The notes beneath the pieces are model-generated. The model worked only from the letters and a program-made list of their open reading frames with translations. It made no database searches and was not told the DNA's origin. From positions 573 through 64,572 of the forward strand of contig VBAL01000114.1 in NCBI GenBank assembly GCA_005888595.1: a stretch of 64,000 nt of DNA. The letters are read 5' to 3'. The position numbers were made by a program, and so were the translations under genes. Within the stretch, counting starts at the first letter, position 1, and each line of letters begins with the position of its first letter. Source of the DNA: Candidatus Segetimicrobium genomatis. GTDB taxonomy: Bacteria; Sysuimicrobiota; Sysuimicrobiia; Sysuimicrobiales; Kaftiobacteriaceae. This document shows, piece by piece, positions 1 through 64,000 of this stretch.

Positions 1-367
1 GAGAGATCTTATCGGCCAGGGCGACCAGCCTCTCCAGCTTGGCCTCTCCCAGGACGTTGTAGGTGAGGAGGATGTCGTCCAGCCCGCCTTCGGCCATGAC
101 TTCAGCCTCGCCGAGCTTCTGGCAGGTGATGCCCGCGGCGCCCGCGGCCACCTGCATGCGCGCGACGGCGGGTAGTTTGTGAGTTTTGATATGCGGCCGG
201 TTCCGCAGGCCGTGCAGGCTGAGATAGTTCTGCAACCGCGCGATGTTCTGTTCCATCACGGCGAGGTCGATCGTCACGGCTGGCGTATCAATCAGGTCCA
301 GTGACGTCCCAGCCTGCGCGGCGATTACGGGGCCCTCTTGAGCTGGCTGCGATGGTTGGACTGTCAT
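1..367 (-). CDS. PLP-dependent D-serine deaminase-like / alanine-racemase-N-domain (DSD1-type) protein, N-terminal portion; gene runs off window start
   Basis: Manual minus-strand translation from ATG 367-365: MTVQPSQPAQEGPVIAAQAGTSLDLIDTPAVTIDLAVMEQNIARLQNYLSLHGLRNRPHIKTHKLPAVARMQVAAGAAGITCQKLGEAEVMAEGGLDDILLTYNVLGEAKLERLVALADKIS. The RPHxKTHK motif is the PLP-lysine region of fold-type III D-serine dehydratase-like enzymes. ATGA overlap with the stop of the upstream TIM-barrel gene. Not in the supplied ORF track because no stop is in the window. Confidence 0.6.
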   Translation of the reverse strand, partial: MTVQPSQPAQEGPVIAAQAGTSLDLIDTPAVTIDLAVMEQNIARLQNYLSLHGLRNRPHIKTHKLPAVARMQVAAGAAGITCQKLGEAEVMAEGGLDDILLTYNVLGEAKLERLVALADKIS

Positions 368-1224
368 GGAGCCAGTCGCCGGACCAGCGATCGCAGGTGT
401 TCGGCCAGCCCGCGGGCGTGCGCGCGGAATAGATTGTATCGATACTCCGTGATCACCGAGCCCTGATAGCCGCGGAGCTCGGCGAAGGTTTCCTCGTACG
501 GGATCGCGCCCCATCCCACCGGCAGGTGCAGGTCGCCCCGACCCACAGGGAAAATATCCCGGGTGCGCTGTGTGCGATAGAGTGTGAAATTCTCCAGCCG
601 CAGGGGATCGTACCGCCCGAAGTTGTCGGTGACGTGCAGGTGGATCAGCGGCGAGCGAGCCGCCCGGACGGCCTCGAGATAGTCGAACCCGAAGTAGCGC
701 GCCGCGAGAAAGGCGTGCCCGACATCGAAGGTCAATCCGACGTTGGGCCGGTCCACCCGGCGCACGAAGTCGAGAACCGGAGCGAGGCGTTCCACCTCGA
801 TGTTCTCGATGCCGATGCGCAACCGCTGGTTCTGGGCGCGGTCCGCCAGGCGTCGCACCGAGTCCAGGAAGGCGGTTTCCACCGCCGCATCTGCGCTCTG
901 CTGCTCGAAGTGCAGCACCAGCACCTCGGCGTGGATCAACCGGCAGAACTCCACGACCGACTCCGCCATCTGCATCTGCAGGTCACGATCGCGAAGATCC
1001 CGCAGATCCAGCGCGGCCGGGCTATGCACCGAGTACCGAAACCCGTGACGTTCCAGGACCGGCACGACGTCGTTGACCAACGGGTACTGCAGGCGTCCAC
1101 AGAAGATGAGGTCGAAGCCATCCGGCGAGATCTCGACGGCGTCGTAGCCGAGGTCGTGCAGAAAGACAAGCTCATGCTGCAGATCGGATGTGGGGCTGAC
1201 GGCGATGCCGACCGGATTGGGCAT
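364..1224 (-). CDS. sugar phosphate isomerase/epimerase (xylose-isomerase-like TIM barrel)
   Basis: C-terminal 287 aa of ORF 364..1677 has the TIM-barrel family signature (DxVxLHxEQ, GIENIEV). The ORF's N-terminal 150 aa is low-complexity and overlaps the convergent SBP gene. Internal ATG at 1224-1222 (MPNPVGIAV...) gives a family-typical length. Confidence 0.75.
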   Translation of the reverse strand: MPNPVGIAVSPTSDLQHELVFLHDLGYDAVEISPDGFDLIFCGRLQYPLVNDVVPVLERHGFRYSVHSPAALDLRDLRDRDLQMQMAESVVEFCRLIHAEVLVLHFEQQSADAAVETAFLDSVRRLADRAQNQRLRIGIENIEVERLAPVLDFVRRVDRPNVGLTFDVGHAFLAARYFGFDYLEAVRAARSPLIHLHVTDNFGRYDPLRLENFTLYRTQRTRDIFPVGRGDLHLPVGWGAIPYEETFAELRGYQGSVITEYRYNLFRAHARGLAEHLRSLVRRLAP

Positions 1225-1395
1225 TTCGATGGGATATTGGCACTGCGCCGCAGGGAAACCTCTCCAAAGGGCCTCTGCGGGGGAGGGAAGGGTCAAAGAA
1301 AAGGCGAAGACCAACCCGCCGAGTGATTGCGCCCATATCGCGCAAGAAAATACAGCAGCTTCAAACTCTGTCAGGCGCACAAGGGGGAGAGGCGT

Positions 1396-2541
1396 ATGAG
1401 GAAGCGGCTTCGCATTGTTCATTGGACCACCGTGCTCATCGCGGTGGTCTTTGTGTTTGCCCTGGGATGGTACGGCATCCCGGCCCGGGGGCAGATGGCG
1501 GGCGTTACGCTGTACATCAGCGGCGACACGAACATCCAGGAGATGTTCGATAAGGACCTGCTCCCGCTGTTCGAGCGGGAAACCAGCGTGAAGACCAAGA
1601 TGGTCTTCCTGGAGCACGGTCAGGGCGCCGAGGCCATTGTGGCCAAGATCATCGCCGCCAAGCGGACCGGTCAACAAACTGACGTCGACCTGTATGAGAC
1701 TCAGCCGACATTCATTGCAGCGGGCGCATCAGAGGGCATCTGGACGAAGATCACCAAGGACAACGTAGCGAACGCATCTAAGGTCGATTACAATCGGCCC
1801 GAGGTGCTCGTCTCGAACGGGTTCGGCATTCCCTACCGCGGATCGTCCGTGGTGCTCGCCTACAACTCGAAGTACGTCAAGACTCCTCCGCGCACGTATG
1901 ATGAGATTCTGGCCTGGATCAAGCAGAACCCCGGCAAGTTCACGTATTGCGATCCGCAGACGTGCGGATCAGGCGCCGCTTTCCTGTACGTGGCGCTGTA
2001 CAAGTACGCGAAGGCTGAGGACTTTTCCGGGCTAACCTACGACCAGGCCAAGACGGCGGCGTGGGAGCCTGCGCTGCAGCTCTTGCGCTCGCTCAAACCC
2101 AACATCTATAACAACGGCTTCTACCCCAACGGGAACGTGGCCGTCCTCCAGTTGCTCGGACGGGAGAACATCTACATGGCGCCGGTGTGGTCCGATCAGG
2201 GGGTAAGTTACCTCGATCAGGGCCTCCTGCCCAAGGACATCAAGCTCGTCCAGGTGACTCCGCCGTTTACGGGCGGCGACTCGGCCATTGCCATCCCGGT
2301 GCACGCCGAGCATCAGGCGTCCGGCCTGATGTTCTTGAACTGGCTGCTCACGTCCAAGGCCCAGACGATTGTTGTGAACAAGCTGGCGGGCTATCCGGGC
2401 ATCGACTGGAAGTACATGCCCAAGGACGTGCGGGACAAGTTCGCGGGGATCGCCCAGAATTTCAGCCCGCTGCCGAACGCGAAGTACCAGGCGGACGCGA
2501 AGCGGCTCTGGCAGGAGAAGGTGGCCGGCTCCGGCCAGTGA
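1396..2541 (+). CDS. ABC transporter periplasmic substrate-binding protein (PotD/family-1-like)
   Basis: ATG at 1396 preceded by AAGGGGGAGAGG RBS. Signal/TM segment MRKRLRIVHWTTVLIAVVFVFALGW. Followed directly by two permeases and a TOBE-containing ATPase. Paralogous to the SBP at 20103. Confidence 0.8.
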   Translation: MRKRLRIVHWTTVLIAVVFVFALGWYGIPARGQMAGVTLYISGDTNIQEMFDKDLLPLFERETSVKTKMVFLEHGQGAEAIVAKIIAAKRTGQQTDVDLYETQPTFIAAGASEGIWTKITKDNVANASKVDYNRPEVLVSNGFGIPYRGSSVVLAYNSKYVKTPPRTYDEILAWIKQNPGKFTYCDPQTCGSGAAFLYVALYKYAKAEDFSGLTYDQAKTAAWEPALQLLRSLKPNIYNNGFYPNGNVAVLQLLGRENIYMAPVWSDQGVSYLDQGLLPKDIKLVQVTPPFTGGDSAIAIPVHAEHQASGLMFLNWLLTSKAQTIVVNKLAGYPGIDWKYMPKDVRDKFAGIAQNFSPLPNAKYQADAKRLWQEKVAGSGQ

Positions 2542-2561
2542 GGTCGACGACTCGGGAGGGA

Positions 2562-3389
2562 GTGACCGGTCTCGCGCTGGTCCTCCCTCCGTTTTTCCTT
2601 CTCATCTTCTTCATTTTGGTCCCCGCCGCACAGGCGGTCCTGGAGACACTGCGCGTCGAGCGCAGCGGTCAGATCGTGTATTCTCTGGCCCGCTACGTGG
2701 AGATGTTCCACACCATCTCGCTGCGCCGCAGCGTGGGGTTCACCGTCATGGTGACGCTGGCCTCGGTGGCGGTCACCTTCGTGCTGGCCTACGCGCTCGC
2801 GTTATACCTGCGCTTCAGCCGGGGATGGGTGAGTACGCTGCTGGGGGCTCTGTTTATCATCCCCCTGTTCATTCCGACGGTCATCGCCTCGTTCGCCATG
2901 GTAACGTTTCTGGAGCACCACGGCTACATTGCCACCCTGCTGCACTACGTCGGCGTGGAGGACACGCCATCGCTGGTGTTCAACGCCACCGGCATCGTGC
3001 TCACCGAGGTCTGGGCGAGTATTCCTTTCGCGACGCTTGTGCTGCTGGCCGGGCTGCAGGGCATCGATGACGCGCTCATCGACAGCGCGCGCGACGTGGG
3101 CGCCGGGGCGCTGCGGACATTCCTGGCCGTCGTCCTGCCGCTCAACGCGGTGGCGACCATCATCACCATGAGTCTGCTCTTCATCGGCATCCTGGGCAGT
3201 TTCACCATTCCATATCTGGTCGGCGGGAACGCCCCGCAGATGATGAGCGTGGTGATGACCAACTACTTCACGAACTACCTGCGGCCGGATATCTCCGTCT
3301 CCCTGGCGGCACTGAGCTTTGTGATCGCCGGGCTGGCCGGGGCCGCCTACGTCGCCGGCGTCTCGCGCCGGGAGCGGGGTGCGGTGTGA
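2562..3389 (+). CDS. ABC transporter permease (PotB-like, binding-protein-dependent inner membrane component)
   Basis: Six predicted TM helices and the EAA-like loop DSARDVGAGALRTFLAVVLP. GTG at 2562 with GGGAGGGAG RBS, 20 nt after the SBP stop. The longer ORF start at 2187 overlaps the SBP gene. Confidence 0.75.
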   Translation: MTGLALVLPPFFLLIFFILVPAAQAVLETLRVERSGQIVYSLARYVEMFHTISLRRSVGFTVMVTLASVAVTFVLAYALALYLRFSRGWVSTLLGALFIIPLFIPTVIASFAMVTFLEHHGYIATLLHYVGVEDTPSLVFNATGIVLTEVWASIPFATLVLLAGLQGIDDALIDSARDVGAGALRTFLAVVLPLNAVATIITMSLLFIGILGSFTIPYLVGGNAPQMMSVVMTNYFTNYLRPDISVSLAALSFVIAGLAGAAYVAGVSRRERGAV

Positions 3390-4169
3390 GCGCCGTTGGC
3401 GAGGCGGTGCGCGAGCGTGTCGGCGGCCTGTTCTGGTTCTGGTCGGTGGGCGCGTTCCGGCGATCGCTGCCGGTGCTCTTCCTCCTTGGGCTGGCGGCAT
3501 TTATCCTCGGACCGCTGCTGAGCCTCATCCTCTGGGCCTTTGCGGGCCGGTGGTTCTACCCGGCGTTGCTGCCCCAGGAGTTCTCCGTGAAGTGGTGGGA
3601 CGTGGTCTTTGGAAATCGCAGCGTCGTGAATTCGATCAAATACAGCCTGATGACCGCCCCGACGGTCACGCTGCTGTCCGCGCTGATCTGCCTGCCGGCC
3701 GCCTACGCCTTCGCGCGCTTCCAGTTCCCCGGCCGGCGGTTTCTGCTGCTGTCCTTTCTCAGCGCCAACTCGTTTCCCAAGATCGGGCTCTACATCAGCA
3801 TCGCCACGCTCTTCTACCGCCTCCACCTGATGACGACGTTTTGGGGTGTGGTGCTGATCCAGTTGATGGGCACGCTGTTGTTCATGATCTGGATCCCCAC
3901 CGGGACGTTCCGGGGGATCAACCGCAGTCTGGAAGAAGCGGCGCGGGACGTGGGCGCCAGTGGCGCGCGCACCTTCTTTCAGATCACCCTCCCCATTGCC
4001 ATGCCCGGGCTGCTGGTTGCCGGACTGTTTGCCTTCCTGGCGGCGTTCGATGAAGCGCAGGGGACGTTGATCGTTCTCGATTCTGCTGACGCTGCCCTCG
4101 CTGGTGCTGCTGCTCCTGGCGCAGCGGTTGCTGCGGCAGGGCTACCTCGCCGCGGGCTACACGCTCTGA
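3386..4169 (+). pseudogene. ABC transporter permease (PotC-like) disrupted by an internal deletion/frameshift near 4078-4090; reads through into the ATPase gene
   Basis: GTG 3386 (GTGA overlap with upstream stop). Frame A is a canonical permease up to FDEAQGTLIV, then ~22 residues expected from the paralogue 23298..24143 (MPYVQTLPVLLWAYLGGRSSIFTY) are missing. The canonical C-terminus ILLTLPSLVLLLLAQRLLRQGYLAAGYTL* continues in the +1 frame, stop TGA 4167-4169. In frame A the ORF fuses to the ATPase (ORF 3386..5290, 634 aa). Confidence 0.65.
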
Positions 4170-4177
4170 GGCTGCCC

Positions 4178-5290
4178 ATGGCCGGCCTGCAGCTCGTCAA
4201 CCTCACCAAGCGCTTCGGGACGACGGCGGCGGTCTATGACTTCTCGCTGGATGTCCACGACGGCGAGTTGATGTGCCTGCTGGGGCCATCGGGGTGCGGA
4301 AAGACGACGACGCTGCGGATGATCGGCGGCTTCGCCACTCCCGACGGCGGCGACATCCTGATCGAGGGGCAGAGCGTCCTGGCGTTGCCGCCGGAGCGGC
4401 GCCCCACGGCGATGGTATTTCAGCGGTTCAATCTCTGGCCGCACATGACCGTGACGGACAACATCGCCTTCGGCCTGCGGCTCCGGCGCCTACCCGCGGC
4501 CGCGATCCATCGGAAGGTGGGAGAGACCCTCCAACTGGTCGGCCTCCCGCACGCGGCGCGCAAATGGCCGCACCAGCTCTCCGGAGGGGAGCAGCAGCGC
4601 ATCGCCGTGGCGCGGGCGCTGGTCCTGGAGCCGAAGATCCTGCTCCTGGACGAACCCTTCAGCAACCTCGACGCGCGGCTGCGCGTGCGGATGCGGGAAG
4701 AACTGAAGACGCTGCAACGCCAGGTCAGTATCACGACGGTCTTTGTCACGCACGATCAGGAAGAGGCGCTGACGCTCGCCGATCGGATCGCCGTGATGAA
4801 CAAGGGCGTCATGGAGCAGGTGGACACACCCGGGGCCCTCTATCGCCGGCCGCAAGGGCTGTTCGTGGCCGACTTCATGGGCACCATGAACTTCATTCGC
4901 GCGCGGTACCATCGCGATCGGGGCGCGCTGGCCGGCGGTCAGGTGGGCATCGCCGCCCGCGGTGACTGGCACGATGGCGCAGTGGTCACCGTGGCGTTCC
5001 GTCCGGAGGATGTGATGTTCGTCGATGGCGATGCGGGCATTCCCGTTCAGGTTCGTCGCGTCGTCAACCTCGGCCATTACCTGGAGGTCACCGTCGACGG
5101 CTCCGGGGTCGGGGCGATCAAGGTCTTCACGGATGGACAGCGACCGATGTCCGAGGGGCAGAGCCTGAACGTACACTTCAGGCGCATCCTGGTCTACGCG
5201 GAGGGCTTACCTCTCGCGGAGATCGAGATGCCCCGCCTGACGCACCTGCGCACTGCTGAGGAAGTGGTCGAGGGCTCGCCCAGCGTCTAG
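4178..5290 (+). CDS. ABC transporter ATP-binding protein with C-terminal TOBE domain (PotA/MalK/FbpC-like)
   Basis: Walker [11 protein letters not shown]-loop, signature LSGGEQQRIAVARAL, Walker B ILLLDEP, H-loop VTHD. C-terminal ~130 aa is a TOBE/MOP-like beta domain. ATG at 4178 (MAGLQLVNLTKRFG). Confidence 0.85.
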   Translation: MAGLQLVNLTKRFGTTAAVYDFSLDVHDGELMCLLGPSGCGKTTTLRMIGGFATPDGGDILIEGQSVLALPPERRPTAMVFQRFNLWPHMTVTDNIAFGLRLRRLPAAAIHRKVGETLQLVGLPHAARKWPHQLSGGEQQRIAVARALVLEPKILLLDEPFSNLDARLRVRMREELKTLQRQVSITTVFVTHDQEEALTLADRIAVMNKGVMEQVDTPGALYRRPQGLFVADFMGTMNFIRARYHRDRGALAGGQVGIAARGDWHDGAVVTVAFRPEDVMFVDGDAGIPVQVRRVVNLGHYLEVTVDGSGVGAIKVFTDGQRPMSEGQSLNVHFRRILVYAEGLPLAEIEMPRLTHLRTAEEVVEGSPSV

Positions 5291-5470
5291 AACCGTAGGG
5301 ACGTCCGATCACCTGCCCGAGGTGGTTCCGCACGAATCACGCTGAGTTTCCGCTGGTCGGTCAAATGGCTCGCTGCCCAGGTCGGGACAAAATCTGGTGT
5401 GTTTGGCGGAATGCGGGTACGTCAAACTTGGAATCGGGAGCCCTGGACTAGATCTGATGGCTTTCTATGC

Positions 5471-5761
5471 ATGGGGGTCCGGTACGTGACTTATCTGTAC
5501 GCCCTGGTGGTAATCTTACTGGTCGCTCTGCCAATCATCGTCGCGTTCGGATACGCTGCCAAAAGAGGGAAGTCTGCTCGGACAACTGCGTCTTTCGTTC
5601 TGCCGTACATTGCACTGCTCGCTTTGTCGTTTTTTTTGCTTGAAAAGCTCAGAGGGTTTGATCTCCTCGTTGCAACGGTAGTCGTTGTCGCGATTGGTAC
5701 GTTGGCATTCTATGTGTACGCGGAAATAGTCGACATTGGACTCCGAGGTCGCAAGAACTAA
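5471..5761 (+). CDS. small hypothetical membrane protein (~96 aa, 3 predicted TM helices) in low-GC island
   Basis: ORF 5399..5761; internal ATG 5471 (MGVRYVTYLYALVVILLVALPIIVAFGYAA...). GC ~50% versus ~67% in flanks. Uses TTA/AAA/AGA codons that are rare elsewhere in the window. Three hydrophobic helices. No recognisable family. Confidence 0.4.
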   Translation: MGVRYVTYLYALVVILLVALPIIVAFGYAAKRGKSARTTASFVLPYIALLALSFFLLEKLRGFDLLVATVVVVAIGTLAFYVYAEIVDIGLRGRKN

Positions 5762-6116
5762 CTAGGGTTCATCGGTGCCTGGCACCGATGAAGAAAAAAT
5801 AACTCGATTGGCATCAGGAGAATGACCCGGTTGGGTCATTGACGTCAACACCTACTCGTAGGGTTCATCGGTGCCTGTCACCGTCGATCCAGCGAGTCAT
5901 CGGTGTCAGGCACCGATGAAGCAAAAGGGGCTCGATTTGGCTATCGGAGAATGACCCGGCTAGGTCATTGTTGCAGGACCAGTCTGGTTGAGCCTATCCA
6001 GCGGCGCGATAACAGCGAGTGAGACTGTTCACGGTGCCAAGGCACCGATGAAGAAAAAATGGCTCGATTGGCTATAGGAGAATGACTCGATTGGGTCATT
6101 GACGCAAACACTTACT
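5762..6116. repeat. three tandem copies of a ~95-105-bp structured repeat (copy A 5762-5857, copy B 5858-~5976 with expanded stem-loop and divergent tail to ~6026, copy C ~6027-6116)
   Basis: Each unit has hairpin 1 TTCATCGGTGCC-N-GGCACCGATGAA (12-bp perfect arms; copy B arms ~20 bp with 13-nt loop), then GAAGAAAAAAT, then GGCTCGATTGG, then hairpin 2 AATGACCCGGTTGGGTCATT, then CAACACCTACTCG. Copy C overlaps the TAA stop of the TIM-barrel gene at 6112. Confidence 0.85.
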
Positions 6117-6939
6117 TGCGCACGATGCCGCGGAGATAGGCCAGGGCCCGCGGTACAGCCGTCGTCCCGGGCTCCTCGCCCTCGTACTCGACCGACACGT
6201 ACCCTTTGTATCCCGCCCCGCGCAGCAGCGCGATCGCGGCGTCGTGATCCACGCGCGCGTCGCGTCCATCGGGTAACACCTTGGTGAACTTGGCGTGGAC
6301 ATGCCACGCCAGCCGTGCGGTCCGCTCGATGCTGGCCTGGCCGTCGAGATAGTTCCCCGAATCCAGGAGCAGGCCCAGGGCCGGGCTCCCCACGGCTTCC
6401 AGGATCGCCAGTACGTCTGCCGCCGTCTGCACGAACCCGCGATGATTATGGTTTTCCATCACCAACTGCACCCCGAGCAGTTCGGCCTCCCCGCAGGCGG
6501 CGCGCAATGCCGCGATCATCGGGTGCCACCGCGCCGCGCGATCGCCTTCGGGCCATCCCGCAAAGGTCCGCAGGAAGCGTGTCCGCAACTGTTTCGAGAT
6601 GTCCATCCAGGCTACGGTCCGCAGCAGTTCCTCCTGACGTTGCGCGTCATCGGCCACTCCGAAGTCGTTCATGAAGGCGATGTTGACGATCTCCAATTTG
6701 TGGTGATCCGCCGCCTCGCGCAGCTCGGCAAGATGTTCCGGAGTCGGCGCGCCAATGTGTTTGTCCTCCAGCTCGACGGCCTTCAAACCGAGATCCTCGG
6801 CGCACAGGCGGAACCAGTCCACCAGGGTCAGCTGGCCGGCGTCAATTTCCTTTGCATACGACTCTGAACTGCAGGCGAGATCCACGGGCTCACTCCGTGC
6901 GAACGCGAGTGGGCAGGCCACCCGCGGCGATGCTGGCAT
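6112..6939 (-). CDS. sugar phosphate isomerase/epimerase (xylose-isomerase-like TIM barrel; IolE/IolI/MocC-like)
   Basis: 275-aa ORF with family motifs (VELEDKH, VMENHN, LDSGN, VHAKF). Start either ATG 6939 (50-nt overlap with upstream gene) or GTG 6885 (4 nt after the upstream stop). Confidence 0.8.
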   Translation of the reverse strand: MPASPRVACPLAFARSEPVDLACSSESYAKEIDAGQLTLVDWFRLCAEDLGLKAVELEDKHIGAPTPEHLAELREAADHHKLEIVNIAFMNDFGVADDAQRQEELLRTVAWMDISKQLRTRFLRTFAGWPEGDRAARWHPMIAALRAACGEAELLGVQLVMENHNHRGFVQTAADVLAILEAVGSPALGLLLDSGNYLDGQASIERTARLAWHVHAKFTKVLPDGRDARVDHDAAIALLRGAGYKGYVSVEYEGEEPGTTAVPRALAYLRGIVRK

Positions 6940-7873
6940 AGGCCGCGTCCAGGACGGCGAGGCTGTGGAAGGCGTCGTCCACCGTGACCGGGGGCGGAGC
7001 GACGCCCAGGCAGGCGTCGATGAAGGCGCGATCTTCGTCCACGTAGCCCCACAAACTCACCATGTCGGGGGATGAAAACTGCTGCCAGCCGGCGCGCGGA
7101 TTCTCGCGCGTCGTGTAGCGCGCGTGGTCCATATCCTCCGAGATCAGCAGCGCGTGATCGCCATAGAGCTCGACGCGCTCCTGGGGCGGCGCCCATGTGG
7201 CGTGGCCGCAGGTGCTGAAGGCCACGGGCCGGTCTCCGGCACACCGCAGCAGCAACGCGACGTCGTCGTAGTCCGGGTAGCAACTCTGCCGTCCCAGCGC
7301 CGCGACGCTCTCGATCGGTCCGATCAGCCAGGCGATCATGTCGAACAGATGCACCGCGGTGTCGTACATGAAACCGCCCGAGATGGCGACGTTGGTATAC
7401 CAGCTCGGCGTGAGCATGTCGCCGTCGTTGATCTTCACGTGGGCGGAGAACGGCGTGAAGCCGGCGTCGACGTGCTGCCGGAGGAAACGGTAGGCCGGCG
7501 CCCAGCGCCGGTTGAATCCGATCTGGTAGACGCGGCCGGCGCGGCGCACCTGGTCACGGATCTGCCGTCCTTCCTCCAACGTGGTGGCCATGGGTTTCTC
7601 AGAGAACACATGCAGCCCGCGGGTGAGGGCCTCCAGCACCACCGCGCCGTGATAGACGTTGGGCAGCGTCACAAACACCGCGTCGATCCCCAACGCGGCC
7701 AGAGCGGCCAGATCCCGGCACGGCTGCGCGCCGACCGATGCTGCTGCGGTCGTCGCCGCCTCGGCCACGGCGTCGGCGACGCCCACGAGCTCCACCCGAT
7801 GGTCCTGCGACAGGGCCTGGAGATGCCGCCGGCCCATCGTCCCGGCTCCGATCAGGCCCGCTCTCACGCCCAT
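6890..7873 (-). CDS. Gfo/Idh/MocA family NAD(P)-dependent oxidoreductase
   Basis: ATG 7873-7871 (MGVRAGLIGAGTMGRRHLQ, Rossmann GxGxxG). EKP motif (FSEKPMA). ~10-nt overlap with Zn-ADH stop. ORF track start 8071 is an unsupported N-extension. Paralogue of 26443..27447. Confidence 0.85.
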   Translation of the reverse strand: MGVRAGLIGAGTMGRRHLQALSQDHRVELVGVADAVAEAATTAAASVGAQPCRDLAALAALGIDAVFVTLPNVYHGAVVLEALTRGLHVFSEKPMATTLEEGRQIRDQVRRAGRVYQIGFNRRWAPAYRFLRQHVDAGFTPFSAHVKINDGDMLTPSWYTNVAISGGFMYDTAVHLFDMIAWLIGPIESVAALGRQSCYPDYDDVALLLRCAGDRPVAFSTCGHATWAPPQERVELYGDHALLISEDMDHARYTTRENPRAGWQQFSSPDMVSLWGYVDEDRAFIDACLGVAPPPVTVDDAFHSLAVLDAAYASIAAGGLPTRVRTE

Positions 7874-9027
7874 GGGTCGATGACGACCTTCATCGAGTCG
7901 GGCGCGATGGACTTCCGGACGGCGGCGTCCACGTCGCCGAGGCGGTAGCGGTGCGACACGAACTCGCGTACCGGGTAGTGCTGCATGTACCGCACCAGCT
8001 GGCGCATGCTCGGTCCATACGCGGCGGCCTCTTCGCCGCCGACGCCGATGATCCGCACGCTCTTCGAGCACAAATGCCGGTGCGGGTTGATCTGCACCGG
8101 GCCCAGGTCAGAGAAGTTGCCGGCCTCGACCAGCATGCCGCCCAGGCGGAGCATTTCGATCGCTTCGGGAATGACCTGCGGCACGCCCGCGCATTCGACG
8201 ACCACATCCGCGCCGCGGCCGTGGGTCAGGTCGCGGATCGCCTGGAGGCGCTCCGCCGGCGCGGTCGTCGAGGCGTCGATGGCGGCGTCGGCGCCGAGCC
8301 GCTGCGCCATGGCGAGCCGGTACGCGGAGAGATCGACCGCCACGATCGTGCCGGCGCCGAGCATGCGGGCTTTCATCAGGAAGCACATGCCCAGTGATCC
8401 GACGCCAAGCACCACGACGGTGTCGTCGAACCGGAACGCCTCGTTGGGAACGGCGGAAAACTGTTTCGCCCGATCCAATCCCACCGCGACGGCCATGACC
8501 TCCGTCAGGACGGCCACTTCGTCCGGGAGGTCGTCGGGCACGCGCACCAGGAAGCTGCCGGGCACCACGTACAGGTATTCCGACCAGCCGCCGAAGAGGT
8601 GCGGCGGCGCGGCCGCAGTCATGTTGTTCCCGTAATCCACCATGCGTTCGCAAAAGTAGTAGGGAAAGTCGTGCCGGCAGTAATAACACTCGCCGCAGAT
8701 GACGTTGGCTCCCACGACCACCCGGTCACCCACGCGCAGCGGGACGCCCTCGAAATCGGTATACGCCCGCTCGCCCCCGATGGCGGCGACCGTCCCCACG
8801 TTCTCGTGCCCCTGAATGATCGGGAAGGGAATCTCCTTGGGCGCACCCGTCCCGGCGTATTGGGTGGTGTACCCCTGATAGGTGTGCTTGTCGGTTCCGC
8901 AGATTCCGGAGAGACGCATCCGGACCAGGGCGCACCCCGGCGCCGGATCCGGCAGCGGGTACTCGCGGATCTCATACCGCCCGGGTGCGACCAGCGTCGC
9001 CGCCCGCGCGTGTGCTGCCCCCATCAT
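7864..9027 (-). CDS. zinc-dependent alcohol/polyol dehydrogenase (MDR family, sorbitol/threonine-dehydrogenase-like)
   Basis: Catalytic Zn ligands (CGTDKH, GHE), structural Zn Cys cluster CGECYYC...C, NAD Rossmann GVGSLG. Confidence 0.85.
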   Translation of the reverse strand: MMGAAHARAATLVAPGRYEIREYPLPDPAPGCALVRMRLSGICGTDKHTYQGYTTQYAGTGAPKEIPFPIIQGHENVGTVAAIGGERAYTDFEGVPLRVGDRVVVGANVICGECYYCRHDFPYYFCERMVDYGNNMTAAAPPHLFGGWSEYLYVVPGSFLVRVPDDLPDEVAVLTEVMAVAVGLDRAKQFSAVPNEAFRFDDTVVVLGVGSLGMCFLMKARMLGAGTIVAVDLSAYRLAMAQRLGADAAIDASTTAPAERLQAIRDLTHGRGADVVVECAGVPQVIPEAIEMLRLGGMLVEAGNFSDLGPVQINPHRHLCSKSVRIIGVGGEEAAAYGPSMRQLVRYMQHYPVREFVSHRYRLGDVDAAVRKSIAPDSMKVVIDPWA

Positions 9028-9069
9028 GCGCTCCTCCCGCGTCCCGAACGTGCCGCCATTCGTCGAGCG

Positions 9070-10182
9070 CTACCCGAAGATCCAGTCCTGCAGTTCGACG
9101 CCCATCCCCGGCGCCTGCGGGAGCCGCACCATCCCGTCCGCGATGGCCAGCGGCTCCCGCAGCGTCTGCTGATACGTCGACGATGGAAACGCCGGCGGGT
9201 CATGCGGGAACTCGAAGAACGTCGTGTTCGAGATCGAGGCGGCGAGGTGGAGATTCGCCACCATCCCCAATGGATCGCCCCAGGTGTGCGGTGTGAGCAG
9301 GACTCCTGCGGCGTGGGCCATCGTGGCCAGCGCTTTCGTGCGCAGCAATCCCTCACACAGCGTCACGTCCGGCTGCAGAATATCGTAGCAACCGTCGAGC
9401 AGCAGCCGCTGCAGCTCGTCGAACCGCTGGTTGACCTCCCCGCCGGCGATGGCCACCGGCGAGGCCGCATGGAGCCGCTGGAGTTCCGCGTAGGCGTGGC
9501 GCGGCAGCGGCTCTTCCAGCCAGCCGACGCCGTAATCAGCCAGCGCCCGTGCGGTCCCCAGCGCCCGGTGATAGGTCCAGTGCGGCCCCGGAAGGGGCGC
9601 GTCGGCGGTGTCGGTCTGATTGGCGTCCACCATGATCGCCATCTGGTCGCCCACCGCCTTGCGCACGGCTGCCACCTGCGCAACGTCTTCGGCCAGGGTC
9701 TCGTTGTGAATGCGGAGCTTGATGGCGCGGAAGCCCTGGTCGCGCAGCCGCCGGGCGTCGTCGGCCCGCTGGGCCGGGGTGCGATTCTGCCCTGTGGACG
9801 CATAGACCGGCACCGCATCGCTGACGTTCCCCAGCAGCTTATACACCGGCAGCCCGGCGATCTTCCCCAGGATATCCCACAGCGCCAGTTCCACGAACCA
9901 GACCGCAGTGCCGAAATAGGGCCAGAGGTACCGCAGCGTGCCGGTGTGCTTTTCGATTCGCAGCGGATCTTCACCGGTCAGGTACGTCGCGATGCGTGCC
10001 ACGGCCTGCTCTTCGGCACCATAGAACTCGTGGCCGGCGATGCCGTAGACACCGGCGTCGGTGTCAATCCGAACGTAAGCCACCCGGATCTGCGTCTCCA
10101 CCCGTCCCGGCGCCCACGCGGGATAGAAGGGGGCCGGCAGCGGGATGTCGACCTGGCGGGTCCGGATGCGTGTGATCTGCAT
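9070..10182 (-). CDS. enolase-superfamily enzyme (mandelate racemase / muconate lactonizing enzyme family; probable sugar-acid dehydratase)
   Basis: 370 aa. MR/MLE N-terminal capping domain and barrel with metal-ligand pattern (KLRIH, VDANQ, EEP). Operon context with sugar transporters. Confidence 0.75.
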   Translation of the reverse strand: MQITRIRTRQVDIPLPAPFYPAWAPGRVETQIRVAYVRIDTDAGVYGIAGHEFYGAEEQAVARIATYLTGEDPLRIEKHTGTLRYLWPYFGTAVWFVELALWDILGKIAGLPVYKLLGNVSDAVPVYASTGQNRTPAQRADDARRLRDQGFRAIKLRIHNETLAEDVAQVAAVRKAVGDQMAIMVDANQTDTADAPLPGPHWTYHRALGTARALADYGVGWLEEPLPRHAYAELQRLHAASPVAIAGGEVNQRFDELQRLLLDGCYDILQPDVTLCEGLLRTKALATMAHAAGVLLTPHTWGDPLGMVANLHLAASISNTTFFEFPHDPPAFPSSTYQQTLREPLAIADGMVRLPQAPGMGVELQDWIFG

Positions 10183-10233
10183 GCACGTCTCCGAGAGGGA
10201 GCCGGGAGGTGGCGCCGCCTCCCGGCCGCGACC

Positions 10234-11511
10234 TCATTTCATATAGCCGATGTCCGTCAACGCGGTCACCGCCGATGCGATGGCGTCCTTGTCCGACGCA
10301 CCCTGCACGGCCTTGGCAAACATGTTGGGGATCACATAGGTCTGATACGCTTTCTCGGCCAGGGCGCTGGGCGGCGCGGGATAGGCCACCAGGTGCGCGT
10401 TCCGCATGAACCCCACCAGCAGCCGCAGGTTCGGATCCGGGGCGTAGGGCGGGTTCTGGTCGAAGTGGGGCAGCACCGGCATGTCGTAGCCGCTGCCCAG
10501 CGTCAGCGCGGTCTTCTGACTGGCCTCGGTGAACATGGATCGCAGGAACTGTTTGGCCAGATCGATGTTGGGGCTGAACTTGAACACGCCCCAGCCGTGG
10601 ATGTCGGCGTAGAAGAAGCGGCCCTTCGGTCCCGACGGCGCCAGGGTGTGCCGCACCGACGGGGCGAACGGCATCTTCTCCCGGTGGGCCCGCAGGTAGA
10701 TGCTGGGCGCGTTGATGGTGTACGACCCGCGGCCGGACAGCATGTGCTTGTTGTTGCCGGAATCGTCCCAGGACAGCACGGTGGCGTCCATCTGGGAGAA
10801 GAGCTTGCGGACGTAGCTCAGCGCGGCGCGCGTCTGGGGCGAGTCCAGCGTGAGCTTGGCCTTCGCGTCGGCCACGGAGGCGCCGAACGACCACAGCAAG
10901 GGAAAGAGAATGGAGTTGGCATCTTCACACTGGCTGATCGGCAGCCCCACCGGGTGCCCCGCCTTCTTGAGTTTCCCGGCGGCGCGCAGCAAGTCGTCCC
11001 AGGTGGCCGGCGGCTGTTCGCCCACCTGGCCGAAGTAGTCGGCGCGGTACACGCCCAGCGTCCCGTTGCCGATCCAGGGCAACGCCAGCCAGTGGCCGTC
11101 CACGTACCCGGAGTCCTTCGCCACCTGATAGAAATTCCCGAACTGCTTGGAGATGTCGGCGACCACGTCGTCCAACGGGACGAGGTAGTCCTTGTGAATC
11201 GTGGGCAGGTTGTCTTGCAAGTCGATGATGTCGTGTCCTGATCGAGCCTGCTCTTCGGCGGTGAGCTTCGCCGCGACCTCGGGCTGGTCGATAAAATCTC
11301 CGGCAAACGCGGCGCTGTGCTGCGCGGCGAAGTCATTCCCGATCTTGGCGATGGCCTTGTCGCTGTCTTCGTTGAACGCGGAATGTCCCAGCAGCCGGAG
11401 CGTGGTCGACGGTCCCGCCGCGACCCGGTGAGGCCAGCGCAGCGTCCCGGCGGCCACCGCCAGTCCGGCCCCCCCTGCGGCCTTGAGAAACCCCCTGCGG
11501 GTAATCTTCAT
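10234..11511 (-). CDS. carbohydrate ABC transporter substrate-binding protein (CUT1, family 1) with TAT signal
   Basis: ATG 11511 preceded by GGAGGGGTGGGA RBS. MKITRRGFLKAAGGAGLAVAAG twin-arginine signal. Extracellular solute-binding family-1 fold. Confidence 0.8.
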   Translation of the reverse strand: MKITRRGFLKAAGGAGLAVAAGTLRWPHRVAAGPSTTLRLLGHSAFNEDSDKAIAKIGNDFAAQHSAAFAGDFIDQPEVAAKLTAEEQARSGHDIIDLQDNLPTIHKDYLVPLDDVVADISKQFGNFYQVAKDSGYVDGHWLALPWIGNGTLGVYRADYFGQVGEQPPATWDDLLRAAGKLKKAGHPVGLPISQCEDANSILFPLLWSFGASVADAKAKLTLDSPQTRAALSYVRKLFSQMDATVLSWDDSGNNKHMLSGRGSYTINAPSIYLRAHREKMPFAPSVRHTLAPSGPKGRFFYADIHGWGVFKFSPNIDLAKQFLRSMFTEASQKTALTLGSGYDMPVLPHFDQNPPYAPDPNLRLLVGFMRNAHLVAYPAPPSALAEKAYQTYVIPNMFAKAVQGASDKDAIASAVTALTDIGYMK

Positions 11512-11585
11512 TCCCACCCCTCCATCGTCAGTCTGATGTGCGTTCCGGTCCCGCCCGCGCACGGCGCTTCGCGCCGCTCACCTCC

Positions 11586-12428
11586 TCATCCTCTGACGGC
11601 GCCGGCGGTGAGGCCGGCCACGTAGTGATCCAAGAAGAGCGAGAACAGCACGACCACGGGCAGCGAAGCCACCAGCGCGCCGCCCATCAACGATCCCCAG
11701 TAGAAGAAGTCCCCGCGGATCAGATCGACGACGACGCCGGTGGTCACGGTCTTGAGGTCGGTGGTGGAGATGAACGTCAGCGAGTAGATGAACTCGCTGT
11801 AGGCCAGCGTGAACCCGAAGAGCGCGGCGGTGATGATCCCCGGCCGCGCCAGGGGCAGCACCACGTGCCGCAATGCCCCCGCGCGGGTGCACCCGTCGAC
11901 GAGCGCGCTCTCCTCCACGTCCCGCGGGATCGTGGTGAAGTACGCGGTGAGCATCCAGGTGGCGAACGGCACCATGAACGCCGGATAGGTGACGATCAGG
12001 GACCACAGCGTGTTGGACAGGTGGAATAGGGCCATCAAACGCGCCAGCGGCAGGAAGAGCAGCGTGGTCGGCACCAGGTACACGATGAAGACGAAGGTCG
12101 TCGTGGCCTCGGCCAGCGGGAACCGCAGGCGCGCCAGGGCGTACGCCGCCAGCACGGCCAGCACCACGGAGACGACCGTTGTGGTCGCCGCGACCACGGT
12201 TGAATTGCGCAGCCACAGCGGGAAGGCCGTGTGCGTGAACAGGAAGTGGTAATGCTCCCAGGTGATGCCGGCGCGGACCAGGAAGGGATTCTGCGCCAGA
12301 TCGTAGAGTTCGACGTCTTGCTTCAGCGACGCCACAAGCATCCAGATGAACGGGAAGACGGCGAAGATCACAAACGGCGCCGCCGTGAGGTAGGCGATCG
12401 CGACCCGCCGCCGCGATGACCTCACCAT
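11586..12428 (-). CDS. carbohydrate ABC transporter permease (MalG-like)
   Basis: 6 TM helices. EAA loop DGCTRAGALRHVVLPLARPG. 7-nt overlap with upstream permease. Confidence 0.85.
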   Translation of the reverse strand: MVRSSRRRVAIAYLTAAPFVIFAVFPFIWMLVASLKQDVELYDLAQNPFLVRAGITWEHYHFLFTHTAFPLWLRNSTVVAATTTVVSVVLAVLAAYALARLRFPLAEATTTFVFIVYLVPTTLLFLPLARLMALFHLSNTLWSLIVTYPAFMVPFATWMLTAYFTTIPRDVEESALVDGCTRAGALRHVVLPLARPGIITAALFGFTLAYSEFIYSLTFISTTDLKTVTTGVVVDLIRGDFFYWGSLMGGALVASLPVVVLFSLFLDHYVAGLTAGAVRG

Positions 12429-13345
12429 TGCCAGACTCTCCGCATCAACCGCACCTGCACGTACGTCGAGATGGCCAGGATCGGAAAGAGGTAGAGTGAG
12501 ATGGCCGCCGCATTGCCCAGGTCGCCGGTCGCCAGCCCCAGCTTGAACGCCAGTGTGGCCAGGATCTGAGTGGTATTCTGCGGGCCACCCTTCGTCAGGA
12601 CGAAGACCGTGGCGAAGTCACTGCTGGTCATCACGACCGAGAACAGCAGCACGGTGGCCAGCACCGGCCGCAGCAGGGGCAGCGTAATGTGCCGGAAACG
12701 GACGATGGGTCCGGCCCCGTCCACAGTGCCCGCCTCGTACAGCTCCTGCGGAATGGTGACCAGGCCGGCCAGGAAGTTGATCCCGAAAAACGGCAGGCCC
12801 GACCACACGTTCACGAGCACCACGGCGAGGCGGGCCAGGCGCGGGGTTCCCAGCCAGGCAATGGGTTCCGCGATCGCTCCCAGGTGCATCAACACCCAGT
12901 TGATGACGCTGTAGGTGGAGTCGAACATCCAGGTCCAGGCCAGCATGGCCAGCGACGTGGGCACGACCCACGGGATCAGCACCGCGCCGCGAATCCACCG
13001 CATCCCCGGCGCCCGCTGCGCCAGCACCAGCGCCAGGACCAGCCCCAGCACCAGTTTGGCGGCAACCGCGCCGAGCGTGTACCAGATGGTGTTGGACAGC
13101 GTCAGCGTGAAGATCGCCGTGCGGAGGAGGCGGACGAAATTCTGCAGGCCCACGAAGTGCGCCGGCCCGCTGACCTGCGCGTCCGTCATGCTGAGGAAGA
13201 AGGCGTAGCCCAGCGGGTACACTGCCAGCACCAGCAGCAGCAACAGCGTGGGCAGCAGGAAACTCCACGCCGTCACGGTCTCCGGGCGGAGACGGACGCC
13301 GTACGCGGTGGTCCTCTGGTGCAGAATCTCTTCCCTGGAGCTCAT
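12422..13345 (-). CDS. carbohydrate ABC transporter permease (MalF-like)
   Basis: 6 TM helices. EAA loop EAGTVDGAGPIVRFRHITLPLLRP. Confidence 0.85.
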   Translation of the reverse strand: MSSREEILHQRTTAYGVRLRPETVTAWSFLLPTLLLLLVLAVYPLGYAFFLSMTDAQVSGPAHFVGLQNFVRLLRTAIFTLTLSNTIWYTLGAVAAKLVLGLVLALVLAQRAPGMRWIRGAVLIPWVVPTSLAMLAWTWMFDSTYSVINWVLMHLGAIAEPIAWLGTPRLARLAVVLVNVWSGLPFFGINFLAGLVTIPQELYEAGTVDGAGPIVRFRHITLPLLRPVLATVLLFSVVMTSSDFATVFVLTKGGPQNTTQILATLAFKLGLATGDLGNAAAISLYLFPILAISTYVQVRLMRRVWQW

Positions 13346-13362
13346 TCGCTCCTTCTTCGGTC

Positions 13363-14208
13363 TTATGACGCCGCGGGCGTGCGCGAGGTCGGGGCCAGCC
13401 CCAGGGCCTGAGCCTGCTCCCGGACGATGGCGACCACACGCTCAACTTCGGCACCCAGCGTCTTTCGGCCGAGGTCCGCCGAGGCCTCACGGGGGTCGGC
13501 CTCGGGGCGAACCGTGAAATCCGGCGTGGGACGGCCGTCGAACGCCTTACCGTCGACGATCCCAAACTCCTGGTAGCGGAGCGGCACACCTTTCGGCGGC
13601 AGCGCGGCGAGGTCGACGAGGTCGGGCCTGGTCGCAAGGATGATCGAGGTCTCGATCTTCTCGGCGTGGCCGGGATCGGAGAAGGGCGGGGACGCCGGCA
13701 GAAAGGCCATCGCGAACACGACGCGTACGCGTGGCGGATCGGATTCTTCCGCGGCCAGACGCTGCAGCGTGCGCTGGTGATTGACCGCACCGTGCCCGTT
13801 GACGAGCACAACGAGGCGGTACCCGTCCAACTTCAACAGCCGGATGAGCTCGCGGACGGTGACGGCGAACGTGCCTTCCTCAAAGTATAGGCTCTTCACG
13901 GGATTGTCGGGGAAGTCCATCCCGATGATGCGTTCCGTTCCTTGGAATCCCAAGACGGCCGCGCTCTGCGGTCCGCGGTCCACCGGTCGCACGGTCTCCG
14001 AGCCGATGTAGTAGGTGGGCAGGACGACGCCGCCCACCTGCTGCGCCGCATCGACGGCGACCATATGCGCATGCAGGCCGTCCATCCCCATGGGAAGATG
14101 GGGGCCGTGCCACTCGATCGGGCCGATCGGGATGAAGACCAGCGGGAGGCGCGAGCGCTCGCGCACGATCTCCGGCGGCCGCATCAGCTCGTACTGGACG
14201 GTGCGCAT
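13363..14208 (-). CDS. creatininase-family amidohydrolase (creatinine amidohydrolase / MftE-like)
   Basis: Characteristic creatininase motifs LPLVFIPIGPIEWHGPHLPMGMD and VNGHG...; 281 aa. GGGAGGGAAC RBS. Stop of upstream ATPase directly abuts the start. Confidence 0.75.
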   Translation of the reverse strand: MRTVQYELMRPPEIVRERSRLPLVFIPIGPIEWHGPHLPMGMDGLHAHMVAVDAAQQVGGVVLPTYYIGSETVRPVDRGPQSAAVLGFQGTERIIGMDFPDNPVKSLYFEEGTFAVTVRELIRLLKLDGYRLVVLVNGHGAVNHQRTLQRLAAEESDPPRVRVVFAMAFLPASPPFSDPGHAEKIETSIILATRPDLVDLAALPPKGVPLRYQEFGIVDGKAFDGRPTPDFTVRPEADPREASADLGRKTLGAEVERVVAIVREQAQALGLAPTSRTPAAS

Positions 14209-14982
14209 CTAGTTCCCTCCCGCTCGGTCTGCAGGCTCAGTGTCTCCCTTGACGATCAGCGATTCGATGACACTCGGATCGGCGGTGCCTTTCAAGAACT
14301 CTCCGACCTTCCGGCCGTGGTACAACACCACGATGACGTCGGCGACGGGGTACACATGGGACAGGTTGTGCGTGATGAAGATGGTGGAGAGCCCCCGCGC
14401 GGTGACATCGCGGATATAGTCCAGGACCTTGCGGGCCTCCTTGATGGAGAGCTGGGATGTGGGTTCGTCGAGGATCATCACCTTGGCGCCGAAGTACATC
14501 GCTCGCGCGATCGAGATGGCCTGCCGTTCCCCTCCAGACAAGAGACGGATTTCTTTTTCGGCCGTGGTCAGGCTGGTAATGCCGATCTCCCGCAGGTAGC
14601 TCTCGGCCGTCCGGTGCATCTTTGCGGTGTCGAGCACCGACACCGGGCCGACGCGCCGCGCGGGCTCGGCTCCCAGGAAAAAATTTCTGGCGATGCTCAT
14701 ACTCTCCACTAATGCCAGGTCCTGGTAGACGGTCTCAATCCCCAGCCTGCGGGCCTGAGTCGGCGAACCCAGGTGGACCCGGCGGTGTTCAAACCAGATT
14801 TCGCCGCTGTCAGGCTGATGCACGCCGGCGAGGATTTTGATGAGCGTCGACTTTCCCGCTCCGTTGTCCCCCACCAGCGCCAGCGTTTGACCACGCGGGA
14901 GGGCGATGCTGACGTGGTGGAGCGCCTGCAAACGACCGAAGCGTTTCGAAATATCGCGCGCCTCGAGCAGCGGGGTTGCCAT
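14209..14982 (-). CDS. sugar ABC transporter ATP-binding protein, single NBD (CUT2, FrcA-like)
   Basis: ATG 14982-14980 (MATPLLEARDISKRFG), ATGA overlap with permease stop. Walker A GDNGAGKST, signature LSGGERQAISIARAM, Walker B ILDEPTS. ~257 aa, no second NBD. Confidence 0.85.
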   Translation of the reverse strand: MATPLLEARDISKRFGRLQALHHVSIALPRGQTLALVGDNGAGKSTLIKILAGVHQPDSGEIWFEHRRVHLGSPTQARRLGIETVYQDLALVESMSIARNFFLGAEPARRVGPVSVLDTAKMHRTAESYLREIGITSLTTAEKEIRLLSGGERQAISIARAMYFGAKVMILDEPTSQLSIKEARKVLDYIRDVTARGLSTIFITHNLSHVYPVADVIVVLYHGRKVGEFLKGTADPSVIESLIVKGDTEPADRAGGN

Positions 14983-15935
14983 CAGCTTCTCCAGGTGAAG
15001 ATCAGCCGGTCCAGCTGTGTGTTGATGACGACGATGACGATGATCACGCACCCGACGAAGGCCGTGTACCAAAACGAGGGCGCCCCGGCGGCGACGAGTC
15101 CGACCTCGATGGAGGCGAGGGCGATGGTCCCCAAGATCATCCCCAAGACCGTTCCTATCCCTCCGAACAGAGAGACGCCGCCGACGACGGCAGACGCGAT
15201 GGCCTCAAGTTCCAACCCGCTGCGCACGGGCGAGATCGACATCATGCGGCCGAGCTGGAGCGCGCCGGCCAGGCCCGCCAGGAGGCCACAGATGGTGAAG
15301 TTGATCAACTTCACTCTATCGACCGGCACCCCGATGGCCCGCGCCGCCTCGGTCTTTCCGCCGGTTCCGTAGACCCAGTTGCCGTAGCGCGTTTTCTCCA
15401 GCATGATCCAGAAGATCACGGCGGCAACAGCCCACCAGGCCGCCGACACATGCAGTGAACTCGCCGGGCTCGGCGTGCTGTTTCCCAAGACGTTGAGCAC
15501 CGGCAAGGGAGCGATGAAGCTGATGGGCCAGCCCCCGGTGACCCACAGGGCCATCCCGTTCCAAAAGAACAGCGTCCCCAGCGTGGTGATGAATGATGGG
15601 ATCCGGGTCCGCACTGTGATGAGGCCGTTGAGTAATCCGATCAGGCCGGCCATGCCCAGCACCGTGATGACCGAGAGCGCCGCCGGCACCGCCGCCTTCA
15701 AGAGCATGCCGAGCACAATCGCCGAGAACGTAAAATTCGAGCCCACCGATAGGTCGAACTCCCCCGAGACCATCAGGACGCCTTCCCCGATGGTGATCGT
15801 GCCAATCTCTGCCGCGATGGTCAGGATTCCCCCGAACGTCGCCCAGGTGAGGAACGCGCGGTTCAGATAGGTGAACACACTGTACGTGACCGCGATGGCA
15901 ATCACGGCCCCGAGTTCCCGCCGCCGATGGAACAT
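14982..15935 (-). CDS. sugar ABC transporter permease (CUT2, RbsC/FrcC-like)
   Basis: ATG 15935-15933 (MFHRRRELGAVIAIAV). ~9 TM helices. Branched-chain/ribose permease fold. ORF track start 16022 is an N-extension. Confidence 0.8.
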   Translation of the reverse strand: MFHRRRELGAVIAIAVTYSVFTYLNRAFLTWATFGGILTIAAEIGTITIGEGVLMVSGEFDLSVGSNFTFSAIVLGMLLKAAVPAALSVITVLGMAGLIGLLNGLITVRTRIPSFITTLGTLFFWNGMALWVTGGWPISFIAPLPVLNVLGNSTPSPASSLHVSAAWWAVAAVIFWIMLEKTRYGNWVYGTGGKTEAARAIGVPVDRVKLINFTICGLLAGLAGALQLGRMMSISPVRSGLELEAIASAVVGGVSLFGGIGTVLGMILGTIALASIEVGLVAAGAPSFWYTAFVGCVIIVIVVINTQLDRLIFTWRS

Positions 15936-16051
15936 GACTCGTCCGAGCAGTGGGGTGAGAGCGGATGGGAAGGAGCCCGCCAGAGGCGAACTCCTCCCCA
16001 CCCGTGGCGAGTCAGCCTTCATCGGTGCGACGGCGCACGACAGCCCATTGC

Positions 16052-17062
16052 CTATCGGAACCCCTGCTTGGCGAGCTTCGTGATGAAATCGACGTTCTTC
16101 GCGTCGACCGTCCCCCCGGCGCCGATGTGGTCGTTGGGATCGAGGGCGTAGTTGTTGTAGAGATAGAGCAGGGCGATGGGGAGGAAGCCGAAACCAAGCT
16201 GCTGGAGGTCGATGGCCGAGACCACGCGTCCTCGCTTGATCGCATCGAGGGTGACGTCGTCGATATCGGACCCCACCACCCGGATCTTGTCGTTGGATGC
16301 CTTCATCTCGTCGAGGAGTTTGACCGCCGCGTGGGTCCCCAGCGCGCCGAGGGTGAAGATCGCTTTGGTGTTGGGATTCTTCTGCAGATAGGCGCGCATG
16401 ATCTCGACCGCCTTAGTGGTCTCCTCGCCAATGACGAGTTTGTCCACCTTGGGGTCCAGAGACGTGATCCCCTCGATGTAGCCCGAGGTCTTGATCTCCA
16501 GGACGCGGTTTCCCGGCTCATGGTTGACGACTACAACGTTCGCGCCCTTCTCCAGGAGCGGGACCAGCTTCGCGGATGCCCGCGCCGCGGCGATCCGCAC
16601 GTCGACGCCCACGAACGCGATCGGGGTGCCGTTCGCGAACGTGGCCGCGAAGTCCTTAGGCGGAGGTGTATCCGAGAAGATCGTGGGGATGCCGGCCTGG
16701 GCGGCACGCTGTAAGGGCCCTCGAATCACTGCGGGGTCGGCGCTTGTCGTGACGATCCCCGCGGCTTTTGCGCTGATGGCCGCGTTGACCATGTCCGCCT
16801 GCTTTGGCGGACTGTACCCCGAGGGTCCTTCGAAGACCGCCTTGACGCCCAAGGCCTTGCCTGCCGCCTGGACCCCGCGCTGGACGACGGCCCAGTAGGG
16901 ATCGCCGGGTCCGACGTGCGCCACCCAGTAATAGGTCCCGGATGAAGCGGACTGCGCGAAGGCCTTGGCGATGTGCCGCGTGCCGGTGGACAGCACGCTG
17001 GCCGCCACCGTGGCCCCGACCGTTGCCTTCAGAAGATCACGACGACTGAGCTTCTCGTGCAT
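16052..17062 (-). CDS. periplasmic sugar-binding protein (RbsB/MocB-like, CUT2) with TAT signal
   Basis: MHEKLSRRDLLKATVGATVAASVL twin-arginine signal. Peripla_BP_4-like alternating beta-alpha pattern. Adjacent CUT2 permease and ATPase. Confidence 0.8.
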   Translation of the reverse strand: MHEKLSRRDLLKATVGATVAASVLSTGTRHIAKAFAQSASSGTYYWVAHVGPGDPYWAVVQRGVQAAGKALGVKAVFEGPSGYSPPKQADMVNAAISAKAAGIVTTSADPAVIRGPLQRAAQAGIPTIFSDTPPPKDFAATFANGTPIAFVGVDVRIAAARASAKLVPLLEKGANVVVVNHEPGNRVLEIKTSGYIEGITSLDPKVDKLVIGEETTKAVEIMRAYLQKNPNTKAIFTLGALGTHAAVKLLDEMKASNDKIRVVGSDIDDVTLDAIKRGRVVSAIDLQQLGFGFLPIALLYLYNNYALDPNDHIGAGGTVDAKNVDFITKLAKQGFR

Positions 17063-17203
17063 GCTCGTTGCCCCCCTTCGACGGCGATGATGAAACCGTT
17101 CTGGTCTCGCGAATCCTGGAGTCTCCCACCTCCCCGCGCGGCGCCTGGCTTCGTCTATTATAAGGAAACGCCCGAGTGACCCAGGCCGGAGCCGAGCCTT
17201 TCG

Positions 17204-18370
17204 TTAGCCCGGCTTCATCGGTGTGACCAATCCCTCCACCGGGACCCGCCGTCCCTCGCGGGCGGCCCGGTCCAGCGCGTCGCAGACCACCGCACACCGG
17301 TATCCATCCTCGAAACTGGCGCCGTCCGGCTCCACGGTGCTCTGCCCGCCCACTGCCAATAAGAAGTGGTGCAGTTGGTGCACAAACGTGTGCTCCCATC
17401 CCAGGATGTGTCCCGGCGGCCACCAGGTCCCACCGTACGGGTGGTGCGCCTCCGTCACCAGGACCGTGCGGAACCCATTGGCCCCGTCGTCGCGGACAAA
17501 CAGCTCCAGCTCGTTCAACCGCTCCAGGTTGAACGCCAGCGAGCCGCCGGAGCCGTTCACTTCGAAGCTGAGGAAATTCTTGCGCCCCGGACAGAAGCTG
17601 CTGGCCTCCAGCGTACCGACCGCGCCGGTGGTGAACTCCAGGACGGCCTCGATGGCGTCCTCGACATCGACCGCACCCTCACCGCCGTCACGGCGCGGAC
17701 GGCGGTCGATAAAGATGCGGGCGGTGGCGGAGACCGCCGAGACCTCGCCGACGAGGAACCGCGCCAGGTCAAGCGCGTGGGCGGCCAGGTCGCCGATGAC
17801 CCCGCTACCCGCCCGGGCTTTGTCGTGTCGCCAGCTGTAGGGAGCGCTGGGATCGACCATCGAGTCGTCACAGTACCGGGTCCGGAAATGATAGATCCGG
17901 CCGAGCCGTCCTTCGCGGATGAGTTGCCTGGCCAGCCGGACTGCGGGAACGAACCGGTAGTTGTATCCGGTCATGTGCACGATGCGCGCCGTCGCCGCGG
18001 CGTCGCGCATCTGCGCCGCCTCCGTCGACGTCCGCGCCAGCGGCTTCTCACACAACACATGCAGCCCGCGCGCGGCGCCCGCGACAGACGCCTCGGCATG
18101 CACGTCGTTGGGACCGGCGTTGATCAGGACCTGCACCCGGCGGTCGTCAATCAGCCCCCGCCAGTCGGGGTAGGCGGCCTGCGCGCCGTAGCGCTGAGCG
18201 GCCCGCTCCACCCGATCTGCCGATCGTCCCGCGACCGCGACCAACAGCGGCCGCGCCGGGAGCGGCCAGAAGATCGTCGAGACCCGCTGGATGGCCAGGA
18301 GGTGAGCCTTGGCGACCCCTTCGTACCCGAGTACCCCGATGCCGACCTGCCGGACCGAACCGTCGGTCAC
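17204..18370 (-). CDS. Gfo/Idh/MocA family oxidoreductase (inositol-dehydrogenase-like)
   Basis: GTG 18370-18368 overlapping aminotransferase stop (GTGA). VGIGVLGYEG Rossmann start, EKP motif (LCEKPLA), C-terminal alpha/beta domain. ORF track start 18544 is an N-extension. Confidence 0.8.
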   Translation of the reverse strand: MTDGSVRQVGIGVLGYEGVAKAHLLAIQRVSTIFWPLPARPLLVAVAGRSADRVERAAQRYGAQAAYPDWRGLIDDRRVQVLINAGPNDVHAEASVAGAARGLHVLCEKPLARTSTEAAQMRDAAATARIVHMTGYNYRFVPAVRLARQLIREGRLGRIYHFRTRYCDDSMVDPSAPYSWRHDKARAGSGVIGDLAAHALDLARFLVGEVSAVSATARIFIDRRPRRDGGEGAVDVEDAIEAVLEFTTGAVGTLEASSFCPGRKNFLSFEVNGSGGSLAFNLERLNELELFVRDDGANGFRTVLVTEAHHPYGGTWWPPGHILGWEHTFVHQLHHFLLAVGGQSTVEPDGASFEDGYRCAVVCDALDRAAREGRRVPVEGLVTPMKPG

Positions 18371-19638
18371 AGCACGGCCTGGGCCACTTTGTGGATGCCG
18401 GCAATGACGTCGCTGACATCCTGGTCGGCAAACAAGGGGTGCACATCGAGATGCACGGCCCGCTGCAGGATGGCATCGGTGCGTGGGAATTGCCCCTTCA
18501 CCAGGGTGGCGCTGCCTTTGTAGTGCGGGCACTCCCAGGAGCACTTCCGTGTGGACAGCAGGCGGCGGTTGATGATCTGGTCAAAGTGGTTGTAGACATG
18601 CTGGCCGCTCCACCAGGGCACGCTCGCCGGCAGGTTCTCCGCGGCCAGGGCCCGGGCGAACCGGTCCGCCTGCGCCGCCGTCGGCACGAAGAAGATGACC
18701 GTGGCGCCCGTTTCGCCGTCCTCATCGTAGAGCGTTCGAAAGGTCAGTCCGGGGATGTCCCGTATGCCGTCCCTGATCCGGCGGGCGTTGGCGCGCATCC
18801 GTTCGATGATCCAGTCCATCTTTTTTAGTTGCGCCAAGCCGACCGCGGCGGTGAGCTCGCCCATGCGAAAGTTGATGCCGATGATGAGCGGGCTGTCCCC
18901 GGCGATCAGCAGATCGAGTTCCTCCATCCGCACCGAGCCCTGATCGTGGAACCGCACGGCGCGTTCGAACAGGACGGGGTCGCTGGAGGTGAGCATGCCT
19001 CCCTCGCCGGTGGTGATGGTCTTGTGATATTGCAAACTGAACGCGCCGAACTGGCCCCAGGTACCCAGGCGCCGCCCCCGGTACCGGCCGCCCAGGGCCT
19101 GGGCCGTGTCCTCGACGACGGACAAGTGATGCGCCCGCGCGGTCTCGAGGATAGGCGCCAGGTTTGCGGGGGCGCCGCGCATGTGCACCGGGATGACCGC
19201 GCGCGTGGAGGGGGTAATCGCCGCGGCGAGCGCCGCCGCGTCCATGTTGAGCGATTCGTCGATATCGACGAACAGCGGGACGGCCCCCAGGATCACCACC
19301 GCATTGATCGTCGCGATCCAGGTGTACGTGGGCACCGCTACCTCGTCGCCCGGCCCGATGCCCAGCGCCGCCAGTGCGGTGATCAAGGCGCCCGTCCCCG
19401 ACGTGACCGCCAGGGCGTGACGCGCGCCCATGGCCTGGGCGAAGGCCTTCTCTAATGACGCGGCGCGATGGAGCGGCCGGGGACCATAGTGCCGGAAGAG
19501 GGACTGGCTCTCGATGACCTCGAGCACCGCCGCCTTTTCCTCCTTACCGATCAGCAATCCGCCCGGCCACCCGGGCAGCAACGGGGTGGTGCGCACGGGT
19601 GTGCCGCCGTCGATTGCCAACCGATCGGTGATGGCCAT
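18367..19638 (-). CDS. DegT/DnrJ/EryC1/StrS-family PLP-dependent aminotransferase (sugar/inosose aminotransferase-like)
   Basis: ATG 19638-19636 (MAITDRLAIDGGTPVR) with GGAGGAG RBS. Family motifs AVTSGTGAL and FSLQYHKTITTGEGG (PLP-lysine in SxxK context). ORF track start 19788 is an N-extension. Confidence 0.85.
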   Translation of the reverse strand: MAITDRLAIDGGTPVRTTPLLPGWPGGLLIGKEEKAAVLEVIESQSLFRHYGPRPLHRAASLEKAFAQAMGARHALAVTSGTGALITALAALGIGPGDEVAVPTYTWIATINAVVILGAVPLFVDIDESLNMDAAALAAAITPSTRAVIPVHMRGAPANLAPILETARAHHLSVVEDTAQALGGRYRGRRLGTWGQFGAFSLQYHKTITTGEGGMLTSSDPVLFERAVRFHDQGSVRMEELDLLIAGDSPLIIGINFRMGELTAAVGLAQLKKMDWIIERMRANARRIRDGIRDIPGLTFRTLYDEDGETGATVIFFVPTAAQADRFARALAAENLPASVPWWSGQHVYNHFDQIINRRLLSTRKCSWECPHYKGSATLVKGQFPRTDAILQRAVHLDVHPLFADQDVSDVIAGIHKVAQAVL

Positions 19639-20102
19639 CTGGATGTCTCCTCCGGGGTATGTTGCGCGTTGCCTTCGCCAGCAGGATTGCGACTCCTGCC
19701 CTAATCGCCGCATGCGCCGCGCGAAGGGGTTTGCAACCGGCGCCGTCCCGTGCAGGTGGAGGACCTCCGCCGCGGGCCGTTGAACCACAGAGGACTTGAC
19801 TCTCTCCCCCCTGGGCGAATACAGGTCACGACTCTTTCGAGCGGCACTGATGAAGTGCGGCTCGGGCGCGGCATTTTGCAGGACTCGACTCTGAGAGGGC
19901 GCGGCAGCGCCAACTGTTTTCCCTTTCGCGGTGGCCGGAGCCCTTCGACTCGCTTCGCTCGCTCAGGGCGCTCGACTCGTCGGAAGGGCGGAGGCCGCGA
20001 GCGAAGTCCGCGGAGCGGACGAGTCGAGCGGGAGAGGGACAAAGGGTGAGAGGGTACATACACTCAGCCGGAGACCGGTGACTCACAAGGGAGGAATGCG
20101 TA
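19639..20102. promoter_or_regulatory. 464-bp divergent intergenic control region between the catabolic cluster (minus) and the PotD-like operon (plus); contains nested inverted repeats
   Basis: GCGCTCGACTCGTC (19968-19981) pairs with GACGAGTCGAGCG (20020-20032), 13 bp perfect. Inner pair CTTCGCTCGC/GCGAGCGAAG (10/10 bp). CGACTCG also present around 19870 and 19945. No regulator gene in either operon. Confidence 0.45.
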
Positions 20103-21347
20103 GTGGGCAGGAATCGATGGTGGATGGTCGCACCGCTGTTGTTCCTTGCGGTGATCCTGGTGGCTCCCGTGGGGGCCGTGAGTCCAGTCGGCGCGGATAA
20201 GTTCAACGTCCGGGCCCAGATCGACCTCAGCAAGCTGACGCGGGATAACTTCGCCGCGATGGTCACGCCCGCGGCGAAGTCGCAGTCCGGGCTGGTCTTC
20301 TACGACTTCGCGGATACGCTGTGCGAGTTGCTGGCGAAGGAAAGCGCGGACTTCACCCAGCAGACCGGCATCGCCGTCAAGCACGTTTGCGTGGACGGCG
20401 ACACTGCCACGCAGCAGCTCATCGCGGAGGCGCAGGCGGGCAAGCCGGCGTCGGCGGACCTCTTCTTCGGGCCCAACAACAGCATGCGCGCGTTGACCAA
20501 GGCCGGCGTCATCGCCAACCTGCCGCTGGTTGACCTGCTGCCGAACGCCACCGACGTGGAACAGGCGGCGGCGCGGGCTTCGCGCGGCTTCAAGCACGGC
20601 GGGACGGTGGTGCCGTTCCACCGCAACCAGACCGCACTGGCCTACAACAGCGCGCTGGTGACCAAGCCGCCCCAGACGTTTGAGGAATTGCTGGCCTTCG
20701 CCAGGGAGCACAGCGGCAAGGTCACCGTGACCGATCCGACCCACGGCGGCAGCGGCTCAGGTTTCCTGGAGAGCGCCTTGTTGAAGTTCTCTCCGCAGTG
20801 CAAGGATGACTACTACAACTTCGACCTGACCAAAGAGCAGGCCGCGGCCGCGGCGCAGAGGTGCATGGCGCCGGTGCTGGCCTACTGGCGATCATTGAAA
20901 CCACACGTCAAGTTCTCGAACGGCAACGAGAACTCGATCAAAGCTCTGGCCAACAACGTGGCGCTGGTGGCGACGGTCTGGGAGGATGACCTCTACACGC
21001 TGGCGACCAAGGGGCTGGTCCCGCAGTCGGCGCGCCCGGTGCTGCTGCAGACGGGGCAGGTGGGTGACGGCGACGGCCTGTTCATCGTGGCGTCCACCCA
21101 GAAGCTCGAAGCCGCGCTGCTCTACGCCAACTTCCTGATGAGCGATAAGGTGCAGATCGACAAGCTAGAGCAGACCGGGAGCCGCACGGCGAGGGTCAAT
21201 CTGCAGACCAAGGGCAAGATCCCCGAAAAACTGGCGAAGTTCCTGGTCCTGGATACCATGTACCATGAGCGCACGCGGCCCCGGATCAATGGGCAGATTA
21301 CAGATGCCGCCGGGGACCTCTTCGTCAAGGAGATCATCGCCAAGTAG
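20103..21347 (+). CDS. ABC transporter substrate-binding protein (PotD/family-1-like), paralogue of 1396..2541
   Basis: GTG 20103 after AAGGGAGGAATGCGTA. Signal/TM WWMVAPLLFLAVILVAPVGA. Same fold as the first SBP. Confidence 0.8.
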   Translation: MGRNRWWMVAPLLFLAVILVAPVGAVSPVGADKFNVRAQIDLSKLTRDNFAAMVTPAAKSQSGLVFYDFADTLCELLAKESADFTQQTGIAVKHVCVDGDTATQQLIAEAQAGKPASADLFFGPNNSMRALTKAGVIANLPLVDLLPNATDVEQAAARASRGFKHGGTVVPFHRNQTALAYNSALVTKPPQTFEELLAFAREHSGKVTVTDPTHGGSGSGFLESALLKFSPQCKDDYYNFDLTKEQAAAAAQRCMAPVLAYWRSLKPHVKFSNGNENSIKALANNVALVATVWEDDLYTLATKGLVPQSARPVLLQTGQVGDGDGLFIVASTQKLEAALLYANFLMSDKVQIDKLEQTGSRTARVNLQTKGKIPEKLAKFLVLDTMYHERTRPRINGQITDAAGDLFVKEIIAK

Positions 21348-21353
21348 AAGACC

Positions 21354-22403
21354 ATGGCGCGCCTCGAGCTGCGGGACATCACCAAACGCTTCGGGCGCGC
21401 CGTGGCCGTAGACCGGGTGTCGGTGGAGGTCACAGACGGGGAGTTCCTGACCCTGCTGGGCCCCTCCGGGTGCGGGAAGACGACCACCCTGCGGATCATC
21501 GCCGGTCTCGTCGACCCCGACGAGGGGGAGGTGCTGCTGGACGGCAAGCCCGTGCAGCACTTCCCCGCGCACCGCCGCCAGACCGCGATGGTTTTCCAGA
21601 GTTACGCGCTGTTTCCCCACATGACCGTCTCGGAGAATATCGGATTCGGCCTGCGCATGCGCGCACTTCCCGCAGACCTGATCCAGCGGCGCGTCGGAGA
21701 AGCGCTGGCCCTGGTCGAACTGGAAGGCCTGAGCGACCGGTATCCCCGCCAGCTCTCCGGCGGCCAGCAACAGCGGGTCGCCGTGGCCCGAGCAATCGTC
21801 ACGCGGCCAAAGGTGCTGCTCTTCGACGAACCATTGAGCAACCTCGACGCGAAGTTGCGGGAACGGCTGCGGCTGGAGCTTCGCGCGCTCCAGCAGCGCC
21901 TGGGCGTCACCACAGTCTATGTGACGCACGACCAGGCGGAAGCGCTCGCGCTCTCCGACCGCGTCGCCGTCATGTTCGGAGGGAAGGTCGTCGAGATCGG
22001 AACGCCGCGGCAGGTCTATCGCACGCCGCGCGTGCGTGTGACGGCGGAGTTCCTGGGGGTCACCAACTTCCTGGATGGAAAGGTCGCGGCGGTGGCAGAC
22101 GGGCACTACATCGTCCAGACGCCGCTGGGGATCGTCGAGGCAGACGCGGCGCTGGGCGTACGGGTGGGCGAAGTGGTGACGCTGTCATTTCGTCCTGAGG
22201 ACGTGCGAATCGGCCGGTACGAGGGCACGGCAATCACCGGCCGCGTCCTGCACGCCTCGTACCTGGGGTCCGTGACCGACTACGTCGTGGAGTCAGGCGG
22301 GATCACGCTGCGCGTGCACGAGGCCGGGGGCTCCGCGCGCGGCGCGGGCGAGGAGATCACGATCACGCTGCCGGCGACCGCGGCGATTGTGCGCGGGGGA
22401 TAG
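21354..22403 (+). CDS. ABC transporter ATP-binding protein with TOBE domain (PotA/MalK-like)
   Basis: Walker [25 protein letters not shown], Walker B LLFDEP, C-terminal TOBE. 63% identical in core to 4178..5290 by eye. Confidence 0.85.
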
Positions 22404-22404
22404 C

Positions 22405-23301
22405 ATGGCGCAATTCGCCGCCGCGATCCCGCAGGTGACCCCAGCGCAGGTGCGCCGCCGCCGCGAGTGGCTGGTCGACCTGGTCCTGCTGGCGCCGGGG
22501 CTGGGCTATCTGCTGGTGTTCATGTGCGTCCCGCTCGTGCAGGTGGCCCTGCGAGGCTTCGGGCTGCTGGCCATCGGCGAGCCCTCGCAGTTCACGCTGG
22601 GGTTGTACCGCGAGGTCCTGGCCAACAAGATTGATCGGGATAGCATCATCTTCAGCCTGTACTTTGCGCTCGGCACGACCGTGATCAGCCTGATCCTCTC
22701 GCTCGTCATCAGCGCGCTCCTGCAGATCAACTTCCCGGGACGCTACATCATCAGCGTGCTGTATAAGATCCCGCTGGTGGTGCCGAGCCTGGTGGCGGCG
22801 TTCCTGGTGCTGACCATCATCGATCAGGGCGGCATCATCTCGCGGGCGCTGCTGCCCTACGGCGTGGAGTGGCCCGAGCTGGTGCACGATCGCTACGGCC
22901 TGGGTATTATTCTGGTCCTGGTCTGGCACAACGTGCCGATCATGACGGTGATCCTGTCCGCCGTGATGAGCGGGATTCCGCACGACGTCACCGCCGCGGC
23001 GCGCAATCTCGGCGCCAGCCCCTGGCAGGTGTTCCGGAACATTACCGTGCCGCTGTCGCTGCCGGGGATCTCGGCCGCCTCATTGCTGGTGTTCATCGGG
23101 GTCTTCGGAGCCTTCTCGATTCCCTCGTTGCTGGGCGCCGCCTATCCCAAAGCGATCGCGGTGGTGATGAGCAACGAGGTGCTGGACCGGGCCAACTGGG
23201 GCCTGGCCTCCGCGCTGGGCACGATCGTGACGGCGCTCTCGGCGATCCTGCTCTACGTGTATTACCGGCTGATCCGGCATCAGGAGGCCGCGCTGCGATG
23301 A
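22405..23301 (+). CDS. ABC transporter permease (PotB-like)
   Basis: ATG 22405 (MAQFAAAIP). 6 TM helices. EAA-like loop AAARNLGASPWQVFRNITVP. Confidence 0.8.
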   Translation: MAQFAAAIPQVTPAQVRRRREWLVDLVLLAPGLGYLLVFMCVPLVQVALRGFGLLAIGEPSQFTLGLYREVLANKIDRDSIIFSLYFALGTTVISLILSLVISALLQINFPGRYIISVLYKIPLVVPSLVAAFLVLTIIDQGGIISRALLPYGVEWPELVHDRYGLGIILVLVWHNVPIMTVILSAVMSGIPHDVTAAARNLGASPWQVFRNITVPLSLPGISAASLLVFIGVFGAFSIPSLLGAAYPKAIAVVMSNEVLDRANWGLASALGTIVTALSAILLYVYYRLIRHQEAALR

Positions 23302-24143
23302 ACCGGACCTGGGCCCGGCAAGGGACGCCGGGGCGGTGGCTGGTCGCCGTGGGCTTCTTCAGCGTGGCGTCCCTCGTCTTGATCATCCCGCTGATCGTCG
23401 GGGTGCTGTGGTCGCTCGTCAACCCGGACGTCGGCTGGTTCCCGCCGGCGATCGTGCCGTCCAGCCTCTCGCTGGCGAACTGGCGGGCGATGCTCTCGGT
23501 GCCGGAGATCGGGCAGGCCTTCGTGATGAGCTTCCTGATCGCGCCGATCGTGACGCTGCTCTGCGCCGCGCTGGCATTGCCCACAGGCTACGCGCTGGGA
23601 CGCCGGCAGCTGCGCGCGCGGCGGACCATCGAGCTGCTCGTGCTGGCGCCGATCATCCTGCCCGGCATCGTGCTCGCGACGGGGCTGGGATCGATGTTCA
23701 TCCGCCTCGGATTGTCGCATACGGTCACGGGGGTCGTTCTGGTGCAGACCGTCGTGTTGCTGCCGTTCATGATCCGGATCGTCGCCGCGACCTTCGAGGG
23801 CGTCCCGCAGGACTTGATCGACGCCGCCCGGAACCTCGGCGCCAGCCCGTGGCCGCTAGCCCGCGACGTCCTGATCCCGCTGGTGCGGCCTGGGCTGTTT
23901 GCCGGCGGGCTGTTCACCTTCATCGGCAGCCTGGAGGAGTTTGTCTTGACCTTCATCGTCGGCATGCCGTATGTGCAGACGCTGCCCGTTCTTCTCTGGG
24001 CGTACCTGGGGGGCCGGTCGTCGATCTTCACCTACGCCGCGGTCGTCACCATGGTGCTGCTGGTGCCGACGATTGTCTTGATGTTCGTCGCCGAGCGGAC
24101 GCTCAAGCAAGAGTACCTGGCCGCGGGGTTCGGAAAAGTCTGA
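23298..24143 (+). CDS. ABC transporter permease (PotC-like), intact paralogue of the disrupted permease at 3386
   Basis: ATG 23298 (ATGA overlap). MNRTWARQGTPGRWLVAVGFF... EAA loop DAARNLGASPWPLARDVLIPLVRPG. Complete C-terminus. Confidence 0.8.
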   Translation: MNRTWARQGTPGRWLVAVGFFSVASLVLIIPLIVGVLWSLVNPDVGWFPPAIVPSSLSLANWRAMLSVPEIGQAFVMSFLIAPIVTLLCAALALPTGYALGRRQLRARRTIELLVLAPIILPGIVLATGLGSMFIRLGLSHTVTGVVLVQTVVLLPFMIRIVAATFEGVPQDLIDAARNLGASPWPLARDVLIPLVRPGLFAGGLFTFIGSLEEFVLTFIVGMPYVQTLPVLLWAYLGGRSSIFTYAAVVTMVLLVPTIVLMFVAERTLKQEYLAAGFGKV

Positions 24144-24881
24144 TGGAGCTGCTTGCCAGTCGGGCCGGCCGGCCGCTGATCTCGGCCCACCGAGGATTCG
24201 CCGCCGCGGCGCCGGAGAACACGCTGGCGGCGCTGGACCTCGCCTGGCGCGCCGGCGCCACTGTGGCTGAGATCGATGTGCAGTTGACCCGCGACGGCCG
24301 CGTCGTCCTGATGCACGACCGCTCGGTGACGCGGACGACCAACGGCTCCGGGCTCGTGCGGGACCTCACGTTTCGAGAGCTCAAAGCCCTGGATGCCGGC
24401 GCATGGTTCGGAGCGCGTGCCGGCGCTGGCAGAAGTCTTGGACTGGAGCCGCGGCCGACTGGGGTTCCTCATTGAGTTGAAGAACTACCCGCACCGGGAG
24501 ATGCCGCTGGTCGAGAAGACGATTGCCGAGATCGAGGCGCACGGCGCCCAAGACTACGTCGTGCCGGCCGGCTTCGACCACGTCACCCTGGCCGAGATTC
24601 ACCGTATCCGCCCGCATTGGCCGCTGGAAATGATCTACATCGCGCGTCTCGCCGACCCGGTCCACGCGGCGCGGGCCGCCGGGGCCGCCCTCATCTCGCT
24701 GGAGCCGGAGTTCTGCCTGGAGCCCGATGTGAAGGCGATGCATGCCGCCGGACTTTCGGTGCTCACCACCCTGCTGGACGGAGAGCACGCCCAAGAACTT
24801 CTGGGGATCGGCGTGGACGTCTTCGAGTCCGATGATGTGGCAATGGTGGCGTCGGCCCTGGGAGTCGCGCCGAGGGTCTAA
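24143..24881 (+). pseudogene. glycerophosphodiester phosphodiesterase (GDPD) family gene with a 1-nt frameshift near 24408-24415
   Basis: N-terminal part MELLASRAGRPLISAHRGFAAAAPENTLAALDLAWRAGATVAEIDVQLTRDGRVVLMHD (GDPD HR(G) motif) is in the frame of ORF 23336..24475. From ERVPALAEVLDW onward the conserved sequence continues in ORF 24393..24881. Could be a sequencing error. Confidence 0.6.
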
Positions 24882-25670
24882 CCTGCCTGCGGGCTGAGCG
24901 TCGTGCGCAGCGCCGCGACCGACTCGCGCACGTAACGGTCGAGCACCGCGCCCCAGGGGACCTGCGACGAACCGCCTGGGAGCGTGGCCTCGGGTGGAGC
25001 AATCTCCAGAACTACGGCGCCCGAGTATCCGATCTCACGCAGCGCCACGGTGATCGGGAACAGATCAAGGTGACCCCCGCGCAGCCCCCGCCTGTTTGAA
25101 TCGGCGACGTGCACGTGCCACAGCCATGAGCCCGCGGCGCGGATGGCCGCCGGGATGTCGGGCTCTTCGATGTTGGCGTGGAAGAGATCCAGGGTCATAC
25201 CCACCTGGGGTGAGCCCACGTCACGCAGGTAGGCCAGGGCCTGTGCCGTGGTTGTCACCAGGTAGGCCTCATAACGGTTGAGCGGCTCGATGGCGATCCG
25301 ACCATCGCCATTCCTGCTCCCGGGTGCTAATCGGCGCGAGGCGCGACTCGCCTGAGGGCAACATCTGTACAACCGGCGCGCCGATGGCGGCGGCGAACCG
25401 CAGGCAGCCGACCAGATAGGCGACCGCCTCTGCCCGGATGGCGGGATCGGGATGGGCCAGGTCACGCCGCGTCTGTGGGACCTTGCACGAGGCGGTCAGG
25501 GCTACGGGGGCCAGGCCGGTTCGGGCGAGGAGACGGCGCACCGCATCGGGGGTCCACATCTCCGGCTCGCCCAGGAGTTCCACGCCATCGCAGCCGGCTG
25601 CGGCGATGCGCGCCAGCGCCTCCTCCAGCGGGGCCTCGTAGATCCAGGTGCATGCGCCGAGTCGCAACAC
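24878..25670 (-). pseudogene. sugar phosphate isomerase/epimerase (TIM barrel) with a frameshift near 25300-25325
   Basis: N-terminal half (VLRLGACTWIYEAPLEEALARIAAAGCDGVELLGEPE...) is in ORF 25269..25940, with GTG 25670 eight nt after the upstream stop. C-terminal half (GRIAIEPLNRYEAY...WHVHVADSNRRGLRGGHLD...VVLEI) is in ORF 24878..25465. The two frames meet in GGGAGCAGGAATGGCGATGG. Confidence 0.6.
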
Positions 25671-25678
25671 GGCAGCGC

Positions 25679-26371
25679 TTACGATCCACGCGGACCGATC
25701 AGCACGACCGCCAGGTCCACGATGTTCATGCCCGGCCCGGCAGGACGGATCCGTTCGATGTGTAACGCCTGTGTTTCTTTCATGAGCTGCACACCGCCGA
25801 CAGGCCGGCCATCGGGCCGGACCACCGCCTCCCCCCGAATCGTCCCATACAATAACAGTTCCAGACCCAGTGGTTCGTGGACCCCGGCAAAGAGATCGTC
25901 CGCGCCCGCGTAGGAACCGGCACGGCCGCAGTAGGGGCAATCGTCGATGTACGGGTGAGCCGGGTGCTCGTCTGCGACCTCGTAGTGCACGCTCCCCGCG
26001 AACCGGTGGTAGCGTTCTGAACCCCCCGCTGCGCCGCGGAGCATCACGTGGTGTTTCCCCGTCTGGCGCAGGGCGACGTAGTAGTAGCGGATGTGCAGAT
26101 CGTGAGCGTGATGCAGGGCCGGATCAGTGCCGCCCTGCCACGGCTGCAGCCCGCCCAGCCGCGCCTGGGAGTCCGAGGCTTCCGGCGGCTTCCAGTGCCC
26201 GAAATCGTTCGTGATGCCGCACTGCTCGCGCAGCCATCCGGTCACGAACGAGACGGCCGCATCCTGGGAGGCGGCGAGACGATCGTGGACATAGAACCAG
26301 ACGTTCGGATAACTTGGCGGCTCGAACACGGACCGGGACGGCAGATCATAACGCGCGGCGGATTCGCTCAT
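25679..26371 (-). CDS. hypothetical protein (possible cupin-like beta-barrel; His-rich HHAHDLH motif)
   Basis: ORF 25679..26401; ATG 26371 (MSESAARYDLPSRSVFEPP). No confident family assignment. C-terminal region has an alternating hydrophobic pattern consistent with a beta-barrel. Confidence 0.45.
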   Translation of the reverse strand: MSESAARYDLPSRSVFEPPSYPNVWFYVHDRLAASQDAAVSFVTGWLREQCGITNDFGHWKPPEASDSQARLGGLQPWQGGTDPALHHAHDLHIRYYYVALRQTGKHHVMLRGAAGGSERYHRFAGSVHYEVADEHPAHPYIDDCPYCGRAGSYAGADDLFAGVHEPLGLELLLYGTIRGEAVVRPDGRPVGGVQLMKETQALHIERIRPAGPGMNIVDLAVVLIGPRGS

Positions 26372-26442
26372 GCCAGTGCCGTACCAACTTGATTTCCGCA
26401 TCTGCTTTTCTTAGTATCCATGGAATCGCTCGGTAGCCACGC

Positions 26443-27447
26443 CTACCTATCAAGTTGGTACGGCACCAGGCGCACCGGTGCGCCGTCGGTGGCAGCGCTT
26501 CGATAGCAGGCGGCGACGAACTCGACGGCGCGGAGGGCATCTTCCGCGGTTGGCCCCCCGGCCTGGCCACGCCCCATAGCCTCGATGAAGACGCGGACCT
26601 CCTGCGCGTAGCCCAGGCGTTCCGGCACTGGGAACGCGCTGAAATCTCTGGTCACGGCCGGCTGATCCCGCGCCGGCGTGTACGTCAGCCGTTCGAACCC
26701 CTCGGTGACGATCGCCGCGTGGTCCCCGAAGAACTCGACGCGCTCCAGCGGGGCGGTCCACGTAGCGTGCCCGCACGTCGAGAACGCGACCAGCGCGCCG
26801 CTGGTGAATCGGAGCAGCATGACCGCATCATCCTGGTCCGGATAGCAGGATGATCGGGCCAGGCAGCGGACCTCCTGGACCGGGCCGAGCAGCCAGCGTC
26901 CCAGATCCAGCAGGTGAATCGCCGTGTCGTACATGAATCCCCCCGAGATCTTGGGGTCGCTGAACCACGCCGGCGTGCGCATGTCTCCGTCGTTCATCTT
27001 CATCGTCCCCGAAAACACCCCGACCCCGCCGGTGAGCAGTTCGCGGACCCCGATGTAGACCGGCGCGAATCGCCGGTTGAATCCCAACTGGTAGAGGCAG
27101 CCGGTGCGCTCCACGGTCCGCAGGACGCGGCGCGCATCCTCGACGGTCGTGGCCATCGGCTTTTCGCAAAAGACATCCACGCCGCGTTCGAGCGCAGCGA
27201 TCGATGCAGCCGCGTGGTGAATGTTGGGGACGACAATCACCACGGCGTCGGGGCGCAGCTCCAGCAGCGTGTCGAGGTCCGGGCACGGCGTCGCGCCGAT
27301 CGCGGCGGCGGCAGATCTGGCCCGCTGCTCATCCGCGTCCGCGACTCCCACGACCGTCGTACCCGGAACAGCCGAGAAGTGGCGCACGTGCGCCGCGCCC
27401 ATCTGTCCCGCACCGTACACTCCGATCCGCACCGTCGCCTCCTCCAT
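26443..27447 (-). CDS. Gfo/Idh/MocA family oxidoreductase, paralogue of 6890..7873
   Basis: ATG 27447 (MEEATVRIGVYGAGQMGAAH). CEKPMATT motif, GFNRRFAP, FSTCGHATW shared with the 6890 gene. ORF track start 27507 is an N-extension. Confidence 0.85.
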   Translation of the reverse strand: MEEATVRIGVYGAGQMGAAHVRHFSAVPGTTVVGVADADEQRARSAAAAIGATPCPDLDTLLELRPDAVVIVVPNIHHAAASIAALERGVDVFCEKPMATTVEDARRVLRTVERTGCLYQLGFNRRFAPVYIGVRELLTGGVGVFSGTMKMNDGDMRTPAWFSDPKISGGFMYDTAIHLLDLGRWLLGPVQEVRCLARSSCYPDQDDAVMLLRFTSGALVAFSTCGHATWTAPLERVEFFGDHAAIVTEGFERLTYTPARDQPAVTRDFSAFPVPERLGYAQEVRVFIEAMGRGQAGGPTAEDALRAVEFVAACYRSAATDGAPVRLVPYQLDR

Positions 27448-27602
27448 GTGGGTGTGAATTCTTCGACGTCGGACGGGCGGCAACATTTCGTCTTCCCCAT
27501 TTCGCACACTCGGCCAGACGGAGACGGGGACAGGAGGGAGCCCCGTCGGCGCGAACTAGCAGAGTGTCCCCCTGAGAACAGGTACTGTGAGGAGGGAGAG
27601 GA

Positions 27603-29181
27603 ATGTTTATGCGCGCCGTTGTGGCGCTTGGAGCTGCTGCAGCGCTGGCGGTCCTCGTCGCCGGCGGCCCGACGACGTCTGCCGCGAACGGCTGGGCTGG
27701 CAGCGTAGCCTTTACCAACCAGGTGGCCAGTTCGCCGAGCAGCGGCGGCGGCTACCCGGTTCCGCCCGGTTCGCGGGTGCCGGTCGCAGGGACGTGCGGC
27801 GCTGGGCCGTTCAATGCCAACTATTCGGAGTCGTGGATCGCCGTCGAGCCGGGTACGGAAGACCTTGTCGGCAGCTCGAAGTTTTTCTTTGATAAGTACA
27901 GCACGTTCTACATGTTCTACCTCGGCGCCCACCAGATCTTTAACGGCGCCCCGGCCGGCAACAATCAGATCCAGGGCTACGATTGCCTCTCCGCCGTGCC
28001 GGGCACGATCACCCAGGACATGCCGCCGAGCTGGACCGATACCACCGATCCCAACGCCGACTTTGATACACAGGGCCGCGTATACCAGACGATGCTGCCG
28101 TTCCGTCACTGGGTCAGGGGCAACGGCGGCCAGGCGCTCGAGGCGACGAACAACGCCTCGGCCAAGCAGGCCGGTCATGTGGAAGATAAGCAGTGGATCG
28201 CCGTAAACCACATCCCCGGACACCCATTTCAGGATCACGTCTACGCGGCGTGGGCGGTCTTCAACGGCAGCTCAAATGGCCAGGGGATCAAAGTTCGCCT
28301 CGCGGTCTCGCGGGACCGCGGCCAGACCTTTGATAAGGCTGTGACGATTAGCCCCCCTTCGCAGGTCGGCCCGGCCGCCACCTTCGTCTACCCGTCGATC
28401 GACGCCGCCGGGACTCTCTACGTGGCGTTCGTCTCCTTCCCGCCCAATGGCTCGGCCTCGACCATCTACGTCGCCCGCTCAACCGATGACGGCATCTCCT
28501 TTACGCCGTTCGTCCCTGTGACCATCGTGAACATCATCACCACCGCGACCGGAGGTCTGCCGAACACGAGGTTCCGCGATCACCTATGAGGACTGGGACG
28601 GCACGCAGATGGACGTGAAGTTTACGCAGTCCGCCGACGGCGGTGTGACCTGGACGACGCCGGTTGTGGTCAACGACAACGTGGACGCGCCAACGACGCC
28701 CACCGATCAGTTTCAGCCGACGGTCGCCGCCGGGCCGGCAGGGGCGGTCGCGATCACCTTCTACGATCGGCGTAAGGCCTGCCCGAGCGACGCCAGTGTG
28801 TTGGCAGCGGACGTGGGGCGAACGAACTTTTGCATCGACGTGTCACTGCAGGCTTACAAGGATAACGGCATCGCCGCAGGCGCAGTCCCAGTTGGCCACA
28901 ACGCGAGGATCACGAAGTTCACCTGGGATCCGGAGCAGCCGGGACAGCACCTCGGCGGCCTGTCCCAATACCCCTGCGCCGGGGCGCGTGATCCGTGTCC
29001 GGACGGCCGCGGTTTCATCGGCGACTACTTCGGGCTGGCGATCTCAGCCGGCAATATCTATGCGCTGTTCGTCTCGACGCACTACCCGTCGAACGTGACA
29101 GCGGACGAGGGCGTGCGTGTGTATTATCAACAACAGGTACTGGCGACGGTGAAACGGGCGGACGTGGGATCAGGTTACTAG
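27603..29181 (+). CDS. secreted BNR/Asp-box repeat protein (sialidase/glycoside-hydrolase-like beta-propeller); reading frame interrupted near 28570-28580
   Basis: Signal peptide MFMRAVVALGAAAALAVLVAGG. Asp-box motifs SRDRGQTF, STDDGISF, SADGGVTW. ORF 27603..28589 ends ...TRFRDHL* while the +1 frame continues AITYEDWDGTQMDVKF... into ORF 28609..29181. Either a single gene with a 1-nt indel or a sequencing error. Confidence 0.6.
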
Positions 29182-29250
29182 ACGAGTTGGTGCGCGGAAA
29201 AGGGCGGGGCCCGAAACCGGGCCCCGCCTCACGTTTCCTGTTCCATCCGG

Positions 29251-30831
29251 TCAGCTGACCGGGCGCGGTTCCGCGTCCAGTTCCGCGGCGCACACCACCG
29301 GATGCTGCCGGTCGGTCGATTCCACGGCGTTCTGTGCCGCGAAGATAAGCTCGCCGCCGTTCACCGCGTCGTCGGGGAAGCTGGCAATGCCGACCCGAAG
29401 TTCAACAGCGGCGTCCGTGTGGACCAATTGCTTCAGCGCCTCGTCCTCCTGGAGTTGACGCTGGAGCCGGTTCACGAACTTCTTCGCGCTGGTCTGGGTG
29501 GCCATGGACAGCATCACCAGCAGCGCTCCCCCATCCGTGCGAGCCATGATGTCGGCGCGCCGGATGGTGCCGAGCACGAGTTCTGCGAATCGTTTGTGGA
29601 CAAGATCCGCCGCGGCGTCAGTTAGGATCAGGTTGAGGATCGCAAACGGCACTCCCAGCTGCGTGGCTCGCTTGATCTCGTCCGAGAGGATGTCGTCGAA
29701 CTGGTCCCGGGTAAACAGACGGGTCTCGGGCTTGGCCGTGGCAAGGCGCTGCAGGTTTTCCAGCAGTGAGGCGCGATCGAGCGCGATTCCGGCCTGACTG
29801 GCCATGTGACCCAGCACTGCCACCGAGTGTCGGGCAGGATTCCATTGGTCATCCCCGCCGGCGCACAGGATCCCCAGGAGCCGCCCCGCCAGCATGATAG
29901 GGGCGCACACGGCGCGCATCCAGGCCTCATCCTGGACTTCCACCGTCACCGGATTTGTGGTGTCGGTTGTCACTTTGCCCGTGCACGCGCGCATGAGCGG
30001 GGCCGCCTCTCGATCAGTCAGCCCCATGGCATAGGCCAGATCGAGATCACCGGCGGTGTGGTTGGTCAGGAACACGGCCCCATAGGGGGCCCGCAGCAGC
30101 TGCTGCGCGGCTTCAGTCACCTTCACGAGGACAGCGGCCGTGTCGGTGACGCCCGCCAGCCCGCGGGAGAGATCATACGCGAATTCCAGCTCGCCCAGGC
30201 GGCGCCGGAGCTGTTCGGTCGATTCGGCCAGCCGGTCATTGAGTTCCCGGTTCTTGCGTCCGTGTTCTTTCAGCAGGCGACTCTCCTGGGCCATGATGCC
30301 GAAGATCAGCGCCGTCACCAGGCTGCTGCCGGTAAACAGGCCGACCCGCAGCGTCGTCGACCCCAGAGACGGCAGCCCGCCCTCTGCCACGTTCCACATC
30401 CAGATGACGATTCCGGATACGGCCACCGCCGACAGGATCGCTTCGCGTAACTCCAGGCGGATCGCCGCGGCCAGGACCGGAAGGTAGAACAGGAAGAGGA
30501 GGCTGCTGTTGATCCCGCCCGTATACCAGACCAGCGCGGCAATCGCCAGGATGTCGATGGTCAGGAATACGTCTTGCCGCAGCACTCCGCGGAGGCGCGG
30601 CAGGACAATCAGGGCGATGAGGATGTAACATGCCAGGAGCGCGGTGAGGCCGATCAACACGAGCTGGGTTTCGGGAGGGACCACATCCCACCACAGGATC
30701 GGGAGGAGCGCAAAGAGGATGAGGAGGCGAATCAGGGAGACCTTGCGCTCGACATGACCTTCCGGCTGGCGGCTGGGCAGGTCGGCGCGAACAAAGTTGC
30801 GAATGTTTTGCAATGCTCCAGTCCTGCGCAA
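29251..30831 (-). CDS. membrane sensor protein: 5-6 TM helices + GAF domain + degenerate GGDEF domain (likely non-catalytic)
   Basis: N-terminal hydrophobic helices. Central GAF-like region. C-terminal GGDEF-fold region with the signature replaced (ARTDGGALLV instead of RxGGDEF/GGEEF). Confidence 0.65.
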   Translation of the reverse strand: MRRTGALQNIRNFVRADLPSRQPEGHVERKVSLIRLLILFALLPILWWDVVPPETQLVLIGLTALLACYILIALIVLPRLRGVLRQDVFLTIDILAIAALVWYTGGINSSLLFLFYLPVLAAAIRLELREAILSAVAVSGIVIWMWNVAEGGLPSLGSTTLRVGLFTGSSLVTALIFGIMAQESRLLKEHGRKNRELNDRLAESTEQLRRRLGELEFAYDLSRGLAGVTDTAAVLVKVTEAAQQLLRAPYGAVFLTNHTAGDLDLAYAMGLTDREAAPLMRACTGKVTTDTTNPVTVEVQDEAWMRAVCAPIMLAGRLLGILCAGGDDQWNPARHSVAVLGHMASQAGIALDRASLLENLQRLATAKPETRLFTRDQFDDILSDEIKRATQLGVPFAILNLILTDAAADLVHKRFAELVLGTIRRADIMARTDGGALLVMLSMATQTSAKKFVNRLQRQLQEDEALKQLVHTDAAVELRVGIASFPDDAVNGGELIFAAQNAVESTDRQHPVVCAAELDAEPRPVS

Positions 30832-30905
30832 CTTGGGCTCCTTCGGGGGGCACCTGCTAATGTCTTATACCTCAGCGGGGTGCGGCTGAGTCGTCGCCTT
30901 GCCGA

Positions 30906-33293
30906 TCACAGCTCCATTTCGAGGAACGTTGCGACAACCGCGGGGTCAAAATGCTTCCCGGCCTGCTCACGGATGTAGGCCAACGCCTTTTCCTTCGGCC
31001 AGGCTCTCCTGTACGGGCGGTCAGACGTCAGCGCGTCGTACACGTCGATCACGGCGAAGACGCGGGACGCCACGGGAATCTCCTCGCCTTTCAACCCCCG
31101 CGGATACCCGCTGCCGTCCCACTTCTCATGGTGGCAGTAGGGGATGTCCACAGCCAGGCGGAGATAGTGGATCGGCGACAGTAGTTCATAGGCGTACGTC
31201 GGATGTTTCTTCATGACCACCCACTCCTCATCGGTGAGCGGCCCCGGCTTCAGCAGGATGCTGTCTGGGATACCCATCTTCCCGATGTCGTGCAACAGCG
31301 CCCCGCGGCGAATGTGGACGCGGTCTTGGTCTCCTACATGCAGGGCGCGAGCCAGCCGCTCTGTGAGCTTAGTCACCCGGAGGGTGTGGCCTTCGGTTTC
31401 CTTGTCCCGCAGGTCTAGGGCTTTGGACCATCCTTCCAGCGTGGTATCGTAGGCCATCGTCAAATCGGTGTTGACACGCTGCAGGTTGTCAAACAGCGTG
31501 GAGTTGTCAATCGCAATCGCCGCCTGGCCCGCCAGCGCCTCCAGAAAGCTGAGCCAATCCTGAGTTGGATTCAGGGGGGCGCGGTGCAAGACCTCAAGCA
31601 CTCCTTTGACCTGCCCCTTGGCGATCAACGGAACGGCGAAATAGGAGACGAACTCTTCTTCGGGGAGCTTCACGGACCGCGCAAATTCCGACATCTCCGC
31701 GGCGAGGTCCGGGACGCTGATCACGCGCCGTTCCATGGCGGCCCGCCCGGCATGTCCTTCCCCCAGGCGGAGGTTCGCATGCCGCAGCGCCTTGCCGCGA
31801 AACCCGCGATTGATTTCAAAGCGGAGGGTCTGCGAATATGGATCGAACAAGAGGACGGTGGCGGCATCAGTTTTCAAGTGTGTCGTGACCTGATCGAGTA
31901 TGACATTGAGGGTGACTCGCAGATCGAGGCTGGCGGTGATGGCCATGTCGATGTTGCGAAGGGCCTGGAGTTGCTGCAGGCGTTCCCCCGCCTCTGCGAA
32001 TAGGCGGGCATTTTCCAGGGCAGCGGCTGCTTGATTGGCGAAGGCCTGGAAGAACTCGGTGCGGGCGGGTCCGAAGAAGTTGTCCTGATCGCCGTGCAGA
32101 ACGAGAACGCCGAACGGCTTGTCCCGGCTGATCAATGGAAATGCTCCTGCGCCCTTGACGCCCAGGCCGGTCAGGATGTCGCGGCGGATGAGCGACGCGT
32201 CGGACGCAATGTTGTCCACCACGACGGGGAATCCGGACCGGATTGCCCGACCGCTTGGTCCCTGGCCGGCAGGCGACTCATCCCAGCGCGGGGCGAGGTC
32301 TCTTAGATACTCATCTTTATCCGGCCAGTGGGCCAACCGTCGAATGGCCCCACCGGGTTCAGCGTGACCGATCCAGGCGAAGCGGGCGCCGAATGTCTTC
32401 ACCGCTGTCTCTACGACGTAACGCGCCAGCTGGTCCAGGTCGAGACTCTGTGATAGTTTCTGCGCGGTGGCGTAGAGCGCGCTGAGCGTTTCCAACTGAC
32501 GCTCGATCTGCTCATCGGCGTGCTTCTGCTCGGTGATGTCGCGCGAGATGTTCAACACGCCGACCAGCTGTCCGGCGCCGTTGCGGAGCGGCACCCTGGT
32601 GGTGGAATGCCACCGCACGTTATTCGCACTGTCGACCGTGCGTGACTCCGCTTTTACCATCGGCTGTTCTGTACGCAGGACGGCCCGGTCGGCCTCGGCG
32701 TACTGCGCTGCCAGCTCGTGTGGGAAGACGTCGAACGCCGTCTTGCCGACGAGCTCTTGTGATGTCGCCTTTCCGAGGAAATTTGCATACGCATCATTGA
32801 CCAACATGTACCGGCTCTCAAGATCCTTCACCGTGATGTAATCAGGCACGGTGGTGACCATGGTGTGCAGCAGATTGCGCGCCATGGCCAGTTCCTCTTT
32901 GGCCTTCCGTTCCTCATCGCGCAGATGCTTCGCTTCGAGCGCCCGGTTCACCGCCGCTCCCAGCCGGATGAGCCGATCCTTGAGCAAGTAGTCCGATGCC
33001 CCTTGCTGCATGGCGTTGACCGCGACCTCTTCTCCGATGCTGCCGGAGACGATAATGAGCGGGATATCTAACCCCCGATCCTTCAAAATTTGGAGGGCGC
33101 GGAGCCCCGTAAATTGAGGCATATGAAAATCCGCGAGGATGATGTCGGGATGAGGATTGAGCTGGCTCAAAAAGTCCCGCTCTGAATCGACTCTCTGCCA
33201 GTCGAACGTGAAGCCGGCGCGCTGGAGCTCCGCGGCCATCAGCTCGGCGTCCGCCGGACGGTCTTCCACGACAAGCACGCGGAGACGATTCAT
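30906..33293 (-). CDS. response regulator receiver-PAS-GAF-GAF-HD-GYP protein (putative c-di-GMP phosphodiesterase)
   Basis: N-terminal REC (LVVEDRPADAEL...ILADFHMP, phospho-acceptor Asp in ILAD). PAS. Two GAF. C-terminal HD-GYP (HDIGK ... HHEKWDGSGYP). Confidence 0.85.
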   Translation of the reverse strand: MNRLRVLVVEDRPADAELMAAELQRAGFTFDWQRVDSERDFLSQLNPHPDIILADFHMPQFTGLRALQILKDRGLDIPLIIVSGSIGEEVAVNAMQQGASDYLLKDRLIRLGAAVNRALEAKHLRDEERKAKEELAMARNLLHTMVTTVPDYITVKDLESRYMLVNDAYANFLGKATSQELVGKTAFDVFPHELAAQYAEADRAVLRTEQPMVKAESRTVDSANNVRWHSTTRVPLRNGAGQLVGVLNISRDITEQKHADEQIERQLETLSALYATAQKLSQSLDLDQLARYVVETAVKTFGARFAWIGHAEPGGAIRRLAHWPDKDEYLRDLAPRWDESPAGQGPSGRAIRSGFPVVVDNIASDASLIRRDILTGLGVKGAGAFPLISRDKPFGVLVLHGDQDNFFGPARTEFFQAFANQAAAALENARLFAEAGERLQQLQALRNIDMAITASLDLRVTLNVILDQVTTHLKTDAATVLLFDPYSQTLRFEINRGFRGKALRHANLRLGEGHAGRAAMERRVISVPDLAAEMSEFARSVKLPEEEFVSYFAVPLIAKGQVKGVLEVLHRAPLNPTQDWLSFLEALAGQAAIAIDNSTLFDNLQRVNTDLTMAYDTTLEGWSKALDLRDKETEGHTLRVTKLTERLARALHVGDQDRVHIRRGALLHDIGKMGIPDSILLKPGPLTDEEWVVMKKHPTYAYELLSPIHYLRLAVDIPYCHHEKWDGSGYPRGLKGEEIPVASRVFAVIDVYDALTSDRPYRRAWPKEKALAYIREQAGKHFDPAVVATFLEMEL

Positions 33294-33300
33294 TGCACTC

Positions 33301-33744
33301 TCAGAGCGCCGGAGGCTGGTTCAGCAGCGTCCAGTAGAGTCCCAGTTGCCGGACGGCTTCAGTGAACTGGGTGAAGTCAACGGGCTTGACGATGTAGCTA
33401 TTAACGCCCAGACGATAACTTTCCACGACGTCCCGCTCCTCTTTGGACGAGGTGAGCACAACCACCGGCACATTCCGGGCCTGCGCATCGCTCTTAATTT
33501 GCCGCAGCACCTCCAGCCCGTCCACTTTCGGGAGCTTCAAATCCAGCAGGATCACCCGCGGGCCTTCCCGTAGGCTGCGACCATTGTAGGCGCCCTTGCC
33601 GAAGATGAACTCCAGCGCCTCGGCTCCATCTCGGACCAGATGGATCCGATTCGTGACGTTGTTCTTCCTGAGCGCACGGAGAGTTAACTCCGCGTCACTG
33701 GGGTTATCTTCAACTAACAGAATTTCGACCGGATCCCCCGCCAT
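33301..33744 (-). CDS. single-domain response regulator (CheY-like REC)
   Basis: ATG 33744 ([20 protein letters not shown]...[12 protein letters not shown]...). ORF track start 33945 overlaps the kinase gene. Chosen start overlaps the kinase 3' end by ~35 nt. Confidence 0.75.
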
Positions 33745-36172
33745 GGGAATCGCCCCCCAACGTGAAATAGAATGTCGCGCCCTTGTCCACGGCTGCTTCT
33801 GCCCAGATGCGGCCGCCATGCCGGTGAATGATGCGCTGCACAATCGCGAGACCGACTCCCGTTCCTTCGTACTCCTCGGCGCGATGAAGCCGCTGGAAGA
33901 CTCCAAAGAGTTTCCCCATGTATTGCATGTCGAAGCCGACTCCATTGTCTTTCACGACATACACCGGCTCGCCATCGTCCGTCTGGGAGCGTACTTCGAT
34001 GCGCGCCTCTTCTCTGGTGCGCGTGAACTTGAGGGCGTTGGAGAGGAGGTTGGCAAAGACCTGCCTCAAGAGCGCTGGGTCCGCCTGGCACACCGGCAGA
34101 TCATTAATCGCGATGTGGACCGCCCGGCCCTCACGGTCGTGCTGCAGGTCCTTCACGACCTGCTCCACCAGGTCGGACGTATGCACTGGCTGCCTGTTCA
34201 CGGGCTGACGGCTGAGACGCGCGAAGGTGAGAAGATCGTCGATCAGATGACCCATCTGCTGCGCGTTTTCACGGACCAGGTGCAGATAACGCTGCGCCTC
34301 GTCCGGAAGCAGTGGCGCGAAGTCTTCGACCACCAGTCTCGAGAAACCGTCCATGGCCCGCAGCGGGGCGCGGAGATCATGCGCGACCGAGTAGCTGAAT
34401 GACTCCAGTTCATTGTTGGCGGCCTTGAGCTGGGCCGTGCGCTCAACGACCCGGCGTTCCAGGTCCTCTTTCGCGGTCTCCAATGCTTGATACAGTCGCG
34501 CATTGACAATGGTGAGCGCTGCACGCTCCGCGAGTGCTGTCGCAAATTCCAAATCCTCAGGGCCATAGCCCGGCGCTTCCGGCTGATGCCGCGAAAGGGA
34601 CAGAATGCCGATCGTTCTCCCCTGCACCCGAAGGGGAACCATCAGCAGGCTTCGGGACGCCACCCGGTCAAGAAGCGGCCAATACTCCTCCTTGGTGGCT
34701 TGGCGAAGGCTGGCGACCGACACCTGGGGGACCAGGAGGGGCTCGCCCTCCCTGAAGACCTTACTCGACATGGTATTGTCGGCAACCCGAATGGGGGAGG
34801 CCGCGAGCACCGCGCGGGCAAACGCCATGGCGTCCGGATCCTGATCATAAAGCGCCACGGGCTCGAGCCATACTCCGTCCGCGGAGACGAGGAAGATCAC
34901 ACACGTATCCCCAACGAACTCCGCGACGCGGTGTGCAACACGCGTGAGCAAGCCTTCATAGTCGCGCGTACTCTCCGCGAACGTGTGCGAAGATTCAGCC
35001 AATGCTTCTGCGCGGCGGAGATGACGCTGAATTTGCTCCGCCATCTTGTCAAATGCCCTGGCCAGATCCCCGAACTCATCAGTCCTGTGGGCCAGTCCGG
35101 TACGCGCCGTCAGGTCTCCCGTGGCGATCGTGGCGGCCTGGTGTGCCAGGTGCAGGATGGGCTGCGTGAAACGCCTCGCCAGCAGGTACGAAAGCGCGAC
35201 TCCGGCCAGCACGATGGCCACTTCAAGGAGGGCGACGATCGCACGGAAACGGGACAGGGACGCGTAGGCCTCCGCCGCGTCAAGTTTGACGACAAGGCCC
35301 CAATCTCGGTAACCCACCGGTCGATAGGCGGCCAGGACCTCGACGCCGCGATAGTCCCGGGGATGCAGGAGGCCCGACTGCCCATGGACGGCGAGTGCCA
35401 TGGCGGGCATCCGGCCAACAGGAATGTCCGTGAGTTGTGGGGCGTTGTGTGCAGGCAGAAGAAGATGGATCGTCGAGTCGCGCAGCGTTCCGACCAGGGT
35501 TTCTCCGCTTTCCCCGAGTCCCGTTTGGCCGGCGAGGAGGTCGGCCATCGGTTGGACATCGAGGACCACGATGACCACGGCGAGAAATTGTCCATCATTG
35601 CCCGCGACGGGGGCCGTCAGCAGTGACTGGTACGTTTCTCCCGTGCGGCGGGGTGCGCCCAACGTGCTCTGCCGGCGCCCCTCCACAAAATCGGGATCCA
35701 TGCCGTAATCATTGCCGACACTCGTCTCATCTGTCGCTGTGATGATTGTCCCGTGTGGGTCGGCGATGGAGATGCTGACGAAGTCTTTGGCGCTACGGCG
35801 TGCGTCGGCGAGAATCTGCGCGGACTGCCGCCGGAACTCGTCCCCGGCAATCTTTCCGGCCGCGCGATCTGTGACGAGCTGGCGCAGTCGGGTTCGGCTG
35901 GCGACCAGCCCGACCAGTTCCTGCTGCTGGTGGATGTAGTTTTGCAGGAGAGCCTGACGGTCTGTTGCCGCGAGTGAGAGCCGCTGGTCGATTTCGCCGC
36001 GCACCATACGGCGGGCAAAGCTCTCCGACGCCAGAATCAACATTCCTCCGGTGACGATGGTCACCATAGCCACAAACGCCGTCTGCTTAAGGAGAAGCGA
36101 CGAGCGGAGGGTCCAACGCATCCTAGGTTGGTTGGTGGAATGACGTGTGCGCATCTCCTGGCCTTCTCGCAC
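33710..36172 (-). CDS. sensor histidine kinase: N-terminal TM + extracytoplasmic dCache-like domain + TM + HAMP + GAF + HisKA + HATPase_c
   Basis: H-box [15 protein letters not shown]1 and G2 boxes ([25 protein letters not shown]). HAMP after second TM ([25 protein letters not shown]). Start uncertain (GTG 36172, ATG 36154 or ATG 36121). Confidence 0.8.
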
Positions 36173-36331
36173 TGCTCTAGTTAGCGTTCCCAGGCCAGCC
36201 GGATGCTAGTCTAGTCGGGCTTGATGTCTTTCCTCGCCCCCCTGCAGGAGTACACTCGCTCGTCCTCCTAAAGATCTGCGAACGGGTAGCAGGATGAACG
36301 CCGGAACCTGCCAATCACGTTATGCGAGACG

Positions 36332-37366
36332 ATGCCGCGGGCGAGCGATTTCTTCCCCCTCGGGCAGTTGCGTGTTGGACCGTCTGGTGCGATGACGGAC
36401 GTGCCGGGCGTGCGGGTCGGACATGCGTCGCTCCGCTCCGGCGCCCTCCGCACCGGCGTCACCGCCATCCTGCCGCACGGCCGTAACGTGTATCGAGAGA
36501 AAGTCACCGCGGCCTGCGCGGTGCTCAACGGGTACGGAAAATCGATCGGGCTGCTGCAGGTGGAAGAATTAGGCACCGTCGAGACCCCCATCCTGATCAC
36601 CAGTACGCTGAATGTGCCCCGCGTGGCCGATGCGCTGATCAGTTACATGCTGATGCAGGACGACACAATCGGCGTCGCCGAAACCGTCAACCCGGTGGTG
36701 CTGGAGTGCTTCGATGGGTACCTCAGCGATGCGCGGGCCCGGGCGGTCGGAGAGCGAGAAACGTCCGAGGCCATCCGGTCGGCCTCCGATGGGCGGGTGG
36801 CCGAAGGATGCGTGGGCGCGGGCATGGGGATGCGGTGTCAGGGCTTCAAGTCTGGGATCGGCACCTCTTCCCGCCTGGCAGGTGAGTCAGGGTACACGGT
36901 CGGCGTGCTGGCCGTTCCCAACTTCGGCTTTCCCGGAGACCTGGTCATCGCCGGCGTTCCGGTGGGAAAGGAACTGGCGACGGCGGGCCAGCCGTCAGAG
37001 CGGGGATCGTGTATCTTTGTCGTCGCCACCGACGCGCCGCTGGCATCCTTAGACCTCCGGCGGCTGGCGTGGCGGTGTTTTCTAGGGATGGCCCGCACCG
37101 GTGCCATCAGCGGGCACACTAGCGGAGATCTGGCCGTAGCCTTCTCGACGCATCCCCGGCAAGAGCGGCAGGAACGCGCAGTCTTGAATGGACTCTTCCG
37201 CGCCGCGGTCGAGGCGTCAGAGGAAGCCATCCTCAACGCGCTGTTTGCGGCCGAGACGACGGAAGGGCGGGACGGCCACGTGATGCCCGCATTGCCGATT
37301 CCCGAGGTCGTCATGATCCTCCGGCGCCACGGAGTCTCGCTGCGCAAAGTTGGGCAAGGGAATTAA
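36332..37366 (+). CDS. DmpA/OAT-family peptidase (L-aminopeptidase/D-esterase, S58/P1-type Ntn hydrolase)
   Basis: ITDVPGVRVGH N-terminal motif and family-wide conserved blocks. 344 aa. Confidence 0.7.
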   Translation: MPRASDFFPLGQLRVGPSGAMTDVPGVRVGHASLRSGALRTGVTAILPHGRNVYREKVTAACAVLNGYGKSIGLLQVEELGTVETPILITSTLNVPRVADALISYMLMQDDTIGVAETVNPVVLECFDGYLSDARARAVGERETSEAIRSASDGRVAEGCVGAGMGMRCQGFKSGIGTSSRLAGESGYTVGVLAVPNFGFPGDLVIAGVPVGKELATAGQPSERGSCIFVVATDAPLASLDLRRLAWRCFLGMARTGAISGHTSGDLAVAFSTHPRQERQERAVLNGLFRAAVEASEEAILNALFAAETTEGRDGHVMPALPIPEVVMILRRHGVSLRKVGQGN

Positions 37367-37375
37367 CGACAACAA

Positions 37376-38236
37376 ATGACTTGGGAGTCTTCGATGCGAA
37401 CTGGCTGTGTCATCGCGCTTACGTTCCTGGTCCTGGCGGCTTCGGTCAGAGCCGGTCCGGTGGTCGCGGTGTCCGTTTCCCCGGCCGTCATTTCCCAAGG
37501 CGGCGCCGTCGTGGTAACAGTCACCGGCGATCTGCCGGACGGTACGCCGCAGGTGCGCTTTGCCGGCCGGACGTGGCCCCTCTACCGAGAATCCAACCGC
37601 TGGCGGACGTACCTGGGCACCGACCCCAACACCGCCGCGGGGTCGCGGGCGATCGTCGTCGAGCTCGTGGATCGTGACAGCATTCACGTACTCGCGCGCC
37701 GCATCATCACGGTGCGCCGCGTCGCCTTTCCCAGGCGCACCCTGATCTTCGACCCGGAGACGCTGGCGCTCCTGACTCCAGAGAAGGTGGCGGAGGAGCA
37801 AGCCAAAGTTGCTGCGGGGTTGCGCGTGTTGGAGCCCGCGCAGTTGTGGAGCGCGGCGTTTCGAATGCCCGTGGCAGGAACGATCACGTCGCCGTATGGG
37901 GTGATCAGCATCTATCAGGGCGCATCACACGGGTGGCATCACGGCATCGACATCGCCGCACCCGAGGGCGAGATCGTGCGCGCCGCCAACAGCGGCATCG
38001 TACGATTGGCCGAGCCGCTGCCGCTGAGCGGGAATACGGTGATCGTGGACCATGGCATGGGGATCCTGACCTTCTACATGCATATGTCCGCGCTGGACGT
38101 CACGGCTGGTGAGCGCGTCCACACGGGCGACATCGTCGGCCGCGTGGGCAGCACCGGCCTGGCGACCGGGCCGCACCTGCACTGGGGCGTGCGCGTGAAC
38201 GGTGTCTACGTCGATCCGCTGCTCTGGGCGCACTGA
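37376..38236 (+). CDS. M23-family metallopeptidase (LytM-like peptidoglycan endopeptidase), secreted
   Basis: Signal peptide. HHGIDIAAPEG (HxxxD) and GPHLHWGVRVNG (HxH) zinc-binding motifs. Confidence 0.8.
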   Translation: MTWESSMRTGCVIALTFLVLAASVRAGPVVAVSVSPAVISQGGAVVVTVTGDLPDGTPQVRFAGRTWPLYRESNRWRTYLGTDPNTAAGSRAIVVELVDRDSIHVLARRIITVRRVAFPRRTLIFDPETLALLTPEKVAEEQAKVAAGLRVLEPAQLWSAAFRMPVAGTITSPYGVISIYQGASHGWHHGIDIAAPEGEIVRAANSGIVRLAEPLPLSGNTVIVDHGMGILTFYMHMSALDVTAGERVHTGDIVGRVGSTGLATGPHLHWGVRVNGVYVDPLLWAH

Positions 38237-38276
38237 CGGTGCGCATGCGCCGGCGGGCGCGGCGAGAGGTGCGGGC

Positions 38277-38624
38277 GTGAGTCTCGCGTCCGTCAAGATC
38301 GAACGGCGTGACTCGGTCTCGGTCGCATATCTGCAGGGGGAAATTGACATGGCGAACGCGCCGGAGGTCAGCCGCCAGCTGTTCGGCGCTGCGCCAAACG
38401 ATGCGGTCGGGCTGATCGTGGATCTCTCCGGCGTGACCTATATGGACAGCCGCGGCCTGCATCTCCTGTTTGACCTCGCGGAGCGTTTGCACGTCCGCGA
38501 TCAAGTGCTGCACGTTGTCGTGCCGGCGGCGGCCTTGATCCGGAATATGTTGGTGCTGACGCAGTTCGGGTCCGTCGTCCCAATGTTTGCGACCGTGGAG
38601 GAGGCTGTTGACGAAATGCTCTGA
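38277..38624 (+). CDS. STAS-domain anti-sigma-factor antagonist (SpoIIAA-like)
   Basis: GTG 38277 (VSLASVKIERRDSVSVAYLQGEIDMANAPEV...DLSGVTYMDSRGLHLL). Conserved phosphorylatable Ser in DSRG context. ORF track start 38202 overlaps the peptidase. Confidence 0.7.
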   Translation: MSLASVKIERRDSVSVAYLQGEIDMANAPEVSRQLFGAAPNDAVGLIVDLSGVTYMDSRGLHLLFDLAERLHVRDQVLHVVVPAAALIRNMLVLTQFGSVVPMFATVEEAVDEML

Positions 38625-38681
38625 GCCGGCCGCGTCAACCGGTGAGGGGGTCAGGGCTCATGCCACTCGCCGAACCGCCGT

Positions 38682-39338
38682 TTAGTCGGGGAAGAACTCC
38701 GGGCCTCTGTTCTTGAAGCGGTTGATGAAATTGACGATCGCGGCCTCATCGTACTGGTCCAGTTTCATCAGGTGGGTCCAGGCGGCCACGGCAATGCGGC
38801 TGTCGTTCTTTGGACGCAGAGTGATGATGACCTTCGAGCGGTAGCGCCGGGACAGCGCCACCAGCTTGTTGATCACCTCAGTATCGTCCGCGCTCTTGAA
38901 GCTGATCCAGATCCCGCCGTGCTCCAGGTTGTGGACAACGAGTTCGTCGGGGAGTTCCCCGTTGTAGTAGCCCCACTCTGCAGGCTGTGGGAAGTGCCAG
39001 CCCGACGTCGGCGGGTCGGAGTTGTAGGACGGATGCTGCTGTCCGGGAAAGATGTGTTCCCGGCCCTGTTCGGGGTAGTCGATGACGTTGAGCTTCGGCT
39101 GTCCGGCCACGCCGGCGGTGGTCGATGTGGAGTTCGCTCGTACGGCGCCCCACACCACCCACGCCACGACACCCAGCACCAGCACGCCGGCGGCGGCGAA
39201 GATGCTCATCCTCCGGCGGCGGGCGCGTTCCTGCCGTTCCGTCTCCTCGGCCTTGCGCTGGTGTCGCGCCAGGCGGCGGAGTTCTTTCTTCCCCAACGGT
39301 CTGTCCACGGAATCCCTCGATCGCGCTACGTCTACCAT
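38682..39338 (-). CDS. membrane-anchored hypothetical protein (DUF3105-like)
   Basis: Basic N-terminus, one TM helix (IFAAAGVLVLGVVAWVVWGAV), extracytoplasmic domain with HNLEHGG motif. Family call from memory only. Confidence 0.5.
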   Translation of the reverse strand: MVDVARSRDSVDRPLGKKELRRLARHQRKAEETERQERARRRRMSIFAAAGVLVLGVVAWVVWGAVRANSTSTTAGVAGQPKLNVIDYPEQGREHIFPGQQHPSYNSDPPTSGWHFPQPAEWGYYNGELPDELVVHNLEHGGIWISFKSADDTEVINKLVALSRRYRSKVIITLRPKNDSRIAVAAWTHLMKLDQYDEAAIVNFINRFKNRGPEFFPD

Positions 39339-39501
39339 GTCTTCCAGGTCTACTGCGTCACTTTCCTCCGAGGCTCTTTAGGTAGACTCGGGAGACATGG
39401 CAGACCTGGTAGACGCAGTCGCCAATGGGAACAGTCTGTCAGAAACTGCGGGTCGAATCAACGGCGGGGAAAAGCCGGCGCGGCCTGGAACTTGGGTTCT
39501 G

Positions 39502-41268
39502 ATGGTCATCCGTAGCGTGGTCAAGCCAAGCGCCTACTTTGACTCGGTGACGCTCATGCTCGTGCAGCGCGAAGTGCGCCAGCTTCCAGATGTTGAGGAA
39601 GCCGGCGCGGTGATGGGTACGGACGCCAACAAAGAACTGCTGCGCGACGCCGGCCTGCTGACATCTGAGGCACAGGCTGCGCGGCCCGACGATCTGATCC
39701 TTGCCGTGCGAGCCGGCAGTGGCGAGGTGGCGTTCGCCGCGCTCCGGACGGCTGAAACACTGCTCGTGCAGCGGCGTGAGACCGCGGCCACCGGCACCTA
39801 CCGGCCTAAGACTGTCGCATCGGCGGTCCGGATGCTGCCCGGCGCCAACCTGGCGCTCATCTCGGTGCCCGGCCGTTTTGCGGCGGGGGTGGCGAGAGAT
39901 GCGCTGGCCGCCGGGCTGCACGTCATGCTGTTCAGCGATAACGTGACTCTTGATGCCGAGATCGAGCTCAAGCAGACGGCGACGGCACGCGGGCTGCTGA
40001 TGATGGGACCAGACTGCGGGACCGCGATCATCGGCGGCACGGGTCTGGGATTTGCCAACCGTGTGCGCCGTGGCACGATCGGGATTGTCGGAGCGGCCGG
40101 CACGGGCATCCAGGAGGTGGCGTCGCTGGTGCACCGCGGGGGCGCGGGGATATCGCACGCGATCGGAACCGGCGGCCGCGACGTCAGCCGGGCGGTAGGG
40201 GGCCTGACTGCGCTAGTGGGTCTCACGGCGCTGGCCGCCGATCCCGGGACAGAGGTCGTCGTCCTCATCTCAAAGCCACCGGCATCCGAGGTCGCCGGAC
40301 GGCTGCTGGGTGCGGCACGGCATCTCCGCAAACCAGTCGTGATCAATTTCGTCGGGGCATCGGTGGCCAATGACGGGCCCCTGCACGGCGCGCACACGCT
40401 GGAAGAGGCGGCATCCCAGGCGGTGACCCTGGTGACCGGGGCGCCGCCCCACTGGCCTGAGTGGGAAGCGCTGCCGGCGCAGGAAGCCGGCCGGCTCGCG
40501 CCCACGCAGAAATTCATGCGCGGATTGTACAGCGGCGGCACGTTGTGCTATGAGGCCCTGATCCTGCTGCAGCGGTATGTCGGGCCGGTGTATTCGAACA
40601 CGCCGCTGGATCCAGACTATGCGCTGGAGTCGGCGACGCGCAGCCGGGCGCACACCGTGATCGATATGGGCAGCGACGAATTCACCGTGGGCCGCCTCCA
40701 TCCGATGCTAGATCCAGAACTGCGCCACCGGCGGTTGCTTCGCGAGGCGGACGATCCGGAGGTCGCGGTCATCCTGCTCGACGTGGTGCTGGGCCACGGG
40801 GCGCACCCGGACCCGGCCCGGGACCTGGCCCCGGTGATCCGGCAGGCGCGCGAGCGCGCACGGAGAGACGGCCGCTGGCTCCCGGTGGTGGTCTCCGTGT
40901 GCGGCACCGATGAAGACCCGCAGGGATACGAGGCCCAGGTGGCGGCGCTCCTCGACGCCGGCGCCACGGTGCAGGCGTCGAATGCGCGGGCGGTCCGCCT
41001 GGCTGGCCTGATTGCGGAAGCCGCAGGAAGCAAAGGCAGCCCGCGCCCGCCGCTGGCAATCCCCGTCCCGTCGCAGCCGCAGTCGCTGCCGGATGCCACG
41101 CATGTTCTCCAGTTACTCAGCGGTCCGCCGCGCGTCATCAACGTCGGCCTGGAGTTGTTTGCGGAGAGTCTGATCACCCAGGGCGCGGAAACCCTGATGG
41201 TGGACTGGCACCCGCCGGCCGGAGGCAAGCAGAAGTTCATTGACTTGCTGGACAAACTTGATGCCTGA
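39502..41268 (+). CDS. fdrA: FdrA-family protein (CoA-binding, succinyl-CoA-synthetase-alpha-like; AllF-type)
   Basis: ATG 39502 (MVIRSVVKPSAYFDSVTLML) matches the FdrA N-terminus pattern. CoA-binding Rossmann (GIVGAAGTGIQE) and ligase-CoA domain. ORF track start 39397 is an N-extension. Confidence 0.7.
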   Translation: MVIRSVVKPSAYFDSVTLMLVQREVRQLPDVEEAGAVMGTDANKELLRDAGLLTSEAQAARPDDLILAVRAGSGEVAFAALRTAETLLVQRRETAATGTYRPKTVASAVRMLPGANLALISVPGRFAAGVARDALAAGLHVMLFSDNVTLDAEIELKQTATARGLLMMGPDCGTAIIGGTGLGFANRVRRGTIGIVGAAGTGIQEVASLVHRGGAGISHAIGTGGRDVSRAVGGLTALVGLTALAADPGTEVVVLISKPPASEVAGRLLGAARHLRKPVVINFVGASVANDGPLHGAHTLEEAASQAVTLVTGAPPHWPEWEALPAQEAGRLAPTQKFMRGLYSGGTLCYEALILLQRYVGPVYSNTPLDPDYALESATRSRAHTVIDMGSDEFTVGRLHPMLDPELRHRRLLREADDPEVAVILLDVVLGHGAHPDPARDLAPVIRQARERARRDGRWLPVVVSVCGTDEDPQGYEAQVAALLDAGATVQASNARAVRLAGLIAEAAGSKGSPRPPLAIPVPSQPQSLPDATHVLQLLSGPPRVINVGLELFAESLITQGAETLMVDWHPPAGGKQKFIDLLDKLDA

Positions 41269-41269
41269 C

Positions 41270-41362
41270 GGAATTTCGGATTGCGGATTTCGAATTGCGG
41301 ATTTGAACGGCCGGGGATTTCAATCCGCAATCCACAATCCGCAATCCGAAATCGGGAGTGCG
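41270..41362. promoter_or_regulatory. large imperfect hairpin built from ATTGCGGATT-type repeats between fdrA stop and the DUF1116 gene start
   Basis: Left arm ATTTCGGATTGCGGATTTCGAATTGCGGATTT (41274-41305), loop TGAACGGCCGGGG, right arm ATTTCAATCCGCAATCCACAATCCGCAATCCGAAAT (41319-41353). Followed by GGGAGTG RBS and ATG 41365. Confidence 0.7.
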
Positions 41363-41364
41363 TG

Positions 41365-42603
41365 ATGACCATAGACGAAGCCAACCAACTCGCCGTGAAG
41401 CGCATTCTGGACAGCCAGCCCATCCTGGTCGGGATTGCGCCCGCCGCGGAGATGATCCCCGGGATGCGGCGCAATCTGATCCTCCACGCCGGACCGCCCA
41501 TCACCTGGGACCGGATGTCGGGACCTCTTCGCGGTGCAGTCATCGGCGGGCTGATCTTCGAGGGGCTGGCCACGGATGAATCGGGCGCCGTGCGGCTGGT
41601 GGAGCAGAAGCACGTGCAGTTCGCGCCATGCCACCACCATGGCGCCGTCGGGCCGATGGCCGGCGTCACAACCGCGTCGATGCCCGTGTATGTGATCGAG
41701 AACCGGGCGTTTGGCACCCGCGCCTATTCCAACCTCAACGAAGGCTACGGAAAAGTGCTGCGCTACGGGGCATATGGCGAAGAGGTGCTGGCCCGGCTGC
41801 GCTGGCTCCGCGACGTCTACGCGCCCATCATGGGCAAAGCGCTGGAACGGTCAGGCGGGCTGGACATGAAGAGCCTCATCGCTCAACAGATCCAGATGGG
41901 TGACGAGGGACACAATCGCAACAAAGCCGGAACGGCGCTGTTCGCCCGCCTGCTGGCTCCGCACCTGGCGCGCACGGGGACGCGCACGGATGACCTGGCC
42001 GCCGTGCTGACTTATCTCGCGGAGAATGATCTGGCGGTGCTCAACCCTGTGATGGCCGCCTGCAAAGCGTCCATGGATGCCGCGCACGGGATCGCTGGGA
42101 GCACCGTGGTGACGTGCATGGCGCGCAACGGGACCGAGTTCGGCATCCGCGTCAGCGGCCTGCCGGACGCCTGGTTTACGGCGCCGGCAGAGATTCCGGT
42201 CGGGCTGTTCTTCCCCGGTTTCACCCAGGACGACGCCAACCCGGATATCGGCGACAGCACGATCACCGAAACGGCCGGCATCGGCGCATTCGCGATGGCC
42301 GCCGCGCCGGCGATCGTGAAGTTTGTGGGCGGAACCCCGTCGATGGCGGTGGAGTCCACGCTGGAAATGTACGAGATCACCGTCGCGGAAAACCCCGCCT
42401 TTGGCATCCCGCAGCTGGATTTTCGCGGTACACCCACCGGGATCGATATCCGCAAGGTCGTGCGTACCGGGATCACCCCCCGCGTCAATACCGGCATCGC
42501 CCACCGCAAGGCGGGAGTCGGGCAGATCGGGGCCGGGTTGGTGCGGCCGCCGATGGCGTGCTTCGAGCGGGCGGTGGAGGCGTTTGCCGCCACACTCGCG
42601 TGA
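41365..42603 (+). CDS. DUF1116-domain protein (YlbE/AllG-like partner of FdrA)
   Basis: ATG 41365 (MTIDEANQLAVKRILDSQPILVGIAPAAEMIPGM). 412 aa. Co-located downstream of fdrA as in fdrA-ylbE clusters. Family call by recollection of DUF1116 architecture. Confidence 0.6.
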   Translation: MTIDEANQLAVKRILDSQPILVGIAPAAEMIPGMRRNLILHAGPPITWDRMSGPLRGAVIGGLIFEGLATDESGAVRLVEQKHVQFAPCHHHGAVGPMAGVTTASMPVYVIENRAFGTRAYSNLNEGYGKVLRYGAYGEEVLARLRWLRDVYAPIMGKALERSGGLDMKSLIAQQIQMGDEGHNRNKAGTALFARLLAPHLARTGTRTDDLAAVLTYLAENDLAVLNPVMAACKASMDAAHGIAGSTVVTCMARNGTEFGIRVSGLPDAWFTAPAEIPVGLFFPGFTQDDANPDIGDSTITETAGIGAFAMAAAPAIVKFVGGTPSMAVESTLEMYEITVAENPAFGIPQLDFRGTPTGIDIRKVVRTGITPRVNTGIAHRKAGVGQIGAGLVRPPMACFERAVEAFAATLA

Positions 42604-42703
42604 GCCGGCCTTACTCCAAGGCCGTGGACAGGAGCGCGCTCGCGGGCGTCGTACCGTTGTAGGGACCCCGTTCTGACGTCCACCACCGAGGGAGGGACTG
42701 TCT

Positions 42704-44335
42704 ATGCACGGATCGCATGCGCCGGGCCGCCGGCCGGAGCTCCGCATCGTGGCGGTGCTTGTGACCGGTCTGCTATTCTGGTTGCTGTCGGCTCCGCTGG
42801 GAGCCCAGCAGCCCCGAACCGGCGGTACACTGACCTTTATCGTCTCGGCGGAGCCGCCATCGTTTGACGCCCACCGCGAAGTGACCTTCGCGCTGATCCA
42901 TCCGGCTCGTCCACACTACAACCTGCTCGTAAAGTTTGATCCGCTGAATTATCCGAAGGTCGTCCCCGATCTCGCGGAGAGCTGGACGATCTCGCCCGAC
43001 GGGACGACATACACGTTCAAGATTCGCCGCGGCGTGCGCTTCCATGACGGCAGCGTGCTCACCTCGCGCGACATCAAGGCCTCCTACGACAAGATCATCT
43101 TCCCCAAGGGCGATGTGATCAGCGTCAGGCAGGGGGCCTACACGATGGTGGCGTCGGTCGAGGCCGCCGATCCGACCACGGTGGTGTTCCGGCTCAAGTG
43201 GAAGGCGCCGTCGTTCCTGCAGGACGTGGCGTCGCCGTGGAACTGGATCTACAAAGCGGACATTATCGAGAAAGATCCCCACTGGTACGAGCGCAACATC
43301 ATGGGCACGGGTCCTTTCAAGTTCGTGGAGTATGTCCGCGGCTCACACTGGGTGGGCGCGCGGAATGAGGATTATTGGGTGAGAGGCCGGCCCTACCTGG
43401 ACGGCTATCGCGCGGTGTTCATCGGCAATGCGGCGGCACAGGTAAACGCCATCAAGAGCGGTCAGGCCCTGGTGGAGTTTCGCGGGTTCTCCCCGCCGCA
43501 GCGCGATGACGTCGTCCGCACGCTGGGCAGCGGGGCCACGGTACAGGAGAGCGGCTGGTTGTGCAACAACACCGTCGTCTTCAATTCCAGACACAGGCCC
43601 TTCGATGATGCACGCTTCCGCAAGGCCCTCTCGCTGGCGATCGACCGCTGGGGCGGGAGCACCGCCCTCTCCCAGATCGCGTTCGTTGGGCCGGTGGGCG
43701 GCCTGTTGCGACCCGAGGGCCCGTTCGCGACTCCCCAGGCCGAGCTGGAGAAACTCGCCGGCTACGGCCGCGATATCGCCGCCGCACGCGCCGAGGCCAA
43801 GAAGTTACTGGCGGAAGCCGGAGTCCCCGAAGGATTCGAGTTCAACCTGCTCAATCGCAACGTGGAGATGCCGTACCGGTACGTGGCCGTCTTCCTGATC
43901 GATCAGTGGCGGCAGATCGGTCTGAAGGTGAACCACGTGGTGAAGGAGACCGGCCCGTACCTCGCCGATGAGCGCGCGGGAAACTTCGACGCGGCCGTGG
44001 ACTTCAACTGTGACTTCTACGACGATCCGGACCTGCAGCTGGTGAAATTCCTCTCCGTGGAGCTGCCTAACGGGAGCGTCAATGGTCTCAACTACGGAGG
44101 GTACATCGATCGAACCCTGGACCGTCTGTACGATGAGCAGAGCCGGACCGAAGACGCTGCCCGCCGGATCACGGTAGTGCGACAGTTCGAGAAACGGCTG
44201 CTGGACGAGAAGGTGTGGCAAATCTACGTACTCTGGTGGAAGCGCATCATTCCGCATTCCACCAAACTGCACGGATATAAGGTCGGTCCCTCGCACTACC
44301 TTGAAGACCTGCAGGACGTGTGGATCTCCGAGTGA
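42704..44335 (+). CDS. ABC transporter substrate-binding protein, family 5 (peptide/nickel/oligosaccharide DppA/OppA-like)
   Basis: 543 aa. Signal/TM. SBP_bac_5 fold hallmarks. Followed by DppB/DppC-like permeases. Confidence 0.8.
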   Translation: MHGSHAPGRRPELRIVAVLVTGLLFWLLSAPLGAQQPRTGGTLTFIVSAEPPSFDAHREVTFALIHPARPHYNLLVKFDPLNYPKVVPDLAESWTISPDGTTYTFKIRRGVRFHDGSVLTSRDIKASYDKIIFPKGDVISVRQGAYTMVASVEAADPTTVVFRLKWKAPSFLQDVASPWNWIYKADIIEKDPHWYERNIMGTGPFKFVEYVRGSHWVGARNEDYWVRGRPYLDGYRAVFIGNAAAQVNAIKSGQALVEFRGFSPPQRDDVVRTLGSGATVQESGWLCNNTVVFNSRHRPFDDARFRKALSLAIDRWGGSTALSQIAFVGPVGGLLRPEGPFATPQAELEKLAGYGRDIAAARAEAKKLLAEAGVPEGFEFNLLNRNVEMPYRYVAVFLIDQWRQIGLKVNHVVKETGPYLADERAGNFDAAVDFNCDFYDDPDLQLVKFLSVELPNGSVNGLNYGGYIDRTLDRLYDEQSRTEDAARRITVVRQFEKRLLDEKVWQIYVLWWKRIIPHSTKLHGYKVGPSHYLEDLQDVWISE

Positions 44336-44410
44336 CTATCACGATGGTAATCCGGCGCCGGGGGTGGGGGCGATCCCCTCCCGGCGCGGTGGGTCCCGGG
44401 GACGGCTGAC

Positions 44411-45364
44411 GTGGCCCGCTACCTGACACGCCGGCTCCTGCTCATGATTCCCACGCTGCTGGTCGTGGCGGTGATCATCTTTGTCCTGGTGCGCGTGATC
44501 CCCGGGGACATCGTCGAGCTCCGGCTCGTCAGCGGCGGCAGCTTCGTGACCGCAAGTGTGATCGAGGCAGAGCGGGCCCGCCTCGGGCTGAACAAACCCA
44601 TCTGGCGGCAGTTTGTCGACTGGATGGGCGGCCTCCCGCGATTCGATCTGGGCACGTCCATGTGGACGGCGGCGCCGATCGCCAAGGAGATTGCCCTCCG
44701 CTTCCAACTCAGCCTGCAGCTGGCGATCATGTCCACCCTCATCGCGGTGACGCTGGCCCTCCCCTTGGGGATCGCGGCAGCGGTGCGCCGGGGCACCTGG
44801 GTGGACCACCTGGTGCAGATCCTCAGCGTGGCGGGGCTGGCCACCCCCTCGTTCTGGCTCGGTATCTTACTGCTGCTGTTCCTCCTCTCGAATTTCCACT
44901 GGCTGCCTCCGCTGACATTCACGCCGCTGTGGGTGGACCCGAAGGCAAACCTCTTGCAACTCATCTGGCCGGCCCTGGCGGTCGGCTACCGCTATTCGGC
45001 CGTGACCACGAGGATGACGCGCTCAGCGATGCTGGAGGTGCTGCAGGAGGACTATGTCCGCACAGCTTGGGCGAAGGGATTGGCCCAGCGGGTGATCGTC
45101 ATCCGGCATGCCCTGCGGAACGCCATGTTGCCGGTGGTGACGGTGATCGGCCTGGAGTTCGCCTTCCTCATCGGTGGACTGGTGGTGACCGAGCAGGTGT
45201 TTAACCTGAACGGCATTGGGAAGCTGTTCGTGGATGCCATCGCCCGCCGCGACTACACCATGATCCAGGGGTTGCTGCTGCTCGTGGCCACCGTCTATAT
45301 CGTGGTCAACTTCCTCATCGAGTTGTTGTACGTCTGGCTCGACCCGCGGGTCAGTTATGGCTAG
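44411..45364 (+). CDS. ABC transporter permease (DppB-like)
   Basis: N-terminal MARYLTRRLLLMIPTLLVVAVIIFVL typical DppB start. 6 TM helices. EAA loop. Confidence 0.85.
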   Translation: MARYLTRRLLLMIPTLLVVAVIIFVLVRVIPGDIVELRLVSGGSFVTASVIEAERARLGLNKPIWRQFVDWMGGLPRFDLGTSMWTAAPIAKEIALRFQLSLQLAIMSTLIAVTLALPLGIAAAVRRGTWVDHLVQILSVAGLATPSFWLGILLLLFLLSNFHWLPPLTFTPLWVDPKANLLQLIWPALAVGYRYSAVTTRMTRSAMLEVLQEDYVRTAWAKGLAQRVIVIRHALRNAMLPVVTVIGLEFAFLIGGLVVTEQVFNLNGIGKLFVDAIARRDYTMIQGLLLLVATVYIVVNFLIELLYVWLDPRVSYG

Positions 45365-46259
45365 CGGCGTGCGCGCCGTGGCGCAGGCGCGCGGTCCCGC
45401 CGTGGCGGCGGGTCGCCGGGTCCAGCGTCGGTGGCTGGCGAGGTTTGCGCGCCGGTATCCGTTGGGGGCCATGGCTGGCATCGCCATTCTGGGTCTGACG
45501 GTGTTCGCGGGGCTGGCCAACCATCTGGCGCCCTACGATCCGCTGGCGAACGATTTCGGCACCATGTTTGCCGCCCCCGGCGCCCGTCATTGGTTCGGCA
45601 CCGATGCATTCGGCCGCGATGTCCTCAGCCGCATCCTCTATGGCGCGCGCACCGCGCTGCTGGTCGGGTTTGCGGCGTCGCTGGTGGGCGCGACGATTGG
45701 GGGGACCGTGGGGGTCGCGGCCGCCTATTTCGGTGGAACCACTGACCTGATCATCCAGCGTCTGGCGGACATCATGATTTCGTTTCCCATCATCATCCTG
45801 GCGCTGGCGATCGTGGCCATCCTTGGCTCTGGGACGTTCAATCTCGTTGCCGCGATCGCGGTGTCCTTTGTGCCCCGCATTGAACTCGTCGTGCGGGCGA
45901 GCGCATTATCGGTCCGCGAAACCACGTATGTGGAGGCGGCCCGGGCCATCGGCGCCCGGCACTGGCGGATCGTGTTCCGGCACATGGTCCCCAACGTCAC
46001 CGCGCCCTATCTTGTCATGCTCACGGCGTTCCTGGGGCAGGCCATCCTGCTGGAGGCCTCGTTGAGCTTTCTGGGGCTGGGGGTGAACGAGCCAACGCCG
46101 GCGTGGGGGCTGATGCTCTCCGGCGCGGCGGTAGAGTTCGTCCAGCGTGCGCCGTGGATGGCCATCTTCCCCGGACTGGCGATCACGTTCACGGTCCTGG
46201 CGTTCAACGTGCTCGGCGACTCCCTGCGGGACGCCCTGGATCCCCGCCTGAGAATCTAA
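45357..46259 (+). CDS. ABC transporter permease (DppC-like)
   Basis: HWFGTDAFGRDVLSRILYGAR DppC N-terminal signature. 6 TM helices. 8-nt overlap with dppB-like gene. Confidence 0.85.
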   Translation: MASGVRAVAQARGPAVAAGRRVQRRWLARFARRYPLGAMAGIAILGLTVFAGLANHLAPYDPLANDFGTMFAAPGARHWFGTDAFGRDVLSRILYGARTALLVGFAASLVGATIGGTVGVAAAYFGGTTDLIIQRLADIMISFPIIILALAIVAILGSGTFNLVAAIAVSFVPRIELVVRASALSVRETTYVEAARAIGARHWRIVFRHMVPNVTAPYLVMLTAFLGQAILLEASLSFLGLGVNEPTPAWGLMLSGAAVEFVQRAPWMAIFPGLAITFTVLAFNVLGDSLRDALDPRLRI

Positions 46260-46370
46260 GACTCTGAACTTCGGGCCAGTTAGCTCAATTGAGTCAATGT
46301 CTGCTCGGGGCCTGTCCCCTTCAACCCTACGATCCACGAGGCATTTGCGCGGTGGCATAGCTCATCTGAG

Positions 46371-47094
46371 TCATTTTTCATTTGGGGACAGTCCCCACTT
46401 CGACTTGGCGAGAATTCCGGACAGGCCGGTAAGATCGGGGAGCTCGTACGCGGGCGCAAACCGAGGATCGAACACCGCGCCTCCCGATCGATTCACCCAG
46501 ACTGTCCGGATGTGGAACGCTGTGGCCCCGGCGGCGTCGGTCGCGGAGCCGGCGATGTGCAGGAGATCGTCTCGATCCACCCCCAGGGCCTGCAGGGCCT
46601 TGGCGTAGACCGATGGATGGGGTTTGAACTTCCCCCCCTCGGTAGAGATGATGCGATCGAACGCCACGGGCAGCCGTCCGAGCAGCGCCTCCAGCATATC
46701 GGCGTCCCCATTGGACAATGTCCCAAGGATCACGGGAAGGCGTCGGATCTGCGTGAGCACTCCCAGGGTTTCCGGCCAGGGCGGCAGCGTTTCCCACGCG
46801 TCGATGAGGTAAAAGATCTCGTCTCTAGATAGCGGCGGCCGAAGCGCGGCGAGGACGTGCCGGGCGGAGGCTTCCAGCGCAGTCCGGTTTCTCGCCGGTT
46901 CGCGATCGAGGGAGTTGGCGATCAGCAGGTACTCCATGTGGCGCTGCCGCCACGCCCGCGCCAGCGCCGCGGGGTCGCCGCCCGTGCCCCGGGTTTGCAT
47001 CAGCGCGCCCAGCGCTTGTTGCAGACCGGAGACAGTGTCATACAGGGCCGAATAGACGTCGAACGTGATCGCTCGCAGCGCCACGGTTACATCT
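46371..47094 (-). CDS. HAD-superfamily hydrolase, haloacid dehalogenase type II-like
   Basis: GTG 47094 after GGAG. Motif I ITFDVYSALYD (DxY/D nucleophile). HAD core motifs. ORF track start 47291 is an N-extension. Confidence 0.7.
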
Positions 47095-47308
47095 CCGTGT
47101 CCTTCGTGTCTTCCCTTGGTCCTTCGTCCCCTGGTCCCTGGTCCCCGTCGTGTGTCCGTGAGGGCAGGGTTCATCCCCAGGGTGTCGTACACAGACGCTG
47201 TCGCGCAGTCGCGCTGTCGGGCAGTCAGGCGGTCGCGGACACCGGCCATTCCGCGACTGCTCGACCGCGCCGCTGCGCGACCGCGACGCATTTCAGAGGT
47301 GATGACCT

Positions 47309-48145
47309 GTGGCGATGAAGTCGTTCGATCTCAGCCGGTGCCGCGCCCTGGACCTGTCGCAGAACTTCAGTATGGATTCGCCGCCGTTTGCGTACTATGA
47401 GGGACCAAAGATCACCTGGGTGAAGAAGATGGCCTTCGAGGGCGTGAACGCCCAACACATCTCCACGACGAATCACATCGCCACGCACCTGGACTCGCCG
47501 CTTCACTTCTTCGATCCCGGTCCCGACGTCGCCGGCATCCCCCTGGAGCAGCTGCTGGGGCCGGCCTGCGTGGTGGACCTCCAGCAATTTGGCATCGGCG
47601 ATTATGACATCTACGGCGCGGACCATTTCCAGGCCTGGGAGAAGAAGTACAACATTGCGATCGAGCGAGGCGACATCCTGGTCATCCACACGGGGTACCA
47701 CGCTTACTACAACGAAGACTGGTCTCCGCACACCAAGGCGCGACACCCCGATGCGCGGGCAGACCTGCCGCGGGCATTTCTCCGGCATCCAGGCCCACGG
47801 GCGGAGTTCTGCAAATGGATCCTCGACCGTGGGATCCGCTGGCTGGCGATCGACGCGATCAGCACGGACCACCCCTTCAATACGAAGGTCCGCGACGCCC
47901 GGCGCGATCTCATCCCGGAGGTGGAGAAGAAGATCGGCATGCCGATGGACAAAGCCTTCCCCTGGCCGCAAGAGTATCAGGCCACCCACACATTGCTGTT
48001 CCCCAAGGGTGTGTACCACATCGAGAACGTCGGAGGGCATGTCGACCTGATCCTCAATCAGCGGGTGTGGGTCGGCGCCTTTCCATTCCGGTTCAAGGGC
48101 GGTGAAGCGGCGTTCTGCCGCTTCGTGGCGTTCGTCGAAGCGTGA
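47309..48145 (+). CDS. putative cyclase-family protein (kynurenine-formamidase-like metal-dependent hydrolase)
   Basis: HxxxHxD-type motif region HIATHLDSPLHF and family-typical length (278 aa). Confidence 0.65.
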   Translation: MAMKSFDLSRCRALDLSQNFSMDSPPFAYYEGPKITWVKKMAFEGVNAQHISTTNHIATHLDSPLHFFDPGPDVAGIPLEQLLGPACVVDLQQFGIGDYDIYGADHFQAWEKKYNIAIERGDILVIHTGYHAYYNEDWSPHTKARHPDARADLPRAFLRHPGPRAEFCKWILDRGIRWLAIDAISTDHPFNTKVRDARRDLIPEVEKKIGMPMDKAFPWPQEYQATHTLLFPKGVYHIENVGGHVDLILNQRVWVGAFPFRFKGGEAAFCRFVAFVEA

Positions 48146-49326
48146 TGCAGCCGCTGGAGGATCTACTGGTCATCGACCTGACCCGGGCGCTGGCCGGACC
48201 CTTCTGTACTGTCATGCTGTCTGACCTCGGCGCGCGCGTGATCAAAGTGGAAACGCCTGACGGTGGGGACGACACCCGCGGGTGGGGTCCGCCTTTCGTG
48301 GGGACCGAGAGCGCCTACTTTCTCAGCGTGAACCGTAATAAGGAGAGCCTCGCGCTCAACCTGAAAGATGCCCGCGGCGCGGCGATCCTACGGCGGCTGC
48401 TGGCTCGCGCCGACGTGCTGGTGGAGAACTTCCGGCCTGGAACCATGGACCGGTTCGATCTGGGCTACCAGGCGCTGCGCCCGGAGTTCCCCCGGCTGGT
48501 CTACGTGTCCATCTCCGGCTTCGGGCAAGATGGTCCGTTTCGCGAGCGGACGGCATACGATCTGATCCTGCAGGGGATGGGCGGGTTGATGGGGATTACC
48601 GGCGAAGAAGGCGGTTCGCCCGTGAAGGTGGGTGTGGCCATCGCCGACATCTGTGCCGGGATGTATGCGGCCTTCGGTATTCTGGCGGCGTTGCGCGTCC
48701 GGGAGCGCACGGGCCGCGGGCAGCTCGTGGACGCGGCGCTGCTGGACGGGCAGGTTTCCTGGCTGACCTACAATGCGGGATTCTATTTTGCCACCGGTGA
48801 CGACCCCGGCCGGCTGGGGAGCGCCCATCCCACGATCGTGCCCTACCAGGCGTTTCGCACAAAAGACGGCTATCTCAACGTGGCCGTCGGCAGTGAGGCG
48901 ATCTGGCGGCGCTTCTGTGAGATCATCGATCCGGTACTGGCAGACGATGCCCGGTATGCGACCAATCGGGATCGGGTGGCTCACCGCAAAGTACTCATCA
49001 GCCACCTGCAACGCATCTTCGAGACCCGACCTACAGCGGCCTGGGTAGAAGTCCTGGACGGCGCCGGCGTGCCCAACGGGCCGATCCTCTCTCTCGCCGA
49101 GGTCTTTGCGCATCCCCAGGTGCGTCACCGGCAGATGGTGGCGGAGATGGATCATCCCACCGCCGGCCGCATCAAGCAGACCGGCGTCCCCGTCAAACTC
49201 TCTGACACGCCCGGCCGTCTGCGTACCCCGCCGCCGACACTCGGACAACATACCAATACGATCCTTCGCGAGTTAGGAATATCCGACCGCGAGATTGAAA
49301 CGCTCCGGCGGGAGAAAGTGATCTAG
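48142..49326 (+). CDS. CoA-transferase family III (CaiB/BaiF-like)
   Basis: LEDLLVIDLTRALAGPFCTVMLSDLGARVIKVE N-terminal signature and catalytic Asp region. 394 aa. Confidence 0.85.
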   Translation: MMQPLEDLLVIDLTRALAGPFCTVMLSDLGARVIKVETPDGGDDTRGWGPPFVGTESAYFLSVNRNKESLALNLKDARGAAILRRLLARADVLVENFRPGTMDRFDLGYQALRPEFPRLVYVSISGFGQDGPFRERTAYDLILQGMGGLMGITGEEGGSPVKVGVAIADICAGMYAAFGILAALRVRERTGRGQLVDAALLDGQVSWLTYNAGFYFATGDDPGRLGSAHPTIVPYQAFRTKDGYLNVAVGSEAIWRRFCEIIDPVLADDARYATNRDRVAHRKVLISHLQRIFETRPTAAWVEVLDGAGVPNGPILSLAEVFAHPQVRHRQMVAEMDHPTAGRIKQTGVPVKLSDTPGRLRTPPPTLGQHTNTILRELGISDREIETLRREKVI

Positions 49327-49462
49327 GCAGAGTCTACCCAGTCTCCACAGTCTTCACAGTCTCCCCAGTCCGCCACCCCCTGGTTCATCTAGACATGTTG
49401 ATGTCTTAGACCGAGTAGACTGTGTAGACTGGGTAGACAGGGTAGACTGGGCGTCATAGGCG
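49327..49462. promoter_or_regulatory. large imperfect hairpin built from CAGTCTC / TAGACTG heptad repeats between CoA-transferase stop and accDA start
   Basis: Left arm AGTCTACCCAGTCTCCACAGTCTTCACAGTCTCCCCAGTCC (49331-49371). Loop contains nested palindrome CTAGACATGTTGATGTCTTAG. Right arm GAGTAGACTGTGTAGACTGGGTAGACAGGGTAGACTGGG (49413-49450). ATG 49463 follows. Confidence 0.7.
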
Positions 49463-51238
49463 ATGACCACGACGAAGTGCCCAAGTTGCGGAACTGAGCA
49501 CGCTGCCGATACATTGGCGAAGGTGCTGTACGTCTGCCCCCGCTGCGGGACGTACCTGCATATGCCGGCCCGCGAGCGCATCATGATGCTGGCCGATCCG
49601 CGCGCGTTCAAAGAACTGGACCGCGGCCTGGTCTCCGTCGACCCATTGCGCTTTACGGATCAGCGCTCATACCGTGAGCGGCTGGCCGAGGCACGGCGGC
49701 GGACCGGGTTGCGCGAGGCCGTGGTGATCGGTGAGGCGCGCCTCGAGGGCAGACCCGTCGTCCTGGTCGTGTTCGACTTCGACTTCATGGGCGGGACGAT
49801 GGGTTCGGTGGTAGGAGAGAAAGTCGCCGACGCGTTCGAACACGCCACGCGCCGCCGTTGGCCGGTGGTCAGCGTGGTAGCCAGCGGGGGCGCCAGGATG
49901 CAGGAAGGGATGCTCTCCCTGATGCAGATGGCCAAGACCGCGGCCACGCGGGCCGGGCACGACCGGGCCGGACTGGCCCACATTGCGGTTCTTACCGATC
50001 CCACCTTCGGCGGTGTCGCGGCGAGCTTTGCCTCCCTGGCCGACGTTCTCATCGCTGAACCCGGTGCGGAAATCGGGTTCGTAGGGCCGCGGGTAATCGA
50101 CCTGACCCTCAACGAGCCGCAGCCCGCCGATTCCCACCGCGCCGAGGCCCTCTTCCGTGCCGGCATGGTCGATCTCGTCGTCGGGAGGCCGGAGCTTCGC
50201 GCCACGGTAGCCTTTCTGGTCGGCCACCTCAGCCGCCCCAGCGCCCGGCGCGCGCGTACGTTACCCGGACGTGCCGGCGCCGGTGTGATCCGCAGCGTCC
50301 CGGAGCAATCGCCTCCGCCGCCGTGGCACACGGTGCAGCTGGCGCGCCATGCCGGCCGCCCGACGTCCCTGGAATACATCACGCGGCTATTCGCACGGTT
50401 CGTTGAGCTGCACGGCGACCGGCAGCTCGGCGACGACGCCGCGATCGTATGCGGGCTCGGCGAACTGAAGGGGCAGACGGTCGTCGTCGTCGCGCAGGAA
50501 CGAGGCCGGACCGACGAGGAGCAGGCGCAGCGCCGGCGCGGCAGGCCGTTTCCCGAAGGATACCGCAAAGCCCTGCGCCTGATGCAACTGGCGGCGAAGT
50601 TCGGGCTGCCGGTGGTGACGCTGATCGACACGCCGGGGGCCTATCCCGGCTACCAGGCGGAACAGCGCGGCATTGCCCAGGCCCTCGCGCACAATCTCCA
50701 GGCCATGGCGTCCCTCCCGACGCCGATTGTCAGCGTGGTGATCGGCGAAGGGGGCAGCGGGGGGGCGCTGGCGCTGGGCGTCGCAGATCGCGTCCTCATG
50801 CTGCAGAACGCGATCTATTCCGTCATCTCCCCGGAGGGCGCGGCGGCCATCCTCTTCCGGGACGCGGCCAGGGCCCAGCAGGTGGCCGAGGCGCTGAAGA
50901 TTACCGCCGACGATCTCCTCCGTCTGGGGGTGATCGACGGGATTGTTCCCGAGCCCGAAGGCGGCGCGCATACCGATGCCGACCTGGCCGCGCGACGGCT
51001 TGGCGGCGCGCTGCAGGCGACGCTGCGCGACCTCACCCGGATGAGCGTCGATACCCTCTTGCGCCGGCGCTACCAGAAGTACCGGCACATCGGCAAGGTC
51101 GGCGTCTACTGGCGTCAAGTTGTGCGCCGCGAGATGCAGGAGCTCTTGGATGCCCTTGAGCAACGCCTGCTGCGGCGCGAGCATGGGGCCGGGCCGGATG
51201 AAGATGTCCGCCGGCGGAAAGATCCCGCGGCCCAGTAG
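49463..51238 (+). CDS. accDA: acetyl-/acyl-CoA carboxylase carboxyltransferase, fused beta (AccD) and alpha (AccA) subunits
   Basis: N-terminal Zn-ribbon CPSCG...CPRCG and AccD crotonase-fold region (residues 1-~290). C-terminal AccA region (~300-591) with GGSGGALALGV oxyanion-hole motif. Confidence 0.8.
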   Translation: MTTTKCPSCGTEHAADTLAKVLYVCPRCGTYLHMPARERIMMLADPRAFKELDRGLVSVDPLRFTDQRSYRERLAEARRRTGLREAVVIGEARLEGRPVVLVVFDFDFMGGTMGSVVGEKVADAFEHATRRRWPVVSVVASGGARMQEGMLSLMQMAKTAATRAGHDRAGLAHIAVLTDPTFGGVAASFASLADVLIAEPGAEIGFVGPRVIDLTLNEPQPADSHRAEALFRAGMVDLVVGRPELRATVAFLVGHLSRPSARRARTLPGRAGAGVIRSVPEQSPPPPWHTVQLARHAGRPTSLEYITRLFARFVELHGDRQLGDDAAIVCGLGELKGQTVVVVAQERGRTDEEQAQRRRGRPFPEGYRKALRLMQLAAKFGLPVVTLIDTPGAYPGYQAEQRGIAQALAHNLQAMASLPTPIVSVVIGEGGSGGALALGVADRVLMLQNAIYSVISPEGAAAILFRDAARAQQVAEALKITADDLLRLGVIDGIVPEPEGGAHTDADLAARRLGGALQATLRDLTRMSVDTLLRRRYQKYRHIGKVGVYWRQVVRREMQELLDALEQRLLRREHGAGPDEDVRRRKDPAAQ

Positions 51239-51267
51239 GGGAGGTGGAATCCTCCGGCTAGTTCTGC

Positions 51268-52143
51268 TCAACCCTTCGCATACGGCCTGCCGAGCGCCTC
51301 GGGTTTCGCGAGGCCCCACCGGGTCCGGAACCATGGGGTGGAGATGATGCACAGGATCGGGATCGTGATGGCAAACGGCACCGTCCTCCACACATACCGG
51401 GATAGGACCCCCGGGAGGATGAGTTCCGGGCTGAGCGACAGCTGCCACATGATCCCGAACAGCGAGGCGCCCGCCAGCAAGATCCAGGGATTCCACATGG
51501 AGAAGAACACGAGGGCCAGGCTCACGAACCCCCAGCCCATGAGAAAGTTGTAGTTCCACACAGGGTTATAGGAAAGCGTATACGTGGCCCCCGAGAGGCC
51601 CGCCAGCATACCACCCAACGCGACGCACAGGAAGCGGATGGACGTGACAGGGATGCCGGAGGCCTCCGCGGCTGCTGGATTCTCCCCCGCGGACCGGATC
51701 GCCAGGCCCAGGCCCGTTCTGAAGAGCAGCAGCCAGGTGATCGCCACCAGGGCGACTCCGAGAGGGAAAAACGGCGAGAGGCCCCAGAGGCTCGGGATGC
51801 GTCCCAGCCCCAGTGGTCCCGTATATGGACTGCCGAGGTAAGTGGTGAGCCCGAAGCTGAGGATCCACAAACCCATCCCGCTCACCACCTGATCACCTCG
51901 CAGGGTGATCGAGAAAAATCCGTGGCCGAGGCCGAGGAGTCCTCCGAGGGTCAGACCCGCGAGAAACCCCAGCGCGTGACTGCCCGTGGTCTGAGCCGTG
52001 ATGAAGGCTGCGGTGCCTCCGAACAGCATGAGGCCTTCGAGTCCGACGTTGAGGACGCCCGAGCGTTGGTCGATCAGTTCGCCCAGCGCCGCAAAGAGGA
52101 AGATGGTTGACGCTTCCAGGCTTCGCGCGACGAGCTCCCACAT
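51268..52143 (-). CDS. ABC transporter permease (BMP/nucleoside-sugar uptake family, YufQ-like)
   Basis: ~8 TM helices. Gly-rich loops typical of BPD_transp_2. Confidence 0.75.
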   Translation of the reverse strand: MWELVARSLEASTIFLFAALGELIDQRSGVLNVGLEGLMLFGGTAAFITAQTTGSHALGFLAGLTLGGLLGLGHGFFSITLRGDQVVSGMGLWILSFGLTTYLGSPYTGPLGLGRIPSLWGLSPFFPLGVALVAITWLLLFRTGLGLAIRSAGENPAAAEASGIPVTSIRFLCVALGGMLAGLSGATYTLSYNPVWNYNFLMGWGFVSLALVFFSMWNPWILLAGASLFGIMWQLSLSPELILPGVLSRYVWRTVPFAITIPILCIISTPWFRTRWGLAKPEALGRPYAKG

Positions 52144-52148
52144 CGCCT

Positions 52149-53294
52149 TTACCCCCGAGGAAGTTCGGTCGGAACGGGTTGCAGGGCCTCAGACGGGATC
52201 CGCCGCCAGCCGAAACGGAAGTGGTAGAGCACGTGGGAGGCAACGAACGTCATCATGAGCAGGCCAAGGAGGGCGTAGTCGACTCCGAATGGCAGGCGCA
52301 GTTCTCCTTGGGCGAACCGAGCGCCCACGGAGAGCCCGGCAAAGAGCACGACGATCGGGACTGCTCCGAGAGACGACCCGCGCGCGATCAGAGCGGCGAT
52401 GATGCCGTAGAAACCGAGATCCCCGTAATAGCCGTAGTTCCCTGGGATTTTGTAGACACCCGGGACAGCGGCGAAATAATGGTACCCGGCCAGAGCGGCG
52501 AAGGCGCCGCCCAGGAGGAAGACCAGCAGCGACAAGGCCACGGGGATGATGCCGCCGTAGCGGGCTGCGGCTGGGTTCTCACCGAAGGCCCGGATCCGAT
52601 ATCCGAGCGCCGTCTTCGCGAAGAGAAGGTCGAGGAGCACCGCCACGCACAGCGCGAGCACAGCCGTGACGGGCACACCCAGTAGGAGGGGTGCGTGCAA
52701 CGATGATGGAAGCCCGAAGCTCTCCCCCTCGCCCGTGGCGCTCATGAACGGGCCCCCCTCCTTGATCATGTACGCGACCAGCCAGAAGAGGATCGAGTTC
52801 AGCATCATCGTGACGAGGATCTCGTTTACCTGGAGCTTGGCGCGTAGGAGGCCGGCGAAGCCGCCGGTTGCTGCGCCTGCTGCGGCCGCGGCCGCAATCA
52901 TGAGAACGATAAGCAGCCCGGGCGGCAGGGCCAGCGTCTGGGGGTTATGCGTGCGGAGGACGAAGGGGACCGCGAACGCCGCCAGCCCCCCGGCATAGAC
53001 TTGGCCCGGGAGGCCAATGTTCCAGAGGCCGGCGCGGAAGGGCACGAGGAAGGCGTACGTGCAGAACAGGAGATAGATGGAGCGGTGGACGGTGGCGAGG
53101 ACGCCGTGGGGATTGAAGAAGGCGTACGAGAACACGGCCCGATAGGCATCGATGAGCCGGGTGTCGCTGGAGAGGAAGAGAAAGCTGGAGAGCGCGAGGG
53201 CCAACAGGATGGCGACGACCGCCGTCAGGGCAGTAAAGATCGCAGGGCGTGCTGGCCTTGGCTCCAGCGTGAGTTCATAACGTCCCAGCCTCAC
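52149..53294 (-). CDS. ABC transporter permease (BMP family, YufP-like)
   Basis: GTG 53294 overlapping ATPase stop (GTGA). BPD_transp_2-type multi-TM protein. ORF track start 53411 is an Arg/Gly-rich N-extension inside the ATPase gene. Confidence 0.7.
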   Translation of the reverse strand: MRLGRYELTLEPRPARPAIFTALTAVVAILLALALSSFLFLSSDTRLIDAYRAVFSYAFFNPHGVLATVHRSIYLLFCTYAFLVPFRAGLWNIGLPGQVYAGGLAAFAVPFVLRTHNPQTLALPPGLLIVLMIAAAAAAGAATGGFAGLLRAKLQVNEILVTMMLNSILFWLVAYMIKEGGPFMSATGEGESFGLPSSLHAPLLLGVPVTAVLALCVAVLLDLLFAKTALGYRIRAFGENPAAARYGGIIPVALSLLVFLLGGAFAALAGYHYFAAVPGVYKIPGNYGYYGDLGFYGIIAALIARGSSLGAVPIVVLFAGLSVGARFAQGELRLPFGVDYALLGLLMMTFVASHVLYHFRFGWRRIPSEALQPVPTELPRG

Positions 53295-54841
53295 CGGACG
53301 CCGGCCTCCTTCATGCCCACCCCCGCCATCATGGCGCCGACGGTCTCGGCGCCCGCCTCTGCGCGGGGGATGATCGCGCCGAATCGACCTTCGTAGATGG
53401 GTGCCACCCAATCGCTCAGGGACAGGATCTCGTCCAGGTCCTCGGAGATGAGGAGGACCGCAGCCCCCTCTGCCGTGGCTTCCACAAGTGTGGCGCGGAC
53501 GAACGCGGCGGCCTCCACGTCCAGGCCCTGAGTGGGGAGGTGTGCGATGAGGAGCCGGGGGTTTCGAGACAGTACCCGGCCCAGGATGAGCTTTTGCAGG
53601 TTGCCTCCGGACAGGTGCTGCGCCCGGGCGTACTGGCTGGGAGCCTTCACGTTGTAGGTGGTGACAATGCGCTGGGTGAGTTGCTCCAGGCCCGCGTTGT
53701 CGAGCAGGCCGCGCCGGATGAACGCGGGGTCAAAATGGTAGTTCAGTGCGGTGTTCTCCACGAGGGAGAAGGTGGCGATGGACGCGACCTCGATGCGTTC
53801 CGCAGGGATATAGCCAACCCCCATTCGCCATCGCTGTAAGGGCGACAGTCGGGTCACGTCGCGGCCATCGAGCCGGACCCTCCCCGATGCCGCGGGGCGG
53901 AGGCCGGCCAGGACCTGGGCGAGTTCCTCCTGGCCATTCCCAGTGACCCCCGCCACGCCCAGGACTTCGCCCTCGCGGAGGGAGAAGGAGACGCCGCGTA
54001 GAGCGAGCAGGCCCTTGTCGTTGAAGGCGGAGAGCTGCTCCACCTGCAACAGAGGGCGCCCCATTTCGGCGGATCGGTTCATCGTGCGGAAGGCGATGTC
54101 ACGGCCGATCATGTGCTGGACCAGAGATTCCTCCGCTGCGTCCGCGGTGCGGAGCCGCGCCACGACTCTCCCTGACCGCAGGACTGTCACCCTATGACTT
54201 ACGGCCATGACGATGGGGAGCTTGTGGGTGACGAGGAGAACGGTGACGCCGTGGTCGCGGACCAGGGTCTGCAAGCCTGCCAGCAGCGTCTTCACTTCCG
54301 GCGGCGTGAGCGCGGCTGTGGGCTCGTCCAGGATCAGGATCTCTGCGCCGCGGTAGAGAGCCTTGAGGATCTCTACCCACTGCCGCTCGCCTTCGGACAG
54401 CTGCCATACCCGGGCGCCGAGGGGGACCGTGAAACCATACCGGTTGCCCAGCGCCTCTACCTCCAGGCGGGTACTGCGAAGGTTCAGAAAGCCTCGCGTG
54501 CGGGGGTGTCCGAGCGCGATGTTCTCCAGCACCGTGTGGGCGGACACGAGTCTCCGGGTTTGGTGGACCATGCCGATCCCCCGAGCGAGGGCGTCGTGGG
54601 GGGAACGGAAGCGGATGCGTTGCTCCCGAAGGTACAGGGCGCCCTCGTCAGGCTGCAACAGACCGAACAGGATGTTCATCAAGGTGGTTTTGCCGGCCCC
54701 GTTCTGTCCCAGGACCGCATGGATCTCGCCTGCCTGAATCTCGAGGTCCACGTGGTCGAGGGCCAGCACGCCGGGGAAACGCTTCGTGATGCCCCGGGCC
54801 GCGAGGATGGGTTCCGTGGGAGCTAGGTCAGGCGGAGACAC
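53291..54841 (-). CDS. ABC transporter ATP-binding protein with two fused NBDs (BMP/sugar-nucleoside uptake family)
   Basis: NBD1 Walker A GQNGAGKTT, LSEGERQWVEILKAL, ILDEPTA. NBD2 GVTGNGQ, LSGGNLQKLILGRVL, HLPTQGLD. 516 aa. Confidence 0.85.
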   Translation of the reverse strand: MSPPDLAPTEPILAARGITKRFPGVLALDHVDLEIQAGEIHAVLGQNGAGKTTLMNILFGLLQPDEGALYLREQRIRFRSPHDALARGIGMVHQTRRLVSAHTVLENIALGHPRTRGFLNLRSTRLEVEALGNRYGFTVPLGARVWQLSEGERQWVEILKALYRGAEILILDEPTAALTPPEVKTLLAGLQTLVRDHGVTVLLVTHKLPIVMAVSHRVTVLRSGRVVARLRTADAAEESLVQHMIGRDIAFRTMNRSAEMGRPLLQVEQLSAFNDKGLLALRGVSFSLREGEVLGVAGVTGNGQEELAQVLAGLRPAASGRVRLDGRDVTRLSPLQRWRMGVGYIPAERIEVASIATFSLVENTALNYHFDPAFIRRGLLDNAGLEQLTQRIVTTYNVKAPSQYARAQHLSGGNLQKLILGRVLSRNPRLLIAHLPTQGLDVEAAAFVRATLVEATAEGAAVLLISEDLDEILSLSDWVAPIYEGRFGAIIPRAEAGAETVGAMMAGVGMKEAGVR

Positions 54842-54907
54842 CTCAAATCCTTTGGGAAGGAAAAGGCGGTCGCAGGACCCGGCCGAGGGCCGCTGCCGGC
54901 GCCCGCC

Positions 54908-56170
54908 TCACTTGAGGATGGTCATTCCGTCGAGGTCGAAATTGAACTGCCCAAGCAGCCATGTGTCGGACGGCATCTGCTGGGCCGCTTTCACCACCGT
55001 CCCCTTGGAGGGTATCGGCGTGTCTTTGAGCGCCAGCCCGGTTCCGTTGCTGATGAAGGCGTGCTCGAAGAACGGATCCCACTGGCCTTTCGTCATCTGC
55101 TCTCGGCGTTGGGCCACGAGCTTCAGGATCGAGGCGGGGATGAGAGGCCGCGCCTTGGGGCTGATCGCGTCCACCCCCACCTTCTTATTGTTCATGATGT
55201 CCACGGTGGGTTCCACCGTGCCGTCCGCCAGGGTCATGGTGTCGTGCATGCCCAGATAGAGGAGGGTGCGCGGGTTCTGGTTGCTGGCCATCCAGTCCTT
55301 GACCATGCGGTCGTAGAGGATCTCCCAGCGCGTGTCGAAGGAGACGGCCACCGTGTCGGTGCTCGACCATCCGTAGAAGCCGACCACGTCCATATCCTTG
55401 CCGACGAACCAGATCTTCCGCTCCTGCGACACGTCCAGCGGCGAGCCGGAGTCGGTTTGCTGGGTGAGCACGTCCACCTTGTACTGACTCACCAGGGTCG
55501 TGGCGAGCTCTCGCTCTTCCGTGGGTTTGTACCAGTCACCCACGTACTTCACGTACACGGTGACAGGCTTGCCGAGAACTTTGGCCGCGTCTTGGACACC
55601 GAGGAAGAAGCCGGCCGTGCGGCGCAGGACCTGGACATTGGGAAAGGCGGAGACGATGCCGATGTTCCCGGTGCGGGTTAGAGCACCCGCGATGAGGCCC
55701 TCGAGGTAGAGAGCCTGGTACTGCCGAGGGAAGAATCGGATGAAGTTCCTCTTGGTCGTGACGTCGCTGGCGACCACAGAGCCGAAGTAGACGTTCGGAT
55801 ACTTGTCCGCGATGTCTTTCAAGGGAAGTCCCATGAACTCGGCGTTCCCGACGACGATGTTGGCGCCCTGCCGGATGAGTTCTTCGGCATACGGGATCGT
55901 AACGTCCGGTCCGACTTCCTCTCGGTAGACGTATTTCACGTTCGGATACTTCTGGGCAATGCGCTGGGCGGCGCGGTGATGGGCGCCGGACCAGGTGGTC
56001 CCCTTTATCACGCTGAAGTGCAGGATCGCGAGCGTTGCGTTCCTGGCAGCGGCGAAGGCAGACGGGCCTGTCCCGCCTCCGGAACCCGCAAGGAGCACGA
56101 CGAGCAAAAGCGATGGGATGACGATCCGGAGTGACGCGAACCTCGTGCGCCAGCGACGTGCCCGGTCCAT
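54908..56170 (-). CDS. BMP-family (basic membrane protein / PnrA-Med-like) ABC transporter substrate-binding lipoprotein
   Basis: ATG 56170 (MDRARRWRTRFASLRIVIPSLLLVVLLAGSGGG, signal/lipobox-like). Bmp-family fold. Confidence 0.75.
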   Translation of the reverse strand: MDRARRWRTRFASLRIVIPSLLLVVLLAGSGGGTGPSAFAAARNATLAILHFSVIKGTTWSGAHHRAAQRIAQKYPNVKYVYREEVGPDVTIPYAEELIRQGANIVVGNAEFMGLPLKDIADKYPNVYFGSVVASDVTTKRNFIRFFPRQYQALYLEGLIAGALTRTGNIGIVSAFPNVQVLRRTAGFFLGVQDAAKVLGKPVTVYVKYVGDWYKPTEERELATTLVSQYKVDVLTQQTDSGSPLDVSQERKIWFVGKDMDVVGFYGWSSTDTVAVSFDTRWEILYDRMVKDWMASNQNPRTLLYLGMHDTMTLADGTVEPTVDIMNNKKVGVDAISPKARPLIPASILKLVAQRREQMTKGQWDPFFEHAFISNGTGLALKDTPIPSKGTVVKAAQQMPSDTWLLGQFNFDLDGMTILK

Positions 56171-56377
56171 GTCGGCCTCCCCCTCGTCCCTTCTAAAGAG
56201 AGTGTGTAGGTGGGTGTCCTTGCTGGATGTTTTTCGAAGCATCCGCCGATGCGCGACCGTTCTACAATCCGCGCGGTTTTCCCTCTCGGCATGTCAGACT
56301 GGTCTTCCAGGAACGCGCTGATACAAAAGGCCGGGCGCGTGCGCCCGGCCCTCGGCTTGCTCGAATGGGTTCTCGAT

Positions 56378-57508
56378 CTACCGGATGATCCCGGACGGTC
56401 GGATCGTGCCCTTCTGGACTTGCTCGATGGTCCCACGCTCTGAGATCAGATAGAGCATGTTGACCCCTGAGGCGACGTGGTACTGGTCAGCGACCTGCTG
56501 ACTGCCGATCAGGAGTGGAACGTATACCTGCCAGGTCGTGATGAGGGTACGCATGGCGACACGATCGGGCCGCATCAAGATCACCAGACCGGCTACCCGG
56601 CCCCCGGACTTCCGTACCCGCCCGTCCAGGTCGCGAATCAACTGTCGCGTTTCATCGTTGAGCGTCCAGACAAACAGGACGACGGTCTTATGCCCGCGAC
56701 CGATCTCAAGCCGGTGAATGACCCCCAGCCGGTCTTTCAACGTCACTGTCGGCGCTTTCGTCCCAGCCGCCAGCGGAGGCCTGGCGGGAGTCGGTCGCGG
56801 ACGAGATGGCACCGCCGGCTTGGGCTGGGGAACGTGGGACGGCTGCGGTGTCAGCGGTGCTGATGCCTGTGGCTCCGATGCCTGTGGCGCCCGTGATGCT
56901 GATGGCGATTCAACCTTGCCGGTGAGCAGCGAGACGACAAGCGACACCGGTCCATCGGTGACCTCAATGGTCTGATAGACCGATGGGTAGCCCTCACGGC
57001 TGACCAGGACGCGGTAGGTTCCCGGTTTCAGGTCGACGGTGAGGGGCGTTGTGCCGACCTGCCGGTCATCCACCTGCACCTGTGCACCAGCCGGCACGGA
57101 GCGGACGAGCAGAAACGAACTGTCTTCCTGACTCGGCTGCGACGCCGGCGCCGGCCCCGCAGGCGTTCCGCCGAGCATCCGCCCCACCGAATGAGCGTAC
57201 AGGGAGCCCAGCACCGGGACCCGTGCGCTGACCGCCGGCACGCCGCCAAGTCCGGTCAGCAGCACCAGCGCGCCAACCACGGCTGCCACGCGCTTGAGCA
57301 GTGCGGGTTTGAGCAGCTTGTGGAATCTACTGTGCCGCGGCAGAGTCGCCGGGCGAATTTCGGTTGTCGCAAACAGTACGCCGCTCTTCGACAGGTCCGT
57401 GCCGCAGGACTCGCACATCAGGGCTCCGGCCGCGAGCTTCGCCCCGCAGATCGGACAGCTTTGGTCGCCCTTTGGGCTCGCCGTTCGAATGTCGCGCATT
57501 TGTATCAA
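56378..57508 (-). CDS. membrane protein with N-terminal zinc ribbon, one TM helix, PEGA domain and Pro-rich linker (possible anti-sigma / envelope-stress partner)
   Basis: CPICG...CESCG zinc ribbon. TM VAAVVGALVLLTGLGGV. PEGA-like LVRSVPAGAQVQVDDRQVGTTPLTVDLKPGTYRVLVSREGY. Divergent from the ECF sigma factor gene. Confidence 0.55.
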   Translation of the reverse strand: MIQMRDIRTASPKGDQSCPICGAKLAAGALMCESCGTDLSKSGVLFATTEIRPATLPRHSRFHKLLKPALLKRVAAVVGALVLLTGLGGVPAVSARVPVLGSLYAHSVGRMLGGTPAGPAPASQPSQEDSSFLLVRSVPAGAQVQVDDRQVGTTPLTVDLKPGTYRVLVSREGYPSVYQTIEVTDGPVSLVVSLLTGKVESPSASRAPQASEPQASAPLTPQPSHVPQPKPAVPSRPRPTPARPPLAAGTKAPTVTLKDRLGVIHRLEIGRGHKTVVLFVWTLNDETRQLIRDLDGRVRKSGGRVAGLVILMRPDRVAMRTLITTWQVYVPLLIGSQQVADQYHVASGVNMLYLISERGTIEQVQKGTIRPSGIIR

Positions 57509-57671
57509 CCGTCTTCCACTTTACATTCCCGAAAAACTCCGCCTTTGGACCTGTCCAGGCGGCAGACTATGTTAAGGAAGCACATCCGCAGCCGTCCGCC
57601 GGTGGGAACTTTTCCCGGCCGCCGGCGTCTAAGCAGACGAAGCCGGGGCAGTGCGCCGGTGAGGGGATCGT

Positions 57672-58241
57672 GTGACGGAGGGGACCGCTCGCGTGAGCGA
57701 AGAGGCGGACCTAATAGCGAGTAGCGTTGCAGGCGACCTGGACGCGTACGACCGCCTGGTAGGACGCTACCAGGATCGAGTCTACCAGGTGGCCTACCGG
57801 ATCACGGGCAACCATGAGGATGCCTGGGATGCCGCGCAGGAAACGTTCTTGCACGCGTTCCGGTCGCTTCCGCGTTTCCGCGGGGCGTCGGCGTTTTCCA
57901 CCTGGGTGCACCGTATCGCCACAAACGCTGCGTTGGACATGATCCGTCGCCGTCCTCCGCAGCCGCCGGTCTCGCTGGAAGGCGTGACGGTGAGCACCGG
58001 CGATGACCCCGCAGAGGCCGCCACACGGTCGGAGCTTCAGCGGCGGATCCATCGCGCAATCATCTCACTGCCGGCCGAACAGCGCGTGGTGGTTGTCCTG
58101 CGTGATGTGCAAGGACTACCCTACGACGAGATCGCTGCCGCGCTGCGGATCCCTCCGGGTACGGTGCGGTCACGCCTCAGCCGCGGCCGCGAGGCGTTGC
58201 GCCAGCAGCTGGCCGATCTTGCCCCCGCGGCAGGGTCCTAG
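57672..58241 (+). CDS. ECF (extracytoplasmic function) RNA polymerase sigma-70 factor
   Basis: Sigma-70 region 2 (DRVYQVAYRITGNHEDAWDAAQETFLHAF) and region 4 (VVVLRDVQGLPYDEIAAALRIPPGTVRSRLSRGR). GTG 57672 after GAGGGGATCG. Confidence 0.85.
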   Translation: MTEGTARVSEEADLIASSVAGDLDAYDRLVGRYQDRVYQVAYRITGNHEDAWDAAQETFLHAFRSLPRFRGASAFSTWVHRIATNAALDMIRRRPPQPPVSLEGVTVSTGDDPAEAATRSELQRRIHRAIISLPAEQRVVVVLRDVQGLPYDEIAAALRIPPGTVRSRLSRGREALRQQLADLAPAAGS

Positions 58242-58266
58242 CGGTGTGCACGAGGAGGAGCGATAA

Positions 58267-59466
58267 ATGACGATGGGCCATGTGACAGAGTTGCTCTCAG
58301 CCTACCTGGACGAGCGGGTGGGCGCGGACGAGCGCGCCAGGATTGTCACGCATCTGGACGCCTGTGAGTCGTGCCGGGCGCATCTGGAGTCGCTGCGCAG
58401 GACCGTGGCACTGCTGCACACCGCAGAGCCGGTACGGGCGCCGGAAGGCTTCCGCGCTCAGGTGCGTGCCAGGATCGAAGCGCAGCCGCGCCGCGTCCCG
58501 CGCACCCTTCACCTGCCCCGGTGGATCGGGTCGTGGCGGACCGCAGGGGCGGCCGTGGCGGTGGTCCTGATTGGGCTATTTACGGCAAACCTCCTGCGGG
58601 AGCAGTTCCCGGGCGTGGCGCTGCGGCGCGATCGGGTACCCCAAGGATCAGTTCCTGCACCGCTGCCCCCATCCGCGTCTGTGGATCGGGCCGCGCGCGC
58701 GCCGGAGTTGAGCGCCCCCCAGGCTGGCGGATATCCAGTCCCAGGACAGGTTGGTGCGCCTCCAATCCCGGCACCATATAGCCCCGGTGAGCCAGCCCTG
58801 CGGCGCGTGATCCGTACCGCCAGCGTGATGCTGGAGGTAGGCGACCTGGACGAGACGGCGTCGAGGCTGACCCGCATCGCCGAGGTGGCGGGGGGGTTTA
58901 TCGCCGATTCCTCCTACGCGCAGGCGGGCTCGACACCGGAAGGGACGTTTGTCCTGCGCGTGCCGGCCCCGCGCTTCGCCGACGCGCTGTCACAGGTGGA
59001 AAGCCTTGGCCATGTGCAGCAGCGCCGTGTCAGCGGTCAGGACGTGACGGAAGAGTACGTCGACCTGCGCTCTCGCATCCGCAACCTGGAACGCTACGAG
59101 CAGAGACTGCTGGCGCTCGTGGATCGCGCTGCGAAAGTGTCAGACCTGCTGGAGATCGAGCAGGAGCTCGCGCGGGTCCGAGGCGAGATTGAGATGCTCA
59201 CGGGACGCGCGCGATATCTGGACCGGCAGGTAGATCTGGCGATGATTCAGGTGAGTGCACGCGAGCAGACCAGGCAGTCCGGAGGGTTCTGGGATTTGTC
59301 GGGGACGCTGACAAAAATCCAGACTGCCTTCGTGGAGACGATCCGTCAACTCCTGCGGGCGGCCGAAGCCGTGGTCGTCGCACTCAGCGCCCTGGTGCCC
59401 GTCCTCGCGCTGGCCGGCATCGTCTGGCTGGTGGTGCGCCGGGTCCGGCTGGCGCGGGGGGTCTGA
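58267..59466 (+). CDS. anti-sigma factor: N-terminal zinc-finger anti-sigma domain + TM helix + C-terminal DUF4349-like domain
   Basis: HLDACESCRAHL zinc-finger motif. TM AGAAVAVVLIGLF. C-terminal coiled-coil-rich domain with terminal TM. 26 nt downstream of the sigma gene. Confidence 0.75.
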   Translation: MTMGHVTELLSAYLDERVGADERARIVTHLDACESCRAHLESLRRTVALLHTAEPVRAPEGFRAQVRARIEAQPRRVPRTLHLPRWIGSWRTAGAAVAVVLIGLFTANLLREQFPGVALRRDRVPQGSVPAPLPPSASVDRAARAPELSAPQAGGYPVPGQVGAPPIPAPYSPGEPALRRVIRTASVMLEVGDLDETASRLTRIAEVAGGFIADSSYAQAGSTPEGTFVLRVPAPRFADALSQVESLGHVQQRRVSGQDVTEEYVDLRSRIRNLERYEQRLLALVDRAAKVSDLLEIEQELARVRGEIEMLTGRARYLDRQVDLAMIQVSAREQTRQSGGFWDLSGTLTKIQTAFVETIRQLLRAAEAVVVALSALVPVLALAGIVWLVVRRVRLARGV

Positions 59467-59471
59467 CCCGT

Positions 59472-60389
59472 TCAGTCAAGGGCGGAGGGCAGCACCACTC
59501 GTCTGGCCGCGAACAGGTCAGAGACCTGGATCAGGACTACCGCAGCAACGATCGCCAGTCCGCCCGTGATCTGGACGGCCCCCAGCACCTCGTGGAGCAT
59601 CAGCATCGCCGCCGTACTGCCGACCACCGGTTCCAGCGTCGCGGTCAGGCTGGCCAGGCTCGAGGTGATGTGACGCAGGCCGTACAGAAACAGCCCAAAC
59701 GGCAGAATAGTGGCGAAGACGACGATGAAGCCGAACAGCGCCCACTCGACTGGTGCGTGGGCCGGTAGATACGCCTTCCACGGCGGCACGATCAGACTCC
59801 AGGCAGCCGCGCCCGATCCCAGCGCGTACAGCAGCATCGTCCACGAGCCAACCTGCTGGATCCGCCCTCGCCCCAGGATCGCGTACACCCCGAACGCCAC
59901 GGCCGACAAACATCCGCTGAGCAGTCCCAGCGGGTGGATACGGATGCCCTCCCCGCCGGTGACGAGGAAGTAGCTGCCGGTCACCGCGAGCAGGATCGCG
60001 CCGCCCCGCAGCGGCGTGATCGCCTCGCCTTTCGCGGCCCACGCGTACAGCGCGACAAAGACCGGCGCCGTGTACTGCAAGAATAGGGCGGTGGAGACGC
60101 CGGTCAGGCTGATGGTCAGATAGTAGGTGAACTGGGCGGATGTCATCGCCAGTCCGAGCAATACGAGCCGCCCCAACAGGTCCCGCGGTACCCGCAGCGG
60201 ATGTCCCCGCAGTGTCAGGATGACCAGCAGTGTCAGAAAGGACGCAGTCAGCCGGATTTCGACGAGCGTCCACGGTTCGATGCGGCGGTTGAACAGGACC
60301 TTCGCGACAACCCCCGAGACACCCCAGAGGGTCGCCGCGGCCATCACTGCCGCGTAACCGCGCAACCGCGAGTGTAGGGTGGCAGTCAA
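59472..60389 (-). CDS. DMT-superfamily transporter (EamA-like, 10 TM)
   Basis: Two EamA-type 5-TM repeats. TTG 60389 start after GAGGGGAG RBS. Confidence 0.75.
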   Translation of the reverse strand: MTATLHSRLRGYAAVMAAATLWGVSGVVAKVLFNRRIEPWTLVEIRLTASFLTLLVILTLRGHPLRVPRDLLGRLVLLGLAMTSAQFTYYLTISLTGVSTALFLQYTAPVFVALYAWAAKGEAITPLRGGAILLAVTGSYFLVTGGEGIRIHPLGLLSGCLSAVAFGVYAILGRGRIQQVGSWTMLLYALGSGAAAWSLIVPPWKAYLPAHAPVEWALFGFIVVFATILPFGLFLYGLRHITSSLASLTATLEPVVGSTAAMLMLHEVLGAVQITGGLAIVAAVVLIQVSDLFAARRVVLPSALD

Positions 60390-60411
60390 ATGAGCTCCCC
60401 TCGAACGGGTA

Positions 60412-60488
60412 GAACGCAGAATGCAGAAGGCAGAACGCAGAGGGACCCTAGCTGTCTGCGTTCTGCGTTCTGCGCTCTGCGTTCTGCG
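60412..60488. terminator. imperfect hairpin built from GCAGAAC hexa/heptamer repeats overlapping the stop codon of the gene at 60448 (candidate terminator/attenuator ahead of the DMT gene)
   Basis: Left arm GAACGCAGAATGCAGAAGGCAGAACGCAGAG (60412-60442), loop GGACCCTAGCTGT containing the TAG stop (60448-60450 on minus), right arm CTGCGTTCTGCGTTCTGCGCTCTGCGTTCTGCGG (60456-60488). No T-tract. Confidence 0.5.
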
Positions 60489-61326
60489 GAAGCAGAGCGT
60501 CTAGCGTCAGCAGAAATCCTGCGAGCATGTCAGAGCCGGAGGTCTCGCCAAATGCCATGACTCCGCGCGCGGCGATAGCGATACGTTCGGCCTCATGCGA
60601 CGCTAGTGCGGCAACAAGCCGGTGCCAGGATTCGCTGGCCTCTCCGCGCGCTGCGGCCTCGAGGTAGGCCATGCTGATGCGGGTCGTCCGATCGCGCACG
60701 GCAGAGATGATGGCCTGACGCATCACGCGTGAGTCATCAGCATGCAGGGCAAAGGCAAGCAGGCCTCCCACGAGGACATCATCGCCTGAGGGAGTCAACC
60801 CCGGGCCCATGCCGGCCAGTGCGCCCGCGGCACGGCTTACCAGAATCGCGTCACGACGCTGCAGTCCACGAGCCAGTTCCACGATCGCCGCCTCCGCCCG
60901 TCTCTCCAACGCCGTCGTCGACGCATTCGGACGACTCACGGCTCGGGCAAGTCCACCTTCCGGGGCCTCCATATCGAGCAGGCGCTGCAGTGTTGGTAAA
61001 TGACGGCGGAGTGTGGGGAACTGTTCTTCCGGCCATGCTCGCAGCGTGGCGTCCCAGACGGCTGCATCATGCAGTCCGATCTCAATGCCGCTGGAGGCCG
61101 CGACGGCGCCTGGGGCGACTCGATCCTGCCAGGCGTCCATCTCGACGACGAGATTCAGCGGGCCGTTCAACAATGCGGGCGCGACGAGGGCGACGATCTG
61201 TCCATCCAGGTTGAGGTAGCAACTCCGATCATATGTCGCGAGGACGTTGCCCCGGTGAGGCTCAATGAAGAACCCGGCAAGCCGTCGACTGACAGACAGG
61301 ACCCGCAGCAACGCCCTCGCTCTCAT
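60448..61326 (-). CDS. hypothetical protein translationally coupled (ATGA) to the upstream Xdh/Cox small-subunit gene; possible maturation/accessory factor
   Basis: ATG 61326 (MRARALLRVLSVSRRLAGFFIEPHRG) overlaps the coxS-like stop. 292 aa. No confident family. ORF track start 61593 is an N-extension into coxS. Confidence 0.5.
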   Translation of the reverse strand: MRARALLRVLSVSRRLAGFFIEPHRGNVLATYDRSCYLNLDGQIVALVAPALLNGPLNLVVEMDAWQDRVAPGAVAASSGIEIGLHDAAVWDATLRAWPEEQFPTLRRHLPTLQRLLDMEAPEGGLARAVSRPNASTTALERRAEAAIVELARGLQRRDAILVSRAAGALAGMGPGLTPSGDDVLVGGLLAFALHADDSRVMRQAIISAVRDRTTRISMAYLEAAARGEASESWHRLVAALASHEAERIAIAARGVMAFGETSGSDMLAGFLLTLDALLPQNAERRTQNADS

Positions 61327-61994
61327 GTTCGCGTTTCCGCGCTCCGCCCCGAGCCGGCGTGGGGGTTTCCGTGCTTGCGCGCCCCGCCGCCCCGAGCCCG
61401 CGGAACGGGCGTGGGGGTTGCCGTCCCCACTCGCTGCGCCGCGTCGGAAACCGCTTCGACAATACCCTGGTAGCCGGTGCACCGGCAAAGATGACCCGCC
61501 AGCGCTACCCGGATTTCGTCGGCGCTCGGGCTGGGACACTCGCGCAAGAATGCGAGGGTCGTCATCAGAAATCCCGGGGTGCAGAAGCCGCATTGCAACC
61601 CATGGTGATCCCGGAACGCTTCCTGAATCGGATGCAGCCGGTCCGGCGTGCCCAGCGCCTCCACGGTCATGATCTCCTCACCGGCAGCCTGCACGGCGAA
61701 CATCAGACAGCTCCTGACCGGCGCGCCGTCGAGCAGAATGGTGCAAGCCCCGCAGACCCCGTGCTCGCACCCGACGTGCGTGCCGGTGAGCCCCAGGTGC
61801 TCTCGGATGAAGTCCACCAGGGTCATCCGGACCTCTACCTCAGCGGTCTGGGCGACCCCATTCACCTGCACGGTGATCTCTTTGCGCGTCACAAGCGGCG
61901 GGGCCGCCGCCTCCGTGCGCACGGGATTTCCCCGGCGCGCCGTCACAACCCGCGCCTTCGTTGTTCGCCTGACCACGCCCGTGCGCTTCTTCAT
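61323..61994 (-). CDS. (2Fe-2S)-binding small subunit of a xanthine-dehydrogenase/CO-dehydrogenase-family molybdoenzyme (CoxS/XdhC-like)
   Basis: Plant-type ferredoxin Cys cluster GCEHGVCGACT and second cluster QCGFCTPGF...CRCTGY. Start uncertain (ATG 61994 gives ~35-aa N-extension relative to typical CoxS). Confidence 0.8.
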   Translation of the reverse strand: MKKRTGVVRRTTKARVVTARRGNPVRTEAAAPPLVTRKEITVQVNGVAQTAEVEVRMTLVDFIREHLGLTGTHVGCEHGVCGACTILLDGAPVRSCLMFAVQAAGEEIMTVEALGTPDRLHPIQEAFRDHHGLQCGFCTPGFLMTTLAFLRECPSPSADEIRVALAGHLCRCTGYQGIVEAVSDAAQRVGTATPTPVPRARGGGARKHGNPHAGSGRSAETRT

Positions 61995-62097
61995 GTGCTG
62001 TCATTGCGAGGCCCGAAGGGCCGAAGCAATCTCCATTGACGGAGATCGCCACGCGCCTTCGGCGCTCGCGATGACAATGTGAGAGACTGCTCCGATT
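61995..62097. promoter_or_regulatory. nested inverted repeat between coxM-like stop and coxS-like start
   Basis: GTCATTGCGAGGCCCGAAGG (62000-62019) pairs with CCTTCGGCGCTCGCGATGACA (62056-62076). Inner perfect palindrome ATCTCCATTGACGGAGAT (62029-62046). Confidence 0.6.
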
Positions 62098-62979
62098 TCA
62101 TCGCATTCTCATCTGTTTCATCCTGGCCCGTTCCGCCGCTGCCTGTATCGCGCGCCGTGCCAGGACCCCGGCCACTTCTTTCCGGTACTCCGCGGACGCA
62201 TGGATGTCGCCGGTCGGGTCAATGGTGTGCGTCACGAGTTTTCCCAGTTCAGCCAGGACCCCGTCGGTGACCATCTTGCCGGTGACCACCGCTTCGGCGT
62301 CAGGAATGCGGACCGGGACCGGCCCCACGCCGGTAAAGGCCAACCGCGCCCGTTGGCAGACGTTTCCGGCCATGGTCACCACCGCCCCCACGCCGACCAG
62401 GGCGTAGTCGCCGTGCCGGCGTGCCACTTCCAGGAACGCAGCGCCTTGTTGTTCGTGCGCCGGGAACCGCACTTCGAGCAGCAACTCGTCCGGTTCCAGG
62501 GCCGTTGTGAGGTACGAGACGAAGAACCCGTGCGCCGCCACGCGACGCGTCCCCCCAGGGCCGCGGACGACGACGCTGCCCTCCAGCGCGGCCAGCACCG
62601 CCGGCAACTCCGCAGACGGATCAGCGTGCGCGATGTTGCCGCCTACCGTCCCGCGCGTGCGAATCTGGAGATGCCCCACCAGCGGCAGTGCGTCGGCCAG
62701 CAGCGGAAGCCTTCGCGTCACGACCGGCGAGCGCTCTGCCGTGCGCTGCCTCGTCATCGCGCCGATGGCGATCTCGCCGTTCTCTTCGCGGATGTAGTCG
62801 AGTGTTTTCACGCGGTTGAGGTCGATGATCACCGACGGGCGCGCCAGCCGCATATTCAGCAACGGGACCAGACTCTGCCCGCCGGCGAGCAGCTTCCCCT
62901 CGGCCCCGTGGGCGTGCAGCAGTGCCACGGTTTCCTCCACGGACTCCGGCGCCGCGTATTGAAAAGGGGCCGGTTTCAT
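62098..62979 (-). CDS. FAD-binding medium subunit of xanthine-dehydrogenase/CO-dehydrogenase-family enzyme (CoxM/XdhB-like)
   Basis: FAD_binding_5 N-terminus (FQYAAPESVEETVALL...LLAGGQSLVPLLNMRLARP) and CO_deh_flav_C region. 293 aa. Confidence 0.85.
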   Translation of the reverse strand: MKPAPFQYAAPESVEETVALLHAHGAEGKLLAGGQSLVPLLNMRLARPSVIIDLNRVKTLDYIREENGEIAIGAMTRQRTAERSPVVTRRLPLLADALPLVGHLQIRTRGTVGGNIAHADPSAELPAVLAALEGSVVVRGPGGTRRVAAHGFFVSYLTTALEPDELLLEVRFPAHEQQGAAFLEVARRHGDYALVGVGAVVTMAGNVCQRARLAFTGVGPVPVRIPDAEAVVTGKMVTDGVLAELGKLVTHTIDPTGDIHASAEYRKEVAGVLARRAIQAAAERARMKQMRMR

Positions 62980-62986
62980 GTTTCGC

Positions 62987-64000
62987 CTACTCCTCTCCCT
63001 TGGGGAGAGGGTCAGGGTGAGGGGACGGTCTCTTCGCTCTGGCTTCTCGAATCATTTCCAACAGCCGGTTCGGGCTGAGCGGCATCTCGGTGATGCGGAT
63101 GCCCAACTCCGACAGCGCATCATCGAGCGCCTGCGCCATGAGCGCCGGAACCGGGATCACCCCCGCCTCGCCGGCTCCCTTTACGCCCAGCGGGTTGAGC
63201 GGCGATGGAGTCTCGAGATGGTCCACCTCGATCTCCGGAACTTCCATCGCAGTGGGCAGCAGGTAGTCCATGAATGTTTGCGTCAGGAGTTGTCCGCTCT
63301 CGTCGTAGACCAGTTTCTCGTAGAAGGCCCCACCCAACCCCTGCGCTACGCCCCCGCGGATCTGGCCGTCGAGGATCATCGGGTTGATGACCCGGCCGCA
63401 GTCGTGGACCACGACATACTTCAGAATCTTGAGCATGCCGGTCTCGATGTCGACCTCGACGATCGCGGCGTGCACTCCGTTGGGAAACGTCCCGCGGGGC
63501 GGGGCGAAGTAGCGGCTGGCCTCCAGCCCGGGCTGCTCCCACTCCTGGGGGAGCGTACCGCGCAGCGGGTTGGCCGCGACGGCGACCTCAGCCAGGGTCA
63601 TCGATTTCCCCGGCGCGCCGCGGACATACACGCGGCCGTGCTCCAGCACCAGATCGTCGGGGCGCGCTTCCAGTTTGGTGGCCGCCACCAGCAGCGTTTT
63701 CTCCCGCACGGCCTGCGCGGCGAGGTGCACGGCGCTGCCCGCCACGACCGCCGCCCGGCTGGCAAAGGTGCCGGTCCCCCAGCCAAACGCGCCGCTGTCA
63801 CCGGTGATGACGATGACGTCTTCGACCCGGACGGTCAGGGCGTCCGCGATGATCTGCGCAAACGAGGTGAAGTGTCCTTGCCCCTGCGTGCCGACGCTGG
63901 TCGCGGCGTAGACCTTCCCCGACGGCTCCACGGTCACCCGGCATCCCTCGTACGGGCCGATGCCGGACCCTTCCACATAGCAGGCCACTCCCAGCCCGAC
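62987..64000 (-). CDS. molybdopterin-binding large subunit of xanthine-dehydrogenase/CO-dehydrogenase-family enzyme (CoxL/XdhA-like), C-terminal ~335 aa; gene continues beyond window end
   Basis: Ald_Xan_dh_C2 region motifs (HDCGRVINP, GQIRGGVAQGLG, PLGVKGAGEAG). Frame open to the window edge. Confidence 0.8.
   Translation of the reverse strand, partial: VGLGVACYVEGSGIGPYEGCRVTVEPSGKVYAATSVGTQGQGHFTSFAQIIADALTVRVEDVIVITGDSGAFGWGTGTFASRAAVVAGSAVHLAAQAVREKTLLVAATKLEARPDDLVLEHGRVYVRGAPGKSMTLAEVAVAANPLRGTLPQEWEQPGLEASRYFAPPRGTFPNGVHAAIVEVDIETGMLKILKYVVVHDCGRVINPMILDGQIRGGVAQGLGGAFYEKLVYDESGQLLTQTFMDYLLPTAMEVPEIEVDHLETPSPLNPLGVKGAGEAGVIPVPALMAQALDDALSELGIRITEMPLSPNRLLEMIREARAKRPSPHPDPLPKGEE

Follow-up and report, generated by a model that had tools for sequence, protein, structure and literature searches.

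A soil bacterial gene cluster that probably degrades an amine-bearing inositol-like compound

Described cyclitol systems and layout of the locus

The interconversion of inositol, inosose and scyllo-inosamine by IolG and the DegT-family enzyme MosB has been described (PMC6668481), and an established route leads from 5-keto-L-gluconate through tagaturonate and altronate to KDG (PMC12632266). In the IolG/M/N/O route of Thermotoga, the ring is opened hydrolytically by IolN; the functions of IolM, IolN and IolO are taken here as named by NCBIfam. Furthermore, a Thermus thermophilus plasmid carries a complete iol operon in which a ribose-type (CUT2) transporter is embedded.

The window analysed here is the whole stretch of 64,000 nucleotides, to which all positions refer. 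Its source lineage comprises uncultured soil MAGs ('Bacillati bacterium ANGP1'). Pfam searches, the inspection of start codons and ribosome-binding sites, and the gene junctions gave 13 intact, tightly packed genes at 6112-19638, all on the minus strand, with a coding density of 97.5%. They are listed in the order of transcription.

18367-19638, minus: DegT/DnrJ/EryC1/StrS-family PLP aminotransferase (DegT), 423 aa (Pfam PF01041, 297 bits)
17204-18370, minus: Gfo388, Gfo/Idh/MocA oxidoreductase, 388 aa (Pfam)
16052-17062, minus: CUT2 periplasmic binding protein, Tat signal (Peripla_BP_4, 131 bits)
14982-16022, minus: CUT2 permease (BPD_transp_2, 125 bits; alternative start at 15935)
14209-14982, minus: single-domain ABC ATPase of the CUT2 importer, 257 aa (ABC_tran)
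13363-14208, minus: creatininase-fold metallohydrolase (PF02633, 108 bits)
12422-13345, minus: maltose-type (CUT1) ABC permease 1 (BPD_transp_1)
11586-12428, minus: CUT1 ABC permease 2 (BPD_transp_1)
10234-11511, minus: CUT1 extracellular binding protein, Tat signal (SBP_bac_8 and SBP_bac_1)
9070-10182, minus: enolase-superfamily (mandelate-racemase type) enzyme (MR_MLE_C, 205 bits; MR_MLE_N)
7864-9027, minus: Zn-dependent medium-chain dehydrogenase (Zn-ADH), polyol/ketocyclitol type (ADH_N and ADH_zinc_N)
6890-7873, minus: Gfo327, Gfo/Idh/MocA oxidoreductase, 327 aa (Pfam)
6112-6885, minus: TIM1, xylose-isomerase-like TIM barrel, last operon gene (AP_endonuc_2, 107 bits)

All gene families named in the initial annotation were found at their coordinates and on the minus strand. 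Its count of eleven genes was too low, and its own title already summed to 13. Its extent was also too small, as the functional locus spans 364-27507, with four ABC importers in and around the cluster.

A GGAGGAG ribosome-binding site preceded the DegT ATG at 19638, and the start of Gfo388 overlapped the DegT stop (GTGA, spacing -4 nt). The CUT2 binding-protein gene followed after 141 nt and its permease after 29 nt. The ATPase gene shared 1 nt with the permease stop (TGATG, -1), and the creatininase-family ATG abutted the ATPase stop (TAGATG, 0). Then came 17 nt before CUT1 permease 1, an overlap with permease 2 (ATGGTGA, -7), and gaps of 74, 51 and 42 nt before the CUT1 binding-protein, enolase-family and Zn-ADH genes, respectively. 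The spacing from Zn-ADH to Gfo327 was -10 (or -4, GTGA), and that from Gfo327 to TIM1 was 4 nt.

Importers and enzymes of the operon

The CUT2 binding protein reached 162.6 bits on the NCBIfam rhizopine binding-protein model (cut-off 420), compared with at most 47 bits on all other curated sugar binding-protein models, and it appears to be of the inositol/rhizopine type. Foldseek with its AF2 model (pLDDT 88.8) returned generic CUT2 sugar binders only. The binding protein, permease and short ATPase were homologous to the Thermus iol-operon transporter (34, 35 and 48% identity, respectively), which points to a cyclitol. The earlier hint of such a substrate was strengthened by these results. For the CUT1 importer, the sole PDB relative of the binding protein was MalE3 (61 bits), and a cognate ATPase gene was missing, as is usual for this class.

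DegT kept the PLP lysine inside the motif FSLQYHKTITTGEGG. Its best solved relative was KdnA (5k8b, 238 bits, full length); NtdA gave only 95 bits, and no NCBIfam equivalog (orthologue) cut-off was reached. Gfo388 scored 329 bits on the NCBIfam levoglucosan-dehydrogenase (LGDH) model (cut-off 650), and its PDB matches were 6a3f LGDH (305 bits), 4h3v (283) and the Paracoccus scyllo-inositol/L-glucose dehydrogenase (188). By sequence, it falls in the LGDH/scyllo-inositol-dehydrogenase subfamily (PMC5969746).

The enolase-family protein is probably an acid-sugar dehydratase. Among the NCBIfam models it scored highest on galactonate dehydratase (146 bits), followed by talarate/galactarate dehydratase (135), in each case short of the cut-off; its PDB match was 4ggb (136 bits), and the motifs MVDAN, EEP, GGE, QPD and PHTW were present. 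Zn-ADH matched HpnZ-type (180 bits), IolM (scyllo-inosose 3-dehydrogenase; 144, cut-off 450) and threonine dehydrogenase (134) models, and the Thermotoga structure 1vj0 (166 bits) was its top PDB match. Gfo327 was nearest to inositol 2-dehydrogenase (IolG model, 153 bits vs. cut-off 355). IolE/MocC-like barrels had been suggested, but TIM1, the only barrel inside 6112-19638, is not of that kind: the IolE model gave no match at E ≤ 1e-5, and the scores for hydroxypyruvate isomerase and IolO reached only 34 bits.

The creatininase-family protein retained the E-x-H...D and GH metal motifs. A true creatininase was rejected, because 'GHGAV' replaced the creatininase motif 'NGHY' and the score on the creatininase model was 66 bits (cut-off 235).

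Conservation and flanking modules

Two sister MAG contigs (L010 and L006) kept the gene order at 85-97% nucleotide identity, and sub-modules were kept across phyla. The cluster is therefore a genuine nutrient-uptake and breakdown operon, not a chance juxtaposition of genes. The genes present, their operon arrangement and their linkage across phyla were observed directly. The comparison covered 19 related loci of at least six uncultured lineages, with DegT identities of 64-99%; they belonged to ANGP1, Armatimonadota, Methylomirabilota/Rokubacteria, Bacillota and unclassified MAGs. DegT adjoined a Gfo388-type gene in 16 of the 19 and lay within 5 kb in one more (17/19). A LacI repressor gene was usually directly upstream of DegT, overlapping its start in at least nine loci.

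The enolase-family gene directly followed DegT-Gfo in L001 and L022, and DegT-Gfo-enolase-ZnADH-Gfo327 was contiguous in L001. The enolase-family and Zn-ADH genes had been regarded as merely added, which is contradicted by an Armatimonadota genome where both directly follow DegT-Gfo. Gfo327 orthologues (68-74% identity) followed DegT-Gfo in L001, L004, L029, L031 and L036. The creatininase-family gene was contiguous with DegT-Gfo in L013, and as a query it led to LacI-DegT within 10 kb in all three long contigs (L035-L037). Moreover, the cassette of binding protein, permease, ATPase and creatininase-family gene was kept in L038 and L040, running on in L040 into permease-permease-enolase (about 50% identity). 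In L036, one operon held the creatininase-family gene, Gfo327, an importer, a glycerophosphodiester phosphodiesterase (GDPD) and an inositol-monophosphatase-family phosphatase.

The modules outside the operon were as follows.

364-5290: upstream flank, TIM barrel (minus) and fourth ABC importer (plus) (Pfam; NCBIfam)
20103-24143, plus: third ABC importer, divergently transcribed (Pfam; NCBIfam PRK11622 and PhnS-like models)
24146-24881, plus: GDPD, split by a frameshift near 24400-24415
24878-25667, minus: TIM2, ketose-3-epimerase/IolO-type TIM barrel, frameshift near 25300 (tblastn frames -3 and -1)
25679-26401, minus: hyp240, orphan conserved protein with invariant His/Cys-rich motifs
26443-27507, minus: Gfo354, third Gfo/Idh/MocA enzyme (Pfam)

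The third importer comprised a PhnS/UgpB-like binding protein (20103-21347), a TOBE ATPase (21354-22403) and two permeases (22387-23301 and about 23298-24143), and this set recurred beside DegT-Gfo-Gfo in L004 and L036 (60-76% identity). The GDPD domain was truncated in one frame, tblastn with the L004 orthologue found its halves in frames +2 and +3, and the gene was intact in L010, L006 and L004. The L004 orthologue of TIM2 scored best on the IolO model (137 bits; psicose 3-epimerase, 130), and TIM2 was kept near DegT in L004, L009, L011, L015 and L036. Without a Pfam match at E ≤ 5, hyp240 was 63-83% identical in L004, L036 and L006, always adjoining TIM2, and was rare (84 representatives among 1.84 billion clusters). 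Gfo354 was an IolG-like paralogue of Gfo327 (161 bits vs. cut-off 355), IolG being the best model for both smaller Gfo enzymes. In the upstream flank, the CbiR-phosphodiesterase-like barrel occupied the C-terminal 260 aa of a minus-strand ORF (364-1728; NCBIfam CbiR model, 55 bits vs. cut-off 105). The PhnS-like fourth importer had its binding protein at 1327-2541, followed by permease and ATPase to 5290. At 51-66% identity, this barrel recurred together with the binding protein and the ATPase beside LacI-DegT-Gfo-Gfo in L031 and L032.

Proposed pathway, alternatives and known systems

The cluster contained no glycosyltransferase, nucleotidyltransferase or NtdA/NtdC orthologue, which gives good support to a role in catabolism and deamination; it also had no kinase or amidinotransferase, and no curated biosynthetic orthologue threshold was reached. 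Together with the four importers and the LacI genes overlapping DegT, this strongly favours the catabolic direction first suggested. The operon probably serves, by an undescribed route, to break down an inositol-like compound bearing an amine. The rhizopine-model score, the Thermus homology, the Gfo388 subfamily and the IolG/IolM/IolO matches argue moderately for a cyclitol, and individual reactions are assigned tentatively.

The best model, which we advance as a possibility, is importer-coupled catabolism of an inosamine-type cyclitol or a close amino-polyol analogue. The CUT2 importer would take up the amine-bearing compound, and the CUT1 importer a related, possibly glycosylated, form. DegT would run the MosB/StsC reaction backwards, with a 2-oxo acid as acceptor of the amino group and a ketocyclitol (inosose) as product. 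A second carbonyl would be added by Gfo388, which is translationally coupled to DegT, and/or by the IolM-like Zn-ADH, giving a beta-diketone. The creatininase-fold enzyme, whose gene closes the importer cassette and is fused to it, would then act like Thermotoga IolN and open the ring by hydrolysis, yielding a keto-aldonic acid. A TIM-barrel epimerase/isomerase and Gfo327 would epimerise and reduce this acid, and the enolase-family dehydratase would convert the aldonate to a 2-keto-3-deoxy acid entering central metabolism. The flanks (Ugp-like importer and GDPD; Gfo354-hyp240-TIM2) would supply phosphodiester-released inositol to the same trunk.

In favour of this model, DegT keeps the PLP lysine, and the substrate of KdnA is a free sugar and no nucleotide sugar. 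Against it, KdnA acts at no ring carbon but at the terminal CH2-NH2/CHO of a sugar acid, and LGDH, the top match of Gfo388, works at C3 of glucopyranose. An amino sugar or a glucosamine-inositol conjugate is a plausible alternative substrate. Every enzyme match lay below the curated orthologue cut-off, Foldseek named no specific ligand class beyond generic sugar binders, and the window contained neither a KDG kinase nor an aldolase for the later steps. In addition, the inositol-type importer accompanied DegT in the ANGP1 lineage only; elsewhere, CUT1, PhnS-like or SBP_bac_5 importers were found. The creatininase-fold enzyme is proposed to catalyse either ring opening or an amine-unmasking step. 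Its IolN score (27 bits vs. cut-off 245) lay below the creatininase and MftE scores, so an IolN-like C-C hydrolase is suggested by analogy only. Three of the four characterised activities of the fold are amide hydrolyses, and the gene is often accompanied by other nitrogen-releasing hydrolases (MlrC, arginase-family, amidohydrolase). In one relative, L043, dimethylformamidase-like genes fill the slot after the CUT2 cassette, a hint of an amidase step.

No known pathway has this gene neighbourhood, in agreement with the initial annotation, which could not match the gene order to a described locus. A moc locus was rejected, because the binding protein fell under the 420-bit cut-off and equivalents of MocA/C/D/E/F/R were absent from the cluster; the rhizopine model was still the best for that protein. 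For the inosamine-type model, the hydrolytic ring opening by IolN in the Thermotoga route is the precedent for the putative role of the creatininase-fold enzyme.

Organisation and extent of the locus

The catabolic block between positions 19638 and 6112 was analyzed by ORF listing, codon-position GC and Pfam scans, and was found to be real, with exactly the coordinates given in the initial annotation. The gene count had been put there at eleven, and more than one TIM barrel had been reported; thirteen intact minus-strand genes and a single TIM barrel were found. The operon starts with a DegT aminotransferase gene and a 388-aa Gfo/Idh/MocA oxidoreductase (Gfo388), followed by a CUT2 (ribose-type) importer, which has a binding protein (Peripla_BP_4), a single permease (BPD_transp_2) and a short ATPase of one domain, and by a creatininase-family protein. 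Next come the two permeases (BPD_transp_1) and the binding protein (SBP_bac_1/8) of a CUT1 (maltose-type) importer, then an enolase-family enzyme (MR_MLE), a medium-chain dehydrogenase dependent on Zn (Zn-ADH), a 327-aa Gfo/Idh/MocA oxidoreductase (Gfo327) and a xylose-isomerase-like TIM barrel (TIM1). The successive junctions were −4 (GTGA), 141, 29, −1, 0, 17, −7, 74, 51, 42, −10 and 4 nt, and the coding share of the operon span was 97.5%. The locus extends past these coordinates, and three more blocks belong to it:

20103-24881, divergent from DegT: third ABC importer (PhnS/UgpB-like binding protein, TOBE ATPase, two permeases), then a glycerophosphodiester phosphodiesterase (GDPD)
27507-24878, converging on the third-importer/GDPD block: 354-aa Gfo/Idh/MocA oxidoreductase (Gfo354), the orphan protein hyp240 and a ketose-3-epimerase/IolO-type TIM barrel (TIM2)
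364-5290, upstream: CbiR-phosphodiesterase-like TIM barrel and a fourth, PhnS-like importer

The wider locus holds three xylose-isomerase-like TIM barrels. The GDPD gene (24146-24881, plus strand) has a frameshift near 24400-24415, and the TIM2 gene (24878-25667, minus strand) has one near 25300. Both genes have single-frame orthologues in the related locus L004 and in L010 and L006, two contigs of sister MAGs; the frameshifts are either assembly errors or recent pseudogenisation.

No riboswitch or other RNA was detected anywhere in the window with Rfam, the promoter and terminator scan gave nothing above shuffled-sequence expectation, and no obvious operator was seen in the 465-bp divergent intergenic region. 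A GC-rich hairpin with a T-rich tail was noted at 17170-17186 (minus strand), within the 141 nt separating Gfo388 from the gene of the CUT2 binding protein. This hairpin may serve as an internal attenuator that sets DegT-Gfo388 apart from the other genes; the hairpin is weak, and terminator-like matches in the window were not enriched over shuffled sequence. In the annotated remainder of the window (28-64 kb), no regulator, KDG kinase or aldolase, or iol gene was found. An unrelated neighbouring cluster at 39382-49326 has genes resembling AllG (oxamate carbamoyltransferase subunit) and CoA ligase, together with those for a cyclase, a family III CoA-transferase and an SBP_bac_5 importer of the peptide/opine type.

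Enzymes and importers

The DegT protein was assigned to its family with 297 bits on PF01041 (cut-off 19.8). Its PLP lysine is kept, and the lysine of YHKTITTGEGG aligns with the lysine motif of KdnA. The closest solved relative over the full length was KdnA itself (Kdo8N transaminase, PDB 5k8b) with 238 bits, compared with 160-184 bits for nucleotide-sugar and inosose aminotransferases and only 95 bits for the NtdA structures. The substrate of KdnA is a free sugar, on which it acts at the terminal carbon, and the DegT family is overwhelmingly biosynthetic. This DegT subfamily numbers more than 120 clusters at 63% identity or higher. Most of its homologues (P0007-P0107) bear the JGI label '8-amino-3,8-dideoxy-alpha-D-manno-octulosonate transaminase'. 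The label is doubtful because the conserved context is one of import and catabolism, without KdnB or Kdo genes, which suggests a systematic annotation error or mis-transfer. A tblastn search of 72,556 plasmids gave no member of the subfamily, all matches being below 45% identity and the best rhizobial plasmid matches just 37-43% identical; neither a mosB relationship nor a cultured-organism handle emerged from the same search.

Gfo388 scored 305 bits on 6a3f and 188 bits on 5ya8 (PDB), and 329 bits on the NCBIfam levoglucosan dehydrogenase (LGDH) model, the cut-off of which (650) was not reached. Levoglucosan dehydrogenase oxidises C3 of glucopyranose. Gfo388 belongs to the levoglucosan-dehydrogenase/Paracoccus scyllo-inositol-dehydrogenase subfamily (PMC5969746). 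For Gfo327 and Gfo354, the best model was IolG (153 and 161 bits, respectively), with the cut-off of 355 missed. The Zn-ADH had 180 bits on an HpnZ-type model and 144 bits on IolM (cut-off 450). The TIM2 orthologue matched IolO best (137 bits, cut-off 300), followed by psicose epimerase (130 bits). TIM1 had no good model match (IolO 34 bits against 300) and no IolE match, and no TIM barrel of the locus reached an LgdB-like or keto-glycoside lyase model. The enolase-family protein contained MR_MLE domains of 205 and 46 bits with metal-ligand and His/Asp motifs visible in the sequence. Its best models were galactonate dehydratase (146 bits, cut-off 311) and talarate/galactarate dehydratase (135 bits), none at cut-off, and from its sequence it looks like an acid-sugar dehydratase of the mandelate racemase type. 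Since no protein of the locus reached a curated orthologue cut-off, every specific enzyme function given here is a predicted one.

The creatininase-family protein is a member at the level of the fold (PF02633, 108 bits). It scored 66 bits on creatininase (TIGR04448, cut-off 235), 48 on MftE and 27 on IolN (cut-off 245). The metal-binding motifs are kept and the creatininase signature is not; in the alignment to 1q3k, 'NGHG' stands in place of the creatininase 'NGHY'. It is therefore not a true creatininase (EC 3.5.2.10), the TIGR04448 cut-off not being reached and the active-site motif being different, and an IolN orthologue was ruled out on score. A creatinase/M24-like gene and a UxaA/GarD-type dehydratase fragment were seen near the CUT2 cassette of another contig (L038:15696-15765 and 35-391). 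A true creatinine pathway, which this gene had brought to mind, was rejected for this window on the differing active-site motif and the sugar- or cyclitol-related context. Characterised creatininase-fold enzymes are mostly amide hydrolases (creatininase, ArfB, MftE). In the relatives, the creatininase-family gene is accompanied by MlrC, arginase-family, amidohydrolase and FAD-oxidoreductase genes. In one contig, two dimethylformamidase-like (DMFA2_C) genes replace it after the CUT2 cassette (L043:3571-5414). A ring-opening role is favoured over that of a deacylase, since the L036 gene of this family is the first in an operon that also has an IolG-like Gfo and a phosphodiester importer.

The importers are the only direct pointers to the substrate. 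The CUT2 binding protein scored 162.6 bits on the rhizopine binding-protein model (cut-off 420), which was the best model by a wide margin, the models for rhamnose, allose and AI-2 binders giving at most 47 bits. Its best homologue in a cultured organism is the transporter inside the complete iol operon (iolA-D-E-C-J-G-B) on a plasmid from Thermus thermophilus. Compared with this transporter, the binding protein was 34% identical, the permease 35%, and the short ATPase, which is of an unusual kind, 48%. The rhizopine-model score and the Thermus homology together support a cyclitol-type ligand. The inositol-type CUT2 importer was found with DegT in the ANGP1 lineage, that of the MAG studied here, and nowhere else; other lineages pair DegT-Gfo with CUT1, PhnS-like or SBP_bac_5 importers, so this pointer is restricted to the ANGP1 lineage. 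PDB sequence searches gave no close ligand-bound relative for the three binding proteins. The AF2 model of the CUT2 binding protein (pLDDT 88.8) retrieved only generic sugar binders from the PDB with Foldseek, which did not discriminate between substrates, and the Caulobacter inositol binder ranked 50. For this lineage, a cyclitol-type substrate is given a chance that comes close to even.

The GDPD, joined in relatives by an inositol-monophosphatase-family phosphatase, points to a phosphodiester, e.g., glycerophosphoinositol, feeding the IolG-like enzymes. The best curated match of the TIM barrel in 364-5290 was CbiR, a cobamide-remodelling phosphodiesterase (55 bits, cut-off 105). This barrel and the PhnS-like importer, found also beside LacI-DegT-Gfo-Gfo in L031 and L032, suggest a second phosphodiester entry route. 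The orphan hyp240 (25679-26401, minus strand; 240 aa) has the invariant His/Cys-rich motifs HHAHDLHIRYYY, HYEVxDEHPxHPY, CPxCGR and HEPLGLE. It has just 84 representatives among 1.84 billion protein clusters and always lies beside an IolO/psicose-epimerase-like TIM barrel and an IolG-like Gfo enzyme. Pfam returned no match for it even at E ≤ 5, its single-sequence AF2 model was unusable (pLDDT 31), and the only fusion partners among its homologues were uninformative TPR domains. Hyp240 is probably a new metalloenzyme of the pathway.

Conservation in related loci

Related loci were collected in three ways, namely a scan of species-representative genomes, contigs of DegT homologues (64-83% identity), and, independently of these, contigs with homologues of the CUT2 binding protein or of the creatininase-family protein. 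All window proteins were mapped onto them by tblastn. The genome scan gave loci almost identical to this one in soil MAGs that bear the name 'Bacillati bacterium ANGP1', which places the window in an uncultured soil lineage; in L010, DegT was 99% identical and the region showed 95-97% nucleotide identity, and L006 was about 86% identical. DegT adjoined a Gfo388 homologue in 16 of 19 distinct loci and lay less than 5 kb from it in one more, the exceptions being L012 and L035. The pair occurred in ANGP1, Armatimonadota ('Ca. Fervidifonticultor'), Methylomirabilota/Rokubacteria, Bacillota MAGs and unclassified soil MAGs. It was the most conserved element, often present without Zn-ADH, TIM or GDPD genes. 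A LacI-family gene stood directly upstream of DegT in at least nine loci (e.g., L004, L026, L029, L031 and L035-L037), often with a 4-nt start overlap.

With the creatininase-family protein as the query, LacI-DegT was found within 10 kb in all three long contigs examined. DegT, Gfo and the creatininase-family gene are contiguous in L013, and DegT-Gfo-enolase-ZnADH-Gfo327 are contiguous in L022 and in the Armatimonadota genome L001. The cassette of binding protein, permease, ATPase and creatininase-family gene is kept in L038 (binding protein 76% identical). The same cassette in L040 (binding protein 49%) is followed by two CUT1 permeases and an enolase homologue. In L004, LacI-DegT-Gfo386-Gfo327 precedes binding protein-ATPase-permease-permease-GDPD-IMPase-hyp-TIM2, with 56-76% identity. 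In L036, the creatininase-family gene and Gfo327 share an operon with an importer, GDPD and an inositol-monophosphatase-family phosphatase, and this operon adjoins LacI-DegT-Gfo. A CbiR-like TIM barrel and an importer stand beside LacI-DegT-Gfo-Gfo in L031 and L032. L029 has a simpler unit, LacI-DegT-Gfo-Gfo. The gene cluster is not accidental, and it is very probably a real, conserved, catabolic amine-utilisation regulon. Its core, LacI-DegT-Gfo with the creatininase-fold hydrolase, is conserved, uncharacterised and widespread in uncultured soil phyla.

Three relatives (L004:5735-8675, L029:5840-8752 and L035:6924-9902) have a pair of FAD-dependent oxidoreductases (PF12831) and a CUT1 importer divergent from LacI-DegT. 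In other relatives (L001, L003, L026, L029 and L037), the recurring genes are arginase-family, MlrC-like and ornithine-cyclodeaminase ones. This set of genes resembles opine or Amadori catabolism.

Candidate pathway and relation to known systems

Pairs of DegT and Gfo enzymes convert one carbon between the alcohol, ketone and amine states; in NtdC/NtdA and WbpB/WbpE, they perform C3 oxidation and transamination. Given the importers and the LacI repressor, and without glycosyl- or nucleotidyltransferases, the direction in this locus should be from amine to ketone. An interconversion of the DegT-plus-Gfo type on inosose and inosamine was demonstrated for IolG and MosB (PMC6668481). Furthermore, Gfo, Zn-ADH, creatininase-fold and TIM epimerase proteins together are the family signature of the Thermotoga IolG/M/N/O route. 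With the functions of IolM, IolN and IolO taken as NCBIfam names them, a second oxidation in that route yields a diketo-inositol, the ring of which is then opened by a creatininase-fold hydrolase, giving 5-keto-L-gluconate. The lower steps from there, through tagaturonate and altronate to KDG, are established (PMC12632266). In the candidate scheme for the locus, the importer would take up the substrate, DegT would deaminate it to an inosose, and Gfo388 or the Zn-ADH would carry out the second oxidation. The creatininase-fold enzyme might then open the ring hydrolytically, by analogy with the Thermotoga route, the TIM enzyme and Gfo327 would epimerise and reduce the ring-opened product, and the enolase-family enzyme would dehydrate it, taking the last, KDG-forming step. 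This stepwise scheme is tentative, and its chance of being right throughout is clearly below even. The counter-indications are substantial, namely the amidase-rich fold, the L043 genes, the nitrogen-hydrolase neighbours, the terminal carbon of KdnA and the C3 of LGDH.

An amino sugar or amino-glycoside could also be the substrate, e.g., kanosamine or glucosamine (3- or 2-amino-deoxyhexose) or a glucosamine-inositol pseudo-disaccharide (mycothiol, GPI/GIPC cores). DegT would turn the ring amine into a keto sugar, the LGDH-like Gfo388 would reduce the keto sugar or oxidise C3, the TIM enzymes would eliminate and hydrate as in 3-keto-glycoside/levoglucosan pathways, and the freed inositol or sugar acid would pass to Gfo327, the Zn-ADH and the enolase-family enzyme. 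This is consistent with the best curated and structural match of Gfo388 (LGDH, C3 of glucopyranose; 329 and 305 bits), the recurrence of DegT and Gfo as a C3 oxidation/transamination pair, the three TIM barrels of the wider locus and the CUT1 oligosaccharide importer inside the operon; GDPD, the phosphatase and the IolG-like Gfo of relatives would fit glucosamine-inositol-phosphate-glycerol. However, the importer right after DegT-Gfo388 is of the inositol/rhizopine type and not of the glucose or ribose type, NtdA is distant (95 bits), the LGDH cut-off is missed by half, no TIM barrel reaches the LgdB-like or lyase models, and hexosamine kinase and deaminase are absent. Such a substrate is considered rather unlikely. 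An N-substituted conjugate (N-acyl/N-formyl amine, opine-like or Amadori-type) appears improbable. The creatininase-fold amidase, without a ring-opening role, would unmask the amine, which DegT would remove before Gfo388 reduced the carbonyl. The mostly amide-hydrolysing fold, the fusion of this gene to the importer cassette, the dimethylformamidase-like genes in its place in L043, and the opine/Amadori-like additions of relatives (MlrC, arginase-family, amidohydrolase, paired FAD oxidoreductases, ornithine cyclodeaminase) speak for it. On the other hand, no amide is expected in the L036 operon of this gene with IolG-like Gfo, phosphodiester importer, GDPD and phosphatase, the enolase-family dehydratase requires a carboxylate intermediate that the conjugate scheme does not give, and all accessory nitrogen-releasing hydrolases are absent from the window. 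Even less probable is an amine-free, Thermotoga-type inositol/glycerophosphoinositol pathway (IolG-, IolM-, IolN- and IolO-like) with DegT-Gfo388 as an accessory or different function, e.g., for a keto intermediate or another co-regulated nutrient. The four unusual families of that route do co-occur, and the Ugp-like importer and GDPD are adjacent, in relatives also with the phosphatase. Nevertheless, the LacI-controlled DegT-Gfo388 is what is conserved most, often without the Zn-ADH, TIM or GDPD genes, a pathway free of nitrogen offers no role for a PLP aminotransferase whose lysine is intact, and the Iol model scores are all far under cut-off.

A biosynthetic aminocyclitol or amino-sugar cluster (MosB/StsC- or NtdA/NtdC-like) with transporters as unrelated neighbours is highly improbable. 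The bias of the DegT family towards biosynthesis and the making of amino sugars and inosamines by DegT and Gfo pairs (PMC6668481) would agree with it. However, glycosyltransferase, nucleotidyltransferase, kinase, amidinotransferase and exporter are all absent, the enzymes are translationally interleaved with importers of the binding-protein-dependent kind, relatives co-transcribe a LacI repressor, there is a probable acid-sugar dehydratase, and a curated biosynthetic orthologue threshold is never reached. It is equally hard to believe that independent transport and sugar-acid operons are chance neighbours in a gene-dense, ABC-rich region. The window is indeed rich in ABC importers, and the terminator-like hairpin after Gfo388, weak and not enriched over shuffled sequence, could divide the genes, but the same families are linked in differing orders and phyla, and the linkage was recovered from another member as the query. 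The initial annotation thus stands as an observation, and its interpretation is supported in part. The deaminating, catabolic reading was upheld over a biosynthetic one by the importers, the LacI gene of relatives and the lack of glycosyl- and nucleotidyltransferases; the biosynthetic ntdA/ntdC orthology that it had named as the opposing case was absent (NtdA 95 bits, no NtdB phosphatase). Its amino-cyclitol or amino-sugar proposal was not narrowed to one substrate by the sequence.

The boldest reading is an undescribed but widespread pathway of soil bacteria for the degradation of aminocyclitols or glucosamine-inositol conjugates (mycothiol, GPI/GIPC head-group remnants as phosphodiesters), with a LacI-controlled DegT working in reverse, a creatininase-fold beta-diketone C-C hydrolase outside Thermotogae, and a new step added by hyp240 as an orphan metalloprotein; it is rather unlikely. 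Enzymes of the DegT family are taken as markers of biosynthesis, and the homologues found here carry the automatic label 'Kdo8N transaminase'. This habit would be corrected by a catabolic subfamily that is conserved, under repressor control and linked to importers. Should the substrate be an inosamine or a cyclitol derived from an aminoglycoside, the locus would be the first defined route of aminocyclitol mineralisation, and Thermotoga-type ring hydrolysis would extend to uncultured mesophilic soil phyla (ANGP1, Rokubacteria/Methylomirabilota and Armatimonadota). It would bear on soil organic nitrogen and phosphorus turnover, on the fate of aminoglycoside and rhizopine-like signals, and on synthetic signalling that relies on rhizopine, for which unexpected degraders are important. 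With few genes and soluble products, a direct test by heterologous expression is possible.

In the literature that could be searched, nothing relevant was described on catabolism or aminocyclitol degradation through a DegT enzyme, on creatininase-family clusters or on glycerophosphoinositol operons, and the initial finding that the locus matches no described one (iol, moc, Ntd) holds. In the levoglucosan/3-keto-glycoside pathways (LgdA/B/C), an LGDH-like Gfo occurs with xylose-isomerase-like TIM barrels, and Ntd kanosamine biosynthesis pairs a DegT aminotransferase with a dehydrogenase of the Gfo family, as in the locus. Among the differences, the direction in the locus is catabolic and importers are present. 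Levoglucosan utilisation (LgdA/B1/B2/C) was rejected at 329 bits against 650, with Gfo388 in the same structural subfamily as 6a3f and 5ya8, and NtdABC at 95 bits for NtdA, with no NtdB or HAD phosphatase in the operon. KdnA has the same PLP-lysine motif as the locus DegT; Kdo8N biosynthesis (KdnA/KdnB) was set aside, as the window has no KdnB (Fe-ADH) or Kdo genes and the context is import and catabolism. The classical iol operon (Thermus thermophilus pTHTHE1601, Bacillus subtilis) shares a homologous importer trio and IolG-like dehydrogenases. It was likewise rejected, with no IolE, IolD, IolB, IolC, IolJ or IolA in the window and IolG at 153/161 bits against 355. The lower pathways of L-gluconate and L-galactonate (Paracoccus lgn, Luteolibacter lgu, E. 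coli lgo) lead from a keto-aldonate to KDG by epimerisation, reduction and then dehydration (PMC12632266). The proposed lower half of the locus would share this logic, a Zn-ADH and a probable acid-sugar dehydratase being present; the dehydratase is, however, of the enolase family and not of the UxaA or IlvD type, and the window has no KDG kinase or aldolase.

The Thermotoga maritima inositol pathway (IolG/M/N/O, InoEFGK importer) has the same four enzyme families beside a binding-protein importer, and inositol is implied to enter both in a phosphorylated or phosphodiester form; for Thermotoga, Rodionova et al. reportedly described such input in 2013. All orthologue cut-offs are missed (IolN 27 bits), the likeness being one of pathway logic and not of orthology. 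Moreover, the locus adds DegT, the LGDH-type Gfo, the enolase-family dehydratase and the orphan protein, and its importer families differ. For the rhizopine (scyllo-inosamine) system of Sinorhizobium (moc/MosB), the rhizopine binding protein is the best curated model of the locus binding protein, and the MosB and IolG chemistry on inosose and inosamine is like that of the locus DegT and Gfo families (PMC6668481). The rhizobial DegT-family enzyme is biosynthetic, unlike that proposed here. The moc locus itself was rejected, with the binding protein at 162.6 bits against 420 and MocA, MocC (IolE-like), MocDEF and MocR absent; Rieske, ferredoxin and MocR-type genes were not found in the window. 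The locus is a sugar/cyclitol catabolic operon; its logic resembles that of the Thermotoga pathway, and its chemistry that of the rhizopine/MosB system.

Follow-up and report, generated by a model that had tools for sequence, protein, structure and literature searches.

The long hairpin between the fdrA/allF-like gene and allG is probably a copy of a widespread family of heptamer quartets with the unit ATTKCGR, rather than a regulator that evolved for allF-allG. It appears to be dispensable at this site, to have been gained or lost there recently and to have at most a generic effect on RNA. We give this reading a probability of roughly 60%. All coordinates below are positions in the window, i.e., the whole 64-kb stretch of DNA that was analyzed. 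Because a single heptamer unit is common to distant bacterial phyla and viral contigs, the family is of more interest than the locus.

Both flanking genes lie on the + strand. The upstream gene (39502–41268) codes for an fdrA/allF-like protein of 588 aa with Pfam CoA_binding and Ligase_CoA domains; its length is taken from the gene call in near-identical contigs (L081 and L082), which also supplied the HMA_AllF_N domain. The downstream gene (41365–42603) codes for AllG, an oxamate carbamoyltransferase subunit of 412 aa (DUF1116; Pfam PF06545, E = 1.7e-97). Pfam and gene calls thus agree with the first-pass annotation, which had named these genes fdrA and DUF1116. The stem begins 4 nt downstream of the TGA stop codon of fdrA/allF (41266–41268, + strand). 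Its left, G-rich arm (41273–41303; repeat search and Tandem Repeats Finder, TRF) is composed of four heptamers, ATTTCGG, ATTGCGG, ATTTCGA and ATTGCGG, followed by ATT. The loop is a unique 18-nt spacer, TGAACGGCCGGGGATTTC (41304–41321; sequence, repeat search and fold), in which 7 of the 18 nt are G. The right, C-rich arm (41322–41352; repeat search and TRF) consists of AATCCGC, AATCCAC, AATCCGC and AATCCGA, followed by AAT. The Shine-Dalgarno sequence of allG, GGGAG (41354–41358, + strand), lies 1 nt past the stem and is followed by the ATG at 41365. The layout of 41266–41367 is TGA-cgga-left arm-tgaacggccggggatttc-right arm-c-GGGAG-tgcgtg-ATG.

The feature had been described as a 93-bp hairpin with a long stem and a G-rich loop, each arm containing three imperfect direct repeats of a decamer, with no T-tract downstream and with a ribosome-binding site and ATG directly following. 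Most of this description held. The repeat search found an inverted repeat with 31-nt arms, 90% complementarity and an 18-nt loop, and no downstream T-tract was present. RNA folding of the region, which had been suggested as a check, predicted a stable self-contained stem (minimum free energy, MFE, −45.9 kcal/mol, z = −3.4; 0 of 200 shuffles equally stable), and the DNA fold was also stable (−29.3 kcal/mol, z = −5.6). The extent and the repeat unit had to be revised. The hairpin core is 80 nt, the 93-nt span including a weaker alternative register. The unit is a heptamer: TRF found a period of 7 in both arms, with a 14-nt super-unit ATTTCGAATTGCGG (94% matches), and each arm holds approximately 4.4 units of ATTKCGR rather than three repeats. 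The proposed decamer ATTGCGGATT spans a full unit and runs 3 bases into the following one. An arm has no internal dyad symmetry except for a TTCGAA core, and it starts with (R)ATT and not with GTAG or CGTC. The G-rich arm comes first (orientation ><), and this is the only ATTKCGR copy in the 64-kb window. A hairpin detector reported four hairpins in the window; 12 Markov-1 simulations yielded not a single one.

Searches for known elements at the hairpin were negative. A consensus scan called neither a sigma-70 promoter nor a terminator there, and no Rfam 15 model matched at its gathering threshold anywhere in the window. Sub-threshold Rfam matches at the hairpin, on both strands, were restricted to models of eukaryotic miRNA precursors, as any long hairpin would produce. 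Intrinsic (Rho-independent) terminators have a short GC-rich stem and a loop of 3–8 nt, followed by a U-tract. We rejected this assignment, as the stem here is 31 bp long and AT-rich, the loop is 18 nt, there is no T-run and the scan was negative.

Orthologous spacers were collected in a genome scan with AllG (80 loci). The nearest AllG locus was that of 'Bacillati bacterium ANGP1' (L001, 97% aa identity), followed by MAGs labelled CSP1-3 or 'Armatimonadetes'. Where fdrA was directly upstream of allG, the spacer was 4–15 nt long and free of a hairpin in most relatives, so the conservation that the first-pass annotation had proposed to look for was not found. Absence from all orthologous loci, which it had named as evidence against its reading, was nearly what we observed; the exception was L001, which has a hairpin at the same site made of GGGATCS units, unlike the ATTKCGR of the window. 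Two other fdrA-allG spacers (L008 and L013) contained one-armed GGGGACTA-type arrays.

A protein identical to AllG of the window was encoded on four other contigs (L081–L084), two of which (L082 and L084) had an identical hairpin. The other two (L081 and L083), from other samples, had an 18-nt spacer, TGA-CGAAATCGGGAGTGCGTG-ATG, instead of the 96 nt of the filled allele; the Shine-Dalgarno sequence was kept and 78 nt were missing. The contigs with these alleles came from soils (JGI 3300005557 and 3300026296; ENA ERZ28573621 and ERZ27315242). By alignment, the missing segment is 41271–41348 or, equally, 41269–41346, given a flanking 2-nt CG repeat. This indel aside, L081 and the window were identical at 99.93% of positions across 7.2 kb. 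The absence of the segment from so close a relative argues, at the sequence level, that the hairpin is dispensable at the allF-allG locus and that its gain or loss was very recent. The direction of the change was not revealed by haplotypes, which were uninformative because L083 is a recombinant; the remaining contigs are near-identical. CGAAAT, with which a right arm in canonical phase ends, is still present in the empty allele, and the endpoints of the indel fall within an imperfect direct repeat (CGGAAT..CGG / CGAAAT..CGG) at the base of the stem. For these two reasons, the empty alleles most likely resulted from slipped-strand deletion across the base of the palindrome rather than representing a virgin target site, an argument from sequence logic. 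The allF-allG locus itself is of little consequence, and annotators should avoid reading the hairpin as an operon-specific regulator, because natural strains with and without it exist.

We further checked the occurrence of the arm in metagenomes, using an exact 23-mer of the left arm as the query. At least 120 metagenome contigs contained this 23-mer, and 106 different flanks were counted among the matches listed. Among the same listed matches, the host contigs had a GC content of 36–71% (median 57%) and came from soils, sediments, lakes and groundwater. One host contig was labelled Nitrospirota (MAG), the sole organism label among seven proteins checked by cluster name. An inverted arm of at least 14 nt was found at 58 or more of the 106 non-redundant loci, with medians of 25 nt for the arm, 44 nt for the loop and 0.90 for complementarity. 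Single-arm copies were frequent, and about half of the copies were convergent pairs. Several copies were located directly after tRNA genes or stop codons. The loops were mostly different (57 of 66 distinct among the matches listed), even between copies on one contig, and a search for loops copied from flanking DNA showed no enrichment over the null. A literature search with the words of the ATTGCGG unit, their rotations and complements returned nothing relevant, only primer matches.

The unit also occurred in viral contigs. We scanned IMG/VR for exact three-unit arrays, counted as stretches, and found 58 stretches of (ATTGCGG)3, compared with 5 and 13 for two composition-matched controls, (AGTGTCG)3 and (GTTACGG)3. 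By this comparison, the abundance of ATTGCGG is unusual; arrays of arbitrary heptamers also exceed chance by far. The published Nostoc unit, (GGGGATT)3, was found in 24 stretches and the L001 unit, (CGGGATC)3, in 7. The units of two other hairpins in the window were rare, with 1 stretch for (AGAACGC)3 and 2 for the 9-mer AGTCTCCAC, searched as 2.4 units. In 1.65 Mb of fetched sequence, 184 of 234 tandem arrays had a period of 7.

Several quantitative features were shared by the family. The outer boundary was phased: in 88 of 106 arrays, the first matched base fell at unit phase R, G or A, so that the array opened at ATT or directly ahead of it. Arms were most often 30–34 nt long, which corresponds to four units plus ATT, as in the window copy. 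When the distribution of unit numbers was restricted to family arrays without query words, four units were the mode (75 arrays), with 31 arrays of three units, 9 of five and 1 of six. Pairs of arrays were strongly polar (>< 76, <> 3, >> 20). Selection for a hairpin as such does not account for this polarity, since the reverse order would form an equivalent hairpin; the cause may instead lie at the level of DNA or in the mechanism. Direct repeats at the boundaries of 76 elements were within the shuffled null, giving no sign of target-site duplication. Mismatches within stems were mostly T.C and G.A, which we read as pairings between units with G/T variants; on this reading, each arm would be a separate mosaic of unit variants and not the decayed remnant of a perfect copy. 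Together with the filled and empty alleles that are 99.93% identical, these signatures provide handles for tests of function and origin.

Gene context was also non-random. Of the pairs, 20 were located between co-directional genes, 8 between convergent genes and 1 between divergent genes, where the background ratio, in the same order, was 213:64:48. Thirteen of the 20 co-directional pairs began no more than 16 nt past the upstream stop codon (4 nt for the window copy). In single arrays, the G-rich strand was the sense strand approximately 2:1. These statistics were obtained with a crude ORF caller, and we left its large 'inside ORF' class uninterpreted; this class is probably inflated, because the units lack stop codons in each of the six frames. 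Among nine pairs of orthologous copies from other lineages, identity was 0.83 compared with 0.85 for the coding flanks, so the copies evolve at about the rate of coding flanks and could be under some constraint.

Heptamer repeats have been noted in prokaryotes since the reports of cyanobacterial STRR and a survey of prokaryotic SSRs in 2007. The closest known system is that of Rehm et al. 2015 (PMC4692102), who described arrays of GGGNATC and GGGGA(C/T)T heptamers from Xanthomonas and Nostoc with a preference for four units. Those arrays are mostly transcribed, and approximately 70 convergent pairs per Xanthomonas genome are potential stem-loops. They are over-represented in non-coding DNA, between co-oriented ORFs and near stops and starts, and under-represented between divergent ORFs (PMC4692102). 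The ATTKCGR arrays resemble them in the head-to-tail 7-nt units of both window arms (TRF period 7), in the four-unit preference (75 four-unit family arrays; 4.4 units in the window), in the convergent pairs (76 in >< orientation) and in their location in non-coding DNA, between co-oriented ORFs near stops and rarely between divergent ones (20:8:1). The Nostoc unit GGGGATT is one or two bases apart from the unit seen here (GCGGATT or TCGGATT). However, Rehm-type arrays have four G-tracts of at least three G and could form a G-quadruplex, whereas the arm studied here has at most GG, and its third unit (ATTTCGA) has a single G. A three-tetrad G-quadruplex would therefore not be expected here. The hosts also differ: the present family is not confined to one genus and occurs in Nitrospirota, an ANGP1/CSP1-3-like lineage and many unidentified hosts. 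We did not find the 76:3 polarity, the phased ends or the absence of target-site duplications reported in PMC4692102. Heptamer arrays with convergent pairs are thus already known, and the ATTKCGR unit is new to that kind.

Two further groups of heptamer repeats were compared. According to the summary of Mrazek et al. 2007 in PMC4679880, long SSRs are most often heptanucleotides in the majority of the prokaryotic genomes surveyed, and cyanobacterial STRR heptamers are known from Calothrix, as cited in PMC4692102. Our family resembles long SSRs and STRR in the dominance of period 7, in its intergenic location and in copy numbers that vary between relatives. In the accounts just mentioned, long SSRs and STRR are described as slippage products of arbitrary length, whereas the present arrays have a fixed arm of approximately 31 nt, a phase and a polarity. 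STRR hosts are cyanobacteria, unlike the hosts of ATTKCGR, and the STRR unit sequences presumably do not match ATTKCGR. The second group is the TAACTGA direct repeats of Beggiatoaceae, Cyanobacteria and Bacteroidetes, which occur as 2–6 copies, mostly a few nt upstream of starts, with 169 direct sets and one indirect set (MacGregor 2015, PMC4679880). They share with our family the occurrence of a specific heptamer across distant phyla in short arrays; however, the unit is different and the sets are nearly all direct, in contrast to the convergent pairs that make up around half of our copies.

The four-unit mode and the fixed arm of approximately 31 nt would also be compatible with the array being a binding site for a conserved DNA- or RNA-binding protein, with four heptamers forming one site and a convergent pair forming two. 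Nostoc heptamer repeats had modest effects in reporter assays, and a binding partner has been postulated for them (bioRxiv 10.1101/2022.06.06.494920). The occurrence of one unit sequence in several phyla and in viral contigs, the approximately 2:1 preference for the G-rich strand as sense, and single four-unit arrays directly upstream of a Shine-Dalgarno sequence and ATG in several contigs are in line with such a site. However, such a protein is hypothetical, many other heptamer units occupy comparable sites and would each need a factor of their own, the paired form buries the sites in a very stable stem, and the array is dispensable at allF-allG. We consider a binding-site function unlikely.

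Another possibility is a non-autonomous mobile element of the MITE or REPIN kind, whose arrays would serve as terminal inverted repeats for a transposase encoded elsewhere. Phased ends, fixed arm length, the >< polarity (76 vs 3), the presence/absence polymorphism and the spread across phyla, including viral contigs, could all be accommodated by such an element, as could related tandem-heptamer hairpins that we found within a Thermoflexus coding region. REP units are imperfect palindromes of 20–40 nt with a GTAG or CGTC head, are thought to be stabilizers of mRNA 3' ends or terminators when they act as REP/BIME, and form REPIN doublets whose spacer is conserved within a family or genome. The ATTKCGR copies resemble REP, BIME and REPIN in being extragenic, in following stop codons, in occurring singly or as inverted doublets with long hairpins, in the lack of target-site duplication and in polymorphism between strains. 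On the other hand, the arm is a tandem heptamer array that is not palindromic on its own, lacks the GTAG/CGTC head, and flanks loops that differ even within one contig. Correia-type MITEs are short (50–190 nt), intergenic and co-transcribed. Similarity to them is seen in the inverted termini (31-nt arms with phased outer ends), the long RNA hairpins and the presence/absence polymorphism; unlike MITEs, our copies have no target-site duplications above the shuffled null, no conserved internal sequence and frequent single arms. A classical MITE was ruled out by the missing duplications and the unconserved loops. A mobile element of any kind is also at odds with arms that are independent unit mosaics and not mutual copies, and with an empty allele whose endpoints do not coincide with the boundaries of the element, and we regard it as decidedly improbable.

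Neither random local slippage nor classical transposition fits the signatures of the family. Fixed arm length, phased ends, G-first polarity and cross-phylum identity point to a polar, sequence-specific process. As a speculative suggestion to which we attach a low probability, the (ATTKCGR)4 modules might be 'written' by a dedicated polar enzymatic process and not by slippage. Such writing could, for example, start from a nick or break whose 3' end is extended on a template, similar to telomerase or target-primed reverse transcription. The G-rich strand would always be synthesized outward from the flank, and a break would be extended at both ends and then rejoined. If true, this would yield the 76:3 polarity, the module of approximately 31 nt with phased ends and mosaic arms, filler loops without target-site duplication, single-arm copies, occasional in-frame insertions into genes, and a unit shared by distant phyla and viral contigs.

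The effect on RNA was assessed by folding the filled and natural empty alleles in three sequence contexts. In the predicted folds, the hairpin was an autonomous module, GGGAG was outside the stem, and the surrounding structure was the same in filled and empty alleles. The mean unpaired probability of the Shine-Dalgarno sequence was 0.20, 0.39 and 0.23 with the hairpin and 0.19, 0.26 and 0.37 without it. The first-pass annotation had suggested translational coupling control, or mRNA processing or stability, between two genes whose products form a complex in E. coli, with a repeated protein-binding site as an alternative. Under such coupling, the stem would block the ribosome-binding site of allG until it is melted by a ribosome that comes to the end of allF. 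The geometry invites this idea, as 4 nt separate the stop codon from the stem and 1 nt separates the stem from GGGAG; moreover, in the MFE fold, GCCUGAC, which contains the stop codon, pairs with part of GGGAGUGC, although with few pairs. This weak outer pairing is also present without the hairpin, however, and the predicted accessibility of the Shine-Dalgarno sequence was similar in the natural hairpin-free allele, so the folding models do not support sequestration of the ribosome-binding site or, hence, coupling. The hairpin is also missing in most orthologs and in L081 and L083, whose AllG is identical to that of the window, and its arms recur at over 100 loci unrelated to this one, including sites downstream of tRNA genes. 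Coupling is therefore very doubtful. More generally, a conserved, locus-specific regulator of allF-allG is largely not supported, considering the absence from most orthologs, the 78-nt indel, the different unit in L001, the dispersed family and the free Shine-Dalgarno sequence.

As a family copy, the hairpin could still affect the RNA in a generic way. In the operon transcript, the arrays would fold into a 31-bp stem independent of its surroundings, so that the stop codon and the Shine-Dalgarno sequence come to lie close together again and the ribosome-binding site stays as accessible as without it. The stem would most likely be a barrier to 3' exonucleases, a substrate of RNase III or a partial terminator between the cistrons, and its effect would be a modest shift in the ratio of the two transcript halves. 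We infer that a generic role in RNA stability, processing or termination is plausible; the stem may also have no effect whatever. Mismatches in the stems, read on the sense strand, were G.U in 14 cases and A.C in 8; this excess was not significant and thus carries no signature of selection on the RNA form.

In addition to the allF-allG hairpin, we detected four further hairpins with short tandem-unit arms in the window, each made of its own unit. The first (39326–39418, 9-nt units GTCTACCAT, repeat search) is located in the divergent DUF3105/fdrA intergenic region. The second (47196–47285, 8-nt units CGCAGTCG, repeat search and TRF) is upstream of a cyclase gene and is kept in L001 with 3 differences. 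The third (49331–49451, 9-nt units AGTCTCCAC, repeat search and TRF) lies between CoA-transferase and carboxyltransferase genes. The fourth (60411–60488, 7-nt units AGAACGC, repeat search and TRF) overlaps the 3' end of allH (60448–61593, − strand, Pfam PF11392). A one-armed GGGACCA-type array (47112–47146, − strand), located just upstream of the start of a HAD-hydrolase gene, was diverged in L001. Strain variants of these hairpins were found by look-ups with a 393-aa protein (CoA-transferase) and a 276-aa protein; look-ups with the carboxyltransferase and EamA proteins returned the same scaffold only.

These hairpins bear on the possibility that the allF-allG hairpin grew in place from a native spacer, by local replication slippage and arm-to-arm template switching. 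Their units are site-specific, and both arms of the 39326 hairpin in L001 are set apart from the window copy by entire 9-nt units. At the 49331 hairpin, L088 has a diverged allele and L091 a recombinant one, and unit variants have apparently been exchanged between arms in the alleles of this hairpin. Period 7 also prevails in tandem arrays (184 of 234), as reported for prokaryotic long SSRs (PMC4679880). However, the phased ends, the sharp four-unit mode and the 76:3 polarity are difficult to reconcile with this process, and an in-situ origin of the ATTKCGR hairpin was rejected given the presence of the 23-mer in at least 120 unrelated contigs. Local slippage, which may still account for the window hairpins with 8- and 9-nt units, is extremely unlikely to have produced this one. 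Finally, mis-assembly of a palindromic repeat from short reads has a negligible probability: inverted repeats can mislead de Bruijn graph assemblers, but the identical hairpin was found in the window and two independent assemblies (L082 and L084), the identical empty allele in two others (L081 and L083), and the 31-nt arms are shorter than the final k-mers (k141 in contig names).

Tandem-unit hairpins may also overlap gene ends, as in the case of allH, or sit in frame within genes, as in a CoxM-like protein of Thermoflexus, and gene calling is therefore affected. Other intergenic regions of the window contained ordinary GC-rich stems of the terminator type.

A contig carrying an allG whose product is identical to that of the window but lacking 78 nt of the ATTKCGR hairpin (L083) was compared with the window over the segment upstream of and reaching this hairpin (L083 positions 1-279 against window 40996-41274). 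L083 was window-like over the last ~90 nt of fdrA and throughout the whole of allG. Further upstream in fdrA, 13 differences were found in 270 nt, approximately half of which were common to the closest relative, 'Bacillati bacterium ANGP1' (L001). L083 is thus a recombinant.

Another recombinant was observed at a hairpin built of 9-nt units. Window 49331-49530 was a strongly diverged block between strains that were identical elsewhere, as judged from two contigs with variant alleles (L088 and L091), and comprised the 9-mer hairpin together with the first ~65 nt of the downstream carboxyltransferase gene. L091 is a recombinant at this block: its left arm resembles that of the window, and its right arm and gene start resemble those of L088. 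The carboxyltransferase start is then placed 33 codons downstream by some gene callers.

Repeats also extended into coding regions. The gene for the third oxamate carbamoyltransferase subunit, allH (window 60448-61593, minus strand, PF11392), is located ~19 kb away from allF-allG, and its 3' end lies in a heptamer (AGAACGC) hairpin at window 60411-60488. The stop codon and the final dozen or so codons of allH fall within this hairpin, and the C-terminal tail and stop are therefore derived from the repeat. In Thermoflexus, a tandem-heptamer hairpin (units GGATTGG/GGATTAG and their complement) was present in frame inside the gene for a CoxM-like FAD-binding subunit (L031 7545-7602, L034 7533-7600 and L033 at about 2030), giving an insertion of ~26 aa in the protein. 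This insertion differed in length by 7 and 9 aa between the three genomes; it was missing in more than 20 Anaerolineae homologs and in the CoxM-like homolog of the window (62143-62979, minus strand).

At window 47112-47146, minus strand, the SD and ATG of a HAD-hydrolase gene are closely preceded by a one-armed array, whose G-rich units are 7-8 nt long and of the GGGACCA type when read on the sense strand. The array had diverged between the window and L001 (about 11640-11690), and the neighboring 47196 hairpin was conserved.

ATTKCGR arrays showed several arrangements on other contigs. In L096 (58-600), and likewise in L175, a ~94-nt block consisting of an ATTKCGR array, a spacer and a partial inverse array was tandemly duplicated to about six copies, which is a higher-order repeat made from this family. 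In some IMG/VR contigs (L251 4548-4694; L213, L248 and L256), single ATTGCGG arrays of four units were numerous, with one array for each gene, directly upstream of ATTGAA-SD-ATG; one of these contigs had a 21-unit array. Such contigs may be well suited to the search for a putative factor that reads or writes ATTGCGG repeats. In some host contigs (L098/L100, L193, L206 and L145), intergenic regions were mosaics of side-by-side heptamer arrays with different units, such as AAAGGGG, ATTGCGG, GGCAGNA, TCTGCKT, GGTGTCA and GAGTCCT.

A repeat family distinct from ATTKCGR is present at window 5765-5945, within an 821-nt intergenic region, where a ~80-nt module occurred twice. Each module contained the palindrome TTCATCGGTGCC(T)GGCACCGATGAA, of which there were three copies in total, and terminated in GGAGAATGACCCGG.

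Follow-up and report, generated by a model that had tools for sequence, protein, structure and literature searches.

Several intergenic spacers of Candidatus Segetimicrobium genomatis, whose relatives are soil bacteria of the Candidatus Sysuimicrobiota/CSP1-3 type, harbor long hairpins with arms built from short tandem repeats. The 64,000-nt stretch of DNA analysed here (the window) raises the question of how such structures arise at gene boundaries: by growth on the spot, by selection of an RNA structure, or by the arrival of copies from elsewhere.

Structure and location of the hairpins

Five tandem-repeat hairpins, A to E, occur in the window (39326-39418, 41273-41352, 47196-47285, 49331-49448 and 60411-60488). 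Each consists of two inverted arrays in convergent orientation, predicted to form a stem-loop, with arms of 4.4-5.2 copies of period 7, 8 or 9 according to TRF, an arm periodicity of 0.79-0.92 and a loop of 13-38 nt; hairpin C is a weaker member, its right arm showing a periodicity of 0.65. Eight hairpins with arms of at least 20 nt were detected in the window, four of them with tandem-repeat arms, as compared to a mean of 0.95 hairpins and 0.000 with tandem-repeat arms in 200 dinucleotide shuffles, and of 1.16 and 0.005, respectively, in 300-nt block shuffles. Predicted RNA folds range from -41 to -65 kcal/mol (z-scores -4.3 to -8.3), values equalled by none of 200 shuffles. The long intergenic hairpins are real and their frequency is far above chance. 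A CRISPR array, i.e., direct repeats of 23-50 nt with unique spacers between them, was rejected, the window units being 7-9 nt long, contiguous and inverted.

Hairpin A (arms 39326-39359 and 39385-39418; -46.6 kcal/mol, z -4.7) is built from the 9-nt unit GTCTWCCNN and sits between the divergent DUF3105 (- strand) and AllF (+ strand) genes. Hairpin B has 31-nt arms, 90% complementary, made of the 7-nt unit ATTGCGG/ATTTCGG; its left array of GGATTKC units and its right array of AATCCGC units meet at the junction GGATT-TC-AATCC, with only 2 nt between them, and the corresponding 78-nt insert (41271-41348) lies between the AllF stop codon (41266-41268) and the SD/ATG of AllG (41365). Hairpin C (-65.1 kcal/mol, z -4.7), with the 8-nt unit CGCAGTCG/CGCTGTCG, separates the divergent HAD hydrolase (-) and cyclase (+) genes. 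Hairpin D (-58.9 kcal/mol, z -5.8), with 40-nt arms, 83% complementary, and the 9-nt unit AGTCTNCNC, is located between the stop codon of a CoA-transferase (49326) and the start of an acetyl-CoA carboxylase carboxyltransferase (49463). In hairpin E (31-nt arms, 90% complementary; 7-nt unit AGAACGC; -49.6 kcal/mol, z -8.3), the right arm (60451-60488) corresponds to the last 13 codons (PQNAERRTQNADS) of an AllH-like gene on the - strand, the stop codon of which lies in the loop, with an EamA gene downstream; the same arrangement is found in locus L088 of the loci retrieved for comparison (numbered with L).

The original prediction had placed this architecture at four sites, three of which (41270, 49327 and 60412) indeed consist of tandem-arm hairpins. 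The fourth, at 61995, is a palindrome of another kind: as a tandem-repeat hairpin, the interval 61995-62076 was rejected, with a tandem periodicity of 0.31-0.40 and no tandem units. Hairpins A, outside the range of that prediction, and C were absent from it.

Stems of such predicted stability could be taken for selected RNA structures, namely U-tract-independent terminators, mRNA 3'-end stabilisers or translational couplers, with the tandem repeats as a by-product; functions of this sort were proposed for the STRR hairpins of cyanobacteria (PMC2670836). The hairpins begin 1-5 nt past stop codons and reach nearly to the following SD, and at site D the window and L005 retain the stability although 13 pairs have changed, two of them in a compensatory manner. 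An intrinsic (Rho-independent) terminator closes a transcription unit with a short GC-rich stem and a U-tract behind it; it was rejected here, with stems of 30-40 bp and no terminator-like call at any hairpin. Since two of the five hairpins separate divergent genes and no T-run follows any of them, they are not terminators, and the structured terminators of the original prediction fit no better with the three others, which occupy apparent operons. In relatives, the spacers of these three measure only 0-30 nt, so that these bacteria do without hairpins there. Moreover, hairpin B is absent from a near-identical strain, the mismatches on the sense strand comprise 14 G:U against 22 A:C and so show no G:U excess, and one-sided changes at site D break pairs in six cases and keep them in four. 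As an explanation of the hairpins, selection for RNA structure is quite improbable.

Repeat units shared between loci

Each locus had been described as carrying a different repeat sequence, but hairpins A (39326) and D (49331) have a common GTCTNC core with a period of 9. Hairpins of GTCTNC 9-mers also occur at non-orthologous loci, with at least three in the 7.6-kb contig L102, two in L118, and others in L158, L162, L171, L188 and L189. ATTGCGG-like units recur at a non-orthologous locus in L188, and the CGCAGTCG family at another in L158 (6078-6167); units other than GTCTNC are found at only one or two further loci each, a count over the retrieved loci rather than a whole genome. As judged from sequence comparison, unit families are common to non-orthologous loci. 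The reasoning that the sites have no common sequence and are consequently not copies of a mobile element does not hold in view of these recurrences, and it is further contradicted by an all-or-none 78-nt polymorphism between near-identical strains and by the genes that the same arm families enclose elsewhere, both treated below. The same tandem-arm architecture occurs at many retrieved loci of related and unrelated genomes, among which the related G-rich units GGGGATT, GGGGACTA, GGGATCC and CGGATTG are found; a genome-wide process, as originally suggested, is plausible within the range of these retrieved loci.

The GTCT-family hairpin copies listed all read (GTCTNCNNN)n-loop-(NNNGNAGAC)n, so that their polarity is fixed; their loops, 21 to 462 nt long, are unrelated between copies, and no direct repeat was found in their flanks. 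Such a polarity could also result from the repair of intergenic double-strand breaks, if a polymerase extended both 3' ends with the same unit to leave a scar of the form (U)n-filler-(rcU)n. It is fixed and strand-symmetric: for 38 of 55 hairpins the 5' arm has G in excess of C, and the bait family accounts for 15 of the other 17; similarly, the Xanthomonas pairs discussed below are 'always' convergent (PMC4692102). Unrelated loops, the abutting arrays of hairpin B, 2 nt apart, and the existence of solo arrays (L102 7527) also agree with such scars. On the other hand, one genome contains several unit families side by side, the GTCT family has a C-rich 5' arm, the orientation of the C-rich array at 47095-47170 is opposite to that required by such scars, and arrays around an intact gene are left unexplained. 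To our knowledge, no break-repair polymerase that adds or slips repeats in this manner exists in bacteria, and this origin seems very unlikely.

The GTCTAC...GTAGAC core, repeated at a helical-turn-like spacing of 9 bp, together with the location of two hairpins in divergent promoter regions, would be in line with arrays of operators or iteron-like sites for a regulator recognizing, e.g., GTCTAC/GTAGAC. Most copies, however, lie between co-directional genes of unrelated functions, apparently devoid of any regulon-like coherence; each genome has many unrelated units, both the variable positions and the number of copies are free to change, and hairpin B is dispensable in a sister strain. Hardly any credence can be given to protein-binding arrays.

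Gain, polymorphism and turnover of the units

In relatives, the AllF-AllG and CoA-transferase-acetyl-CoA carboxylase spacers measure 0-30 nt (0-29 nt at site D in distant relatives); the window hairpins are lineage-specific gains into these very short (0-30 nt) intergenic spacers. The window, L001 and L004 possess the 78-nt insert of hairpin B and L002 and L003 lack it, yet 6 SNPs in 14 kb are all that separates L002 from the window (99.96% identity), and the state of the insert is uncoupled from the flanking haplotype. The empty site reads TGACGAAATCGGGAG in L002 and L003; in this only filled/empty pair the junction microhomology, and hence the bases shared with regard to a target-site duplication, amount to CG only. 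Hairpin B is an all-or-none 78-nt polymorphism, by insertion or precise deletion, in the present population. A donor copy of the 78-nt insert was looked for and not found.

Depending on the relative, the other sites are filled, filled differently or empty. Hairpin A has an identical copy in L001 and L002, is replaced by a hairpin of CGTGAMT heptamers in L012 and L016, and no hairpin occupies site A in L006, L011, L014 and L017. At site B, L005 possesses a different heptamer hairpin (GGGATCC). Hairpin C is kept in L005 and missing at that site from L006 and L010. Sites A, C and D keep their intergenic position between the window and L005 with differences in unit number or variants: site A of L005 contains two more units on the left and one more on the right (+18/+9 nt), and the orthologue of hairpin D keeps position and stability with changed unit variants. 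Arm indels of 7 and 21 nt also distinguish three loci, the Thermoflexus-like trio, that are about 92% identical. Arms gain and lose whole repeat units, as slippage, one of the processes originally put forward, predicts.

Slippage leads to the view that the hairpins are local palindromic microsatellites, grown from a native quasi-palindrome, with arms matched by intrastrand template switching and no copying between loci. Whole-unit indels affect both arms, and at the same site different lineages have different units. The outer unit of hairpin B complements the native CGAAAT, and the phase of the array runs on into the native AATCGGG; the place of a GATTGAAC hairpin in L037 is taken in L035 and L038 by an ordinary one that contains CGATTTCAAC; direct-only arrays of SD-like units precede start codons, e.g., four copies of GGGGACTA in L012 and the window array at 47095-47170. 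Local growth, however, accounts poorly for the same unit families at non-orthologous loci of several genomes and for a polarity fixed within a family. It also has to contend with arrays tied to a specific gene family, the protein of which co-varies with the arm unit. As the 78-nt insert is all-or-none in strains that are 99.96% identical, and internally heterogeneous, slow local growth would be too slow to produce it. Local growth is unlikely to be the main origin of the hairpins.

Comparison with known repeat systems

Hairpins of this type have precedents. The STRR hairpins of filamentous cyanobacteria, e.g., at hupS-hupL and upstream of hoxW, consist of intergenic tandem 7-nt units belonging to several families per genome, and their function is unknown (PMC2670836). 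The window hairpins resemble them in their intergenic, hairpin-forming tandem units of several families, and a similar architecture occurs in the cyanobacterial contig L199, with HIP1 in a loop; they differ by their host, a GC-rich member of another phylum, by periods of 8 and 9 besides 7, and by their units. In Xanthomonas, GGGAATC heptamers form 70-75 convergent inverted pairs per genome, which keep their position from one species to another and vary in length; these and the GGGGA(C/T)T heptamers of Nostoc show a strong intergenic bias and are transcribed (Rehm et al. 2015, PMC4692102). Convergent arrays on opposite strands, intergenic location and conserved position with varying length are all found in the window. 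Differences reside in the G-quadruplex potential stressed by the Xanthomonas study, the GTCT and CGCAGTCG families being devoid of G-tracts, and in the divergent intergenic regions, under-represented in Xanthomonas (PMC4692102) and occupied by two of the five window hairpins. The window hairpins are the same kind of object as the STRR hairpins and the Xanthomonas GGGAATC inverted pairs, an object already known.

The REP/BIME elements and CGTC- or GTAG-tagged palindromes, dispersed between genes, often form inverted dimers that fold into larger hairpins, vary between strains and occur mostly between co-directional or convergent genes; single REPs are stem-loops of 20-40 nt, the tag of which is unpaired and the loop conserved (Di Nocera et al. 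2013, PMC3733652). Copies of the GTCT family start with CGTC and contain GTAG, but the assignment was rejected in view of the tandem arms of 31-40 nt, the paired CGTC...GACG ends and the unrelated loops. REP/BIME elements are associated with RAYT genes (IS200/IS605-type Y1 transposases); no transposase was found among about 20 window ORFs scanned against Pfam.

Four-helix-bundle genes enclosed by tandem arms

Arms of the GTCT family enclose an ORF of the TIGR02436 family in contig L102 (6186-6729). More generally, 12 of 16 genes encoding TIGR02436 four-helix-bundle proteins (S23p/Avd-like) are flanked by inverted tandem arrays with scores above all 100 shuffles; they originate from four phyla and comprise Chloroflexota-type loci, soil contigs and plasmids of Nostoc, Anabaena, Geminocystis, Picosynechococcus and Riemerella, and as those located after AllG in Anaerolineae are largely orthologous, the independent cassettes number fewer than 16. 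Whenever the arrays of a pair are separated by a loop of about 470-520 nt, a four-helix-bundle gene lies inside. At one site, where AllG is 80-96% identical, the four-helix-bundle proteins of ATCAGTG-armed cassettes have 23-30% identity to those of other cassettes, and identity reaches 71-90% among cassettes with the same arms; in these alignments, the arm unit co-varies with the lineage of the protein that it encloses.

The GTCT family spans hairpins A and D of the window, gene-less copies in L102 and the gene-bearing copy at 6186-6729, and the GAGAATT, GGAGATT and GTAATTG families have both forms in Anaerolineae loci. Gene-bearing and gene-less copies have unit families in common, a relation seen, as far as the window hairpins are concerned, for the GTCT family of A and D. 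No four-helix-bundle gene was detected in the 64-kb window among ORFs of at least 45 aa with a profile built from five cassette proteins, so that the link to the window hairpins rests on the GTCT family and on class resemblance, and their short loops qualify them as gene-less relatives only.

A comparable organization occurs in the intervening sequences (IVS) of 23S rRNA in Coxiella, Leptospira and Salmonella, where terminal inverted repeats surround a TIGR02436/PF05635 ORF and pair into a long stem, as in the cassettes from the retrieved loci. The stem of the Coxiella IVS is cut by RNase III, tandem heptamers of strain-variable copy number precede the S23p ORF in the stem region, and the element is viewed as selfish and tolerated owing to its removal from the RNA by RNase III (PMC4990558). 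Unlike these IVS, the window copies lie between protein-coding genes instead of in rRNA, contain no ORF and have arms made almost wholly of tandem units. Four-helix-bundle genes have also been reported wedged inside cas operons (PMC3936711), and the Xanthomonas heptamer study draws no link to such genes (PMC4692102). The inverted arrays around TIGR02436 genes, the tracking of arm and protein, and the occurrence of the same units without the gene are new here.

A proposed cassette origin of the window hairpins

The window hairpins are, with somewhat better than even confidence, gene-less members of an IVS-like cassette class, i.e., dispersed palindromic tandem-repeat elements. Such an element consists of two convergent arrays of 3-6 imperfect 7-9-nt units, between which full-length members carry a TIGR02436 gene (S23p/IVP, Avd-like), like 23S rRNA intervening sequences. 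It may spread as cassettes or miniature derivatives, by a mechanism creating no target duplication longer than 2 nt, and its copies would subsequently drift by slippage. They would persist between genes because cells can remove the transcribed stem from the RNA or tolerate it there: the analogy of rRNA intervening sequences suggests cleavage of the long imperfect stem by RNase III, which would spare the coding sequence. Any effect on expression, e.g., by separating cistrons or protecting mRNA ends, would be secondary.

Some features fit this cassette origin less readily. Classical miniature transposons keep their internal sequence, unlike the GTCT family, the unrelated loops of which led to rejection of a MITE-type conserved interior, and we know of no transposition activity of the four-helix-bundle protein. 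In addition, the unit resembles the native flank at site B (CGAAAT) and, in L037, the pre-existing stem (CGATTTCAAC versus CGATTGAAC), a hint of local seeding at two sites. Tentatively, and with the odds rather against it, the STRR hairpins, the Xanthomonas pairs, the window hairpins and the rRNA intervening sequences might form one cross-phylum class of selfish cassettes, in which the Avd-like protein would recognize the repeat that brackets its gene and gene-less hairpins would represent non-autonomous miniatures still moving in soil populations.

Other repeats of the window

The simple tandem repeats originally noticed at 47095-47170 were confirmed as a direct-only array (TRF 47112-47146) of 7-8-nt units, GGTCCCY on the + strand and GGGACCA on the - strand. 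The array lies directly upstream of the start of the HAD hydrolase, a gene of the - strand; the same unit makes a hairpin in L171 (11023-11102). In L005, the HAD gene has inverted arrays of a GGGAACGC-type 8-mer unit on both sides. The TAACTGA heptamer arrays of marine Beggiatoaceae, also present in some cyanobacteria, lie mostly between genes, close to start codons, and are inverted in one of 170 sets (MacGregor 2015, PMC4679880); being almost all direct, they resemble the array at 47095-47170 and that at site B of L012.

The imperfect palindrome of about 78 nt at 61999-62076 (GTCATTGCGAG...CTCGCGATGAC; -52.2 kcal/mol, z -6.5) separates a coxM-like from a coxS-like gene. It represents another dispersed repeat family, of which the unrelated contig L102 contains a copy of 90% identity (3777-3854) and L005 a fragment (14958-14980).

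Tandem-Repeat Hairpins of the Window

Five hairpins with arms made of short tandem repeats are distributed along the window (G+C content 62-68%), and they are real and occur far beyond chance. A detector of ungapped inverted repeats of at least 20 nt with at least 78% complementarity, both arms being periodic with an equal period, counted four tandem-repeat hairpins in the window, as opposed to a mean of 0.000 in 200 dinucleotide shuffles and of 0.005 in 300-nt block shuffles. According to the gene placement deduced from GC3-filtered ORFs, Pfam scans and gene calls on public contigs, hairpin A (39326-39418), built from the 9-nt unit GTCTWCCNN, lies between the divergent DUF3105 and AllF genes, and hairpin B (41273-41352), built from the 7-nt unit ATTGCGG/ATTTCGG, between the AllF stop codon and the AllG SD. 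Hairpin C (47196-47285; 8-nt unit CGCAGTCG) is the weakest of the set and occurs between the divergent HAD-hydrolase and cyclase genes together with a direct-only array (47095-47170), and hairpin D (49331-49448; 9-nt unit AGTCTNCNC) between the family III CoA-transferase and carboxyltransferase genes. Hairpin E (60411-60488; 7-nt unit AGAACGC), located upstream of EamA, overlaps an AllH-like gene over its final 13 codons and stop codon. The arms measure 31-40 nt, with a complementarity of 79-90%, and the RNA folds range from -41 to -65 kcal/mol, their z-scores lying between -4.3 and -8.3. When hairpin B is read in a 7-nt phase, its apparent loop resolves into additional degenerate left-type units, and its left and right arrays join at GGATT-TC-AATCC.

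Four sites had originally been described as hairpins with tandem-repeat arms, which is correct for B, D and E; the fourth one, at 61995, is a stable palindrome but lacks any tandem periodicity. The simple repeats reported at 47095-47170 correspond to the direct-only array, and hairpins A and C are additions to that list. The idea that each locus possesses a different repeat is incorrect, since A and D share a GTCTNC core at period 9. As for the proposed function as structured terminators, no T-run follows any of the five hairpins and a terminator scan was empty at the hairpins, which leaves this reading as the least supported part of the proposal.

The AllH-like ORF (minus strand, window 60448-60488) enters the right arm of hairpin E and has its stop codon inside the loop, so that the repeat encodes its 13 C-terminal residues, PQNAERRTQNADS. 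The first ~90 codons of the same ORF overlap a coxS-like gene and appear non-coding, the likely true start being the ATG at 61324-61326. With respect to AllG, the relatives in the genome collection belong to MAGs that carry the labels ANGP1, 'Armatimonadetes CSP1-3' and Candidatus Fervidifonticultor; the latter is assigned to the phylum Candidatus Sysuimicrobiota.

Distribution, Unit Families and Polarity

Outside the window, the detector identified hairpins of this type in Anaerolineales and in Thermoflexus-labelled loci, where as many as 7 occur in 21 kb; their units include AATTACG, TTAATGG, GGATTGG and GAGAATT, and tandem-repeat hairpins also occur in a cyanobacterial contig (L199). On crude gene maps, 21 of 34 hairpins are located between co-directional genes, 5 between convergent and 2 between divergent ones, and 6 are apparently intragenic.

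The repeat units are organised in families. A metagenome scan with four GTCTNC units at 9-nt spacing as a query revealed, among the matches listed, at least three GTCT-family hairpins in contig L102, at least two in L118, and others in L158, L162, L171, L188 and L189; the GTCT-family contigs are from soil and contain 62-67% G+C. Many of the copies listed possess semi-conserved ends, CGTCTAC...GTAGACG, around unrelated loops of 21-462 nt. Units close to those of the window's hairpin B (in L188), hairpin C (in L158) and direct array (in L171) occur within GTCT-family contigs, at loci that are non-orthologous to the window sites by tblastx. Copies of the window-type hairpins appear to have spread between loci.

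The polarity of the GTCT hairpins is fixed, all copies listed being of the form (GTCTNCNNN)n-loop-(NNNGNAGAC)n. Among the 55 hairpins with a nonzero skew, 38 contain more G than C in the 5' arm, and the GTCT family used as bait accounts for 15 of the 17 exceptions. Across the window and the compared loci the polarity is strand-symmetric, the 5' arm being usually G-richer than the 3' arm (~28 versus 3-4 unit families). The CGTC/GTAG motifs raised the possibility of REP/RAYT elements, which was rejected in view of the absence of their structural features. A 53-nt perfect palindrome at the end of another contig (L094) was set aside as a likely assembly artefact.

Gain and Polymorphism at the Hairpin Sites

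Comparison with relatives identifies the hairpins as recent, lineage-specific gains. The spacers between AllF and AllG and between CoAT and ACC measure 0-30 nt in most relatives, and hairpin-filled spacers of 94-137 nt were found only in the population of the window and in the sister locus L005. Depending on the relative, site A is occupied by the window's hairpin enlarged by two units in the left arm and one in the right arm (L005), by a different heptamer hairpin, CGTGAMT (L012 and L016), or by no hairpin at all (four other relatives). At site B, L005 similarly possesses a different heptamer hairpin, GGGATCC, of nearly equal length. For site E, the other contigs stop short of the hairpin.

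Hairpin B is polymorphic as a whole unit between near-identical strains. The exact AllG protein of the window is encoded by four public contigs (L001-L004); the hairpin is present in L001 and L004, and in L002 and L003 an 18-nt spacer remains from which exactly 78 nt, corresponding to window 41271-41348 with arms and loop together, are missing. The empty site reads TGACGAAATCGGGAG and the filled one TGACG[GAATTTCGG...GCAATCCG]AAATCGGGAG, with CG as the only common bases at the junctions. Between L002 and the window there are 6 SNPs in 14 kb, zero of them within ~2 kb of the insert. The state of the insert does not follow the flanking haplotype: one haplotype is common to the window and L002, another to L001 and L003. 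The internal heterogeneity of the 78-nt insert, with its variant units and 90% arm complementarity, makes a stepwise growth since the divergence of the strains impossible; accordingly, the alternatives are the insertion of a pre-formed element and the precise deletion of an older one. A loop made of native DNA caught between two separate insertions is ruled out at this site because the empty allele also lacks the loop. A MITE-style target duplication, sought at this single informative site, would comprise at most the common CG.

Other differences occur around these sites. The 3' end of AllF in L003 (1-279, equivalent to window 40996-41274) is 5% divergent from the window and the 7 kb that follow 0.35%; it is a recombination patch, the end of which adjoins the polymorphic hairpin site. 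In two relatives devoid of a hairpin there, SD-like direct-only 8-mer arrays, GGGGACTA GGGGACTA GGGGATTA GGGGATTA, immediately precede the AllG start codon (L012 9960-10000, L017 3513-3538). In L005, inverted arrays of a GGGAACGC-type 8-mer (14911-14940 and 15649-15678) flank an ordinary HAD hydrolase gene with a 'loop' of 708 nt, of which the window possesses only the HAD-start-side array, at 47095-47170.

Evolution of the Arms

The arms evolve by slippage, in a microsatellite-like manner. In three Thermoflexus-like loci of 90-93% identity, the arm indels measure exactly 7 or 21 nt and often affect both arms. Site D exhibits different sets of unit variants in the window and L005 at an unchanged stability (-58.9 and -58.6 kcal/mol, respectively); the pair changes between them, a comparison of low power, consist of 6 one-sided changes that break pairing, 4 that keep it and 2 compensatory ones. 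As a test of RNA-level selection, sense-strand mismatches displayed no excess of G:U over A:C (14 versus 22). Rfam at gathering thresholds yielded zero families over the whole window, and a tRNA/tmRNA scan of the window yielded none. Complementarity in shifted register equals that in register (I1 versus I5, I3 versus I7), so the arm variants are not clearly mirrored and are uninformative on inverted duplication. Two sites hint at a local seeding from native sequence.

AATTACG and TTAATGG hairpins have themselves received, within their arms, other small elements with long perfect inverted repeats of their own (L037 2759-2948 and L038 ~13790-13880), each in one of three sister loci. Hairpins of the tandem-repeat type thus seem to serve as landing sites for further insertions.

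Four-Helix-Bundle Genes Enclosed by Inverted Arrays

In the soil contig L102, a pair of GTCT arrays (6186-6226 and 6689-6729) surrounds an ORF of 123 aa, and ATCAGTG arrays surround a similar ORF in L048 (truncated copy) and L039 (full copy). NCBIfam assigns these enclosed ORFs to TIGR02436, 'four helix bundle protein', with a weaker similarity to the DGR protein Avd. A profile search detected 14 four-helix-bundle ORFs in the fetched loci and none among the ORFs of the 64-kb window; array pairs with loops of ~470-520 nt contain such an ORF in every case. In an independent sample, tblastn against 72,556 plasmids retrieved 19 records (15 cyanobacterial and 4 from Riemerella), and the eight plasmid genes examined were flanked by convergent tandem arrays (six), direct arrays (one) or none (one). 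Overall, 12 of 16 four-helix-bundle genes are flanked by inverted repeats that score higher than in any of 100 shuffles. Several plasmid genes are wedged between cas genes; in Pseudanabaena galeata plasmid pPg_01 (L216, 46268-46627 and flanks), the gene lies between cas6 and cas4 and is preceded by a long array of (AAAAGCT)n and followed by one of (AAAAGCC)n, both direct, a departure from the convergent rule.

At the Anaerolineae site located after AllG, where AllG itself is 80-96% identical, the four-helix-bundle proteins of ATCAGTG-armed cassettes are 23-30% identical to those of other cassettes, and proteins are 71-90% identical within groups sharing the same arm unit. The arm unit thus tracks the protein lineage, which implies that arms and gene travel, or are replaced, together. 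The arm-unit families of these cassettes also occur as gene-less hairpins at the same or sister loci.

In structure, there is no difference between the hairpins and the arms of the four-helix-bundle cassettes, and the window copies would represent derivatives of such cassettes that lack the gene, or their empty forms. The main weakness of this reading is that the window contains no four-helix-bundle gene and that the GTCT family is its only direct link to a gene-bearing copy. By analogy with rRNA intervening sequences, the tolerance of hairpins between genes may depend on the processing of their stems at the RNA level.

Comparison with Known Systems

Knowledge of short tandemly repeated intergenic sequences dates from 1990 in cyanobacteria and from the 2000s in xanthomonads. 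They serve for strain typing; to our knowledge, their origin and function are unexplained. The TIGR02436/S23p proteins are abundant, and we know of no role for them outside diversity-generating retroelements. Cyanobacterial STRR heptamers form hairpins between genes, with an unknown function (PMC2670836). Xanthomonas genomes contain ~185 GGGAATC arrays, 70-75 of them in convergent inverted pairs, the same orientation as in the present hairpins, and these arrays keep their position across species and vary in length, no function having been found (PMC4692102). The 23S intervening sequence of Coxiella, a selfish element with an S23p ORF and a terminal stem of 28 bp that RNase III cleaves, displays tandem heptamers of strain-variable number at its 5' processing site (PMC4990558). 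The occurrence of 23S_rRNA_IVP genes inside cas operons has been noted without explanation (PMC3936711). A literature search of incomplete coverage found no paper linking four-helix-bundle genes to STRR-like arrays.

The STRR-type architecture is now seen in Chloroflexota as well as in an uncultured phylum from soil, and three results, namely this occurrence, the polymorphism between near-identical strains and the bracketed genes with a tracking unit, merge two descriptive puzzles into one testable hypothesis. From a practical point of view, the hairpins break assemblies, are liable to be taken for terminators or for CRISPR-like repeats, and lengthen ORF calls, as seen in the window for the tail of the AllH-like ORF and for the long ORFs of AllG and HAD.

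Other Palindromic Elements

The palindrome near 61995 (window 61999-62076) is a ~78-nt non-tandem element, GTCATTGCGAG...CTCGCGATGAC, belonging to a second dispersed repeat family. A copy 90% identical, with stem changes that preserve pairing, occurs in the unrelated soil contig L102 (3777-3854), and a fragment adjoins the HAD gene of L005 (14958-14980). Unrelated to the tandem-repeat hairpins are the two to three copies of a perfect or near-perfect palindrome of 24-27 nt, TTCATCGGTGCCTGGCACCGATGAA, contained in a ~130-nt direct duplication at 5766-5920; an A-rich run and GGAGAATGACCCGG come after each copy, and they may represent a duplicated operator or terminator plus gene start.
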